64,000 nt of DNA from positions 186,001-250,000 of the forward strand of contig JAAOMT010000577.1 in the NCBI GenBank assembly GCA_016748015.1. Reading direction: 5' to 3'. The notes under the pieces are model-generated. The model saw only the letters and a list, made by a program, of their open reading frames with translations, had not been told where the DNA came from and searched no databases. Shown here piece after piece: positions 1-64,000 of the stretch. Position 1 is the stretch's first letter. Every line of letters starts with the position of its first letter. Made by a program: the position numbers and the translations under genes. The DNA comes from Geosiphon pyriformis uo1 (Eukaryota > Fungi > Glomeromycota).

Positions 1-660
1 TATAATAAAAATATATTAAACTAAAACATAAAAAGTTAAAAGTAAATTTAATTTAATTATTTTATTAAGTTAATTATTTAAATTATAATTATTAAAAATA
101 AATTAACTTAAAAACAATTTAGTTTTTTCTATATTATTTTTAATATTAAAAAAGTATTTATTAAAATAATACATATTTAAAAGTTAAATTATTTAAAAAA
201 ACATCTTAGTAATATTTATTTTATTATTATTTATTTAATCAAAATCTATTTTAATCTTAAAATTAGCAAAGTTTTTAAACAAATTAACCAAAATTAATAT
301 AAATTTTTAGTAATATTATTTATTTTAACTAATTTAACATTTAATTTAAAACTTAATTAACTATTTGCAACCAAAAAAATAACCAAAACAACTAAAAAAC
401 TAATTGATTTAATAACAAATTTTATTAATACAATTAGATTAAAAATTTTAAATTTTAAATTTTAAAAAATTTAATTTAGAATTAATTATAAAATTAATAA
501 TAATAATAAAAGTAATCAAAAATATGTTAACAAAAAACAAAAGTTTTAATATAAAACTTTGAAACTATTAAAAAACTTAAAAAAAATTTTAAATAAAACA
601 ATAATATTTTATAAATAATAATTAAATAATTTAAACTCTAATATTTAAAACAATATTAAG
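1..660. mobile_element. Highly degenerate transposon relic (unclassified, possibly Gypsy gag region)
   Basis: Extremely AT-rich, no CpG seen, same surviving k-mers (ACCA, AGC) as the neighbouring identifiable relics; weak similarity to the reverse complement of the 28.5-28.6 kb gag region. Confidence 0.35.
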
Positions 661-949
661 AATTAAAAGTTTTTTTTTAATTTTGAATAAAGCTCAAATA
701 TTATTTAGCATAATATATTAGATTAAGTAATCTAAACTAGATGTGAATCATGTATTTTTTATATGTGATCAGTTATTTAAGCCAATTAAAGCAATATTAT
801 AAATCTATATTAACAAAAACCATATAATTTATAGCTAAAAAAAACTATAAAGCTTATGTAAACCAAAATTAATATTATATGTCTTTGTAATTCTAAGTAA
901 TCTAATAATACTATTAAAGAACAAAGAAAATAAACCATAAATTATTGAA

Positions 950-3900
950 GATACAAAACTATTATGTACAATTAATCATTTTTTTTCATAATTGTTTTAT
1001 ATTTAAATTTTACTAATTACACTTTAACATAATAGATTATTTCCAAGTCTTATACAAAGTCAATAATTTTCTTACTTACAACTTTGGCACAACCAAAAAC
1101 AGAAACAGTTTCCAAATACTACTTCTTAAACACAAAATCTTTGCATAAAACAGTATAAATAATATTATTAAATATATATAAAAAAAGCATTTACAAGATA
1201 CAAAATAATAATAAACTCAAATCTGATATGGAATTTTTACCAAATCAAATATGATCCAAGTAAATTTTTATAAACAATAAAATTTATTCTGCACATAAAA
1301 AAATAATCAGAAAGTTCTATCTTTTTACAATAAAAACACAATACATTAGAGTATTTCTTATTATATAGGCACTTATAAACAGTAATAAATAAATGATAAT
1401 ACAAAGTCTTTATAAAATATGAATATAAACCAACAATAAATTTACTTATGAAACCAGATATTATATATAAGTCAGAATACCAAACTAACAATATCCAAAT
1501 TCAGTTTATATCTCTAATTATGTTTTTATTAATAATATTAAATCCAAATTCAATCTTTTAATAAACATGACAAACAGTTTTAAAAACATTTTAAGCAAAA
1601 TAATGAGCATTTTCAAATATTATCTTCTTACCAACTCTAATATATCTTTTTTTAACTAAAACAAAAAACACCAATTTAAATATACAGTTATGTTAACCAG
1701 CTTATTAGCATGTTTATTACTCAAAATATTTGAATGGTTTTTAATTTTACACTAAACAATACCCAGATTCTTACACCTAATAAAATTTACAATATAATAT
1801 CTCTTAAGTTAACAATAATTGTAAAAGTCCGATACAAAAAATTCAATTTTACAGTATAAGTCTTCAAAGTAATCTGGCTGTCTAAATACATTATTATTGC
1901 ATTAAAAACAGGAACATATTCCAAGATTAAAGCAATTATCTATAATTTTGCCAAGATAGAAAAAACCAAACTTCTAACTTTAACATTTGTACTTAGATTT
2001 AAGATAAAAAAAATACAGCTATTCCATATCTTATGACATTTGTATTTAAATTTTTCAAAAACTTATCCATATAAAAATTAATAAAATCTAAATTAACATT
2101 AAAAAGACAATACTTTACTACAGAAAAACAACTGAAATCAAGAACATTTAAAAGTTAAAAGCCACTAATAAGTAATTGATTAGCTAGATAAAAACCAGTA
2201 TTAACCAATAATTATATGCTAATTTAAACCAAACAGGAACTAGGCTTTTAGGATTAAGTCTTTTCCAATAATAAAAACTTTTTTAATAAAAAATCAACTC
2301 TTTTTTGTTATATAGCTGTTCAATAAAAGCAATACCAAATTTTCTAAGTAAATAAGAAATATTATAAAACATTAAACTTTTTAAAATAGAAAACATTAAA
2401 GTACTACCAAAAAAATAAAATGCAAAGAATAAATTGTTCATAAAAAAAACATTATAATTTAATAAATTCTTATTATATTAGCTAAAAAATTGTTAATTAG
2501 ACTGATTTCTAACTTTACAGAATACTGCAAAAAATAATTAGGAGATCAATTCAGCACTTGTAAATTTAAAGACCTATAATTAAACAAATAACTAAAAATA
2601 TTATTAATATTAACAAAACTTAATACAAAGGCCACTTTACTCTCTATTTGGATTTGTTTAAATATTTTCAAGTCATACAAAGATGAATAATAAAGAGTTT
2701 CATTGGAAAAATTTCTTGACAAATCAGTTTTTGTCTTCAAACTCCTCTTAATTAGCATATTTTATTTGTTGTTTATACTCTTAAAAACAAAACTAAACTG
2801 GATTTTATAACTAATTATGAGATACAATACAACCAAGACCAAATAAAAAAACTGTTTATTTAAAATAATCTTCTTCAAAATTATATTAACAAAAAACTTA
2901 AAATCCAAATAAGTTTTTATTAAACTGGACTTGAACAAACTTTTAGATGACAAAAAAATACTCAAATATCTATAAAACTCTCTTTTTTGTGTAATAAAAA
3001 TTGGCCAGCCACTTATTAATAATAAAGCATTTTTGATTTTTTAATTAATTAAAATAATCACTATTTTTTTATTGTTAATAAAAATATTATTAATATTAAA
3101 AATTTACTTACAATGTTCAAAATACACTAAATAGCAGTCTAACTATTTTTTATTCAAATTATGTTATTAATAAAAGCACTAGTTATTAGGTAAAAATTTA
3201 ACTTAACTTGGCTTTTAACTTTGCTAGTTTTAACAATAAACTAAGTATTAATACAATAATCATACAAACTTTTATGTTTTTTTACTTCACATAAGAGAGA
3301 ATTATAAAAAAATTTTCAAAGCAGAGAAAAAAAAAATTTCTTTTAGTTTAAACTATTATGTATCTAATACCCATCAATAAAATCATAATTTATTATAACT
3401 TAATTAATTTTGTTATTGTAAATACTACCAAAAAACTTATATATTTTTATTTAAAACAAACTGTTTTTTAAATAATGTTACCTAACAAAATCATAAGCCT
3501 TGTGTATATTTTGCAAAACCAGCTAAAGTTCACAATTCTTTTTTAATACATTTTTTATTACTAAGCCCATCATAAAAATAAAAAATTAAGTAGTAATATC
3601 TTTTAATACAGAAAAATTGTTATTGTAAAGAATATTAAATCTGTTACAAACCAATAAAATCTTATTAGAAAGTATTTTGAAAAGAATTTTTTGAGCAGTT
3701 TTGATTAATATAATTGGCTTAATATTAGTTAAAACATTTTTCCATTCATAAAATTTAAAAATTATTAATATTTGTATTTTTTTTCAGAATTAAGATACAG
3801 ATTTACATATTAAACAGAAATTCAAAAAATCTGTAAGCATTGTGAAAACAAAAGCATTGTAATGTTTTTAAAGTTTATTGGTAATATTAAACAGAACAGT

Positions 3901-5463
3901 GGTTTTTTTATTAGGCAAGTTTTTAATCACTTATAGGACATTATTATAAGTAATAATATTTATAATTTCAGAAAAAACACTATTATCAACATAATTTAAA
4001 AGCAGATATTAATAATACTATAGATTAAAAACATAATTCAACACTAATATCTTTTTTATCTAATTTTCTATTATTATATTAATCTTAAATTTAATCTTAT
4101 TAAAGTTTGAAATCAATTTATTATTAATAACCAAGTAATTTAAAACTATTTTTTAAAATAGACACTCCAATATACTTCTAATTATATAATTCTTATTAAT
4201 AGCAAAGCTTTCTATTGACTTGTTAATAGCAAATTTAATAATTAATTTTTCAGTTCTCAATAACTTTACAAGCTTGAAAGCATGATAAAATTTCTTCATA
4301 TCAAACAAAACAAATCTTATACAATCAAAATTAGCACTAGAATTCAAAAAAACCTGGACATCTAATGTCTTATTATTGTTTAAAAACATCCAGTGCTTTA
4401 TTAAAAAACAAACTTATTATTAAGTCTTATATGCAAAGATTTAACAATTTTTAAAACCAAACTTCTAACTTGTAAAATTTAAAAAATTTTTTGGTAAAAA
4501 CATTATTAAAATTTTTGAATTATTTTTTTTTAAACATTTTATTAGCCAATAAACACATTATTTTATAAATAACATCTTATATTGCATTTAGATCCAAGAA
4601 TCTTTTAGACATAACAAATTTATCAAAAAATATTGCAATATTATTTATTATAATATTTTTGAATTTAAACTATTTGGCATTATTAACACCTTTAAAATCA
4701 AACTTTTAACAATTTCTATTAGTCTATTTACAAAAAAAGTTTAATTATATATCAAGCAAACCACCTAACTTTACAAAAACAGAAACAATTTAATGATTAG
4801 TATTAAAATGCTTATTAATATTTAAAACTACATGATCTATTATTGCATTAATTAAACTTAAAAAAATAAATATGTAATTAATTGTTTTTTTAATATTTTT
4901 TAAATTTTTCTATATTGAAATATTTGCAATTGAGCTTTCCATTAAAAAATTAACCAGTCTTAGATTCAGACATTTTTTGAAATTAACACATTTGTAAAAA
5001 CCATTTTTATTGAAATTACCATTCAAGATTACAAAAAAAAATTTGTTTACAGACTTCACAATCAGCAAGTTGATTTTTTTAGCTTAAGCCAAGCATATTA
5101 TTAGAACAGTACTAAAATACAATTCTAAAATCGAAATAGAAAATTTATTTTTAAAAAACAACTTAATAAACAAAAGCTGACTAACAACTTTAAAAATTTT
5201 GCATACATGTTTCATTAAAGTAATGTTCATAATAATTACAATATCAGAATTCAAGTAACCAGAGTTGAAACCAGAAGTGAAAATTTAAATATTATTAAAC
5301 TTGTTAACAATTTATGGACAAATTTTTCTCTTCAATTTTATTTCAATAATAATAAAAATCAAATTATTTATTTCTTTATACCAATAAATAATATTTTCTT
5401 ACTTAGCAAAAATGTTTATACTCCTAATATTATATATAGTAATTTTTTATACCAAATCAGTTA
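950..5463 (-). pseudogene. LINE ORF2 relic (AP endonuclease, reverse transcriptase, RNase H, CCHC finger)
   Basis: Begins 'ITDLV*KITIYNIRSIN...IIEIKLK' (APE N-terminal NxRG..ETK-type motifs); catalytic Asp/Gly/Trp codons converted to Asn/Lys/stop. ORF-track fragments 1237-1491, 2546-2758, 2762-2965 and 4153-4389 belong to it. Confidence 0.8.
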
Positions 5464-5499
5464 TTATTAAAAAAAGATACTCAAACTTAAATTATTATT

Positions 5500-7347
5500 A
5501 TTTATCTTAACTAATAAGTCCATAATTATAATTAACAAATTGTTTATCTTTACTTTTAACTTTAAAACTATTGAGTAATTCAAAAATTCTACTTTTATAA
5601 TAGTATTACTATTATTGGCTGCACTTGAACTTTTACTTATTACTATATCTGTTCCTTGATTTTGTAATGAAAAGATTACTAATGATTAATATTCAGAATT
5701 AGGTTAAAAAACTATTAGCCCAAATGCATCTAACTTTTTAGTTAGCTTGTCAATTTGCTTTACAAGACTAGTAAAACTGTACTTAAGAACAGCAAATTTT
5801 TTATTTACTTTCAAAAAACCAATAAAAAAAATTAGCATCTAAAAATAAATCAGCACTAGAAAAAATTAAAGACAATACAAGAATTAAAATCACCTGCAAT
5901 TTAAGTCCAAGTTTTTTTACCAAATAAAACTGAATAAAGCAATTGGTATCTATTTCTTCTTATATATATTTGCTAAACAAACCTAATTTTAAGAATTAAA
6001 TATTTTTTACTATAATTACTTAGACTTTCACTTATTAAATATATATTAAATTTATAACTTAACTATTTACATTAAGCATAACAGACTAAAAAAAACCAGT
6101 TCGATACAAATTTACACTCTTAAAAACTAAAACAGAATTGATAGTGGTTTTTTTTAATGTTTTATTAACAAAACAAACTACAACACATTTGTTACATACA
6201 TAAAAACTTAGATTATGATCAATAAAACAAGTTTTTTATCATAAAACATTAATAAATTAAAAAAATCATGAACATTTGTCTTAATTAATAAAGTATAAAA
6301 AACCTAATAATAATCTCTAGTTATTCATGTTTATTTATTATTAATAGTCAGTATTATATAAACAGAATTTTTTCTCATAAGTACTAACTATTTAAATGTA
6401 ATTAAACCAATAATTTTAGATGATTTAAACTTGATCAAAGTTTTTTGTCAAAAACCAATAAGCTATATCTTAATTAATACAATTTTACTAAATTTAGAAA
6501 AAACTGACTTTACAATCAATTTAAAAAATTTACTGGAATTTTTTTGACAATAATTTCCTAATTAATATGACTGTTTATTTTTTAAATATTATTATTTACC
6601 AAAATTTTTTTATTAATAGCCATTTTTTTAGCCTTTTTTAAACTTTATTTTGATATAAAAAATAATTTGATTATTCTTGAAAATTTTAAGTAAATACTTC
6701 TCCAAAACTATCAACATAATAAAAATTTTTTTTTATTGCAATCAATTTATCATTATTGGTTTTGTTAAATACAACATACAACTTAATATTTAATATAAAA
6801 AATTTAATTGATTCAAATTTTTTTTTAAGATACATAATTTAACTACAAATAAATACTTGGTACTAAAAAACTTAGAAACCAGAAGTGTCAAAATGTTATT
6901 TTTGTCATTATTGTCACTTAAATTATTGAAAAATTTTTTTTTTGGCTGGTTATCCAAAGTATATGTTCTAATATACATTTTTTTAGGTGTAGTATTATCT
7001 ATTGTATTATCTATTTCTAAAGCATTTGAATTTACATAGCTAGTTTTTTTAATAATTATGTTTTTTATGTTTTCAATATTTAAAATACTACTAATATTGT
7101 TTGTTTTATTCACAACTTTACTATCTCAAAATTTAACAGAATTAATATTGCCTATTTTTAAATTAATAAATTAAAAAAACCAGCAGACAATTCAACTAAA
7201 CTGTTTCTAATATCAGGTTTTTTCAGTTTTTTGTAAAAAGTATTATAAAAGTAAACACTTTTTACATATTTTTTTTGTGCCACACTGGGTTCTCAATTCA
7301 GTTGAATCAAAATTTGACCTATTAGCAGAAAAGCTTACTAGTTCTAT
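5500..7347 (-). pseudogene. LINE ORF1 relic (RRM-type nucleic-acid-binding protein)
   Basis: Stop-riddled frame with an RRM-like segment; the ORF-track fragment 6790-7113 is part of it. Confidence 0.65.
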
Positions 7348-7388
7348 AGTCACAAATAAAGATATATTAAAGAAATAATTGTGAAATT

Positions 7389-7591
<203 letters not shown>

Positions 7592-8449
7592 TTATTTTTT
7601 TGGTAAATTTTTGCTCTTATTATGACCAAAAAATTAACAAAAAAAAAAGCTTTTACAATTTTTATAAGTTTTTTATTAAATATAATACTTTAAAAAAGTA
7701 TTAATTTTAATAATTACAATATTTAAATTTTTTTAAAATCAAATATAATAAAGAAAACAAAAAATAAAAAAAGTATAATTAACAATCTAGAAAACCAGCT
7801 TAATTTTAAAAACTATGTAACCAAAAAAAATTAACCAATTTGGTCTTAAAATTATTATTAAAAACAATAATTTAATTTTAATTAATTAAAAAAAACTTTT
7901 AATACTATTTTTTTTATCAATATAAATTAATAAGCAAAAAGTAGTATTAGCAATAAAAAAAGACTTAAAATAAATAATAACATGAAATTGCAAGTTAACA
8001 AACTTTAATTAATAAATACAATTTTATTAAAAATATTTAATATAAATTTAATATTATTAAAAGTAATATTAAAAAATATTACAAAGAGCACTAACAAAAA
8101 AATAAAAAATTAACAAAAACTACAAAAAACTTTGTATTTTTAACTGTTAATATTATTTTAAATATTAAAATTTTTAAAAATTATTTTATTAGTGCAAAAT
8201 TTTATTAAAAACTATGGTTTTTTTGGTTTATTATTATTATTATTATTTATATTGTAATTAGCTCTAAAAAATAATTATATTAAATAAATTTGTTTTTGTA
8301 AATTTATTGTAATTTGATCTTAATTAATTTAAGTAATTAGTTATATATAAAAAATATTTAATTTATATTTAATTTAAACTATTTTGGTTATATTAATTTA
8401 AATAATAATTGAATCTACTTTATTAAAAATTAAAAATTAAAAACAAAAT

Positions 8450-9730
8450 TATTGTTTATATTAATAAAATAATTATATAATACAAAATATTTAAAATTAT
8501 TAAATTTTAATTATTAATCTAAAATTTATATAATTCCTAATAAGATTTTTAAATATAATTAAAGACACAAATTTAAAACTTGAAAATATTAATAATTACA
8601 ATTTTTTTAACATAATATTTGCTGCTTTCTTATATTTTATATTAAAATTTAGTTTACAATAAAATTTAAAATAAAAAATACATTAATGTTTTTTTAATTA
8701 TTTTTGCAATTGTATTATTTTGTGCCAATAATTTGAGTTTTAAAAATTATTTGGTATACATAATAAAAGTTTAATTGTAATTATATTTTTTGTTTTTAAT
8801 TAAAAGTTGTTTAATAGTTTTTTTTTAATAAAATTTAATGCCTTTTTAATTTTTTATTATAATATTTTAATGTAAATACCACTAATTATTTGGTTTAAAA
8901 TATGTATTATGCATTTTTAATTATTTTTATATTTATTAATAAATTTTGTTTTAAATTTTGCTAAATAACAGTAAACTTTTGTGTTTTCAACCACTTTTTA
9001 CAATATGCAGCCATATTTTTATTATCAATTAATTTAATTGTTTTTTTGTTTTTTCTTGATATAATATTAACAATATATTATTAATTTTTTAATAATTTTT
9101 TAAATATTTAATTTGTTATATATATTTTAAATTTCATTCTTGGTAAACATTATTGCTGCAACTTTTAAACTAACATTTATTTTGTCATGACTATATTTAT
9201 CTAATTGTTTAAAGATATTTAAAATTCATTGAATTTTTTGTTTAATTTAGTTGGCATTTTGCCAAGTTTCAGAATTTTACTAGAACAAGTATTTATTTCA
9301 TGTAAAAAAGATTCAATATTGTTTACACTAATATATTGTGTAATTTTGGCAGTATTATTGGCTGTTTTTGTTTAATATTTTTCATAAAATGTTGATTTTT
9401 TTGGTTTTGCCTGTCAAATAAAGACCATGTTTTTGTTTTTCAAATGTTGAATTCTTATTTCATGCCAAATCCAATTTGGTTGTCATTAGTTTTGCTTGAA
9501 TTTTAGTCTCTTTTTTTAAATTAATCTTATCTCATCATCATCGTTGCCCCAATCTCTTTTCTTGCCACTTTTTTAATGTTTCTCCTTATTATTCCTCCCC
9601 ACCATCATTCCAATATTCCTTCTTGCCATTCTTCCAATAATCTTTCTTTCTATTTTCCAATAATCTTTTTCGCTATTTCTTTTCTTACCGAATTTGATAT
9701 TTAGATTTTTGATTTGGTCGGCCAGATGTC
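8450..9730 (-). mobile_element. Degenerate, internally deleted DDE transposase (IS630/Tc1-like fungal family)
   Basis: Minus-strand translation: 'DWGNDDD' ~9535-9555, 'HGLYLTGKTKKSTFYEKY' ~9375-9430, 'KTIKLIDNKNMAAYCKKWLKTQ' ~8980-9045, 'KMHNTYF' ~8900, 'CIFYFKFYCKLNF...KAA' (CIFYPKFHCELNFIE..WGAAK-type) ~8620-8685. Confidence 0.7.
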
Positions 9731-10070
9731 TGCTGATTTTTCCGAAATCGAGTCAATAACTAATATATAAATTTGTTCAGATATTGTCATTTTATCAGAT
9801 CCAATTTGAATTATTCACAATTCTATTTTTGCTAACAATTTTCGGGTGTAAACCATAATTCCCCGCCTGCGTCGTACAAGTTATAATAATTTTAGAGCTA
9901 CCTCTATGTTACAAATTCCAAATTAAAATAAATGAACCTGATTTATGAAGGTTAATTTTGTAGACGCTTTTTCAGGTATATTTGTTCTGACTGCTCTTTC
10001 CAAATACTCGCGGCATTTATCACATTTCTACGAACCAAAACCACAGGCGTCTTTCTTGAAAGGTTGAACT

Positions 10071-12531
10071 ATGGCTACCGAGCTAGATATTCGTTTAGTG
10101 GTAGCTGTGGGCAAGTGTTTTACCCATAGGAAAAATTTGTCAATGTATTTACTTTTGTTCTCCTTCGCTCCGCTATAACTTATAATTTTATTTTTGGTTT
10201 CTTTACTTTTGAAAAGATTTTGGTACCACATTTTCAACCTTTGCCTATGCAAATAAACGTAAGTCAGCTTGATGAATTTTTATTTTGTTTAAGATTTGCA
10301 ATCTCCTCTTGTCTGATTGGCTTTCATGTTTAGAAAACCCGGACGATATTGTAACAAACGACAGTTGGCCGGAACAGTCCGGTTCTTTTAAGACAAATAC
10401 TGCCCTTCAATATAATGATCAATTTCAAGTAGTCAAATGGTAAGTTTTTGAATTTAAGACTCGCAACTATTTTAAATAAATTAACGGAGTTAGGGATTTT
10501 TCTATTTTTATTTAGGGGTTATCCTGCCCTAGCTCAAGGTATTTTGATTAAAAAACCCATCTTTTTATCTATTAATTGCAGCGAATTGACCCTAATTTTA
10601 ATAAAGAACCCCAAGCAAAAAAGAAAAAGCGATTACCGGACGGCTCAGAAAATAAACCGGTTGAGTTATTTAAATTATGTTTGGCTGATAAGTTAACACC
10701 AGATCAGAAACCCGTCCTACCCCCAGGAATTGATCATAAACGAGCTATTACTGATTATTTACGGGAAATGGGTAAAGTAAGTAGAAAATCTTTAATAGGT
10801 TTTATTTAATCAAACTTCTTTTTACTTTTCTAATATTCCAATTTAAATGAATTGAATTTCATAGCTGATAATCGAGACTCTTTCATCCCGATGGCCCGGA
10901 ATCATATTTCCTCAACAAGTTCGAGTTGTCCTAACAGTACCTGCTGAGTGGCATGGTAAATTCACTAGATTTCACAATATTTTTAATGATCCTAATAGAA
11001 ATATTAAAATCTATCCTTTTAGATGAATCCAAAGCTTTTATGCGTCTATGTGCGTTTGATGCTGGACTCACAGATTCTTTAAAATCTGATAATCTGGAAT
11101 TTACTACTGAACGTGCGTACATACCCAATGATATTCAAAGTTTATTTCACTATTATTTTTACCTGATTTTGACTAAATATTTCTAGCTGAGGCTGCGGCT
11201 ATTCATTGTATATCAATATTGAAGGAACATCAATTAAGCGTTGGGTGTCAGTAAATTTTATTTAGAAAATTTTCATCACTTTAATCAAACAAAATTTTCG
11301 GTTAATTACTTTTTAATTTAATTTTTCAAATTAGCCTCATTCATGATTGTGGATTGTGGTGGTGGTACTGTAGATTTAACAACTAGGACATTGTTGCCCG
11401 GAAATAAATTGGGTGAAATCACTGAACGTGATGGTGCTCTATGTGGAAGTAGTTTTGTCGACAGAGAATTTGTACGATTCGTTGGACGCAAAGTTGGGAT
11501 GGGAGCGATGAACAAACTGAAAACCAATAATTATGGTCAACTGCAATACATGATTCAGCAATTTTGTATTAAAGCTAAATTCCCGTTTAATGGAAATCCT
11601 GCTGAATTTACAGCAAAGGATTTCGATATTGAGCGTGTTTGTCCTGCACTTATGAAATACGTAACGGGTGTTGCAGAAGAGCAAATGGAAGAAGCAGAAT
11701 GGCTGATTGAGCTGGATTTTGAAGCTGTCAAATCAATGTTTGATCTAGTTATTGACACTATTATAAATCTGATTCAAAAACAACTTAATGCATCAGAAGG
11801 CCGGGTCAAAAGCATGTTTTTGGTTGGCGGGTTTGCCGAATCTCAATATCTACAATTACGGGTGAAACAAGCCTTTTCGCGACATGTGCCCACTATTGCA
11901 GTACCTAAACATCCGATTGCAGCTATAGTTAGAGGTGCCCTTTCATATGGTAAGTAAGAATTTTGGAATTTTATAATAAACACATTTTAAAATATTCACC
12001 CATGCTTTTGAAAAGGTTTAAATATGGCGACAGTACAAACTCGAGTTTTAAAATGGAGTTATGGTGTTGAAGTTAGCTCTAAATGGGAAAAGGGTGACCC
12101 AGTAGAGCGTAAGACGCCGTCGGGACGCATATTTAGATTCCATCAATTAGCACAACGTGGTGCTGAAGTTTCGGTAGATCAAACTTTTAAGTATACCGCA
12201 GGTCCGGTAATTGCAAATCAAATGGATATGACTTTCAATATTTATATTACCCCAGCTGTTAGTGCTAGATATTGTGACGAAGACGGGATGAGAATGCTGG
12301 GAAAGATGAAGAGTGAGTATTCAAATCAATAGCATTCCTTTTCATTAGTTGTACTCCTTCAGAGTTATTAATTTTTGAGGCTTAATTGTAGTTGATCTAC
12401 CGGATCCTCGTCTTGGGAAAAGTCGGTTGGTTGAATTCTCTTTGTCGTTTGGTTCTATGGAAATCAAAGCTATCGCAAAAAATGTACGAAATGGTGGTGT
12501 TTACCAGTCCACTTTTGACTTAGAGTTTTGA
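10071..12531 (+). CDS. HSPA12-like atypical Hsp70 (actin-like ATPase domain), multi-exon
   Basis: Spliced reading MATELDIRLVVAV|DFGTTFSTFAYANK|QNPDDIVTNDSWPE...KTNTALQY..W|GYPALA..; 'VLTVPAEW', 'EAAAIHC', 'MIVDCGGGTVDL', 'LCGSSFVD', 'MFLVGGFAESQYL', 'AIVRGA'; stop TGA 12529-12531. First intron 10111-10216 is GC-AG. Confidence 0.92.
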
Positions 12532-12977
12532 AGATGGTATAATTTTAGTGTTTGGATTTTGCTTAATACCTGAAGGATGCGAGAACTCTGAAGATCGGTT
12601 AAATATTATTTACGAATGATTTTATGCTCGATGGTAAAATGGAGTCTCAGCGTTCCCAACCAAAAATCGAGTTCAGTTAACTAAATGTAATTTATCACTT
12701 TATATTTGCATGTATTTTAGAAAAACCGACTCCCATGATTTTAAAATTTATTTAACTTGTACAATCTTCATTAAATTATAAGCTTCATAATATTAAATTA
12801 TTCAGTAAACTCAAAAGCTGAGGCAAACTATTATTAATCCTTTAATAACTATCAAGCCTCGTGTCTTTCCTTAGAAATTAAATATTATTTGATGATCCCA
12901 TAATTTAATCGCCAAAATCGTTTCAAAGTAATGACATCAACTTGATTTCTTTCAGGATAAATTACAAAGGTCATGAA

Positions 12978-14659
12978 TCATTCCCGATTCTTTGCAGCCA
13001 TCATTGCAGCTATGGCTGTGTATAAAAGAGTTTATCAATACTATATAATCATATGATTCAAGGAAGATTTTTTGATTATAGATCTACGAGAAGCTTACCA
13101 GCACCAACTCCAGATCCGTCTCTCGCAAGACCAAGTGCAATCTTATCAGCGTTTGATCCAATTAATTCATCAAAAGTACCCCTTATGCGCTGCTCGAAAT
13201 GTGGGTAGAACTCAAACAAAGTTCCATCAATACCAATACTGCAACCACTTTCAACAGCCTTGCGATGTGTGATTACAGCAGCTAAACCAGTAGCCGCGAG
13301 TCTCGCAGCACGTATGCCAATGAGCTGGCATATCCTCTTAATTATTTGGCGGTCTGTTAAAGAGGACTCGTAAACATTTAGATCATTCTTCAAAATGGAA
13401 TTAGTGTTATCAAGATTCGGGGTGAGGTCGGCTTCAATTCTTGAAAGGTAAGCGGTTTCGAAACCCCATTGTTGATTTATTCGTTGGTATGTAATGTTAC
13501 TAAATTGAAAATGAATCTCTTTAAATAGTAAGTCACTGTCGATCAGGTGTATTATAACGTTACGGGCAATTTCTCCTAGGTACATGCCCGATATAAGCTT
13601 CTCAAATATCTGAGCACGTGGATTGATACTCTCCCTATCTAGCTTATTATCAAATAGAGTGATCGGAAGAACCTTACGCTGAAGAAAGACAAATAAGTTT
13701 ATGAGTATACATCAGGTCACAATAAAATAAACTTGGCTTTTATTACCTCATTATCAAATCCTCCCCACTCCATATTTACAATCATATCTTCAGAATTGAA
13801 ATGAAAATTGCCCAACTTTTTGATTGCCTTTACCTTCTCCACATAAGCACCGTTGGTACCAGTGCCAAGAATAACACCCATCAAGGCGTTTGGAATGATA
13901 TATGTATACGCCAATAGTGTCCCGACAGTATCATTCACTAATGCAGCAACTCTAACTGGAACATTTTTGCGATTGAGGGAGTCTTGCAATAGCTCTACTA
14001 CATCTTTTCCAACCGCCCCTGTTGCCGCAAAACCTTTGGTCCAATGTAACAGAGTACCTTTGTTGATGGCGGTCTGTTCCACTGGAAATGAAAAGGTGAA
14101 CCCAAGATCTAACTTGCCGTCGTTATGCTCATCTCCGAGATCAGTAAGGAAGCGATCAATGCTTTCCGCAATAAAATCAAAAAGTGCACGCGCTTCACCG
14201 GTTTTAAGTGATTCTAACACCTTATATTTTTGTTGCTTGATCTTTATTTCGGATCCACCCAAGAAAGTAATTTGACATACACGAAGATTCGTGCCCCCAA
14301 GATCCAAAGCAAGAAAGGTACCAATTTCTTTGCCAGTAGGCGTGCCAGGTACTGATTGAGAAAATTTTCCACATGAAAAATTAAGATAACATAGAAATTT
14401 GGTTTTCCATGGATCAAAACAATAGAAAGCTTGAAGCTTTTATTAATCATTATATTAGATTTAGCCATACTATACCATAACTGGGTATCATAGCCAAAGA
14501 GTTGCCGTGTTTTTCAAGCCCTTTATGCATCTCATTGATAAAATGTTGCTTTATATCATGAATTTTCTTGGTCGTCAACTCAAATTGTCGTGTAATATCC
14601 AATATCGCAGCTCTTTGTAACTCGTTTGCATCTTTGATATCAATTAAGTGAAATGACAT
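12978..14659 (-). CDS. HXK: Hexokinase/glucokinase, multi-exon
   Basis: Motifs 'LAMIPSY', 'FLALDLGGTNLRV', 'LGFTFSFPVEQ', 'WTKGF', 'VNDTVGT', 'ILGTGTNGAY', 'NMEWGGF', 'GMYLGEI', 'IGIDGT', 'DGSGVGAA'; ATG at 14659; last exon ends ...AKNRE* (TGA 12978-12980). Confidence 0.96.
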
Positions 14660-14847
14660 TACAAAATAATACGTGTAAATGGTTTGGGAAGAAAAGAAAT
14701 CATCTAATCGTTCCCACATAAATATGATTTATTTATTTATTGATTCATTGCTTCATTCACATTAGACCTGTCGGAAAAACCTTTAAGTTTTGACAAACGT
14801 AATAATTATAATCAGTATTAACTATATTTTTCAAATTTTAAAAAATA

Positions 14848-14955
14848 TGTCAAAAGGTCAAAATGTCAATAGTAAAAACTCTTGTCAATAATTAAAATTG
14901 TTAATAATAGTTACAATTATTATTAATAGTTAAAATTACTATCAATAGTCAAAAA
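14848..14955 (+). repeat. Degenerate ~19-bp tandem repeat (TGTCAATAGTCAAAATTAC-like, ~5 copies) at the edge of a TE block
   Basis: Recurrent gtcaatagt/gtcaataat/ttaatagtt/atcaatagtc units. Confidence 0.6.
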
Positions 14956-14959
14956 ACTT

Positions 14960-17450
14960 TATGCAAAAAATACATTAGAAATTTTACATTATATTTTAAT
15001 TTCATATTCAATGGGCAAATCATACTTTAACTTAATATTTAAAAAAACCACTTATTAACTTTGACTAAAGAACCAATAGATTCAATTAAAGATTTAACTA
15101 ATAAAGCCAACTTACCCACTTAAATTTCAAAAAAATCAATTTGAATTTAATTACAGAATTTACAACAACAATAAAAAAGAAGCCCAAAAACAACAGCCAA
15201 AGAAACAGCAGCTTTTATATATAACTTTATATTAATAAAACAGTTTTCAAAAACTTTAAAACTTATTACAGATTTTAATAAAAGCTTAAAAAAGTAAAGT
15301 AAAAACATCTTATAATTTAAAACAAAATAATTTAATTTTTAATATCTAAAACAGTATTAACAGCCAAAAGTTTCTTATTAATATATAATTATTTTTTAAA
15401 ATGCTAATTTTAACAATAATAATATTTAAATCAGTTTAAAAACCAAAAATAATAACAATATATTTTAACTATTAAGTAAAATTATAAAACTAGAAATAAA
15501 ACAATTATAATTATTTACTTAAAAAACTAATTTACTATATTAAAAGTAGTATAATTAAAATAAAATAATTAATTTGGCTTTAAAAAAAACAAATTTTAAT
15601 ACTCTTTTTTTAAACAAAAACTAATTAACAAATCAAAACAATATTTAAAGACATATGTAACTTAAAATATACAATATCATATTTTTATTGTTTAGCAAAT
15701 TTCAACTTAATATTAAAGACTTTGTCAAAAATATTCATAATATTTCTAATATTATAAAAAACAACAGTATTAAAAACAAAAATAGAAATAAACATTACAG
15801 AAATTTTGCAATTTTAATAATAATAAAATAATAATAATTTAACAAGTTTAATTTATAAAACAGCATCTATAAAAATTTAAAATATAAACTTTATACAAAA
15901 AAGCTTTATATTGTTTTTATTAACCAATTTTATATCAAAAACCATGTAAAAACTAAAATACAGTCTTAAAATACTTTATTTTGATTTTTACAGTTTTATT
16001 AAGCATTAAAATAAAGATTAATTACTTAAAAAACTTTTAATAATTAGTAAATATTTCTTTAACATTATTAAAACTAACAATATTTCCAAAAAACAGAGAA
16101 AAAAGAGTGATTTAGTTTCTATTTGATTAATTTAATTTTTGGAATCAGATAATTCAATAAGTTAATTAGTTGAAATTACATGTAAAAACATAATTTGTTT
16201 TGCTTTTAAAACCAGTAAAAATCGACCAAAATTCAATATATTAAACAATTCAGCCAAGTATTAATTAAAACCAGCTTTGACAGAAGTGTTATTATTGTTT
16301 TAAGGTTATATAATTTAAAAACTTAAAATTTTAAAAAATTAATTTATTTTTAATAAACTTAAATTTTTTTTTACAACTTTTAAAAGTAATAATTAATATA
16401 TAATTAAAAATTTCAACTAAAATAATAATATAATTAAATTAAAAAATTTTTATTTAAGAATAAAAATAACTGCATTCAAATTTAAAAATTTAAACATATA
16501 AAATAAAAATAATTAAAGCATAATAAAAAATAACAATTAAACATATTAAATTGGCCATTTGATTTTTCAGTTAGAAAATATTATTTTTAATTAAAAAAAT
16601 GTTTTTTATATTGTTAAAGTTATTAATAAAAAACTTAAAACAATAGAAATTAATATAAACTAATATTATTTAATTAACCAAAAAAACATAAAAGTATTGA
16701 CTTATAAAATAAATTGGTATAATATTTTTTGGATTAAACAATAATTTTAAAAAAAAATTGACTTTTGTCTTAATTTTACATAATATATAATAATTCGAAT
16801 TAGATTATAAAACAAAAAATATTTATATATTTAATTGTAAATTAGGTATAAATAATAAATTTTTAATAAAAAAACAAAAACAAACCAATAAAACTATATA
16901 ATAAAAAGACTTTTTTATTGTTTAATTATACTTAAATTCCAACTATAGATTTACTAGCTGTTAATTTAAGAACTGTTAAAAAGCCAGTCAATAAAAATCT
17001 GTTTTTTATTATAATATTAAATATATTTAATTGCTAAAACAAAATTTAGCTAATTTATAAAACAAGTTAAAAAATTAGTAAAACCATTTGCTATTATAAT
17101 GCCAATAATTACAAAAATTATTGAGTATATTTTAAATACACAATAAACAATATAAAGCAGAGAATTTTTTTAATATTGATATAAAATTAGACAAAATAAA
17201 AAATCATTGATTATATTAATAATAAAGATAAATTAAGACAATGGGTTTTTTTGATTTAATATTAAAGTTTTTTTATCAACAGTTGTTATATATAATAGTA
17301 AAAAGTAAACAATATAACAGAGCAATATAAGATTATAAAATAACATAAAAAATAAAAACAAATTTAAATTATAAATTAAGAATAAGTTTCAAAATATTAA
17401 GTTTATATTTTTGCAAAAACCAAAGAGTTTGGAATCATATATAATATTTA
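14960..17450 (+). mobile_element. Degenerate transposon relic (unclassified; possibly a second non-LTR family)
   Basis: Almost CpG-free AT-rich block; 16010-16140 aligns by eye with 30330-30450, so it is a dispersed repeat. Confidence 0.5.
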
Positions 17451-18449
17451 TATATAAAGGTTTAGTTTAAGAAAAAAAGAAGATGAGAAAGCTTTATTTT
17501 GGATAAAAACCAGGTTGGTCTAAAACTATGAAATTTTCCTTTCAAATTTGATTATAGCTCAAATTGTTAAAACACAAAAGGTAACAATATTTAAAAAATA
17601 GAAATCCCTTTTTTTATTGATAAAAAATATTCAAGAAATTTTACATTTGAGATTTATTAAATATTATGAAGGGTGAAGAGATTAAGATAATAATTCCTGT
17701 ATTGTACATTCTGAACTTAATTTAAGTTTTAAATAGTTGTATTTTTTAATCTTTAATGAATAGAGCCAATCAAAGTTAAACGTGAAAAATAGCTGTAGTA
17801 AAAAAGTAACCTTTCAAGTTGACCAATTAAATGAGAAAATATAAAGAAATAAAGATTGGTGGGTTGAAAAATTTACATAACCTTTCAACGCCAATCTACG
17901 TAAGCTCACGATATTTTAAAGGATCGATTTCCTTGAAATAAAATCTCATGTGATTTAATTTAGTTCTCAGAAATATTAAAGCCAGCATTAAAATTTTGTA
18001 AGTACATATTTGTATATTTTTGATTTGCCTACAGTGACTTTCCATTGATTATGATAAAGATTCTATCATTAAATACTTTTCGCTCGGCTAAAATTTTTTA
18101 ATATGAATCAGGTAAAGGTGTATAAAAACAATTTTTAATACAGGCTCTTAAAATCTTAGTTAAAGTGACATAAGGTTAGTTTAATATACCCCAAAGATTT
18201 CTTTGATAAAAAAATCATGTAATCTCAGTTTTATACTGTTACACGGGGAACTGAATTTTAAATGAAATTTTATTTTAACTTTTAAAAAAGCAACCATTGA
18301 AGTTGTTTAGATTTTCAGGTTCAAAGAACCTTTATCAATTTTTAAATTTTAAGCATATAAAATGGAAATATTTTCCAACTTTTCCTTACTCTTCTTTAAA
18401 AAAAGCTCAATCGCATTAAAACTCTTAAAAATTTTTCTAAACCTAATAA

Positions 18450-20244
18450 TAGCCTATCAAATTCCACTACAACGAGGTTATCACAGCTCAGCATTAATCG
18501 GTTCAAAACTTTTGATATTAGACGGATGGCAAATTAATTCAAAACTACAAGATATTTCATATTTAGAACTTTCTTCAAATTTCTCAACAAGTGATCCTGC
18601 CTATTTTACAACATCACTCAATTTTCCAAGTCAATATCAAGGATGGATGGCATCAACTGCTGTCCTAGCGCCTGATAACAATGGAAAAGGAAAAGGAAAA
18701 GGAAAAGGAAATGGAATGATTTATGTTTTCGGTGGGGTCTGTATTATGTTTTTTCTTTCTCTTTAAATTAGGAAGAAATGTTAAAAATTCAACCAAAAAA
18801 TTAAAATAAATCATAAGTTTTAATAGGTTCGAGAAGCAGCACAAGGTACTGTTTCCTCTTCTCTATCAACTCTCTACCAAATTGATACTTTAAACCCAGC
18901 GAAACCAAATGTTAAACTTCTCTCACTTCCAAACCCTCCAACCCCACTAATAGACTTGACTGGTGTAATTGATCAAGAAGGAAAAATATATTATTTTGGT
19001 GGACAAGATTGTAACATCACTGATAGTAAAATATATATTTTGACACAAGCGCTACGGGTTGGATCAATGTTTTAGCCTCTGCTGCTCCGATACCTTTTTG
19101 GGGCTATACTGCGACATTAGTAGATGGAGTATGGATTAACAATTAAACAGGAATTGAATTTAATAATTTATATGTTCATATGAATAAGGTTAAATTGGGA
19201 TTCTCTATCTTTTTCATGATTAGAAAACTTTTCAACTTTTGATACGAAAAACCACAAGTGAGAGATAGTGGTAGGTTTAAAAAGTTTTATTTATATAAAA
19301 TCTTATAACACACCACCGATAAACTTGGAAGTTTTCAAAGTATGCCACAGCTGAAAAATCTATTATTGGACGACGATCTCACTTAGCTATCCTAGATAGT
19401 CTTTAAACTTGGAATTGAGATTAAATTTTTATCAAAGATTAACTCCTTATTTTTAAAATTGAAAGAATTTGATGGAATAACAATATTGGTCTATGGTGGG
19501 ATCTTGGAAAAAGTGAAATTTTCAAGGTATCGATTTTATAAAGATATTAATTTATTGAAATGCAAACAGAATTTATTAAAAAGTTATTAAATAGTTTAAC
19601 ACCAGAAATTGCTGCTTTAGACATTCCTTCTTTAAGATGGACAAAACCACCAGTTGAAGATAAAGGGCCTGATCCTGTTCCTTGTAGTCATACTGGAATT
19701 TTGTATATAATTTTATGATTGTTGCTTTTGGTATGTTCCTTGCTTCTAATATCTATGCTTTTAAAGTTTTTTTTGAATATCTGATTATGATGATTCTCCT
19801 CATTTAAATAGAACCTCTTTTTTAATTAGGAGAAGTAAAAGACATAGAGAGTAATGAGATTCACATTCTCTATCTTCAAAACAAAAGTTACCGTTGGGTT
19901 AACTCATTAGCTCGGAAAATCTATCCAACGTCACACAATCAGCCGACCCTTTCTCCGTGACGGCAACCGCGACTCCCATTAAAGAGGTCTCAAATTCCAA
20001 AACTTTTCCAACTTCAGCTCTCATAGCCATTGCGTGTGCAATCACATTATTAGCTATTTTTATAGATTTTTTAAAATGGAAATTTTATAGAAAAAAAGTA
20101 TATTTATTTAATTGCACACGAGAAGATCATGGTAGATTTCCAGGCACACTTTTAATGAGGTGCAAGGGAATAGAGGGAGATTTTTTGGTTTTGAAATTCA
20201 GCGGGATAGGGAGCCCCACTAATATTGAACCTGTACTAATATAG
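18450..20244 (+). pseudogene. Kelch/galactose-oxidase beta-propeller + C-terminal TM protein, probable pseudogene
   Basis: Kelch motifs 'RGYHSSALIGSKLLILDG', 'MIYVFGG', 'GKIYYFGG', 'GYTATLV', 'ILVYGG', 'SHTGIL..MIVAFG', then an S/T stalk and TM 'ALIAIACAITLLAIFI'. Lesions: -1 frameshift ~19040, in-frame TGA at 19259-19261 (Trp position), -1 frameshift ~19707. 5' exon not located. Confidence 0.75.
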
Positions 20245-20830
20245 TTAGGGTTTTATAGTTTTATAATAAGATATATGGTTTTTATGATTCTTCAATGTAA
20301 AACATGTATTAATTCTGCCAAGATCCAAGTTGTTAGCCTTTAAATATCTAATCTAATTAAATACATTACCTTTTTATTTCCAAATATAAAAGGTTTTCTC
20401 ATAAAATACTCTTATTTTTTAGTTTTTATATATTTTATTTTATGCTTCTAATATGGTTCAAAAAAAAACTTAGTATGATTAATTTTTTTCTAAAAGATAG
20501 TTATTTTCACAGAAATCAAAAAAGAGAAGAAACAAAAATTTCCATCTTTTACTTTTTACATCGGAATCTATTTGGTGGGGTTCCAGTTCAAATAATTTGC
20601 ATTGGAAATTCATCGATTTTTTAAAGATTTTTAAAATATTTTTATGAGATAATTCAAATTTTTTTGATATATAAAGACAGAAAAGATAATAATAAATCTA
20701 TAGAGATCTCGCGTGATAATAGCATTACTATATACAGAATTCGGAAAATTTATTTTTGGTGTATTGCTATATCTTTTCCCAGTCGCCAGAAATAAAGTGT
20801 AAAACGATCAGTCCAACTTTTTGTGAAGTT

Positions 20831-22051
20831 TTACATCCCCAAATAAAATTCACGAAGATTACTTATCGCAATGGAATTTCCATTAGAAATTGCACGGCGA
20901 TACCATATTAATGCTTGATGAATATCTTGGCTTGTCCCAAGCCATCCACCAATTTGACGACAAACCGCAGTGTTCAATTGTGCCATCGAATCTCCTTGTA
21001 AAGCTGCATGTTGATACCAATAAAAGGCAAGTCGTGGATTCCTTGGTTGGGCTTCGTTCATGTATAGATATGCGAGTTGATTTTCGGATGGTATATTTCC
21101 TTGCGATATAGCTTTTTGCAACCAATAAATTGCTTCTTTTGTATTTTTCTCTATACCAATTCCTTTACATAAGAACAAAGCATATTGATGTTGTCCGGAT
21201 CGATGTCCTCTTTCAGCAGATCTTCGATAATATTCTGCGGCTAAGGTCTCATTTCGCTCTGTACCTATACCTTCTTCATAACAAATTCCAAGTCGCAGGA
21301 ATCCTGAAGAATCATTCCCTTCTGCCGAAAGTTTATACCAATTGAATGCCTTTAAGTCATCTTTTTTGGTTCCATGACCACACTCATAACACCCACCGAT
21401 CCATGCTTGCGCTGCAGCAACACCAGCTTTGGCCGATTTCTCAAACCAATAAAATGCTTTATTATAATCAAGTGGCAGTTCGATACCATAGTAATAAAGA
21501 CATCCAATCTGACATTGTACCTCACTATCACCCATTTCCGCAGCAATTTCATAAAATTTTACCGAGTTTTTCAAATTCACTTCCGTTCCAATTCCATAAA
21601 AGTAAAAAAAGCCCAATAAAGCTATGTATCTCGTTTCCTTTTGCGTTCCAACGAATTCAAATACTAATTCCGGATCAATATTATGTTCGTGAAGCCATGA
21701 ATTAATTTCTCTTGCCACCACTTTCTCTGCTCCTGATAGTATATTCATTTTCTTTATGATATCGATCAACGTATCGACTAGATTTTGCATCGAATGAAAT
21801 GATCTCTGGTCAACATCCCATTCTTTATGATTCATCGACAAATTTGTTGTCATTCCAGAAAATTCAGGACGAGGTGAAATAAGATCAGTGTAATTTGTTT
21901 CTTCGATGACGTCACTTATTAGCGGTTCAATCTCGCAAGCATGAAACGATGATGACAACGATGACGGGGTGAAGTATTTCTTTCGATATTTTGAAAATTT
22001 ACAAAAACATAGAATTGATAAAATTGATGCCATCTCACGATTTCCTTGCAT
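20831..22051 (-). CDS. Sel1-like repeat (SLR) protein, intronless
   Basis: About 7 SLR units, e.g. 'ALLGFFYFYGIGTEVNLKNSVKFYEIAAEMG', 'AQAWIGGCYECGHGTKKDDLKAFNWYKLSAEGN'; first ATG at 22051 (alternative 22033). Confidence 0.92.
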   Translation of the reverse strand: MQGNREMASILSILCFCKFSKYRKKYFTPSSLSSSFHACEIEPLISDVIEETNYTDLISPRPEFSGMTTNLSMNHKEWDVDQRSFHSMQNLVDTLIDIIKKMNILSGAEKVVAREINSWLHEHNIDPELVFEFVGTQKETRYIALLGFFYFYGIGTEVNLKNSVKFYEIAAEMGDSEVQCQIGCLYYYGIELPLDYNKAFYWFEKSAKAGVAAAQAWIGGCYECGHGTKKDDLKAFNWYKLSAEGNDSSGFLRLGICYEEGIGTERNETLAAEYYRRSAERGHRSGQHQYALFLCKGIGIEKNTKEAIYWLQKAISQGNIPSENQLAYLYMNEAQPRNPRLAFYWYQHAALQGDSMAQLNTAVCRQIGGWLGTSQDIHQALIWYRRAISNGNSIAISNLREFYLGM

Positions 22052-22749
22052 CAATTTGCGAAATAGTGAGAATCACTGATTATGTCTATTAAGGATGATC
22101 TTTCTTAGAAGGTCTCATTTTATCATTAACTTTTCAGTCATGTCGTAATGTAGACGTAATTGGTCAGTGTGAGAATTAGCAATGGTGGTAAGATTTTCAC
22201 CTAATTGTTGAAATCCGGTACATTTACTTTTCTGGAAAATTCACTCCGAGATGATGCGAAAACATGTTTTCGAAAAAATAAATTCAAATAAGACGGATAC
22301 TCCCAATGTCTGTTTTTTTGCACATTAGAAAATTTTTCAATAGTCAGTTTTAAATAATTAATTTCAGACTGAGGCTTAAGGCAAGAGTTGGAAAATTTAG
22401 TGCAATTTCTGGCTTTTCAATAATTTTTGACATTAAATGTTAATTTTATCTTTATATGAGTATATTTTATCTTTTAAACATATTCGAGTTAATTTAATAA
22501 TCTTTGATTTTCTTAACATAATTCTGCTCTTTCGGATGGCAATACCAAGCATTGGATTCTTGATGTGATCAAAAGATGCGCCAAAAGAAATATTACAAAG
22601 TGCAACAGTGGTAGACAATAAAACCAAATATAGATTTTTATTCATCTTGATAAATGTATTTTTGCTTTTGTTGTTCAAATTAAAAGTCTTTAAAGAATAC
22701 AAAACTGTTGTTTTTTAAAAAACCAAAAAAGAAATTTTCTTAAAAATAA

Positions 22750-23764
22750 GAAAGAAGCTGTTGCAGTTATTAATAAAAATAAACATTTTTTTCTCATTAT
22801 CAAAGAAATTGTTATTTTTATTAAAATGTCCTTTGGGTAAAAAAAATTTGATGTTAGTTTGATATTGTCAGTATTTAGAATAAAAATAACACTAAAGCTA
22901 TTTTTAATCAGAAAAAAAATGGTTTAATAATAATTAAAAGTTGTTTAAGTTTGTATTAAATAAAAAATATATTTTTATAATATTTTGTTTAATTGTTTTT
23001 ACTGTTAAAAAACTTTTAATTATAGACATAAAATTTATAAAAAAAATATATATATATATTATATCATCCTTATTAATTAATCTTAAGTCTAAACGTAATT
23101 TAATTGTTAAAATTACAAATTAATTTCAATAAAATTATTAGTTAATTAATACTAAAATTATAAATTGAAACTTTAAAAAAGTTTAATTGTTTTACAAATT
23201 TTAATGTATGTATTATTTAATTATTATAACAATATTTATAAACAAACAAAATATTAACTTGGCAAAACTCTTAATCTAATTTTTTAAAATAAAAAATTTG
23301 CTTTTTATATTTACAACAAATTTATTTTATTAATTAACAAAAAAAAATTTGTATTATTATAGTATTAATAAACTTAATTACAAATTTTACTAAGTGAATT
23401 AAATTTAATATTTGAATTTTTAACAAATTTAATCAAAATTTAAAGTTCTTGTTAAATATAACAAAAAAAACTCTACAAATTAAATATTTGTTTAAACATA
23501 AATAATCAAACCAATAAATTAGTTTGTATAATTTTTTGAATACAATTAATGGCTTAAAAACAAATTTTAATAAATTAAAAAACAGCTTTATAATTAAAGC
23601 CAAATAATTTAAATTTTAATATTTATAATAATATTAATTCTAAAGTTTTTATCAAACACAATTTTTTTTAAAATACTATTTATTAAAATAACAACATTGA
23701 AAAAATTTCTGAAATCTAAAATAGCAATAATGTATTTTTAACAACTATTAAATTTAAAGTCGGA
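22750..23764. mobile_element. Degenerate TE relic flanking the Gypsy element
   Basis: Very AT-rich, CpG-poor block with the same mutational texture as the identified relics; no motif recovered. Confidence 0.35.
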
Positions 23765-24448
23765 TGTAACACAATAATAAATAACAAGAGAGAACAGTAT
23801 TGTATTGTAATAATAATAATAAAAAGATAAATCAATTTTAATGAGCAAATTGAATTAGTAAGAATTCAATATATAAGATCAATTTTATAAATATTTCAGT
23901 TGCTATTTTTTTTTAAAGGATAACAAGAAAATTTAAAAGTAGAGAAATAGTTTGTACTGTTAACAAAAAATAATACACTGGTATAATTCTATGTCTTATG
24001 TTAACACTCTTAGAATTTAATATTAAGTATTAATTATACTTTTCAGTAAAAATTTATTTAATATATTTTACAAAATTAACAATTATACAAATCAAAAAAA
24101 AGAGAAAAAAATAGTAAAAAAAAATAAAAAAGTTAAGATTGCTGTGTTGATTTTTGCTTTAAATAAATTTTTACAGTTTTGGGAGGTTTTGCTTATATAT
24201 TTTTAAAAAAATTAATAATCAAATAAGTAATTACATTAATAATTTGATTAATAATTAAGTTAATAATCGAATCAATAACCAAGTCAATAAATAAGTTAAT
24301 GTTCAAGTTATTGATCAAGTTAATAATTAGATTAATAACTATTTTTAAAAATAAAGTAATTAATTAATGACATTAATAGTTAATATATGTAATTAATTAT
24401 AATTAAGTAAATAAGTAAGACTAAAAAGTAAAAGTTTCAATCATAATA
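23765..24448. repeat. LTR copy A (3' LTR of the minus-strand Gypsy), contains ~12-bp tandem repeats
   Basis: Starts TGTAACA; aligns along its length to 29431-30080 (e.g. ttagaatttaatattaagtattaatt; aaaaagtaaaagtttcaa). Confidence 0.8.
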
Positions 24449-27400
24449 TTATTTTTCCAAAAAAATTAAGCTTTAGCAAAATAATTTATCTAAAATAAGT
24501 TCTGGAATTTTTATTTTAAAGCTAATTAATTTGTTAAAATTTTTATTTAGCAAGATATATAAAAGCTATGACAATATTAATTTTTAATTCAAGAGACCAA
24601 ATTTTTGTATAAGTGTTTTGGCTTTTTTTGCAATAGTCAAAATTCGTAGAATATTTAAATATATAATGCTTGAAATTTTTGTCTGAATTTTGAAGTTGTT
24701 TTTTTTAAAAGCTTTATATTTTCTATTATAATATTTGAGTTTTTTTTTATATAACAATATTCTATTTATAAGCAAAACTTCTTTTATTGTTTTTTTAAAT
24801 ATATTGAAAAAAGAAAATATTTTGAAAATTATGTATTTAAATATATGCTTTTCTATTTTGCTGTTAATTTTTTGTTTTTTGTAACAGTTTTTCATGAGTT
24901 AATAATAAAATATACTTTCAATTATTATTTGTTTTCTAATAATCAGTAAAATATTTAAGTAATTTTTTTTTCAATATTTGTAAATTATAAAAAAAGTATT
25001 TTACACATTTTAATTAAAGAAATATTTTTTTATGTTAATTAAAAACATGTATGTTTTGAGATTAAAATAACTCTATTTATTATTGTTTTAATGTTTTACT
25101 AATAAATATTATAGTTATTATAACAATTAGTAACCAATTAGATCTTTTATAGTATTTTTTTATTTGTATATTATAAACAGATTAATTATTAAATATTGTT
25201 TTATACTGATTTTACAAGATATAAAATTTATTGTTTAGTATTTTGTTGATTATAAATGGTTTTTTCTAGCGACTTAAAAATTTGTTACCAAAAATATTGT
25301 CTTAATCTAAGTGGTATTCAAGAATTAAGTTACCAATATTTAAAGAAGAATATTTTTTTTTGTAAACAATTATTTATGTTTCTATCAAAAAATCTAAAAT
25401 TGTTTTTATAATTAAGTTTGGTTATTTTTTTAAAAATACAGTCTTAATATTGGTTTTAATAATAACATTATTATTCATCTGTAAAATAAGTAGAAAGTTT
25501 CATAATTAAATATATTATAATTTACTGTTTAATAAATAAAAAATATTGAAAACAATAGATTTGTTTTTTTATTGGTTTTTTTTTAATGTTTTTTAGAATA
25601 TTTAATTAAAACATTTTATTAATCTATTAATTTAGAGATAATAAGAAGAAAATTTGTGACGTATTTCAAGTTTTTCAAAAGTTTTTTTTACTAATAAGCT
25701 AAGAAAACTCTTTTTTTTTATTTGAAAATATTCCTCAAAAGTATTTATGTTTATATATAAATAAAATTGACAATTAAAATAATTGTTTAATCTAGTATTG
25801 TTCTTGCTTTTATTTATTTTGTTGAATAATCTGTAATTATTATTATTAAAAATCCAACAAAATTGATTCTAATTCTGTTAAAAAACTAATCAAATATTAG
25901 ATAAATGTTTTTTTAAATTAAGTTTATCTTTTTATTAACAAGTATTACAAGTTTTTATGTATTTTATTATATTTTTTTTTAAGATTAGTCAATAATATCT
26001 TGCTAAAATCTTTTGAATTGTTTTTGTTTTTTTAGAATGTTTTGCTAAGAAATTAATATATATATTATATCATAATTTTTTTCTTCAAATCAAATAATTT
26101 TTTGGAGTTAATTAAAATTTTTTTGGTTTCTTTAATATAATTAATTTTGGCAAATTAAATAAAAATTTAATTTTTTTAACAAATGTTCTCTTTATTGTTA
26201 ATTGTATTTTAATAGGTATTGTTTTTTATTTAAAAATTTAATAAGTATTGAATAGTTTTTTAAGTTTGTTTTTAATAATTAATTTAATTAATTGTTACTA
26301 ATTTGTTTTTTTACTAAATAATTAATCAAAATAAAATATTTGTATTTTGATTGTTCATTTTTTTATAATATTTAATGTTAAAATCATATTTGTTTAAATA
26401 TATTATTCAACAGAAAATTTTTTTGTAATCTAGTTTTCTTTTGTTTTTTAATTAAATTAAGATGTAATAATTAGTATAAATATTAAATTGTTTTTTAAAA
26501 ATTATTTATGTAGATTATATTATAATTAAACATTTTTTTAAAACAAAATAACACTAAAAAAAATATTAGAAGCATTATTATAAAAAATAAATAACTTGTT
26601 AAAATTAAATTGTTTTAATATAGACTTAGTAATCAGTTTTTTTTAAAAGTTTTAAATATTTTTTGCTAAGAAATATTTTAATACTAATAAAGAAATTTTT
26701 TATGAATTTTTAATAATAGAAGACTAATTTAAAAAAAATTAAAATTTTAATATATTCATTAATTATTAAAACTTTTGTACTTTTTTATTTTGGTTGGATT
26801 TAAAAAAATTCTATTTTTTATCACAAAATAATTTAAAAACTGAGTAAATTATTATTTAAAGAATAATTTAATTAGATTAAAGTTTAATATTTCTAAGAAA
26901 ATTAAAAACTTTTTGAAGATAATTTAAGTATTTATTCCAAGTTTTTAAATATAAAATTATATTATTAAGAATTAAGCTGATTGGTTCCTAATATTTGAAA
27001 AAACTCAAACATAATTTGTATTTGTTACTTAAAAAATAAAGAGAATAGTTGTATTAGCATTAGAAACAAGAACTATGTTATTAATATTTTTATTTTACTT
27101 TTTTTTTAGTTGTTATTTAAATATTCTTTTAAGCATATTATAATATAGCTAATAAATAAGTTTTCTATCAACTACTAAATTTTTGCAGTTGGCTTAAAAA
27201 TAGTAAAAACTAATTTGGCTTTTTTTTTCAAAGTTTTCGGAATTATTAAAATTATTATTGTTGTTGTTTTGCTGTTATTGTTGTTAATATTAAATTACTT
27301 TTAGAAATACTGTTTAATATTAATATTTAACTATAATAGATTTTGCTTTAATACAAATAGTGAATTTATAAAGTTTGCAATTAAAAAGAATTTTCGCTTT

Positions 27401-27866
27401 TTTTAATCATTTATTTCCGACAATTATTGTGTAATTTTAGTTTTTAATATTTTCATATTAGTTTTAATAAATATATTATTAATTTAAATAAAAATAGCTT
27501 TAATAATTTCTAATTTTTTTTTGTTTTAATAAATATTAGTTATTAATTTGATTAATAATTTGGCAACTTTTTTTTTAATTGCGTTTAAAAAATACTAAAC
27601 TATAACACTAACTAAAAAATTATTATCTAAATTAAGTTTATGAAATATTCAATTATTTGACTTTTATAAATAAGAAAAATAATATTATTGCTAATAATTA
27701 AAGTTGTTTATTATAAGTACTTATTGGTTTTAAGCTGCCTTTTTTTTGAGTATTAATAATTTTCAAAGATTTTTTTAAAACTAAAAATGTGTTATTAACT
27801 GACCAAAAATAATATAAACAAGTGTTTCTATTAAATTCTTGACTATTAAATAAAAGTCTAATTTTT

Positions 27867-27972
27867 GTGGCTAGCCACATGTAGTAAGTGCGTGAGTCGC
27901 GTTTAGTTTAGGCCACTTAGTCTGGCTCTATGTACTAGATAGCGGTTGGGCTTCACTCGGTAAAAAAAAAAA
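27867..27972 (+). mobile_element. 106-bp 5'-truncated LINE 3'-end insertion with poly(A) and 9-bp TSD
   Basis: Flanked by CTAATTTTT (27858-27866 and 27973-27981); ends in A11; ungapped alignment to the reverse complement of 683-776. Confidence 0.88.
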
Positions 27973-29430
27973 CTAATTTTTAAATAATTTTTAATAATTT
28001 CAACTTTGGTAAATTTTTAAATAAGTTTAATTTTAAGATTTTATTCTTGTTGTTAAATATTAAAATAATTGTATTAAAATTTAGATTTAAATTTAGATTT
28101 TGTTTTTTAGATTTAGTTTGGCTTAATAGTTTGTTATTGTTTTTTTGAAGTTTTATGTTATTATTAATTAAACAAAAAGTGTTCTTCTTTTTGGTTTGTA
28201 TTTTTACTTTTAGAAAGTATGTTTATTAGTTTAAAGATTGATATTCTATTGCTTTAACTAAAAAATTTTTCCAAAAAAGTTTGCATAAACTTGGTGAGTA
28301 TTTTAATTAAGAACTTAATTATTATTGTTTTTATTGTTTTGTTAATTGTTATTTTTAAATTTAGAAAAAGTATTAACAGATTATTGCAGTTTTGTGTTAT
28401 ATAATTAATATTTTCACATTAATAATAAACTAAAAAATTTTAATTTCTAGATTTTGAATTATATTGAAACTGTTAAAACTAATTATAATAGAACTAGTAT
28501 TAAAATCTTAGAAGTTTTTGATTTTTTTGTACTATTCAGACTATAAGTTTCAAAATTTGTTGTTAATCTATTAATTAATTATTTGTTAAAATCTTATAAA
28601 CAGTAAATAATATATCAATTATTTGAAAAACAGAAATAAAAGCTAGAATAGTTATTAAAAATAAAAAAACATTTTCTAAATGTATTCTTTAATTATTTTT
28701 TATTTGTTAAATTATCTTTATTGTTATTTCTTATATTAAATTATTTTTTATAAGAAATAATCAAAAAACATAAAATAAGTTTGTTCTTAAATTTTTGATA
28801 AAAAAGTGCATTTTATTTCTTCTTAAGTTTACTTGTTTTAATTTTTAAATTACTTTAATATATTTAGTAATTATTTTTTTTGGACTTTGTATTTTTTTTA
28901 ATTTTTTTTTATTTAGATATTAATATTAATGTTTTAAATTTTTTTAAATCTAATGATAAAAAAAGTTGTGTTTTGGTCAGCATTTTTAAAAGACCATTAA
29001 AAAATTTGTTATACAGTTTAATTAGCAGTTTCTTAAGTAAACTATATAATAAAATTTTTTTAAAAATATCTTTTAATTATTTAAAACTTGTAATTACAGC
29101 TTTTTTAAAATTTTTAAGCATTTTATAAAATTTTAGAAGTTTTTTTTGAACAAAAATAAAGAACTTATTAACAATTTAAACCAATTTAAATATCTTAAAA
29201 AACTAATAAAATATCTGCTTTATTAAAAACCATAATAAATATTAGAATTCAGATTTTTTAATCTGAATAACTTAAAAAAAATTAAAACAGAAGCTGTTTG
29301 ATAATTTAATTATGTATTATAAAATAATTTCAAATTTTTTGTACTAAAAAAGTAATCATTTATATAGATAATAAATAATTTCAAAATTTAACAATTTTAT
29401 AAAAAATTCTATTTTTATATTATAATTAGA

Positions 29431-30080
29431 TATAATATGTTAATAAATAATAAAAAAACAGTATTGTATAGCAATAAAAATAATAAAAAAGTAATTTAAC
29501 TTTAATAAGTAAATTAAATCACTAAGAATTTAATATATAAAATTAACTTTATAAATATCTTATTTATTTATTTTTTCAAAAGATAACAAAAAAGTTTAAA
29601 AATAAAATAATAATTTATTCTGTTAACAAAAATTAATACATTAATATAATTTTATGTTTTATGTTAGTATTTTTAGAATTTAATATTAAGTATTAATTGT
29701 ATACTTTAATAAATATTTATTTAATATATATTACAAAAATTAACAATTATACAAACAAGAAAAAAAAATAAAAAATTAATATTATTGTATTAATTTTTGT
29801 TTTAAATAAATTTGATATATATAAATTTCTACAGCTTTAAAAAATTTTGTTTATATATTTTTAAAAAATAATAATAATTAAATCAATAATTACATCAATA
29901 ATTAAGTTAATAATTACATCAATAATTTAATCAATAATTAAGTTATTAATTAAGTCAATAATTATATTAATAATTACTTTTAAAATAAAATAGCTAATTA
30001 ATATTATTAATAATTAATATATGCAATTAACTATAATTAAAAATAAATAAAATTAAAAAGTAAAAGTTTCAAATATAACA
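29431..30080. repeat. LTR copy B (5' LTR of the minus-strand Gypsy)
   Basis: Ends ...TATAACA at 30080; start TATAATA is the transition-mutated form of TGTAACA; homologous to 23765-24448. Confidence 0.8.
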
Positions 30081-30599
30081 ATATTATTAATTTTAAAAAT
30101 TGTATAATTAAAAAAAACATTAATTAATTTGGTCTTAAAAATATTTTTTAAAATAAAAAACATATTATAAAAAATCATAACAACAAAAACAGAAACAAAA
30201 TCAAAAGTCAAAACAAATTTACAATTTTAATTAATAATAATATTTTAAAATATAAATTTTAAACAAAAAAGCTTAAAACACAATCTTTACATAAATTAAG
30301 TTAAATCTTAAAAAAACACTAAACACAAAATAAAAATTACCTGCTTAAAAATTTTTTAATAATTAGTAATTTTTGTAAATATTATTAATATTGGCATAAT
30401 TTTCAAAAAAAAAAGTTGTTTTAATTTTTATATTATTAATCTAACTTTTAAAATTAAATAAAAATAATTAAACAATAATATGCTTTTAGTGATAATTAAA
30501 TATTATAATTGGTGTTGGCAAAACAAAATTAATATAAAAATTAGCAATACAAAAAACCAAACTCTTATTTTTTAAATAAATAAATTTTAAAACAACAAT

Positions 30600-31679
30600 A
30601 ATAAAAACACTTTTTTCTTTTTTGCTTTTAAAAAACACTCTTAATTTAATTGGTATTTAAAAAACAATTACTAATTTTCTAAGTAAGTAATTTTTAAAAT
30701 CAAGTTGGTTTATTTTAAAACTGTATTTTAATTTTTATATAAATTTATTAATTTAAAATTGATTATTAAAAACAATATAAAGCTTTTCTGAATAAAGTTT
30801 GTATTTCAAGTTCTTTTAAATGCTGCTGTTTGAATTAAATTTGCTAAATTACCTGTTTTTTACTACTCTTGAAATTGCAAATTTTTTTGTAATATTTAAT
30901 TTTGATTTTGCTTTTGCTTTTGCTGCTATAGTTTTTTATAATGTTTTTTTAATGTAATTAAAAATGCTCTTAATATTTTTGGTAAAGTTTTTGATATTAA
31001 ATTAAAGTTTGCTTATTTGTAGTAATATACTATTGTGCATTTTAAGTTTTTTAAAGCTGTTCTTGTTATTGGTTGGTTTTGTTAGTTAAGAATAATGTCA
31101 AGATTTTTTTTTTTTGGTGGTACACTCTTTAAAATTAGTGAATTGGTTCCTTAGATTAATAATCAAATTTGTTTTATTTTTTAGTATTTTGATAATTATC
31201 ATCAAAAATTTGTTATTGTTATTTTTAAATTCAAAAAAGCATATAATAATACTGTTTTTAAGACTGGACTCTTATAAAAAAGTCATATTTTATAGAAAGC
31301 TTCTAGATGTTAATGCTATTATAAATGTTAAAATTTGGAGCATTTAGTTTCTAATTGTAAAACTGTCTTACTGGTTTGTAAAAACTCTTTAAAGCCTTTA
31401 ATTGTATTTAAGGTTCCAGTAAAATGGTCTGCTGGTTTGATATTTAATATCAAAGACTGCTGTTTTTCTATTGTTACAAATGTTTTCTAACATGACATAT
31501 AAATCTAAATTGAAATTTCTTGAGTCAAATTAAAGATGAAAATAAATTTGCCAACTATTTTGGTAAGATAAAAGTACTTGGTGAATTTGGGTTGAAAGAT
31601 AGCTAAATATTTATTAACTTAGGTCTAAGTGGCTGGTCATGTGTAGAAATATGTATAATCTACATTTATAGTTGTAACA
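30600..31679 (-). mobile_element. 5' part of another LTR retrotransposon relic with a 208-bp LTR (31472-31679)
   Basis: Segment bounded by perfect inverted TGTTACA (31472-31478) / TGTAACA (31673-31679); a related terminus recurs at ~60785-60842; adjacent CpG-free internal region. Confidence 0.6.
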
Positions 31680-32833
31680 TTTTGTAGAAAATAAAATAAA
31701 CATTGAAAGAAAACACATTGTTAAAACAATAAAAAAAAAATGAAATTCATTGGTTAAAAGTAAATAATAATATTAAAATAAAAATCTGAACATATATTTA
31801 CTTTAACTAATTTAATTTTAATTTTATTAAAAGCAATATATATATTTTTTATTGATATTTATTTTCAATTTATATTGAAAAAATAATAATTAATTAAATT
31901 ATCATTTTAATTAATAAAATTTAATAAAAGTGTTTTATTAAATTCAAGATTTCTAGCTTTGAAAAACAAGTCATTATTCAAATATATATATATATGAATG
32001 AAAAACCGATTTTGAAATTTTAAAAATTTTAGTTTTCCAATTCAATACATTTATTCTCAACCTTAGTAGTAATAATAATAATAGTAGTAGTAGTAGGTCT
32101 CAGCACTAGTAGTTTACGCGAAAATATTTTCTAACAACCTTTGATCAAATTAAAATTAAAAAGAGTAAAGATTAACTAATTTGAAAAAAAGAACTATTCA
32201 AGCAGACCAAATGTCATTATAATAATAGGGTAGACTAATTTTTGGGGAAAAAAAGCGTGTCTATCATTCAAGTTTTTGAAGTGCAAGAAATTTGAACGAC
32301 AGCCTATCAAAAACTCAAATTCTAAATTGACCAAAACAGCATTATTGGAGAAAGGGTTTTTGGATAAACTTTTTAAAGTTATTGCAAGTTGTAACATTTT
32401 ACCGAATTTGTAAGAAAAAATTTTTTATCCCTTTCAACACAAGGGAAAATATTGACACAACAAACGATCGTTGGGCAAAAACACAAAATTGTTTCAAGAA
32501 AAAGCATATGATGATTTGCATCATGCATTGGTAGCTCGATTAATCGGAAAAAGTGGCGCCCCGCCGCTAATTGATTAAATTTCAGAAAGGCACTGTTCTG
32601 ATTTTAAGGTTTGAAATCTCATATCAATCACATTCATTCATTCATTCAATTTAACGATGATCAAAAAATTTTTTATTGAAAAATTTGAGTCTAAAAACAA
32701 AATATTCAAAAAAGAAAACGAAAATCAAGGGAAGGGAGGGGAAAGAAAAGGTAATAAAAAAAAACTTTGACAAGCAAAGTTTATATATATTTGTTCATTT
32801 ATATACTGTACAAAAAAAGGGCGAAACCAAGAA

Positions 32834-32853
32834 NNNNNNNNNNNNNNNNNNNN
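32834..32853. other. Assembly gap (20 N)
   Basis: Seen directly. Confidence 1.
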
Positions 32854-33691
32854 AAAAACGAAAACGAAAAATAAAAAAAACCTATCTACAAGAAAATGAT
32901 TTTTTTTTTTTTTTTTTTTTGAATTCAAGTCTATTGAACTTTAGAGTTTTACGCATCAATGTATAAAACTGAATGTACGAAGAATTTTTGGGTAAAAATA
33001 AAAAAAGAAATTCGTTGGATATATCTAGTTTTTGGAGGAGGAGGAGGAGAAATAAAACAAATAAAAACTGTACAGCAATGGTCAAGAAAATAGCCATTGT
33101 AAATAAAAATTTTGGTCTTCAAGAAGAGCTCTTGGCTCTTCTTGAAGATTTAAAAGACATGTCTCGTTTAAAATTTGAGTCAAAAAAAAATATACATGAA
33201 AGAAAAAAAGATATCATATAAAGTTTTTATCGTATTCAGAGTATGTACATAAAAAAATTTTGATTTTTGTTGGCCAACAATATATATAAAATAAAGGGGA
33301 GGTAGGGAAACGTAACGAGGTGAGTTTTCGTTAGTTCCTAGTGGATAAATTTTGGATTTATAATAATAAAGAGGTGAAATTTTCATAAGAAAAAAAAGGA
33401 TAAAGCTTTATTTTGTTATTTAAAAAAAAAGAAAAAGAAAAAAGAAAAAAGAGCTGACAATATCGTTTGATGGGAATTTTTGGCTGAGAGCATTATTTTG
33501 TTGATCCCACGATAGAGATAATGATGATGTAAGATGTGTTGTTGATATTGTGGTTGATATTGTGATTAATAATGATGTGAGGGTGATAAATCATTTTCGC
33601 TCTCGGGTCAAAGCGAAAAATGCGAGAAATGATAATGACAATAGTGATGATGGTGATTATGTTGAATGGTTGAATGTCAAATTTTTTAAGT

Positions 33692-33720
33692 AAATGGAGT
33701 ATTTTAGAAATACTCCATTT
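33692..33720. other. Perfect 13-bp inverted repeat with 3-nt loop
   Basis: AAATGGAGTATTT-tag-AAATACTCCATTT. Confidence 0.9.
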
Positions 33721-34060
33721 GAATGTTCAATTTTAAATTCCTAATTAATGAATTCTTTTTTCGAATCTGATAGGAAGTTTTCAGCTTATCAGTTATTTTT
33801 GGAAAGGTGGTTACATGGCGAAAAGGATGATCGTTTCATATTTTTGGGGATGCAGGTATTTTTGTTTTTCATAAATATTGATGAGAATTTTGTGGTGGGT
33901 GATGATGATGATGATGCTGATGATGATGTTGTTGTTGTTGTTGTTAAATGATTCCTTAATTTAAGTAACCACCTGAATAATTTTGGTTTTATTTTTATGA
34001 TGATGATGATATTGATATTGATATTGATATTGATAATGAAATTCAACCATTGATAGAAAT

Positions 34061-34609
34061 TTAGGAACGATCATATTGCCGATGAACCCCAAGTGGTAAA
34101 CGCATTGAAACTCTAGGATTCATTCGTAAATTCATTTCAATTCGCTGTCTCAGTGCGATACGTTTAAATCTTCGCTTAACTTCTTCAGGTTCTGCGTCCC
34201 ACATCTCAATCACCATCTTCAAAGATAATCCAGATGTATCGTCAGATGACAGTTCAGTACGTTTACTTTTATAATAAATATCAAGAGCGGTGATTTGATG
34301 TTGAGCATGAACAGCTGCAGGTGATTTTCGTAGATTAGAAAGCGATGGCGTTGATGAGGAATATGAGGAGGGGGCTAATGGGATTGATTCATTATCCCGA
34401 TTATCTTTTTGTTCAAATTGTTGTCTTGCCCTAATGATGTTTAAATTTTGAGTTGGTATCAAGACCGGGGTAAATCCTTCTGGGATGAAATAGGTTCTCA
34501 AATTTTCTTGACTCCCTCTGAAATTTCGCATTCTTGTCTCGTATTGAATATTGTTGTTGTTAGCTGCGGCAGCATTAATTGTATTCAATGCATTACTTAT
34601 AATATTACG

Positions 34610-34640
<31 letters not shown>

Positions 34641-34774
34641 TCATTATTATTATTATTATTATTATTTGCAGCCGAGACATTAGAGGCATTAATCATTGAA
34701 GGATCATGTGTAGCGTCAAGTAGCAAATGAGGTGGAAGAACAAGAACCGGATATTGCAAATTTTGTGAACCCAT
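34061..34774 (-). CDS. HMG-box (MATA-HMG-like) transcription factor with poly-Asn tracts, intronless
   Basis: 237-aa ORF; C-terminal 'ITALDIYYKSKR...SLKMVIEMWDAEPEEVKRRFKRIA' fits a divergent HMG box (AF.lY ... W..EPEEVK..Y..lA). AMF are known to have expanded MATA-HMG families. Confidence 0.75.
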
Positions 34775-34793
34775 TATTATTATTATTATTATT

Positions 34794-34830
<37 letters not shown>

Positions 34831-35643
34831 CTCTTACTGTTACTGTTATTCGTTATTAATGTGACGATGAATGTTGTGGGGTAATTATTGATTTCTGAAA
34901 TAAGAAAAAATTTTGGGAGCAAAAAATTTTGTGAAATGTAACGAGAAATAAAAACTCGTTTAATGAAAATCAGAAATCAAGTTTTCACAATTTTATGTGT
35001 GAAAATAAAATTTTCGAGAATTAATAATTTAAAAATGGGTTCATGAAATTATCCAATTAACTAGGAAAATCAAAATCTTGTTCGTTCACCGAATTCCAAA
35101 ATGATATTTATAATAGAGAGGAATTCAAAAAGGTAGGTGTGGGGAAAAAAGGCGAAATTCAATGAAATTACCAAAAATTATTTATAAAGAAATAAGTTGG
35201 TTGGTTGGTTGGTTGTTTGTTTGGGGTCATTTAAAAAAAAATAAAAAATAAAAATGATATCAAAAATCTTTTTGTCAAAACTTTCTCTGTAGTTTCGGTT
35301 TTTGCGTTTAGTTACGTATGAATATATGTTTTTGTTGTTGGATGTTTGACAAAGTTTTTAGTAAATGAAATGAAATTCAAAAACTATTTGAACTAGGCAA
35401 ACAAACGAGAGAGAAAGATTGAACGAAAAGTAGATATTGTGGTCAAAACACCGGTTTGGTAGAGCTTTTTATATTTGAAATTGATTAAAAAAAAAGCTTT
35501 TTGAAAACAAGGAATTTTTTAGAGAATAAATTAACGTGTGAGTGATTCGTGAATTGAGGTCAAGAACAATGAAGAACTATTATTAAGGGTAAGGATGGAT
35601 ATAGGTATGTATGTATGTATGGATGGATGGATGGATGATCATG

Positions 35644-35682
<39 letters not shown>

Positions 35683-36092
35683 TGAATATTTATTAATAAG
35701 AATAATAGATAATAGAAAAAAAAAAGAATTGAAATAATCAGCGAGAATGTTTCAATGCCGAGTCTCAATATTTGCACATAAAAGCTATCATTGTATTGTA
35801 TTGTCTCGTAATCTTTTGTTGGTAATTCAGCACAATGGCAATGGCGTACCGTTGATGTACATACACATACACGGTAATCTAAACTGTGGGTGAGAGAATC
35901 TCTGTTTGGGATGTGTTTTCTGACAACTTGTCTCTCTATTTTGATCTTTTTCGGATTCACCGTCACTCTATTTTAATGATTTACACACATGATTCTCGAG
36001 ACAGCAATCAATCCAGGCAGAACCAGATTTTGTCAAGATTTTTTGTTGTCAAAATTGGTAAGTCTAAGAAATAGTAATAGAATGTGATGTGC

Positions 36093-36190
36093 TTTTGTTG
36101 TTGTTGTTGTTGTTGTTCTTCTTGTAGTGGTGGTGGTGGTGGTGGTGGTGGTGGTGGTGGTGGTGGTGGTAGTGGTGGTGGTGGTAGTGA
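36093..36190. repeat. Compound microsatellite (TTG)n-(GGT)n
   Basis: Seen directly. Confidence 0.9.
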
Positions 36191-36650
36191 TGTGATGTGA
36201 TAGTGGTTGTAGTAATCGTAGTGTTTAGCAATAGTAAAAATATTAAATATGTGTGTATGTATGTATATATGTATGTATGTATTTATATATGTATATATGT
36301 ATGCATGCATGCGTGAGTTTTAAAATTATAATTTGTCTGGGAAAAGGTGGGAGACAAGAAAAATTTTATTAAAAATAATTTTCATGATTGGATTCGATTA
36401 ATAAATTAATGGGTGATACTTTCTTTGAATTAATGAAAAAAAAATGCATTAAACAATTTTGAAAAAAGGAAAAAAAAAACTGCAAAAAAATTCCATAAAA
36501 ATGCAGTAGAAGGAACTAGAATATGTATCTGTCATATCTTTTGCTGTTAATTAATCTTTAAAAAGGTTTTAAGTTTCGGGAAACTTTCCTTATCGAACTA
36601 GAATTGTTTTCTTTTTAATGAAAAAGAATATTTTTTTAAAGTTTTTTATG

Positions 36651-36735
36651 ATAAATAAATAAATAAACAAATCAAATCAAATCAAATCAAATCAAATCAA
36701 ATCAAATCAATAAATAAATAAATAAATAAATAAAT
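36651..36735. repeat. Compound microsatellite (TAAA)n-(TCAAA)n-(TAAA)n
   Basis: Seen directly. Confidence 0.9.
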
Positions 36736-37853
36736 TTTGAATTAAATGAATGAAGCAGCTGATGAACTTAAAATATGAGCCAATTTAATTAAAAAATAAA
36801 ATTTTATTTGATCATCATCATATTTTATAAATTAAATTAATTTTTGGAATTTTTGGATTTTATTAATAATAAAGAGAGAAAATGAATTATTTTAAAAAAT
36901 ATTTTCTTTAAATGTTTCTCAACAGTAGAATAAGTAAATAGGAATAATAACTTTTTTTGTGAACGTTTTTTTTTAATCGTCCGAGCTCACGAACAAACCC
37001 AAATCATCATTGCATATTTCCAAAGGTAGATACAATTTGTATCTTGTTTTTTTTTTTTATAATTCAATCAACAAGAACCAGAACAAAGACAAAAACTACA
37101 ACAAAGACAAAAACAACAACAACAACAACAACAAAAACAACAACAACGACAACAACAACAATAAAGAATAGCAAAAATTCCAACATCATGTTTTAATTTA
37201 AAACAACCTTGTTTTATTTTTAAAATTATTTTTTCGTTGAAATGTGATATATATTTTTTTTTCTCTAATTTTCTCTTTTGCTTCATTATTCGGGAAAACA
37301 AAATTTTTCGTTATTGTTTCAGCTTTGATCCTTTTAGCCGAGAGGTTTTTTGATATTATTGTTTCACATCATTGCTGCTTCTTCTTTTTTTTTTTTTGAT
37401 GGTGGTCATACAAAATAAACGACATTAATAATAATAACAACTTTTAATTTCTCAAATTATGTTACGAACCATGTATTAATGGTTATCAACTATGTGGGTT
37501 ATTATATAATTGTCAGAAATTTGATGCTTCCTTATGCTTAAAGATATATATTGCTAATGATTTCCGATTTGCGAACTGCAAATTTAATATTGAAGGGCGT
37601 TTCGGTCATTGTTCATTTTTTTTTTAAAAATAATTTTTTGAGAAACCGAGATGTTTGACAATTATTTTGTCCGTTAAAATCATTATCAATTTTTATTTTA
37701 TTTTATTTTATTTTATTTTTTCAAACTAATTAATTAACTATGCTAAAAAACAACAAAAGCATGAACACAATATAAAAAAGTTTAAAAAAAAGTTTAAAAA
37801 AAAAAAAAATGGACCCTGACACCAAATAAAATAATAATAACGGATGAATATTC

Positions 37854-37884
<31 letters not shown>

Positions 37885-38247
37885 CGCCGTGATAAAATTT
37901 CCCTTTTGATTATGCAAAAATACAATTGATAAATTTTTAACTTGGTGACAACATTTTATTTCATTTCCATTTTTCAAATGCAGTTTCAACTGATAATTAC
38001 AGAATAGGTTATCAGTTACTCTCAGCAGAGCTAGTACACAATACCCATTTGTCCTGGCATTGTTTCGAATCTTTTTTTCATTTCCGCATCTCGACGAGAT
38101 CTCTAGTAACACACATAGTTGGTAACACGTCACCGTAACACCAAACCCCCTCTCTCTGTTTCTTGTTTCTGTTTCTCTATATTTCCTATCTCTAGCTATT
38201 TCACTTACTCATTTACTCACTCATTTACTCACTTACCCTCTCTCTCT

Positions 38248-38293
<46 letters not shown>

Positions 38294-38642
38294 CTTTTGA
38301 ATTTTTGAATGCAATTCACATGTGCTTAAATTTTGTGTCGAGAACAATGGTCAACGGTTAACAAGTACAACTAACAAGTACAACTTTTTAAAGAGTTTCC
38401 TTGGTTTTATCTGTTTTTAACAATTATTCCAAACTTTAAAGAAAAAAAACCCTGTTCAATGCCATTGTATTTTTATTTCGAGATCTTCACTTTAATTACG
38501 GATCAGTTACGGATCGAGGATGCAGTGTTTCGCCCGTCAACCTGTCAACTTTTTCAGGAGATTTGGCAAACTAATTACCGTAGAGGGAAGTAAAGAAACG
38601 AAAACGTGTGTAATACGAAAGATTTAGGTGTCACGATTGTAC

Positions 38643-38679
<37 letters not shown>

Positions 38680-39209
38680 AATCATTATAATCATCATCAT
38701 AATCATCATCATAATCATGTCTTATTAAACAAATCATATGAGATTTTTAATTCAATTTTTTGGCATCTGAGAGAGAAACTTTATCACACTATTTTAAAAT
38801 GCATGATGCAAATCATGCATTTCCCTGCAACTAAACACACTCACTTTCATTCCGAGCTTGGTTCAACAAGATGTGATCAATTGTTTTTTGTGTAACTTTT
38901 TTGCGTCTCGTATTAATCCCGTTTGTTTGTGTTCATATTTTTCCCTTGTATCAATTTTTAATTTTTAATTTTGTTTGTTTGTTGTGTCATTTTGGTAAAT
39001 GAAAGCGAAGGGAAAAAAAAATTTTCCTCAGTTTTCGGGGATACAATAATAGGTACCTTAAAGCTTGTGCAAAATTTGGCAAGCTTCATTTCGTTTTTTT
39101 CTAGTTTTGAAACTTTAAAAGAATACAAGTTTATCCGAGATTCTTCCTTAACCATACTTTTTCTGTCAATTCTAAAACAATGGAGGGTTTGAGTTTTGAT
39201 GGTTTGTCA

Positions 39210-39292
39210 TTGTTCACTGTTCACTGTTCACTGTTCACTGTTCACTATTCATTATTCACTATCCACTATTCACTATTAACCATTCACTGTTG
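39210..39292. repeat. 7-bp tandem repeat (TGTTCAC/TATTCAC)n, ~11 copies
   Basis: Seen directly; copies drift from TGTTCAC to TATTCAC. Confidence 0.9.
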
Positions 39293-40623
39293 ACTTTCAA
39301 TCTCTTGTTCTGGGAAAAAGTTGGAGGATAAACATACTTTTGCTCCAAAATTAGCATATAATGATTCCCTCACCCGGGGTGGAGAGACTTTTAAGCATAA
39401 GGAAAATTCAAACTACCCACCAACCAAAAAATGAAACGAAGCATCAATTACTTTTGAAACAAATCCGAAATTATACATTGTGTGTACAGATATCATTTTT
39501 CATTTCTCGAAATAGAAAAGAATGATCCTAGTAAAATTATCTAAAAAAAATTTATCATAAATAATTTAAATTAGATATAAATTATAAAAAGAAAGTTAAA
39601 AATCACCTACCTACCTACCTACCTACTTACTAACTTACTTACTTAATTACTTACTTACTTACTTACTTATTTATTTACCTACCACTAACCAATTTATTAC
39701 AGTTGCATTACTAAATCTCAATAGTTTAGTATACTTACTTGAATTGTCCACAATGAATCCTTTTTTTTTTCGGTTAGTTTTTTAAATACAATGAGTTCGC
39801 TTTGTTCTTTTTGCCTCAATCTTGGTAAGACATGAAACGCGTTTTATCCTAAATTTATGTAGATTTTTACTTTATTTGTCAAAAAAAATCCTAGTCTGAA
39901 AATTTTTATTTTCTCTATTTTCTGTAATCATCGACATTATTGAAAAGCAGGGTAAAAAGAGTTTTTGGTTTGAGAAATAATGAGCCTGAGCATAATGTAT
40001 TTTTTTTGAATAAAAATTAATCTGACTAGATTGATTGATTATTTAAAGAATTGTTCAAATTGATGATTTTGCCTCATTTTTTGCATGTAAATTCATTATA
40101 AATCTCAGGTTTTATATTTAATAAAGATTTCTTTGTAAAAAGTTTTAAAACTCTTTAGAAACCAAGCTCACTAAAGGCTTTTTAGTATTGAATTCTTAAG
40201 TGAAAGAATTAAAAGTTGTCTCAAAAAAATTATCGATTTTTATTTTAAATTCCAAAAGTTTTCAAAATAAAACTTTTTTTTTCATCTTATTTTGTGATAG
40301 AAAGTAGATATCGAAGATTTAATCAATGATAATCGATTCTTGGGAATACAATCAATGTGTCAAAACTTTTGTTTAAAAAATACACTGATTATGATGTAAT
40401 CAATTTATGACGTTTACTTCGTTTCGTCAAATTGAATTAAAAAATATGAATACGAACGTGAATATTTTTTAACTTGTAAAACTACATGATAAAATAACTG
40501 CTGATTCATAATGACAAAATACTTTTTTCCATGATTTTGAATAAAATGTATGCAATTAAGTAATCTTTGCTTAATCCTTCAAAAGTTATTTTAATTATGC
40601 ATTATTTGATTCGTATCGAATAC

Positions 40624-40639
40624 AATAATAATGATGATG

Positions 40640-40725
<86 letters not shown>

Positions 40726-40750
40726 CTAATAAATAAATGATAAAAATAAA

Positions 40751-40785
<35 letters not shown>
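40624..40785. repeat. Long (TAA)n microsatellite
   Basis: Seen directly. Confidence 0.95.
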
Positions 40786-40787
<2 letters not shown>

Positions 40788-41979
40788 TTGCAATTATGAT
40801 TATTTTATCAGATGATAACTGAAAAAGTTTGGAAATAATTTTTATTCTTACTAGCTGTTAGTCAGAAATTGAAAAATTTTGGATATACTAAATATCTTCA
40901 AAATCAGACAAAATTCTGTGATCCCTAGTACAACGAAAAAGATTTCCTTGAGCTTTTTCTGGAAAAAGAAAAAGATTGTTTATGATGAACATCTTTACCT
41001 TTTTTTTTTTGCTATGCACAATCTTGATTGAAGGAAAAAAAATGACGCGATTGAGAAAATAGAGTTAAGTTTTATTCAATTTCATTTAGTAATAAAATTT
41101 TCAAGTTTACTTTGCTTATGCTGCTGCAATGTTGGGGCTAGTTTTTAGCAGCAAACTTTAAAATTAATGTTTACGCTGCAACCAAAGTTATTCAGTGGCT
41201 GAATTTGCACCTCGATTTCAGGTTCGAATTCAAGATTATACCTTCTGAAAAGGAATATTGGATTACCTTTCCCCAAAGGTTGGTTGTAATTTATTAGGTG
41301 TAAAAACCTTCACATGTACCCAGAATTTCTGTTCGTTAGATGGGTTAAAAATGAGATGAATAAATCAAGATTTAAAAAGGATTAAATATGAATAAGTGAT
41401 AGAAACTTTTTTAATTGATATTTAAAAAAATAAAAATCTTATTTTTAATGTGTAAAAACTGTTGAAATAAAATATTCGGTTCATTTGGTTTCTTAATATG
41501 AAAATATATTCGGTAATTGTTTAAATATTTTAATATGTTTGTTTCATGATTAAAAATATTTTTTTGTTTCATATATCAAAATTTTAAGAAAAATAATACA
41601 AAAAGTTTATTTCAAACATTAATTTTTTTTTAATATATGTTTGAATATAAATGATTTTATAATTTATACCACTATTTTCAATCATGATTGAATAATAAAG
41701 TATAATTTTTAATAAACAAAATTTATAAGTGTATTAAGTTGGATCAAAAAATAGCAAAATAAAAAAAAAATTTTCAAGAAAATAACGAAACATGTTTTAT
41801 AATGTGCACAAATGATTTAATATTTTGATTAAATATTACTAAAAATAAATATATATAAATAATAAGAAAAAAAAATTAGCCAAATTATCCGAAAATACAT
41901 TAATTACATTATTGAATTTGGCTGGTTTAAATCTATTTTCAAAAACTCCCCAAAGGTAATAATGTTTAAAATTTATAAA

Positions 41980-42018
<39 letters not shown>

Positions 42019-42612
42019 TATGACTTGTCTGATTTTAACAACTAAATGTAAAATGCTAGGTGAGTGGCTGTTTGGACTCCGCCACTCGACATCGAGCGAT
42101 CACATTTATTCTAGATAGGGACAATATTGCGTAAATATTGATAGGATAAACATCGCGTGATAAAATGAAATTACCCCAATTTCAAAAAGAAACAAACTAT
42201 TCATCTACGCATGAAAGCGTTTTGTTCGTTTTTTTTTTAAAATTGCTCCAGGAGAGAACTCTGATCTTTGATAGTTTCAATCATACCATGACAAATAGAA
42301 GAAATAAATATTTTTTTTACAAATATTTAGAAGGTTTAGAAGAATTATAAAACTGAGGAGGAGGATGGGGTGCGAAAAAAAAAAGTTATTATGGGTTAAC
42401 AAGGTTTCTTATGTAGAGTGCTGATTCGGTAAGAAATTATTAACAATCATGATTTTTTTTTTGTGATTTTGAACAAAATTTAAAGATTGTGTGTAAATCT
42501 TCAAGCTTCGGTTATCGTCTGCAGGAATCGGATGAATCTATAAACATTTTTATTGTTTAGATTCTAATAATAGAATAATATTCTTCGCTTCTAACTTTTA
42601 TTATAATTTATA

Positions 42613-42645
<33 letters not shown>

Positions 42646-43576
42646 CATTTCCATAAGCTTTATCCATGTAAACGGTTTTTTGTTGTCCTAATGTATTTAC
42701 TTTTTAATCTTATTCTTTTGTAAACAGTTGATTGCTGCTAACGAATGGTCATTACTTTTAATCAAATAACCCCCTGATATGGATAAATATTGATTCTCAA
42801 ATATATTTGAGAAATATACCATGTGCTAATGAATATAAATAATAATTTTCGGAAATAATTTCTGTTATTAGCCTCACGTAACTTGATTTTAGCAATGATT
42901 TTCCGCAAATATCTACCCAAACTTGCCAAGATAAAAACCTGACCCAACTTACCAACAACCCAGTTATCAAATATTTCTAAAATCCGTGTACCCACGAGAA
43001 AATATCATTTATTTGTAAAATAATCACCCCCGGATATCATAAAAAAATATTCAAAATTCTCACAATTTTAATTTACACAACGATTTCCAAAGCAGAATAC
43101 CTGAATACCTTAATACCTGAATATCTTAAAAGGTGAATCATTATTTACCCACCAATCTTTTTGAATGAAATTTTGGGCATTATCTACAAGAAATATTGAA
43201 ATCATAAACATTGTTTACCCCACATTATTTATCTTTAAACGTGCGCGTTATTGATCGATCGCTCGATCTCTGTTGTTGCAAAAGGTAAAGATTAATAAAT
43301 CTTATCGAATATTGGGTCAAGTGTTGTTGATGAAATCATCAATTGCTTATGTCTATCGCTTCATGAATTTAGGAATCTTATCTGTCTAAAGACCCAATGT
43401 TGGGTAAAGTGTTAGGAAATCGATGGTATAAAACGTAGGTTCATTGATGAAAATGACAAGTGAATGGAACCAAATAATTTCCTTGTAATTTTCAAAATTT
43501 TTTTGAGAAATAAGATCTTGTTGGATTTTTAAAAATTAAAAATTAAAAATTATAATTATAATTATAATTATAATAA

Positions 43577-43791
43577 ATGCATCCATTACGATTATTGTTT
43601 GAATTCGGAATCTTTTCACCTCGATTTCGTTTTTCAAAATTAAATTTAACGATATTTAAACAGATAGATCATTTCATCCTTTTTTTAGGCATATATTTAA
43701 TTATATCATTATTTTTCCTTATTGAGATAGAGATTCTGCCTCATGATAAAAATAAGATGGTTAATACCCCAATAAAACCCTTAATATATCA

Positions 43792-43826
<35 letters not shown>

Positions 43827-45126
43827 TATTATTATTATTACAAGAAACGCAGAAAGGGTATCAAAGTAAAAAAAATCAGAGTCCCTTAAATTATCCAATT
43901 TTAAGTGATTTCAATAATCCGTTAAAATCTCATAAAGCAAAGAAGCTCAAGCGAGATACGCTTCTAGCTGTATTAGAGCGCCCAAAAGTAAATCCATCAC
44001 CCCAAGATTTCGTTTTACAATTATACGGTGGACCCATACTAGAAGATTTGAAAAAATTTGCTGGTTATGCGAAAGAATCCTATTGTCTTAATGACCGGCT
44101 TGGGAAATTTGGGGAAGGCGTCTATGGTAAAATTTTAGATTATATGCTTGCTTGCTTGTTTGTTTGCCTGATCGATATTTCGTTTTTTGATTAAAAACAA
44201 TCATAATTTTGATCCTATTTGAATTTACCTCAAAAATTTTTAGCACATGCATTCGTGAATCATGAAATTACAGATAAAACGGAAATTATCATTTACTTGA
44301 GAGGGGAGGAAATGAGCTTTGAAAACTGGAGAATATGGCGGCCTGAAACTATACCATATCATGGAGTCTTGCAAGCTAGGGTCAATTCCAAATTTTATTC
44401 TACATACCTAAGTGTGGAAGGGAGTTTGTTAAGTGTTCTCGTAAATTTTATAAATCACAAAAATTACGACAAATATTCATTACGATTTACCGGACATGGA
44501 ATAGGAGCAGGTGATTATCAATCTCATAACTAAAAAAAATGTATTTAGATTTTTTCATTTGTTTTATATCTTTCTTGTTTTTTTTTTTATTAATTAAAAT
44601 TATAATCATTTTTTTATCGCGCCAGTTTATGCCGTATTTGCTGCTCTATCATTTTTAGAAATATACCCGGAAATAAAAGATGTCAATGTGATCACATTTG
44701 GTCAACCACGTATAGGAAATCCACAATTTGCAAAGCATGTTGACCAATTGCTGCCACTTATGGACCGAGTTACTCACAGTGATGATTATGTTCCACAATT
44801 CTTTGCCGATCAAAACTTTCTACATTCTGCAGTGGAAACTTGGATTTCGAATGATTGTAATTGTCAGCCAGCTATAGATAATTTTCACATTTGTATTCCA
44901 GTGTCTACTGGAGGAAGACATGAATTTGATCGAGAAAATCCAGTATGTTTTATTTTTATTTTTGGACTTTTATTGCTATGCTTCTCGAGATTGAAATCTT
45001 TAAAATTTTTTCCTTCAATTTTTATTATTAAAGTACTGTAATAATAGTCAACGCCATGCTTTAAAGATAGGCAGCAATGCGCATAATGGCCCATATTTTG
45101 GGCACATGATGGGACATTGCTCTTGA
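43577..45126 (+). CDS. Class-3 lipase-like (alpha/beta hydrolase) protein lacking the catalytic Ser; 4 exons
   Basis: Exons ~43577-44126, 44244-44510, 44626-44942, 45034-45126 (GT-AG). Motifs 'FAGYAKESYC', 'IIIYLRGE', 'FTGHGIGA|VYAVFAAL', 'VITFGQPRIGN', 'RVTHSDDYVP', 'ETWI', 'HNGPYFG'. Hydrophobic N-terminal segment; true start uncertain. Confidence 0.88.
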
Positions 45127-46810
45127 AATACACATCGTCAAGATAAACATCTCAAATTTTCACTTAAAATCCTCTCATCATGAAAATAACACACTAGAGT
45201 GTTCACATGATTGAATAGACATTGTATAGTTTTAACATTGAAGTTTTCATTGATAAGATTACTTCATAAAATAATTCATGTATCAAAAATTAAATTATTT
45301 TGAAAACTGTTTGATTTATCTCCACTTCAAAAAAGCCTAGACGAAATTTTTTTATATGCTTTAATATGATCAGTTTGAAGATAAATAAAAGAAATAAAAA
45401 ATTTTATGGTTATGTTTTTATTCGAAATTCAAATCTCGAAAATTGATTCGATACAATAATCAGAGTACTCATTAAAAATTCTTAGTTTTGCTATAAACAT
45501 CTTAAAAGTGGACAAAAATTTTATTTTCCTATAAATTAAAAACAATTAATTTTATTAAAGTTTAAATAAAATTTTAAAATGTAAATAAATGATTATGTTT
45601 ATTAATCAAATATAAGTTAAAATAATTAAAATTTAAAATAATTAATGATTTATAATTTACAATTTATTTTGTTAACATGTAATTTTTTTAAAAAATCTTA
45701 TTTATCATAATTATACCTACTAATCATAATTATAATGTTAAAAAATAAATTTTTATCAAAAAAGTTATTTTTTTTTTTCAGAAAATAGAAAATTTAGAGA
45801 TTATTTTTTTATTAAATCAAAAATATAATAATATATATTAAAATAACTTATTTTCAATTTTATCACTTAAATATTTTATATTTTTTAAATATATTAATTT
45901 AGTATTAACCAATTATACTTAATATATATATGTAATTATTTTTAACAAAGAATTATTAAATTGGCTTTCAATCAATCAAAAAAATTATCAATCTTTTTCA
46001 TCTCTTTAATTTCACTTCAAAGATTTACTATGGATTAAATTTTAATATTCACAGATTATTCTTTAACTTGCTTTTTTTTCATTTCATTGATTATTTTATG
46101 TATCTTTGCTTCTAATATTGATCACAAATGAAATTATAATCATCTAGAAAAGTTATCGTTTTTCGATTAATGAACTCATTCATGATTTTCAATTAGTATA
46201 ACCATTTTTACTAATCATATTTTATTTTTGAATTGATCATCAAAAAACAAAAAAAAAATTTTCAAATGTTGATCCCATAGAGAACTAATAGTCTAGAAAC
46301 AAAGATTTGAATCTAAACTTCTAAAGAATGAAAAAGAAAAAAGCCTTTAGAAATTTCATGTGTCAATAAGCTTTAACTAAAATGGTGATATTTCAAAGGA
46401 ATAATTTTAAAATCTTTAAATCTTCTTCTTACTCAAAACTGAGATAAGGAAGGAGAATTGAAGGCAAAAACGTCATATATCAATTTCAATCTCGGCTAAC
46501 CAGACATGTATTAGAAATCTTGAAATACATTCATATGATCACTATTTTTAAATTAGAAATTTTCCCTGAAATATTTATTCAAAAAAAGTAATTCACTGCA
46601 AAATTTTAAGGGAAAGAACATGGCTAAAAATAGTTTGACGTAAAAGTGAAAAATATATTTATTTCCCACACTCTTTATTTACTCATTTACATGAGAGAGT
46701 TTAGTTAGATCATCAATTTCGCAAAGACCCGAAAAACGTGCTTTATAACTGAAAAAAAAATTAATATTTTCAAACCTTTTTATTTTTTACTTTATCATTT
46801 TGTGTTTTCG

Positions 46811-47604
46811 ATGTCAGTTAAAATAAAAACCTTAAAGTACCTTTTTACTATTATGTTCTTACTTTTAACAGCTTCATCTCTTTGTTTGTTTCATGGAACT
46901 CCCGAGCGATCTATGATCCACCAAACTTTAAAGAACCTTCAAAATAAATTTAATGAAATATATTTGAATCGAGGAGAAAGGCTAAATAATTTTCAAAGTT
47001 TCGGCAACCAAGCTAACTTAAACGAGGGAAATTTTATGCTCGATAAACTATATAATAGAAAGTTTTCTAATTCAAGGAGCCTAGACTTTAGAAATGAAAA
47101 AGATGTCCGTATATCTACAAAGTTAAAAGTTAACGACGATGAATACAAAGTACAAGTAAATGATGAAAATTTTTTAAGTTATCTTCAAGAATTCGCCACT
47201 TTTGCTCAAGAAGCCTATTGTTTATCAGATCAACCGGAAGACGTTACCTGTGAGTGATTATATTTTTTCTATTTATGATTGGTTACCAAGAAATAATGAT
47301 TAATCACATCTAAAAACACTTTGAAGCGTACGCGTTTCAAAATCTTAAATTCAAAGAATTTACAGAAATAATTGTATATTTTCGAGGAAACGAGATGAAC
47401 ATTGAGAAATGGAAGCAACGAGAAACTATACAAAGATTATATCCTGGTCTTGATGATGGATATGTTGATAAAATGTTTTACTCTAGATTTCAAAAAGTTG
47501 AAAAAAATTTGCTAGAAAGGTTGGGAACCTTTTTAAATGGAGATTTTCAACAGTCTATTTTTCGGTTCACTGGTCATGGTGAAGGTGGTGGTAAGTGTTT
47601 TTTG

Positions 47605-47637
<33 letters not shown>

Positions 47638-48241
47638 CGTCAGTTCTTTTACTCACATTGCAATAAATTTCAAGTATTTGCAGTATTTGCGGCTCTTGCT
47701 TTTCACAAAAAGTTTCCTTTTATCGATTCTAACATAATCACTTTTGGACAACCACGTATGGGAAACGGCTGGTTTGCTAATTATGTTAACAATCTTTTCC
47801 CTAATGCAATAAGAGTGACTCATTCTGATGACTATGTGTCACAATATCCTGATAAGTCAAATGGTTATCAGCATCATCAAACGGAATACTGGATTTCCGA
47901 TGATTTGAATTGCAACTGTCCTGATCCTCAATTACTCAAAAATAATACGGAAATAACGGCTTTCAATGTCTTTAAATGTACAGGAAAAATTAGTGAAGAA
48001 CTTCCTGCTCATGGATATTTGCTTGAAAATTTGGTAAGAATGTTAAAACTTGGTAAATTTATGTGAACTGATTAAAGAATCAGTTAAGAATGACTTGAAA
48101 ATGATTTCAATATATTTTTAGCAGTGCAACAACAAAAAGCGAGCTAATGTATTCTCTGGACTCTCTTCACATTTTGGTCCTTATTTTGGTAAAATGATGG
48201 GTTTTTGTCCACCTCCATATCCCTCGGTTCGAGCAAGCTGA
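46811..48241 (+). CDS. Second class-3 lipase-like protein lacking the catalytic Ser; signal peptide; 4 exons
   Basis: Exons 46811-47249, 47327-47590, 47675-48033, 48122-48241. Motifs 'FATFAQEAYC', 'IIVYFRGN', 'FTGHGEGG|VFAVFAAL', 'IITFGQPRMGN', 'RVTHSDDYVS', 'TEYWI', 'HFGPYFG'. N-terminus 'KYLFTIMFLLLTASSLC'. Confidence 0.9.
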
Positions 48242-50349
48242 TTCAACGATTTTAGAATTAATTTCTCGAAATCCTGCATATTTGCACAAGGCGTCGAACT
48301 AATGACTTTTCAATTTTGGATTAAGTTAAAAAAAGAGGTATTTAATAAGAAATTCAAGTACTTTAAAATACTATAAATTAAAAGATTGAATTTGAAATTA
48401 AAAGTATCACAATATTTAAAAAAAAAATTATTGGTTTAATATAATTAAAAAATTATTATTTTAGTTTGGTTTAAATATTTTGAACCCCATAATTTAAGTA
48501 TCAACATTATGACTTATTAATTACTGTTCAAAAAATCAAAAAATAGTTTTTTTATTTTAAAAATACTATAATAATTAAAAATATGATAAAATTACTTTGA
48601 TGTAATCAAATCTTTTTTTATTATGGTTACAAAAATTTTTTATCAATTTTAATTATTCATTTAAATTAAATAGGTTTAAAATTTTAATATAAAAGGTGTA
48701 ACCCTTCTGGAAATGAAATATAACAAAGCTATAGTTGAAATCCTATTATTTAAAAGAATCTTGATAATCCTTTTGTATATTATTAGGAAACCACTTTTTC
48801 AACTTCATTGATTGAAAATCAAACTTCACCTTTCGAATGACTTGAAAGAGCATTCAAAAAAAATCTTGAACTTTTTATCATAATGGATCAGGGAACAATG
48901 AAAATTTGGAAACTCTATTCAAAAGTAGCAAAGGTAGGAAATTTAGTTGCACAATAAAATCTTGGGACTTTTTCATTATCATAATAGATTGGAAACAGGA
49001 AATCCAATTCTATGTAACAGTCTTGGAACTTGTAATGAAATTTAATAGGAAATTACGAAAATCTTAAAAAACCAACAGTGGCAAATGACTTAATTTATCA
49101 AAAGTGATTTTCCTGTTTTAAAATCTTTCATCTCACTTCAGAAGATCAAGATAACTTTGAAGTGGCTCATTTTACAATTTCCAAAATGAAAGGTTTAAAT
49201 TCCATTCTTTCACCAGTTTTAAATGCCGAAACTTTGGCATAATTATTATCGGATATTTTATATGATCACGATAAAAATAATCAAATTATTTTTGAAACCG
49301 GCTTGCCAAAATGTCCAAAATTTTACATCTTTCCCAAAAAAATGAGTCGACAATCAAAGTATTTTTAAATTCAAATTAAATTCATATGTGAGAATTTGTT
49401 ATATAGATAATTTTTTTATCAATCAGCTTACCAAAGCCAGAAGGTTTATATCCAGTTGTGAAATTTTAAGAGCATTTTTATTTAATGTGTTCACATTTAC
49501 AAATCAGAATTTGTCAAAATGTGGTGGATATATATTATTGAATCATTCCAGAAAGAAATCTTGATTTTGACTTTCACGTGATAAAATTACAATATATGGC
49601 CAAAATTAAACTTATATGTCTAGCTTTTACTTTCTTTGTTCTAAGATTTGCTAGCTGTAACATGAAGCTATATTGATTGTGTTATTTGAATTCAATATTC
49701 AAAATTATTCTTTTATCTTCAAACTTTTTTTATTGAGATTGATAATATTGAGATCAATTTTCTTTATTAAATAACTTACAATATTATTTTTATTACGTTA
49801 ATTTATTTATTGTCACTTTTCAGTAACTTTTTAACCAGCCAATAAATATAAAACTTCAAGAAACTGGTAGTGTCATAGGTGATAATAAGATAAAAGATTT
49901 TTCATAAAAATGGCTTTAATTCAGATGTCTGCAGTAACGAATTCTGCTTAAAAACGAAAATACACACATACTTAAACATTAACCCTTTCGCTTCATAATT
50001 CGAACGATGTTGATCTCTACCATTCGATTAAAGCCATATTTATCATTTAGACAATTTTGTGCCTTGAGCTTTTTTTTTTTTTGAAGAGATGGAAATTGAA
50101 AATTGAAAATCACAGCAACGTAACTTTAAACAATAAAAAACAATTATAACTTTCTCCTAATAAATCTAAGATTACTTCTTTTTAGCTGCTACTCAATTTT
50201 GTATCATTTATAGTTTCAACACATCAATTATATAATAATATGACAGTTTATTTAACTTCATATCTAACATACATAAAACTTATAAAAATAATATATTATA
50301 TCTACTCATTCAACATATTAAATATTGACATTTTTCAAGTTTAGTTATC

Positions 50350-51140
50350 AAAAAATTTTTTATCAAATTATAATAAATAAAATTTTTTAATTAATCATTT
50401 TATCAAGTAATTAATTTTCTAGTTTATTAATTTTTCAAAATAATTAATATCTTTTAACTAATCATTTTTTCAATTAATTAATATTATCTTTCAACTAATT
50501 ATCTTTTAATTAAAATATTTTTCCAATCAATCATTCTTTTAGTTCAATTAATTATTCTTTTAATTGATAATTTTTCTAATTAATATTTTTTAATTAGATT
50601 ATTACTATATTTTTTATATTATAATTTATAAATCATTGCATAATTTAATTATTAACTTAATTATTAACTTAGTTATTAACTTAATTAATTATTAATCAAA
50701 TTGTTTGACTTGGTTATTTGTTTTTTATATTAAATATATAAGCAAAAATTTTTAAGTTGTAAAGAATTATTTTTCAATTATTTAATTAAGTAATAATTAA
50801 TTACACTTTAACATTTTTTTTATATTTAAATCAAAATCAATCTGATATTCTTTTCTTTTTTTTGAATTTTTATTTGTTGAAAAATAAAAAAAATTATTTT
50901 TATAGTTTATTGAATAAACAATTAATAAAAATAATTAATATATTATTATTATTATTATTATTTTTAAATTTTAAGAATGTCAATTAAGATATAAAATTAT
51001 AATAAATGTATTTTATATAAAAATTACAAATTATTTTTTATTATCAAATTTTTCAAGAAAAATTAACAAACTGATTTCTTTCATATTTAATTTGTTTTTT
51101 GTGTTAAAAATTTTTATATTGTTCTTAATTATTATTATTA

Positions 51141-51171
<31 letters not shown>

Positions 51172-51200
51172 TTTTAACAAGTAAAGCTCAATTATTATCT
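50350..51200. repeat. Degenerate solo-LTR-like copy related to the 23765/29431 LTRs, inverted orientation
   Basis: Reverse complement contains 'ttttgcttatatattt', the 12-bp tandem array (..taagttaataac..) and 'tataattttatatcttaattgacattcttaaaattt', matching LTR A 'tataattctatgtcttatgttaacactcttagaattt'. Confidence 0.6.
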
Positions 51201-52182
51201 ACTGCAATACAACAAAAAATGTTTTAAAGTAAATATGGCTCATAATTATTTTATTGTTAATATCTTTTAACTTGTTATTCTTATCTGTAACAATAATATT
51301 TTTTATTTTATTTAAAATTAATTTATTTAATAATTGAATATGTAAATAAAAAACCATAAAAAGCATGTAAAAATATACATGCAACTGTTAAATAGTTTAA
51401 TATCAAGCCAGTTTATTTATTAAAATTAAATTAAATATAATATATAATATATAATATATTTTAGAATATGAATTACAATATGTTCAAGTTAATTCAGATT
51501 ATTAATAAAAAAGATTTGAATCACGAATTTTTTATAGAATCCCAGCAAGATTTCAAAATTCAGAAATTATTAAAAATGATATATGTTTTCGTATTTTTTT
51601 TGTAAAAAATTACATATAATTATGTTTTTTACAAAAGATTTTGTTGTTTTGTAATAATTGCTATCATAAATTGACTATATAATGTTATTTTCCAAATTTT
51701 GGACTCAATGAATCATTAAACATGAGCAAAAATACATTGGTTCCAAGACTGTCTGAACTATATATACATGGTCACATTTTCATTTTCACTCAGTGTATAA
51801 TTCACACAATCTGGGTGGTTCCAAAGTCGTTGCTCCTGATGCAAAACAGAGCTCATAACATTCTCTTTCGTTCTAGGCTGACGCCGGAAGCCTACCCCCT
51901 TATAGGACTTGCAGTAGTAATATGGAGTTTAATTAGAAATGTGTAGGCTTTAAATAAAAACCTATTAGTGATCACGCAGATCGAGACCGCACTCATGACG
52001 TAATGAACAAAAATTTCAAACTGTACATGACAGAAAGAGAACGCTAAACAAAATTATTGGAAAAATTCGAAAAAGGTCTTATTTAATGTATAAATAGTAA
52101 TATACAAGTTATCAAAGGATTTTATTTAAAATAAGGAAATATACAGAGAAAAATGAGTCAAAAGATAGATACAAAATATAAC

Positions 52183-52184
<2 letters not shown>

Positions 52185-52226
<42 letters not shown>
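52185..52226. repeat. (GA)n microsatellite
   Basis: Seen directly. Confidence 0.95.
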
Positions 52227-52230
<4 letters not shown>

Positions 52231-52950
52231 ATAAAATTTAAACTAACGCGATATTTAAAGGGGAGGATTTTAATTTTGTGCCGATAATTATACAAGAAAA
52301 TATATGGGGAATCAGGCATTACTTAGGGATTGATTAAAAAGACTTAAAATAAATGCTAATATCGTATTATGTTATAGGTTTAAAAATTTCTACATATAAG
52401 TTACTGTACATGTTTCAAAATATAGAAAAGTAAAATATTTAATAAGTAAAGCGAAAATAAAAAAGAGGAATTTTTAAGGAAATTTTTCGTTTCCCACTTT
52501 TCCCGTAATTTTTTTTGGTTTATATGAATGCATAATAAAAATTTGACGACTTTTTGGCATGGGTTTGTGTGAAAAAAGAATATTCGCAATTTAAAAACGA
52601 TAACTGGAAAATGTCCGTGTGAAAAGGGAATAAGAATAAAGGGATTCATTTACAGATGGGGAAAAGGAATCGAAATTGGTAATTATACTTTTTTAAAACA
52701 ATCGAAAGGATTTCTTTAAAACACCCGGACTCCACCCAAAGATCCGTAAATGCAATAAAGAAAAATAGGAAAATAAATTACATGAAACGAAAATATTTTA
52801 GTTAGAGGATTGCGTCGAGAAAGATAATAATGGATAATAATATCACTGTAAAACATCAGCTAATAATAAAATAAAGAGGGGAATGAAAACAAGGATATTT
52901 GTATAAAGAATTTTAAAAGGCAAGTAATAAAAATTTTCATCAAAAAAGTC

Positions 52951-54999
52951 TCATAGAATGAATGTTTTTGTAACAGTTTCGGTCGAAATTTTTTGCCGAC
53001 TTTCGAATGACACTATTGGACTATTTGAATATTCTGGTGTAGGCGATGTAAGTATATGGGCGGGAGCTAAAGGCACGAGTCCCGATAAATCACCAAATTT
53101 TTTATCTGAATCTGTTAGGTTGATAGTTTCACGTGACATTATTCGACTATCAATGCTCATATCTGAGATTTGTGAATTATCTCCAAACATTGATAATTTT
53201 GATGCCGGCAATTGAATAGGACTGATCCGACCGATTGATGTGATGCTTGGTCTTGGATATACGTTTGTGACGCAGGCTGAAGTTTGATTTGGTGATTGCA
53301 CTGAAGAAGAAAATTGGGATTTTATGAAAGTGGATTGACGAAGAAAATGAACAGGTTCCTTGTCGCTATAGGATTGAAATAAATTAGATTTAGAAACCTA
53401 TTGTCAAATAATGAAATATAAAATATAATCATGCATACTTGAGCTCCTTTGCCAAAATTGTGATTATAAAGACATTTACGACAGGCACTTTTTTAAAAGA
53501 AAAAATTCAATGAGATTAATTTTTTAAATTTCCAAAGTAAGCCTTATTTAACGCATACCAATCAAAACCCAAAACGCTGCCAATGTACGAGAAATGAACG
53601 GTGATTTTTTTAAAATGCCCTCGCGGAACAGCGCAAAAAGCAATGAAGTTATGGCAAAGAATAAAAGGGTGATGAGTAGAAGATATAAAACACGTCGTAG
53701 CTAAAATGAAAATTATTTAAAAAGATTTGAGAATTGAGAAATTCAACATTAATCTTGAATAAATTGATAGATAAAAATACAAACTTTTCTCAATCCATGC
53801 TCTAACCGATTTACTTTGAGTGGAGTGGCCCGACCACCTTCTTTAGTATCCTATATTAATCAAGAGTTAAATAAATTTAAATTTTTCGATTTCCTCTAAA
53901 AAATTCCCAATATGAATTACAAAAATTTATCAAAACTACCTTGATATGCTTGTCTAATATATCGGTTAATCGCTTGCCAAAATACAATAAACCACAAATA
54001 AGGAACCAACAGAAAAAGCTCCATGCAAAATAATGAACTTTAATAAGTAGTTTTGACAAGTCCTTTTTGCCTTGATCAAGGAAGAAACCGCTGAGGATCG
54101 CAAAAGTATTCAAGAAAACGATAGGTCCGAGGAGGACAAAGAACCCGAAAGCATCGACCATCGCTGGACGAGGTACCCAGATGCCTTTAGATTGACCGTT
54201 TGGTGTTCGGGTATATGAATTAATTCGTCTTGGGATGGCATGAGATTTTGGAATGGTGTAAATCAAGCCAATAAGGTAGATTGCGATCCCAGCCAAAGCA
54301 ATTGTGAATGTTATGTCGTGAAAGACTAATTAAATATAATGATCAATTTAGTGGCCGGGAAGGTTGGAAAAAAATTAAAATGAGATTGAATTTACATTCT
54401 TTCCAGGAATTTTGGTCAAGGTAATTACTAAGCAAGCAGACCGAGTAAAGCAAACGTCCTAAAATCGTCCAATAATATTGATCAATTAATCGTATTCTTT
54501 GATTAAGAATTTCAAAATTTTGCTACTTTCTTGTTCAGCTTACCAGCAACATGAAATAAATTTAGCAACAAGAAACCTTCCAATGGTCTTGGTTTCAATA
54601 TCCCCATCTCTTTTAAAGGGTCACTTGAAATGAGCCTTTGACCTCTTACAGTTGTTCTCCATATTAATAGGCCCGTAAGCATTAGGAAAACAATGAAACA
54701 TGCCACTACATTAATGAGATAAAGATCCCGTAGAAAAACTTTTTCAGAAGGACAACCTTTAATAAAGAAAGTTTTTATTATTTAAAAGGGTAAATACAAG
54801 ATCAATAGCAAAGAAAATTTATGCACACTGTATTAAGTCTAAACCCTAAAATAGTTCTGGATCCCTTTTACAGCTCGTGAAAAAGCCGCTTACCTTCTAA
54901 TTGTACTCGCCAGTCGCATACACAAGATTGAGATCCGGGTAAATCACCTGCACCACATAAAACCTCGACATTTGTGAGATTGGTACTGGAACCACTCAT
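52951..54999 (-). CDS. Seven-transmembrane GPCR-like protein of unknown function, multi-exon
   Basis: ATG 54999 'MSGSSTNLTNVEVLCGAGDLPGSQSCVCDWRVQLE|GCP..'; seven hydrophobic segments across spliced exons; Ser/Thr/Pro-rich C-terminal tail (ORF 52951-53301); GT-AG introns. Confidence 0.8.
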
Positions 55000-57900
55000 C
55001 TCGTCTCGTTTGTAAGTAATAATGTTAAGTGAATGCGTATTTGTTTTTTGATGATCGCTGACAGTGATTGAAGATTATGATGTTGTTAAAGGTGTCAAAG
55101 TTGAAAGAAAGTTAAGTGCTATCTTGAGCTTTTTTCCGAGTCTTGCGAAAGAAATTTCAATCAAGTAGGTAAAGTTGGATAGCCCAATGCACGTGAAAGA
55201 GGATTTGATGTTAACAAAATGACAATAGGAAAGGCGAAGAAGAGAATTTTAAAGGAAGTTATTTGATCCGCGAAATGAATTTTGGCGGATTGTTCATAAT
55301 TTAGTTTTTCAAAATGAGAGATATTGGGACCTTTTATCCATTGAAAAATATTTAAGAACAAAAAATATTCATAATGCCGATGATTTTTAGCTTAAAAATT
55401 TTCTGGGTTGTGTTTCAAATAATAACCAATATCAGTCTACAAAAAGTGGCATTGCAATGAGCGAGCGAATCATTGGTTGATTGAAGGTTTGAACATCTGC
55501 ATCTATAAATGCACGCCTTTAACTTCATGTAGAGTAACAACTCCCTTTGCATGTTAATTCTTTCCCTACGATCATTGATCTTCCATTGTTTCTTTTTGTT
55601 TGTTTGCATGATAGTCTGTTTGTTTGCAAATTTAACCTGGTTTTAAATTTGATTTAATCTTTTACATTTTTGGCAAATTTTTGAATGCTCTTTCGTTATC
55701 GCAGATTTTATGTTAGAACCCCTTTTTATGTCGGATTTTGTAAAAGAAACCTTTAATCCTGTGTCAATTATAATATTTTTTAAAGGTTTAAAAGTTTAAA
55801 TTGAATCATTTATTTTCCATTTTAACTTATTATTAGGTAACCAATTTTCAAAAAAAAAATAATAATAATAATAATTCCCGGGTTGGTAAATAACTAAAAG
55901 ATTTTCTATTGATTCACTTAATAGGAAAATGGTTTCAAAAATTTTTTTAAATCTATTCAAATAACGAATCTTTTTAAGAAATTATGTCAGCACATTATTC
56001 AGGAGATCATTATCATTTATTCCACATTTTAATTTCTGTCGTTCTTTATTTATCTTATAGACATTATTCTAAACTCGTTTGACATGCAAGAAAGATTTTA
56101 CAATTGACTTTTTTCCTGTCACACGTGGCGAATTTATCTCAAAATGATTTTTTTTAATTTTTGCTCATTGATACTGGTATTATCGATGAATTGAACAAAA
56201 TTTTAAGATTCAGTTAAAAGAGATATTCTACTTTTTATATTAGTTTGTCAATTTGATCAATCAAAATTTTGATTAGTATATTTTTCTTATATAAAAACTT
56301 CAATCAGGAAATGGAACAGGAACTTTGAGTAAAGGTTTTTTAAAAGTTTTATTTGTTATGTAACCATTATTCCAAAAAAAATAAAAAAACAATTTTTTTT
56401 GGCATGTGCTACATCTTGCATATCCTAATAATCCCGAAGATTTGTTATTTTTTGGTAAGCAGCTGTGGTGATGGTATACTTGAATTGGTAATTTTTCAAA
56501 CTCCACTCAAAAAAATGAGTTATGCAACATGAGATGATAAGATGAGATCAGTGATACAATGGAGTTTCCGAAACCTGGAATATTTGCTTGTGTTGTCACC
56601 ATTGATGCTATTTTAGGCATTCAACAGAGGAGGTTTGTTGGACAAATCTAACTTTTTTTAGGTTAAAATATGGAAAAAAAGCTCCCTACAATGCAGCAAG
56701 GTGACGTATTTCTGTGGTTAAAGGTGAATAAAAATACGTGCATACCCAAGTAGAAATGAACGAAAATTTTTGCCTTTTTAAAACTCAACTTTAGGATAGC
56801 GAATAGGAGAGTGAAAGCCATGAATGTTATCCTTTGAAGACATTATTGGTCACTTATGAGTGATCATCTCATTTTCATACAAGGCAAAAATCTATGCTTT
56901 ACTAAAAGCCAACTTCAAAAATTGAAATGCATGCCTTTATTATTCCTCTGCTAATTGGTGAAAAATTTCTAAATGAACAATTTCAGGTCTTAATTAAAAG
57001 TTATTTTGCTCGCATGGAATACAATCATACAAAATCAATTTGAAAATCTTTCATATTTTTTTTACAGTATAAATTAAAGAGGAAATTTAAAATTTTTTCA
57101 TAACCTAAAAATAATAGAATATTACTTTCTCAGAATTTAAGTTTTAAGGTTTTTCGGTAATCCATAAACTTAAAAATAAAAAATAAACTTTGATGGTTTT
57201 GAGATGCTTTGTTTATAAAAATTACAAAAAAAAATTAATTAATGTTATGATAGTTTTATATTGAAACTTAAAAAATATAAATGACGCTAAATAAAATTTT
57301 AAAATATGTGATACAATGATACAATGATACAATATATACAATACAAAATATTCATAAATTATAATAACTTTATTTAACATCTATTTATATATTTATTATA
57401 ACAAAATCGTTAAAGATTAAAAAACTAAATTGTATATAAAGATTTTAAATTAATAATAATTATAAATGATAAAAAAGCTAACTTTAAAATACTTGTATTT
57501 AATAAATTTTTAAAAACTTAATTTTTTTCTTAAATGTTAAGTTTAATAAATTTTATTTTTTTCATTTATATGGTTAAAACATTATTATTATTATTATTAT
57601 AGATTTTTTAAATTTTTTTAAATCGGAATTTTTTTTTAGATTTTTATTAATAATATGAAATATATTTTAAATTTTTATTAATATTAAATATAAACTAAAT
57701 AATAATAAATAGAAATAATTAAAATCTATTGGTTTAAAACACTAAAGTTTTATTAATTATTTATAAAATTTAAACAATTTTTTTTTAATCATTATTTTCA
57801 AAATTTTTATATTTTATAATAATTAATTTGTTGTTTTTGAATTTTTATTTTGTTGTTTATTAATTAATTAACTTTATTGGTAAGATTTAATAATGTTATA

Positions 57901-58699
57901 AACAATGTTATCTTCTAAAATTAAAATATTAAAATATTCTTAATTAAAAAACTTTTAAATAAATATACTCCATTATTAATTGAATTAAATTATTATAAAT
58001 TTCAAAAATAAAATTTTTTATTTTTTATTTAATGTTTTTATTAAATGTGTTTTAACTACTATTTATATATAGAAATATTTTATGTAGTTTTTGTATGGGA
58101 TTAGCAGCCAAAATTATAAAAATTAGCAAAAACCAGATATAATTCTACCAAAAAATTAAAAACTAAACTAAATACTTTTAATATTATGAGTATTAATTTT
58201 TCAAACTTAATTAATTAGTAGTTAATTAACTTTAAAATTATTAATTAGTTATATAATAACAAATTTTGTTAATTAGAATTTTGGTTAAAATATATTTGTT
58301 TTGATGAATTGTGTATTTATTTTAAATATTAAAACTTCTAAATTATTTAATATTTTAACAAACTATAAAGTATTTAAATAAACTTTTCAATATTATTTAG
58401 TTTAGAATATTATATAAATTAATTATAATATTAAATTATATTTGTAAATTATATAAATTAAATTGCAAATAAAATAAAAATTAAATAATTTATGTTAATC
58501 AATAATAAAATTAAATTTTAACTAATAATAAAATTTTATTGTATATATATTTACATAATAATAAATAAATAAATAAATTTTTATGCAAAGTTTTATTATA
58601 TAAATTTGCAATTTTGTTATTTTTTTGCTTATAATTTTAATTATTAAATAATTATTTAAATAATTATTTAAATACCAAATTATAATAATATATATTTTA

Positions 58700-60400
58700 C
58701 TTTTTTTATTGCTTAATAAGTATAATTCAATTATTATTTAATATAATACAGCATTAAAATATTCTAATATAATTTATGTTTTTTTTATATTTAAACAATT
58801 ATTTAAACTGATTAAAATATTTTTATTTAAACCAAAATATATATTATAATTTTCTATAATATTAAGTATTTTTATTATATTTATAAATAATACAACAGAA
58901 AAACTATTAACAAATTTTATTATAAATTATTTACATACAAAATATTATAATTTTTTATTATAATTTTAAATAAAAATTTGAGCAATTAAATATACGTTTT
59001 ATAACCAATTACTATTTTATAAACAAAATTAATTAATTTTATTATTATAATCTTTATTAAAAATTAACTAAGCATAAAACTTTTACTTATTATTATATAC
59101 ATATTATTATTGTTGGCTTTTAAAAAAAACATAAATTAATTATAACTATATTGGTAAATTCAAAAAACATAAGAAAATTAAAATATTAAACCAATATAAT
59201 ATAATACCAATTAATATTACAATTAAAAACAAATTAATAATCTTAATATTAAGCTTAATTTTTCAATAAATTTTTTTTAATTATGTTAAAAAAATATTAA
59301 ACATTAATAAAAATAATTTTATTATTAAATCTTTAAAAACATAATTTTTTCTGTTAAAATATTAGTTATTTTATTCTTTATATTAAAATATTTTTTAATT
59401 TTATATTATTTTATAGAAATTATTTTAATAAAAATAATATTAATTAATATCTTTCTATTTAGCAATAGTTGTAAAAATTAAATACTACCAAAAATAGTTT
59501 TATAAATATTTAACAATAATTAATTATTTAAATAAATAATAATCTTACTTAAAACTAATAAACATATAAAAACCAAAATTATAATTTACAATTTAACTAA
59601 TATAAATAATAACAAATCATTTATTTCTAAATTCAAGTTAACAAAATAAACTGTAATACTAATTATTATATCAAATTATTAGTAAATACTAAAACTTTAT
59701 TTAAATAAACTTTATTTAAATTAAATTAAATAATTATAAAACTTTAATATTAAATATATTTTTTCTATATAAAATGCTAAATATAAACAACTTTTATTTA
59801 ACAAGATTATCTTTTAAAATAAAATCAAATTATGTATAAACCAATTAAAAATTGGGTTTTTAAGATTTAAATACTTTAAATATTAAAATTTTTTTTAAGT
59901 AAAACACAAGTTATAATTGTTTAAAAACTGATTAAAAAAAACAATTTTATATCTTTTAAGAGATTATATAATACTAAAATATTTAGTTTGTTTTAAAACA
60001 AAATATTATTACAAAAACAAAAAAATTGAATATACTATTTATTAAAATTAACTTATAATTTATAAAAACTTTTATTATTTTTGCCAAAAAGTTATTAAAC
60101 AAACAAATTTTTAATCTTATAAAAAACTGTAATAAATTCTAAAACACTTTACTTAAACTCTGTAAATTTATTAACTCATGCTTAAAAAATTATTTAAAAA
60201 ACTCAATACAAAAAATACTATTTTCTTAGTTTAAATCTGCTTAAAAATTCTCAATTTATACAAAGAAAAATAATATAATACTTTTTAGCATAAAACTAAA
60301 TTATAACTTATAAATTAACAATAAATTACAAAACAATTAAGACTAAGTAAAAAAAACTGCTTATTTATGTTAGTTTTTTTCAAATTAAGCTTAAATAGTC
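58700..60400 (-). mobile_element. Second, deleted and more heavily mutated LINE ORF2 relic of the same family as 670-7380
   Basis: Minus strand ~60290-60385 reads (with frameshifts) 'LKKTNINKQFF.YLVLIVL*FIVN.YKL*FSF', homologous to ORF 2762-2965 'LKKIILNKQFFYLVLVVLYLIISYKIQFSF'; ~59110-59220 resembles the 1430-1500 C-terminal region. Confidence 0.65.
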
Positions 60401-60639
60401 TTTTAATTACAATTTTAGTAAGTATTTTTCTGTTACTGTTATTGAATAAAAGTACAAAATTGTTTTTATAAAAAAGCAGATTGGTATTTTTAGAAAAGTT
60501 GTGAATAACTTAAATGAAAAAATAATTAAATTTAAAGTTAAATATAATATAAATAGATTATTTAATAATAAAATAAATAATAATAATAAAATATTTTTTA
60601 TTAATGAAAAAAATTTTGCTAAAATAATAATTTTATGGA

Positions 60640-60842
60640 AGTTTTAAGTCTCAAACATTAAGTTTAATGCTAATATAATTACTAAATAGTTAAGAGTTTG
60701 GTTTAAAATAACAATAGTTTGGTATATATTATGTATAAAATAAGTATTATCTTTTTTAGAATCAGCTTAATGTTGTCTTAACATAAGTTTAAGTGGCTGA
60801 TTACGTGTTAAAATTGTATAATCCATATTTATAATTATAATA
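60640..60842. repeat. LTR fragment related to 31472-31679
   Basis: 'taagtggctgattacgtgttaaaattgtataatccatatttataattataata' vs 'taagtggctggtcatgtgtagaaatatgtataatctacatttatagttgtaaca'. Left boundary uncertain. Confidence 0.6.
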
Positions 60843-61131
60843 TCTTTGTAAATTGTATAGACAGTAAAAAAATCATATTTTATTAAAGCATATAAAAAAT
60901 ATCAATTGCAATTAAAAATATTATTTTTTGTCAAATTGATTTAAAAAACTATTAAGATTAATATTTCTTCAAATTATTATTATTTAGAATAAATAAATAT
61001 ACTGAAAAATTTTCAGAAAGTTAAGATAATTCAAATAGAATTATTATTATTATTTTCATTTAACAATTAAAACATTATACAATATATAAAAATAAGGTTT
61101 AATACTTGTACTTGACTTATTTTAAATAATA

Positions 61132-61287
61132 TAAATTAATGTTAGCTTAATAAATTAACAATATTACATGTAAATTAATGTTAGCTTAATAAATTAACAA
61201 TATTACATGTAAATTAATGTTAGCTTAATAAATTAACAATATTACATGTAAAGTAATGTTAGCTTAATAAATTAGCAATATTAAATA
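61132..61287 (+). repeat. 39-bp minisatellite x4
   Basis: Unit TAAATTAATGTTAGCTTAATAAATTAACAATATTACATG at 61132, 61171 and 61210 (identical) and 61249 (diverged). Confidence 0.95.
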
Positions 61288-61913
61288 TAAAAAATCATAT
61301 TTTTCCATATTAATATTTTCCAATACCTTAACAATACAAACATAAAACAATATTAAACAAACCACAATAGGATCTAATAAACACCATAGTTATGTGAACA
61401 TTATCATTTCTCACCCACCTTCACATAAGAGAGACCATACAATACAGCTAAACTTGTAGACCATAACGGGATCTAATGAACATCATAAAATGAGCAGGAC
61501 GCATGCACTCACCATAATTGTGAAAGTAGATTTTTCCTTCTTGGGACTTAATAAAGCTCTTTATACTGCCTGTCAGAAATGAAAATAAAAAGATACTTGT
61601 CATAAAAACATTGAGTAAATGTTTGTGCCTCCAGACAAAAATTTCTTGTAAAATCATCTGGGCCTTTTACAATATTTGGTTGTAATCAAGAAACCAGTAC
61701 TTTTCTACCACAATTTTCTTAAAATATTGTCTCAAAAAGACGTTTTTCTTCACGTTTTCTGAATTTATATGTTTTTAAACGGGTTAACGTCAGACAACAA
61801 AGTATTAAAATTTCCAATATGATACACATGACTTGAATTTGTATAAAAATGTATGCTAACAAAAATATTTTGTATTTTAATTATGTTGAAAATTATTTAA
61901 AATGAGATTAAGG

Positions 61914-62062
61914 GGCGAATTACGGTATTGTAGCGAATGGAGTATTATGGCAAATAAATTCGGGTACGAGAATAAGACGCGTGAAAGTATGAAATTTTTT
62001 TACTTGAACAAATGGCATTTTTATCACAAATTATTAACTTCACCACAATACCATAATTCGCC
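61914..62062. mobile_element. Putative MITE (149 bp, 24-bp terminal inverted repeats)
   Basis: GGCGAATTACGGTATTGTAGCGAA ... TTCACCACAATACCATAATTCGCC: 21/24 match, and the 3 mismatches are transitions; no TSD recognised. Confidence 0.65.
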
Positions 62063-62497
62063 AAAATAACACATTAAATTATAATATGTGATATATTTTG
62101 TATTTATAATTAGATGAAAATTATATGAACAGACAAAGAATAAATTCAGAGTAAAATAATATATTGCAAAGTAAAATGTATTGAACATAATCATTTTTTA
62201 AAAGTTGTGTTTTATGTTTTTGTTATTCATGATTATATAGCTGAAAATTTTCAGGCTACTTATTTTGGAATTATTTTTAATTAAATCTTGAATTAAAAAT
62301 TTTTTTTGATTAATAACAAATAAGTCATCGATTTTAACAAGAATTGAAAGCACAAGGAATCGGACTTTTTTATATTTTTATATTAATGAATGCTTTTTAG
62401 TAGTGTAGTTTAATACGACAAAGAACCAAAAAACCAATTTAAAGAAGCTTTTAATCCTGATTTCCGATGGAAGAACTAGATGGTTCTAATTTAGCGG

Positions 62498-62927
62498 TGA
62501 TGATGATAATGATGATAATGATAATGATGATAATGATAATGATGATAATGATAATGATGATGATGATAATGATGATGATGATTTAATCAACACTTCGCTC
62601 CCACGATTACCAGGAACGGACCAATTACGACAAAAAGACCCAAAGTTATCATCAAAAACTGTTGTTTATGTAAATATTTTGATATAAAGAACATATGGAA
62701 ATTCAACTTCGACGATCCTCGATTACTTATCAAAAATTTTGAATAAAGAAAGAGGTAAAATCTTCAACTTATAAGATGAAAAAGTTGTAGTGGAAACTAT
62801 TAAAATATTGTGTCGAAAGTGGTACTTGAACGTTTTATTAAAAAGTTGTTGTAGAAATTCAAATCATTCAATTATATCAGTTTATATGGATTGTGAAAAG
62901 ATGGTCTTTTTAGATACTTTGAGATGA
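62498..62927 (+). pseudogene. Possible gene remnant with Asp/Asn-coding microsatellite
   Basis: Frame (D/N)n-LINTSLPRLPGTDQLRQKDPK... runs ~140 codons interrupted by two TAA stops; no family recognised. Confidence 0.3.
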
Positions 62928-64000
62928 TAAAAATCATATTTATCTAGAATAATTTATATCTCAAAAAGTCCTAATTCAAATTTAAATGTTTTATTTTTTC
63001 TCTTTAAAAAATTTATTATAGCCTAATGTGAATTCATTTAGATATTCATCACATATATTATTTAATTTAAATCAATTATTTTGAAAAAAGAAAAAAAAAC
63101 CGATCGATATCACTGTGCGATCATAGTAATTATTTAAATTGCTTCCCATATATAAACTTCTTTTAGAATGTTGAATGAACCGAATAAGTAATTTATTTTT
63201 GATATTGAGTCAATTGGTTTTTATTAATCTTTGAATAGACTAGTTTAATTTTTGATTGTTTACATAATTAACGCTGTAATCATAAAATTTAGCTCTTATT
63301 GGATTGGGGTTCCTTACTTAATCATTATAGAGGGAATAATGATTTAAATTTATCGCATTAATACCGTTTTAGGGAAAAAAAGAAAGAAGAATATTTTTTA
63401 AAAAATTCTAAAAATTAAAATCTTAAAATAAGCAGTGAAAAAATCTAAAATCGATTGGACACAAAGACAAAAAAGTTTCTCATTATATGTACATGCATAA
63501 TCTTTTTTCGGGAGCTGATTGGCCGTCATAATTTCTCGTTAGAATTCTCGAGTTTCAAGTTATTCGTCTCAGAATATTCTTATAACGCACTTTCTATTCA
63601 ATTGTTATAAGTCATTTTTCGAAATTAAATTTAGTTTAGTTTTATATAAGGTTTAAAATTTTTTAAAGTTTACCAAAAATGAAACTAAACACAGATTCAT
63701 GTTGGAAAAATTGGAAAATTGTTCGAGCTACCTACAAAATATTAATAGCTTTCAAATTCTGACAGCCTTGATACTCTGTTATAACGAAACAATATTTTAA
63801 AAAATTTAAAATTTCCTCACTTTATAGAAAAAAAAGTAGTACAAAAGAAGGATATTTGGTTTTAATAATTATTTATTTGAATATAAAAAAATAACCTTTT
63901 AATGTAATTTTTAAAATGATAAATAAATGGCCTTCCTAGTAATATTGCGTTTAATTTTTTTAAAAACAATTTTCTTGAATTCAAAATCATGACCAATTTT

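Follow-up and report, generated by a model that had tools for sequence, protein, structure and literature searches.

Eroded repeat blocks and gene blocks in the window

The window that we analyzed is a stretch of 64,000 nucleotides from the genome of Geosiphon pyriformis; the whole analysis rests on one assembly (GCA_016748015.1). AT-rich blocks at 5-9689, 14.8-17.8 kb, and 22.7-31.95 kb are dispersed repeats with matches elsewhere in this genome. Between them lie two gene blocks, at 9.7-14.8 kb and at 17.8-22.7 kb, whose DNA is unique. An additional AT-rich block (57483-60963, GC 0.10-0.15, with weak repeat matches) lies beyond the part covered by the preliminary description of this DNA (670-31679).

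The first AT-rich block contains an eroded copy of a LINE-like retrotransposon (670-7495, reverse strand) that contains endonuclease, reverse transcriptase, and RNase H; its GC content is 0.19 and CpG is almost absent. The RNase H homology lies at 1444-2011, and the corresponding ORF matches proteins of G. pyriformis only, in agreement with the preliminary description, which had placed this DNA in Glomeromycotina. Next comes an extremely AT-rich mosaic of repeat fragments (7521-9689, GC 0.07-0.15), including a repeat (8925-9685) that ends at the gene-block border; where GC is below 0.1, family assignment is weak, as the matches there are dominated by A/T transversions and gaps. The second block (14800-17800) is free of CpG and has no covering RNA contigs. 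An old AT-rich repeat family is represented in it by one copy (15032-16672), and short pieces of repeats lie at 16673-17450. The third block contains an eroded, Gypsy-like LTR retrotransposon (23735-30100, reverse strand; LTRs at ~23740-24480 and ~29400-30100) and further eroded repeat DNA (30494-31950) that reaches the next gene-block border. In this last stretch, of which 30594-31336 belongs to the AT-rich family of 15032-16672, the window's copy has undergone less erosion than related copies (56 vs. 14 directional differences in one comparison).

The gene block at 9690-14800, which served as a control, contains a spliced gene on the forward strand and a hexokinase gene on the reverse strand (12935-14705; Pfam Hexokinase_1/2), and its sole repeat matches are exons of distant paralogues. 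Its exons have GC of 0.40 and CpG o/e of 0.92. Its introns (11949-12014, 12313-12391, 13016-13098, 13679-13746, and 14352-14475) are supported by spliced RNA contigs and have GC of 0.267. The other gene block (17800-22700) contains a Kelch-like ORF and a Sel1-repeat gene (20831-22054, reverse strand) and is normal in GC and CpG.

As the preliminary description had reported, the borders are sharp and the adjoining genes are normal: GC and CpG change abruptly at ~9.5, 14.8, 17.8, 22.7, and 31.95 kb. There are 0 CpG per 250 bp in the repeat blocks versus 3-14 in the gene blocks. Composite RIP indices lie between +0.01 and +0.17 for the repeat blocks and between -0.41 and -0.78 outside them. The repeat blocks have GC of 0.15 (0.154), with observed/expected ratios of 0.18 for CpG, 1.96 for GpC, and 0.71 for TpC. 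In contrast, adjoining unique non-coding DNA has GC of 0.24-0.27 (0.235 for unique non-ORF DNA) and ratios of 0.85, ~1.0 (1.04), and 1.11. The contrast persists in GC-matched tiles; unique non-coding DNA does not share the signature of the repeats.

One-way loss of cytosines from repeat families

The LINE copy at 670-7495 has at least 49 matches in the genome, at 72-78% identity. An EM analysis of 20 copies gave frequencies of 0.50 for C>T and 0.52 for G>A, as against 0.045 for T>C, 0.028 for A>G, and 0.002-0.03 for each transversion; with more inclusive calling, 0.59 of C sites changed overall. In each copy, 54-67% of the ancestral C/G became T/A (0.61 in the window's copy), alongside 0.5-3% reverse transitions and 0.3-2.4% private transversions. 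The strands are equally affected within every copy, and the copies changed independently of each other (one pair shows Ts of 0.18 with Tv of 0.012). All 19 of the other copies, which lie on 17 other contigs, are eroded, so the erosion is family-wide and not regional. Because the copies were found by similarity, any that are more eroded than this sample would escape notice.

When C or G was restored in each alignment column where at least two copies retain it, we obtained an EN/RT frame of 1,627 codons that has 10 stops and bears the GGDFN and KAYD motifs. By majority rule, the longest open frame is just 159 amino acids, and it is at most 138 amino acids in the six copies that were checked. That restoring C/G opens the frame confirms the direction of change. 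At Trp codons, the copies now have TAA (0.35), TAG (0.20), or TGA (0.20), with TGG left at 0.21. The EM analysis, the opening of the frame, and the contrast between repeats and unique DNA all bear out the preliminary description, which had proposed a repeat-confined, one-way GC>AT change on both strands and had noticed Trp codons turned to stops. Of the altered motifs that it listed, the following were also located: GNFN (5009-5020), KAYD (3490-3501), and FINN (3163-3174) in the LINE copy and the integrase relic INRLIKCFN (25605-25631) in the LTR element, all on the reverse strand.

The LTR pairs, the internal parts of the LTR elements, and the AT-rich family at 15 kb behave like the LINE family. 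The two LTRs of the element at 23735-30100 share 76.7% identity, and each is estimated to have lost 0.52 of its C. Across five intra-element LTR pairs, identity is 72-77% and 40-60% of C is gone per LTR; these LTRs are very AT-rich, indels are frequent, and ts/tv is 1-2 in four pairs and 4.8 in the fifth. Eight other copies of the LTR element have GC of 0.12-0.18 and differ from the window's copy by Ts of 0.15-0.17 and Tv of 0.04-0.07. In the AT-rich family (14 copies), C>T is 0.53, G>A is 0.59, and pairwise Tv is 0.12.

Cytosines were lost in every context, in the order TpC (0.70), CpC (0.63), ApC (0.52), and GpC (0.48). By trinucleotide, the share mutated ranges from 0.42 (GCT) to 0.79 (TCG), and pyrimidines at -2 and +2 go with slightly higher rates. 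CpG sites changed more often than CpH sites (0.73 vs. 0.56-0.59), and they make up ~10% of scored C sites; ~90% of eroded sites are non-CpG, so CpG accounts for a minority of the changes. Because all contexts are hit, this is neither the CpA signature of Neurospora nor CpG decay. We saw no strand-coordinated tracts and, once per-site rates are controlled for, no residual correlation beyond 10 bp (z = 1.6). The single-strand, processive signature of one RIP round is therefore absent or was wiped out by saturation. Tandem CC>TT changes were not in excess either (at distance 1, the residual product is negative).

Borders, spared copies, and load

The borders of the erosion follow the ends of elements, not transcription units. 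At the poly(A) junctions of LINEs in L030, L034, L004, and L007, GC steps from 0.08 to 0.38 inside 50 bp. Within the eroded LTR element lies an unmutated 3' end of a LINE (27867-27972, forward strand), which is 106 bp long, ends in an A11 tail, and is flanked by a 9-bp target duplication (CTAATTTTT, at 27858-27866 and 27973-27981). This insert has GC of 0.48 and 5 CpG, matches the 3' end of the GC-normal LINE in L030 at 86.6% identity, and has at least 40 relatives at 88-99% identity. GC-normal LINE pieces of ~1 kb are uneroded despite at least 23 and at least 12 relatives at 81-90% identity, which argues against a pure homology trigger at Neurospora-like thresholds. Canonical, currently active, homology-only RIP is not supported. 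Two GC-normal LINE copies differ symmetrically from each other, with ts/tv of 1.6. The GC-normal copies are also CpG-poor (10 CpG per 1,500 bp at GC 0.38), so CpG methylation of transposons very likely exists.

The load on the LINE copies is decoupled from clock-like decay. The transitions are not paralleled by transversions and indels: C>T shares remain within 0.54-0.67, although private Tv ranges over 0.003-0.024 and private indels over 0.4-4 per kb. The fitted line is lambda = 12.5 x privTv + 0.79 (CI of the intercept, 0.74-0.90); for a 4-fold increase in private Tv, the slow RpC sites go from 0.478 to 0.510 and CpG sites show no rise. This departure from a clock suggests a fixed dose, not slow ageing. 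The private transversions may in part be differences between master copies before insertion instead of a measure of age. Loads are graded between copies, from ~0 in the window's 106-bp insert through light in L030 (11 vs. 0 directional differences) and intermediate in L025 (232 vs. 91) to that of the LINE family, so a time-dependent component exists.

A RIP-like process and its alternatives

The genome encodes a DNMT1 (C371:420-424 kb) in which a methyltransferase domain is accompanied by RFD and two BAH domains, and there are several further C5-methyltransferase loci. We sought RID in the G. pyriformis genome and identified none; DNMT1 alone was identifiable. Searches for the deaminase domains APOBEC_N, NAD1, Bd3614, LmjF365940, and OTT_1508 found none of them, with controls silent in three of these searches. 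The genome has just five deaminase loci of dCMP/CMP type, and no AID/APOBEC-like gene was identified in it.

These results divide the interpretation in the preliminary description. Change far above neutral decay and mostly outside CpG stands. A mutator active now is not supported, as the load resembles a fixed dose that ended and younger LINE inserts and the ~1-kb pieces are uneroded. Dependence on RID/DIM-2 is not supported either, given that DNMT1 was the only one identified. Its statement that every transposon class is riddled with such changes holds for the LINE, the LTR element, and the family at 15 kb; the 106-bp insert is unmutated.

RIP as known from Neurospora crassa and other Pezizomycotina (where it runs by a RID-dependent and a DIM-2/heterochromatin-dependent pathway) likewise makes one-way C>T/G>A changes on both strands of integrated repeats, leaves neighboring genes untouched, and yields stop-riddled, AT-rich relics with positive RIP indices and ~75-80% identity to each other. 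The per-base load in Geosiphon (~0.23) equals or exceeds the value of 0.12 that was reported for elements of Neurospora (PMC3318451). Geosiphon differs in having no CpA preference (YpC and CpG are preferred and GpC is spared), in the escape of the ~1-kb repeats, in having no identified RID, and in its lineage, Glomeromycotina. One study reported no RIP signatures in Gigaspora margarita or in Mucoromycotina (PMC8647823), and another described RIP-like signatures as a feature of ascomycetes alone (PMC12543289). The RIP-like TpCpG hypermutation of Pucciniomycotina (Microbotryum, Puccinia, and Melampsora) also occurs in non-ascomycetes without a recognizable rid, and its target trinucleotide is the top one in Geosiphon. 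However, the excess there is in TpCpG only, at 0.002-0.025 per base (PMC3318451), whereas Geosiphon lost 0.42-0.79 of sites across all contexts. A third comparison is CpG methylation of transposons followed by 5mC deamination, as in Basidiomycota and in Rhizophagus irregularis, which has a DNMT1-related enzyme and mCG on transposons (PMC8647823). In agreement with it, Geosiphon transposons are nearly CpG-free, GC-normal copies included, and DNMT1 is encoded. But CpG loss alone barely shifts GC (it is 0.38 in L030), and the eroded copies also lost most of their non-CpG cytosines.

A process of methylation and decay is a less probable reading, though one that we take seriously: recognized copies would carry dense 5mC in all contexts (for instance, by de novo methylation that small RNAs or heterochromatin guide) and would deaminate spontaneously until the family dies and targeting lapses. 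That CpG is the fastest class, the paucity of CpG in GC-normal LINEs, the encoded methyltransferases, the graded loads, and the independence of sites, as expected from spontaneous decay, are all consistent with this, and so is the methylation in R. irregularis. However, ~90% of the erosion lies outside CpG, and methylation in contexts other than CpG is not known from this group; calls in the R. irregularis study were limited to CpG (PMC8647823). Furthermore, the load stays flat as decay grows, including at those CpGs that are left. Per-site C>T is ~100-250x the private transversion load in the copies that have decayed least, an excess that surpasses the effect of 5mC known from mammals.

The remaining alternatives are all improbable. 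AID/APOBEC-like editing of retroelement cDNA, or of single-stranded DNA at retrotransposition, replication, or transcription, is disfavored: the preference for a 5' pyrimidine does resemble that of APOBEC3, but there is no strand asymmetry in any copy, the two LTRs of a single element diverged from one another, clustered strand-coordinated runs are lacking, the recent LINE insert is unedited, and the deaminase searches (with their silent controls) yielded nothing beyond dCMP/CMP-type loci. Slightly less probable still is ordinary old age, with ancient neutral repeats drifting to an AT-rich equilibrium while selection holds the GC of genes. An AT-rich genome (29% GC; PMC9453076), the many indels and low ts/tv of most LTR pairs, the pairwise Tv of the family at 15 kb, and the A/T transversions that chiefly distinguish the most AT-rich blocks would fit it. 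It is contradicted by LINE copies already short of 54-58% of C/G when private transversions stand at just 0.3-0.5% and reverse transitions at 0.5%; by the implied equilibrium GC of ~5%, far from that of unique introns and intergenic DNA, where GpC and TpC are normal; and by the symmetric differences between the GC-normal copies. We give the least credence to UV-type damage, with C>T at dipyrimidines arising in soil-surface bladders and transcription-coupled repair clearing genes but not silent repeats. The pyrimidine preferences on either side and the eroded block without RNA contigs agree with such damage; it is disfavored by the tandem CC>TT result, by the absence of the signature from unique intergenic DNA and introns, by borders at element ends, and by a load that does not rise with age.

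The data show the direction, size, and context of the change, its strand symmetry, its independence from copy to copy, its decoupling from clock-like decay, and its sharp borders at the level of elements. On balance, we think it somewhat probable that several transposon families underwent, after insertion, a RIP-like, recognition-dependent C>T hypermutation at a near-fixed dose, which then stopped. In such a process, mutation would strike integrated nuclear copies of these families and track the elements themselves. The C>T change would act on double-stranded chromosomal DNA, on both strands alike, on each copy independently, and in any context, with moderate preferences; each copy sampled in the affected families would lose ~55-65% of its cytosines before the process stopped. 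It would end at element junctions, with no effect on host genes or introns, on intergenic DNA, or on younger LINE inserts. The chemistry is presumably enzymatic deamination of C or 5mC in a recognition-dependent pathway, for which genes of the DNMT1 superfamily or methyltransferase-only genes are candidates. The dose might be limited by loss of recognition at ~75-80% identity, or the pathway might have been active only in past episodes. We found no publication on this hypermutation in Geosiphon. If the RIP-like reading is correct, Geosiphon would have had a RIP-like defense outside the ascomycetes, to which RIP is held to be confined.

Cytosine loss in the LINE family

The C>T/G>A hypermutation of transposons in this window is real and strong. 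We aligned positions 1000-7000 of the window, which lie in the LINE copy at 670-7495 (minus strand), with 19 other copies (loci L002-L020) from 17 other contigs of the Geosiphon pyriformis assembly. The 20 copies have GC contents of 0.16-0.23 and are 71-82% identical to each other, with few indels. An EM fit under a star phylogeny gave an ancestral GC content of about 0.38 and change frequencies of 0.50 for C>T and 0.52 for G>A, versus 0.045 for T>C, 0.028 for A>G, and 0.002-0.03 for transversions. This bears out the claim, in the preliminary description, of one-way GC-to-AT change on both strands, as no other class exceeds 0.045. Indeed, almost none of the pyrimidine columns has a C that is retained by every copy, and if a site is scored as an ancestral C or G whenever at least two copies retain C/G (inclusive scoring), then 59% of the ancestral C/G cells are mutated. 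C:G to T:A transitions dominate the repeats on both strands, as in Neurospora-type RIP.

A column tally that restores C/G yielded a minus-strand frame of 1,627 codons with 10 stops, 8 of which lie within the first 102 codons, and this frame contains the GGDFN (endonuclease) and KAYD (reverse transcriptase) motifs. The longest open frame is at most 159 amino acids under majority rule and at most 138 amino acids in the six actual copies that we checked. Catalytic motifs are altered at the kind of places that had been described before, and so are tryptophan codons, which were said to have become stops: in the eroded copies (that is, those that lost ancestral C/G) they read TAA (0.35), TAG (0.20), or TGA (0.20), and TGG is left in just 0.21. 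As the outcome is not TGA alone, this hypermutation would not be expected on its own to give rise to transposon genes of a TGA-only "code 4" type.

Every sequence context is affected, with trinucleotide extremes of 0.42 mutated for GCT and 0.79 for TCG. It is the base on the 5' side that sets the real preference: the mutated share is 0.70 for C after T, 0.63 after C, 0.52 after A, and 0.48 after G. Because GpC is spared, the relics have a two-fold excess of GpC. By the 3' base, the share is 0.73 for CpG, and CpC (0.59), CpA (0.56), and CpT (0.56) all lie below it, so a CpA preference is absent. A CpA preference is characteristic of RIP in Neurospora, whereas the Geosiphon relics favor C after a pyrimidine and CpG. 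The pattern in Pucciniomycotina is restricted to TpCpG (PMC3318451), in contrast to the effect on all contexts in Geosiphon. We also computed the standard RIP indices, with thresholds of at least 0.89 for TpA/ApT, at most 1.03 for (CpA+TpG)/(ApC+GpT), and above 0 for the composite. The repeat blocks are barely past these thresholds (1.07-1.08, 0.90-1.06, and +0.01 to +0.17, respectively), versus 0.74-0.90, 1.25-1.52, and -0.41 to -0.78 in the other blocks.

Eroded blocks and other transposon families

GC content is 0.10-0.21 at 1-9.5, 14.8-17.8, and 22.7-31.9 kb and 0.25-0.39 between these blocks, and each 250-bp tile contains no CpG in the AT-rich blocks versus 3-14 in the gene blocks. We located the composition steps at about 9.5, 14.8, 17.8, 22.7, and 31.95 kb, in agreement with the sharp borders and the normal GC and CpG content of adjacent genes that were first reported. 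Matches to dispersed repeats cover the AT-rich blocks (5-9689; 15032-16672, with fragments to about 17450; and 23279-31924), while the gene blocks between them are unique and code for a hexokinase, a Sel1-repeat protein, and a Kelch-like ORF. Unique DNA outside of long open frames served as the comparison, and its composition differs from that of the repeats: it has GC 0.235, CpG o/e 0.85, GpC o/e 1.04, and TpC/GpA o/e 1.11, versus 0.154, 0.18, 1.96, and 0.71 in the repeat blocks. This contrast in dinucleotides persists in GC-matched tiles. (Blocks with GC below 0.1, at 7.4-8.9, 40.6, 50.3-51.2, and 57.4-61 kb, were left out of the spectra because A/T transversions and gaps dominate their matches.)

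In the hexokinase block, spliced RNA contigs define five introns with GC 0.267; the exons have GC 0.40. In these introns (11949-14475, n = 5), we observed 1 CpG versus 7.4 expected, in a small sample of 420 bp; no such deficit is seen in the flanking exons, at CpG o/e 0.92, or in the intergenic spacers, which are normal. Spliced contigs from two RNA data sets span the hexokinase block and none covers the adjoining eroded block at 14800-17800, which hints weakly, as judged from RNA contigs only, that the eroded block is silent. Beyond the region that was first described, 57483-60963 has a GC content of 10-15%, CpG o/e 0.48, and GpC o/e 2.2. This block is probably another such relic, with matches that are too degenerate for a spectrum. 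An assembly gap of 20 N lies just beyond the right border of the eroded region (32834-32853). A tRNA scan of the whole window found none.

Erosion was seen in all sampled copies of three families, across many contigs. Element classes were assigned from motifs, from the opened frame, and from similarity at the protein level to an RNase H ORF; Pfam searches gave nothing usable for the eroded LINE, the LTR element, or the 15-kb family, in the window or in the other loci, when run on their longest stretches without stops. The family at 15.0-16.7 kb (window copy at 15032-16672) is older, with pairwise transversions of 0.12, C>T of 0.53, and G>A of 0.59, and its copies have GC contents of 8-22%, mostly 17% or less. 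The Gypsy-like LTR element (23.7-30.1 kb, minus strand) is described by pairwise comparisons and column counts only. Its LTRs have GC contents of about 0.10-0.15. In five intra-element comparisons, the paired LTRs were 72-77% identical, with an estimated C loss per LTR of 0.40-0.61; ts/tv is 1-2 in four of these five pairs and 4.8 in the other, and indels are frequent. Across the internal regions of eight copies (GC 0.12-0.18), a C or G is common to all copies in very few columns, and the internal pairs reported differ by 0.15-0.17 transitions and 0.04-0.07 transversions. Each LTR of the eroded window element carries a short array that repeats every 12 bp (24188-24378 and 29835-30037).

A probable dose, rival explanations, and candidate enzymes

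If the repeats were simply old, then transversions and indels should scale with transitions. We found instead that the C>T share remains within 0.54-0.67 across the LINE copies, among which similarity-based retrieval would overlook any that are eroded still further, despite an eight-fold range of private transversions (0.003-0.024; r = 0.54 with private indels), which may include differences between master copies. A fit gave lambda(C>T) = 12.5 x private transversions + 0.79, with a confidence interval for the intercept of 0.74-0.90, and the intercept is above zero in every context class (1.33 for CpG, 0.89 for YpC, and 0.60 for RpC). The six least and the three most decayed copies are four-fold apart in private transversions, yet their loads are 0.570 and 0.616, and the load at CpG is flat (0.732 versus 0.736). 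In the least decayed copies, cytosine loss is about 100-250 times as frequent per site as private transversion. Because the load barely changes over a four-fold range of private transversions, a constant-rate process is hard to sustain, even with heterogeneity among sites. Rather, the LINE copies look as if each received a similar dose, which then stopped. We dropped a pairwise regression of transitions on transversions as evidence, as 2p(1-p) is flat near p = 0.5, and used per-copy loads instead. Nor did we take a plateau near 75% identity to prove self-limitation, since it is partly due to retrieval bias.

CpG is the 3' context that is lost most often, but CpG-methylation decay is ruled out as the explanation because only 216 of the 2,083 scored C sites are CpG; most of the changes are at other sites, which are mutated at 0.56-0.59. 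Within each LINE copy, the C>T load equals the G>A load. A naive shuffle suggested strand coordination (mean z of 1.8 per copy), but this signal was gone after we modelled per-site rates (z = 1.6 overall). With per-site rates modelled, there was no regional clustering of mutations in the LINE copies and no residual correlation beyond 10 bp, and adjacent sites had a slightly negative residual correlation, so there is no excess of tandem CC>TT changes. The symmetry and the lack of runs or of CC>TT changes count against cDNA or single-strand editing and against UV-type damage. Processive single-strand events are thus without positive support, although saturation could have erased their trace. Editing of the AID/APOBEC type in particular does not fit these symmetric and unclustered loads, and the profiles APOBEC_N, NAD1, Bd3614, LmjF365940, and OTT_1508 had no match; for three of these five families the control searches stayed silent too, which leaves absence unproven. 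The genome contains dCMP/CMP-type deaminases at five loci only.

The preliminary description had proposed searching for DNA methyltransferases as well as for deaminases, and the former were found. A search of the genome with the PF00145 profile gave ten matches, spread over about seven loci. On contig C371 (420-424 kb) lies a DNMT1, in which RFD and two BAH domains accompany the methyltransferase domain. At C702:1326200-1327926, a methyltransferase fragment is interrupted by four in-frame stops and adjoined by a weak BAH match. The remaining loci are methyltransferase-only, and two of them (C666:681025-681548 and C657:820713-821336) are C5-methyltransferase-like with in-frame stops; the others are at C657:788 kb, C646:685 kb, and C692:422 kb. 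The stop-carrying loci could be dead paralogues or intron-split genes. No SNF2 domain lies beside any of the methyltransferase-only loci. Neurospora-type RIP is tied to RID (a Masc1/RID-type C5 methyltransferase) or DIM-2, and DNMT1 is the one type that we could assign among the PF00145 loci.

Copies that escape, and what the pattern may mean

Several loci carry 3' parts of LINEs with an RNase H domain (Pfam) that are protein-level relatives of the window LINE. An RNase H ORF from a related locus matched proteins of G. pyriformis only. Four of these are GC-normal, CpG-poor copies with an RNase H domain and a poly(A) tail: L030:2654-4153, L034:2680-3859, L004:7650-8607, and L007:6750-7821. Such GC-normal parts have GC contents of 0.38-0.42, and their poly(A) abuts DNA of 8-10% GC, with the switch in under 50 bp. 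GC-normal copies were found repeatedly inside or against relics of 8-10% GC; younger LINEs seem to favor eroded, AT-rich DNA as an insertion site. Two of the GC-normal copies differ symmetrically, with ts/tv of 1.6, which we used as the comparison for a normal spectrum. One of the CpG-poor parts (L025) is partly eroded, with 232 versus 91 directional differences.

The window itself holds an unmutated LINE 3' end of 106 bp (27867-27972; GC 0.48, 5 CpG, A11 tail) within the eroded LTR element, flanked by a perfect 9-bp target duplication (CTAATTTTT; whole site 27858-27981). It has at least 40 relatives of 88-99% identity elsewhere in the genome. An unmutated insert with relatives that are up to 99% identical implies that some LINE lineage was active recently. 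Compared with this insert, L030 has 11 C/G-to-T/A differences, none in the reverse direction, and 2 transversions, so even "GC-normal" copies are lightly eroded and loads are graded. Furthermore, the 50-bp borders and the nested insert imply that the process tracks elements and not kilobase-scale domains.

A duplication trigger (repeats of more than about 0.4-1 kb that are more than about 80% identical) would fit the three families that were hit, but GC-normal LINE pieces of about 1 kb escape. Full-length relatives with 81-90% identity number at least 23 for one such piece and at least 12 for another, and this identity rules out heavy erosion of those relatives. Thus, similar copies at Neurospora-like thresholds seem insufficient as the sole trigger. 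Either the process acted in the past on the families that were then present, or it recognizes its targets by another cue, such as small RNAs, chromatin state, or higher identity or copy number.

The interpretation that we favor is a RIP-like hypermutation of cytosines that targets elements, bears its own signature, and was given as a limited dose. A more specific proposal, which we consider unlikely, is that Geosiphon (Archaeosporales) possesses, or possessed until recently, a repeat-recognizing cytosine mutator of its own that evolved independently of RID-type RIP, used a DNMT1-superfamily or methyltransferase-only enzyme with a preference for YpC and CpG, and gave a self-limiting dose to whole families in rare, possibly sexual or parasexual, episodes; the stop-carrying methyltransferase-like loci could be its remains. 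Canonical RIP acts premeiotically, between fertilization and karyogamy, and this fungus is not known to have a sexual cycle.

RIP signatures were not detected in Gigaspora margarita or in Mucoromycotina (PMC8647823), and a kingdom-wide screen from 2025 found enrichment of RIP-like signatures in ascomycetes only (PMC12543289). A survey of transposons in Glomeromycotina that includes Geosiphon makes no mention of RIP (PMC11952901). According to a 2026 review, RID is confined to Ascomycota, and DIM-2 is found in Ascomycota and Phycomyces (PMC13297926). Our full-text literature search for Geosiphon or arbuscular mycorrhizal fungi together with RIP, whose scope did not extend to the two papers on this fungus's genome (Curr Biol 2021; Environ Microbiol 2024), returned no report.

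Repeat-directed C-to-T mutagenesis has been regarded as a speciality of ascomycetes, with a weak TpCpG form in relatives of rusts and smuts. If an early-branching glomeromycete indeed has a saturating hypermutation that is targeted to elements and differs in context, then such defenses arose more than once or are far older than thought. In that case, Kimura-type "age" landscapes of Geosiphon repeats would be strongly inflated, and the AT-rich compartment of this genome would be explained (the published assembly has 129 Mb in 795 scaffolds, with 64% repeats and 29% GC; PMC9453076). The unclassified C5-methyltransferase loci are a concrete target for enzyme discovery. Finally, if the dose turns out to be episodic, then rare nuclear events could be traced from sequence in a lineage that has long been treated as asexual.
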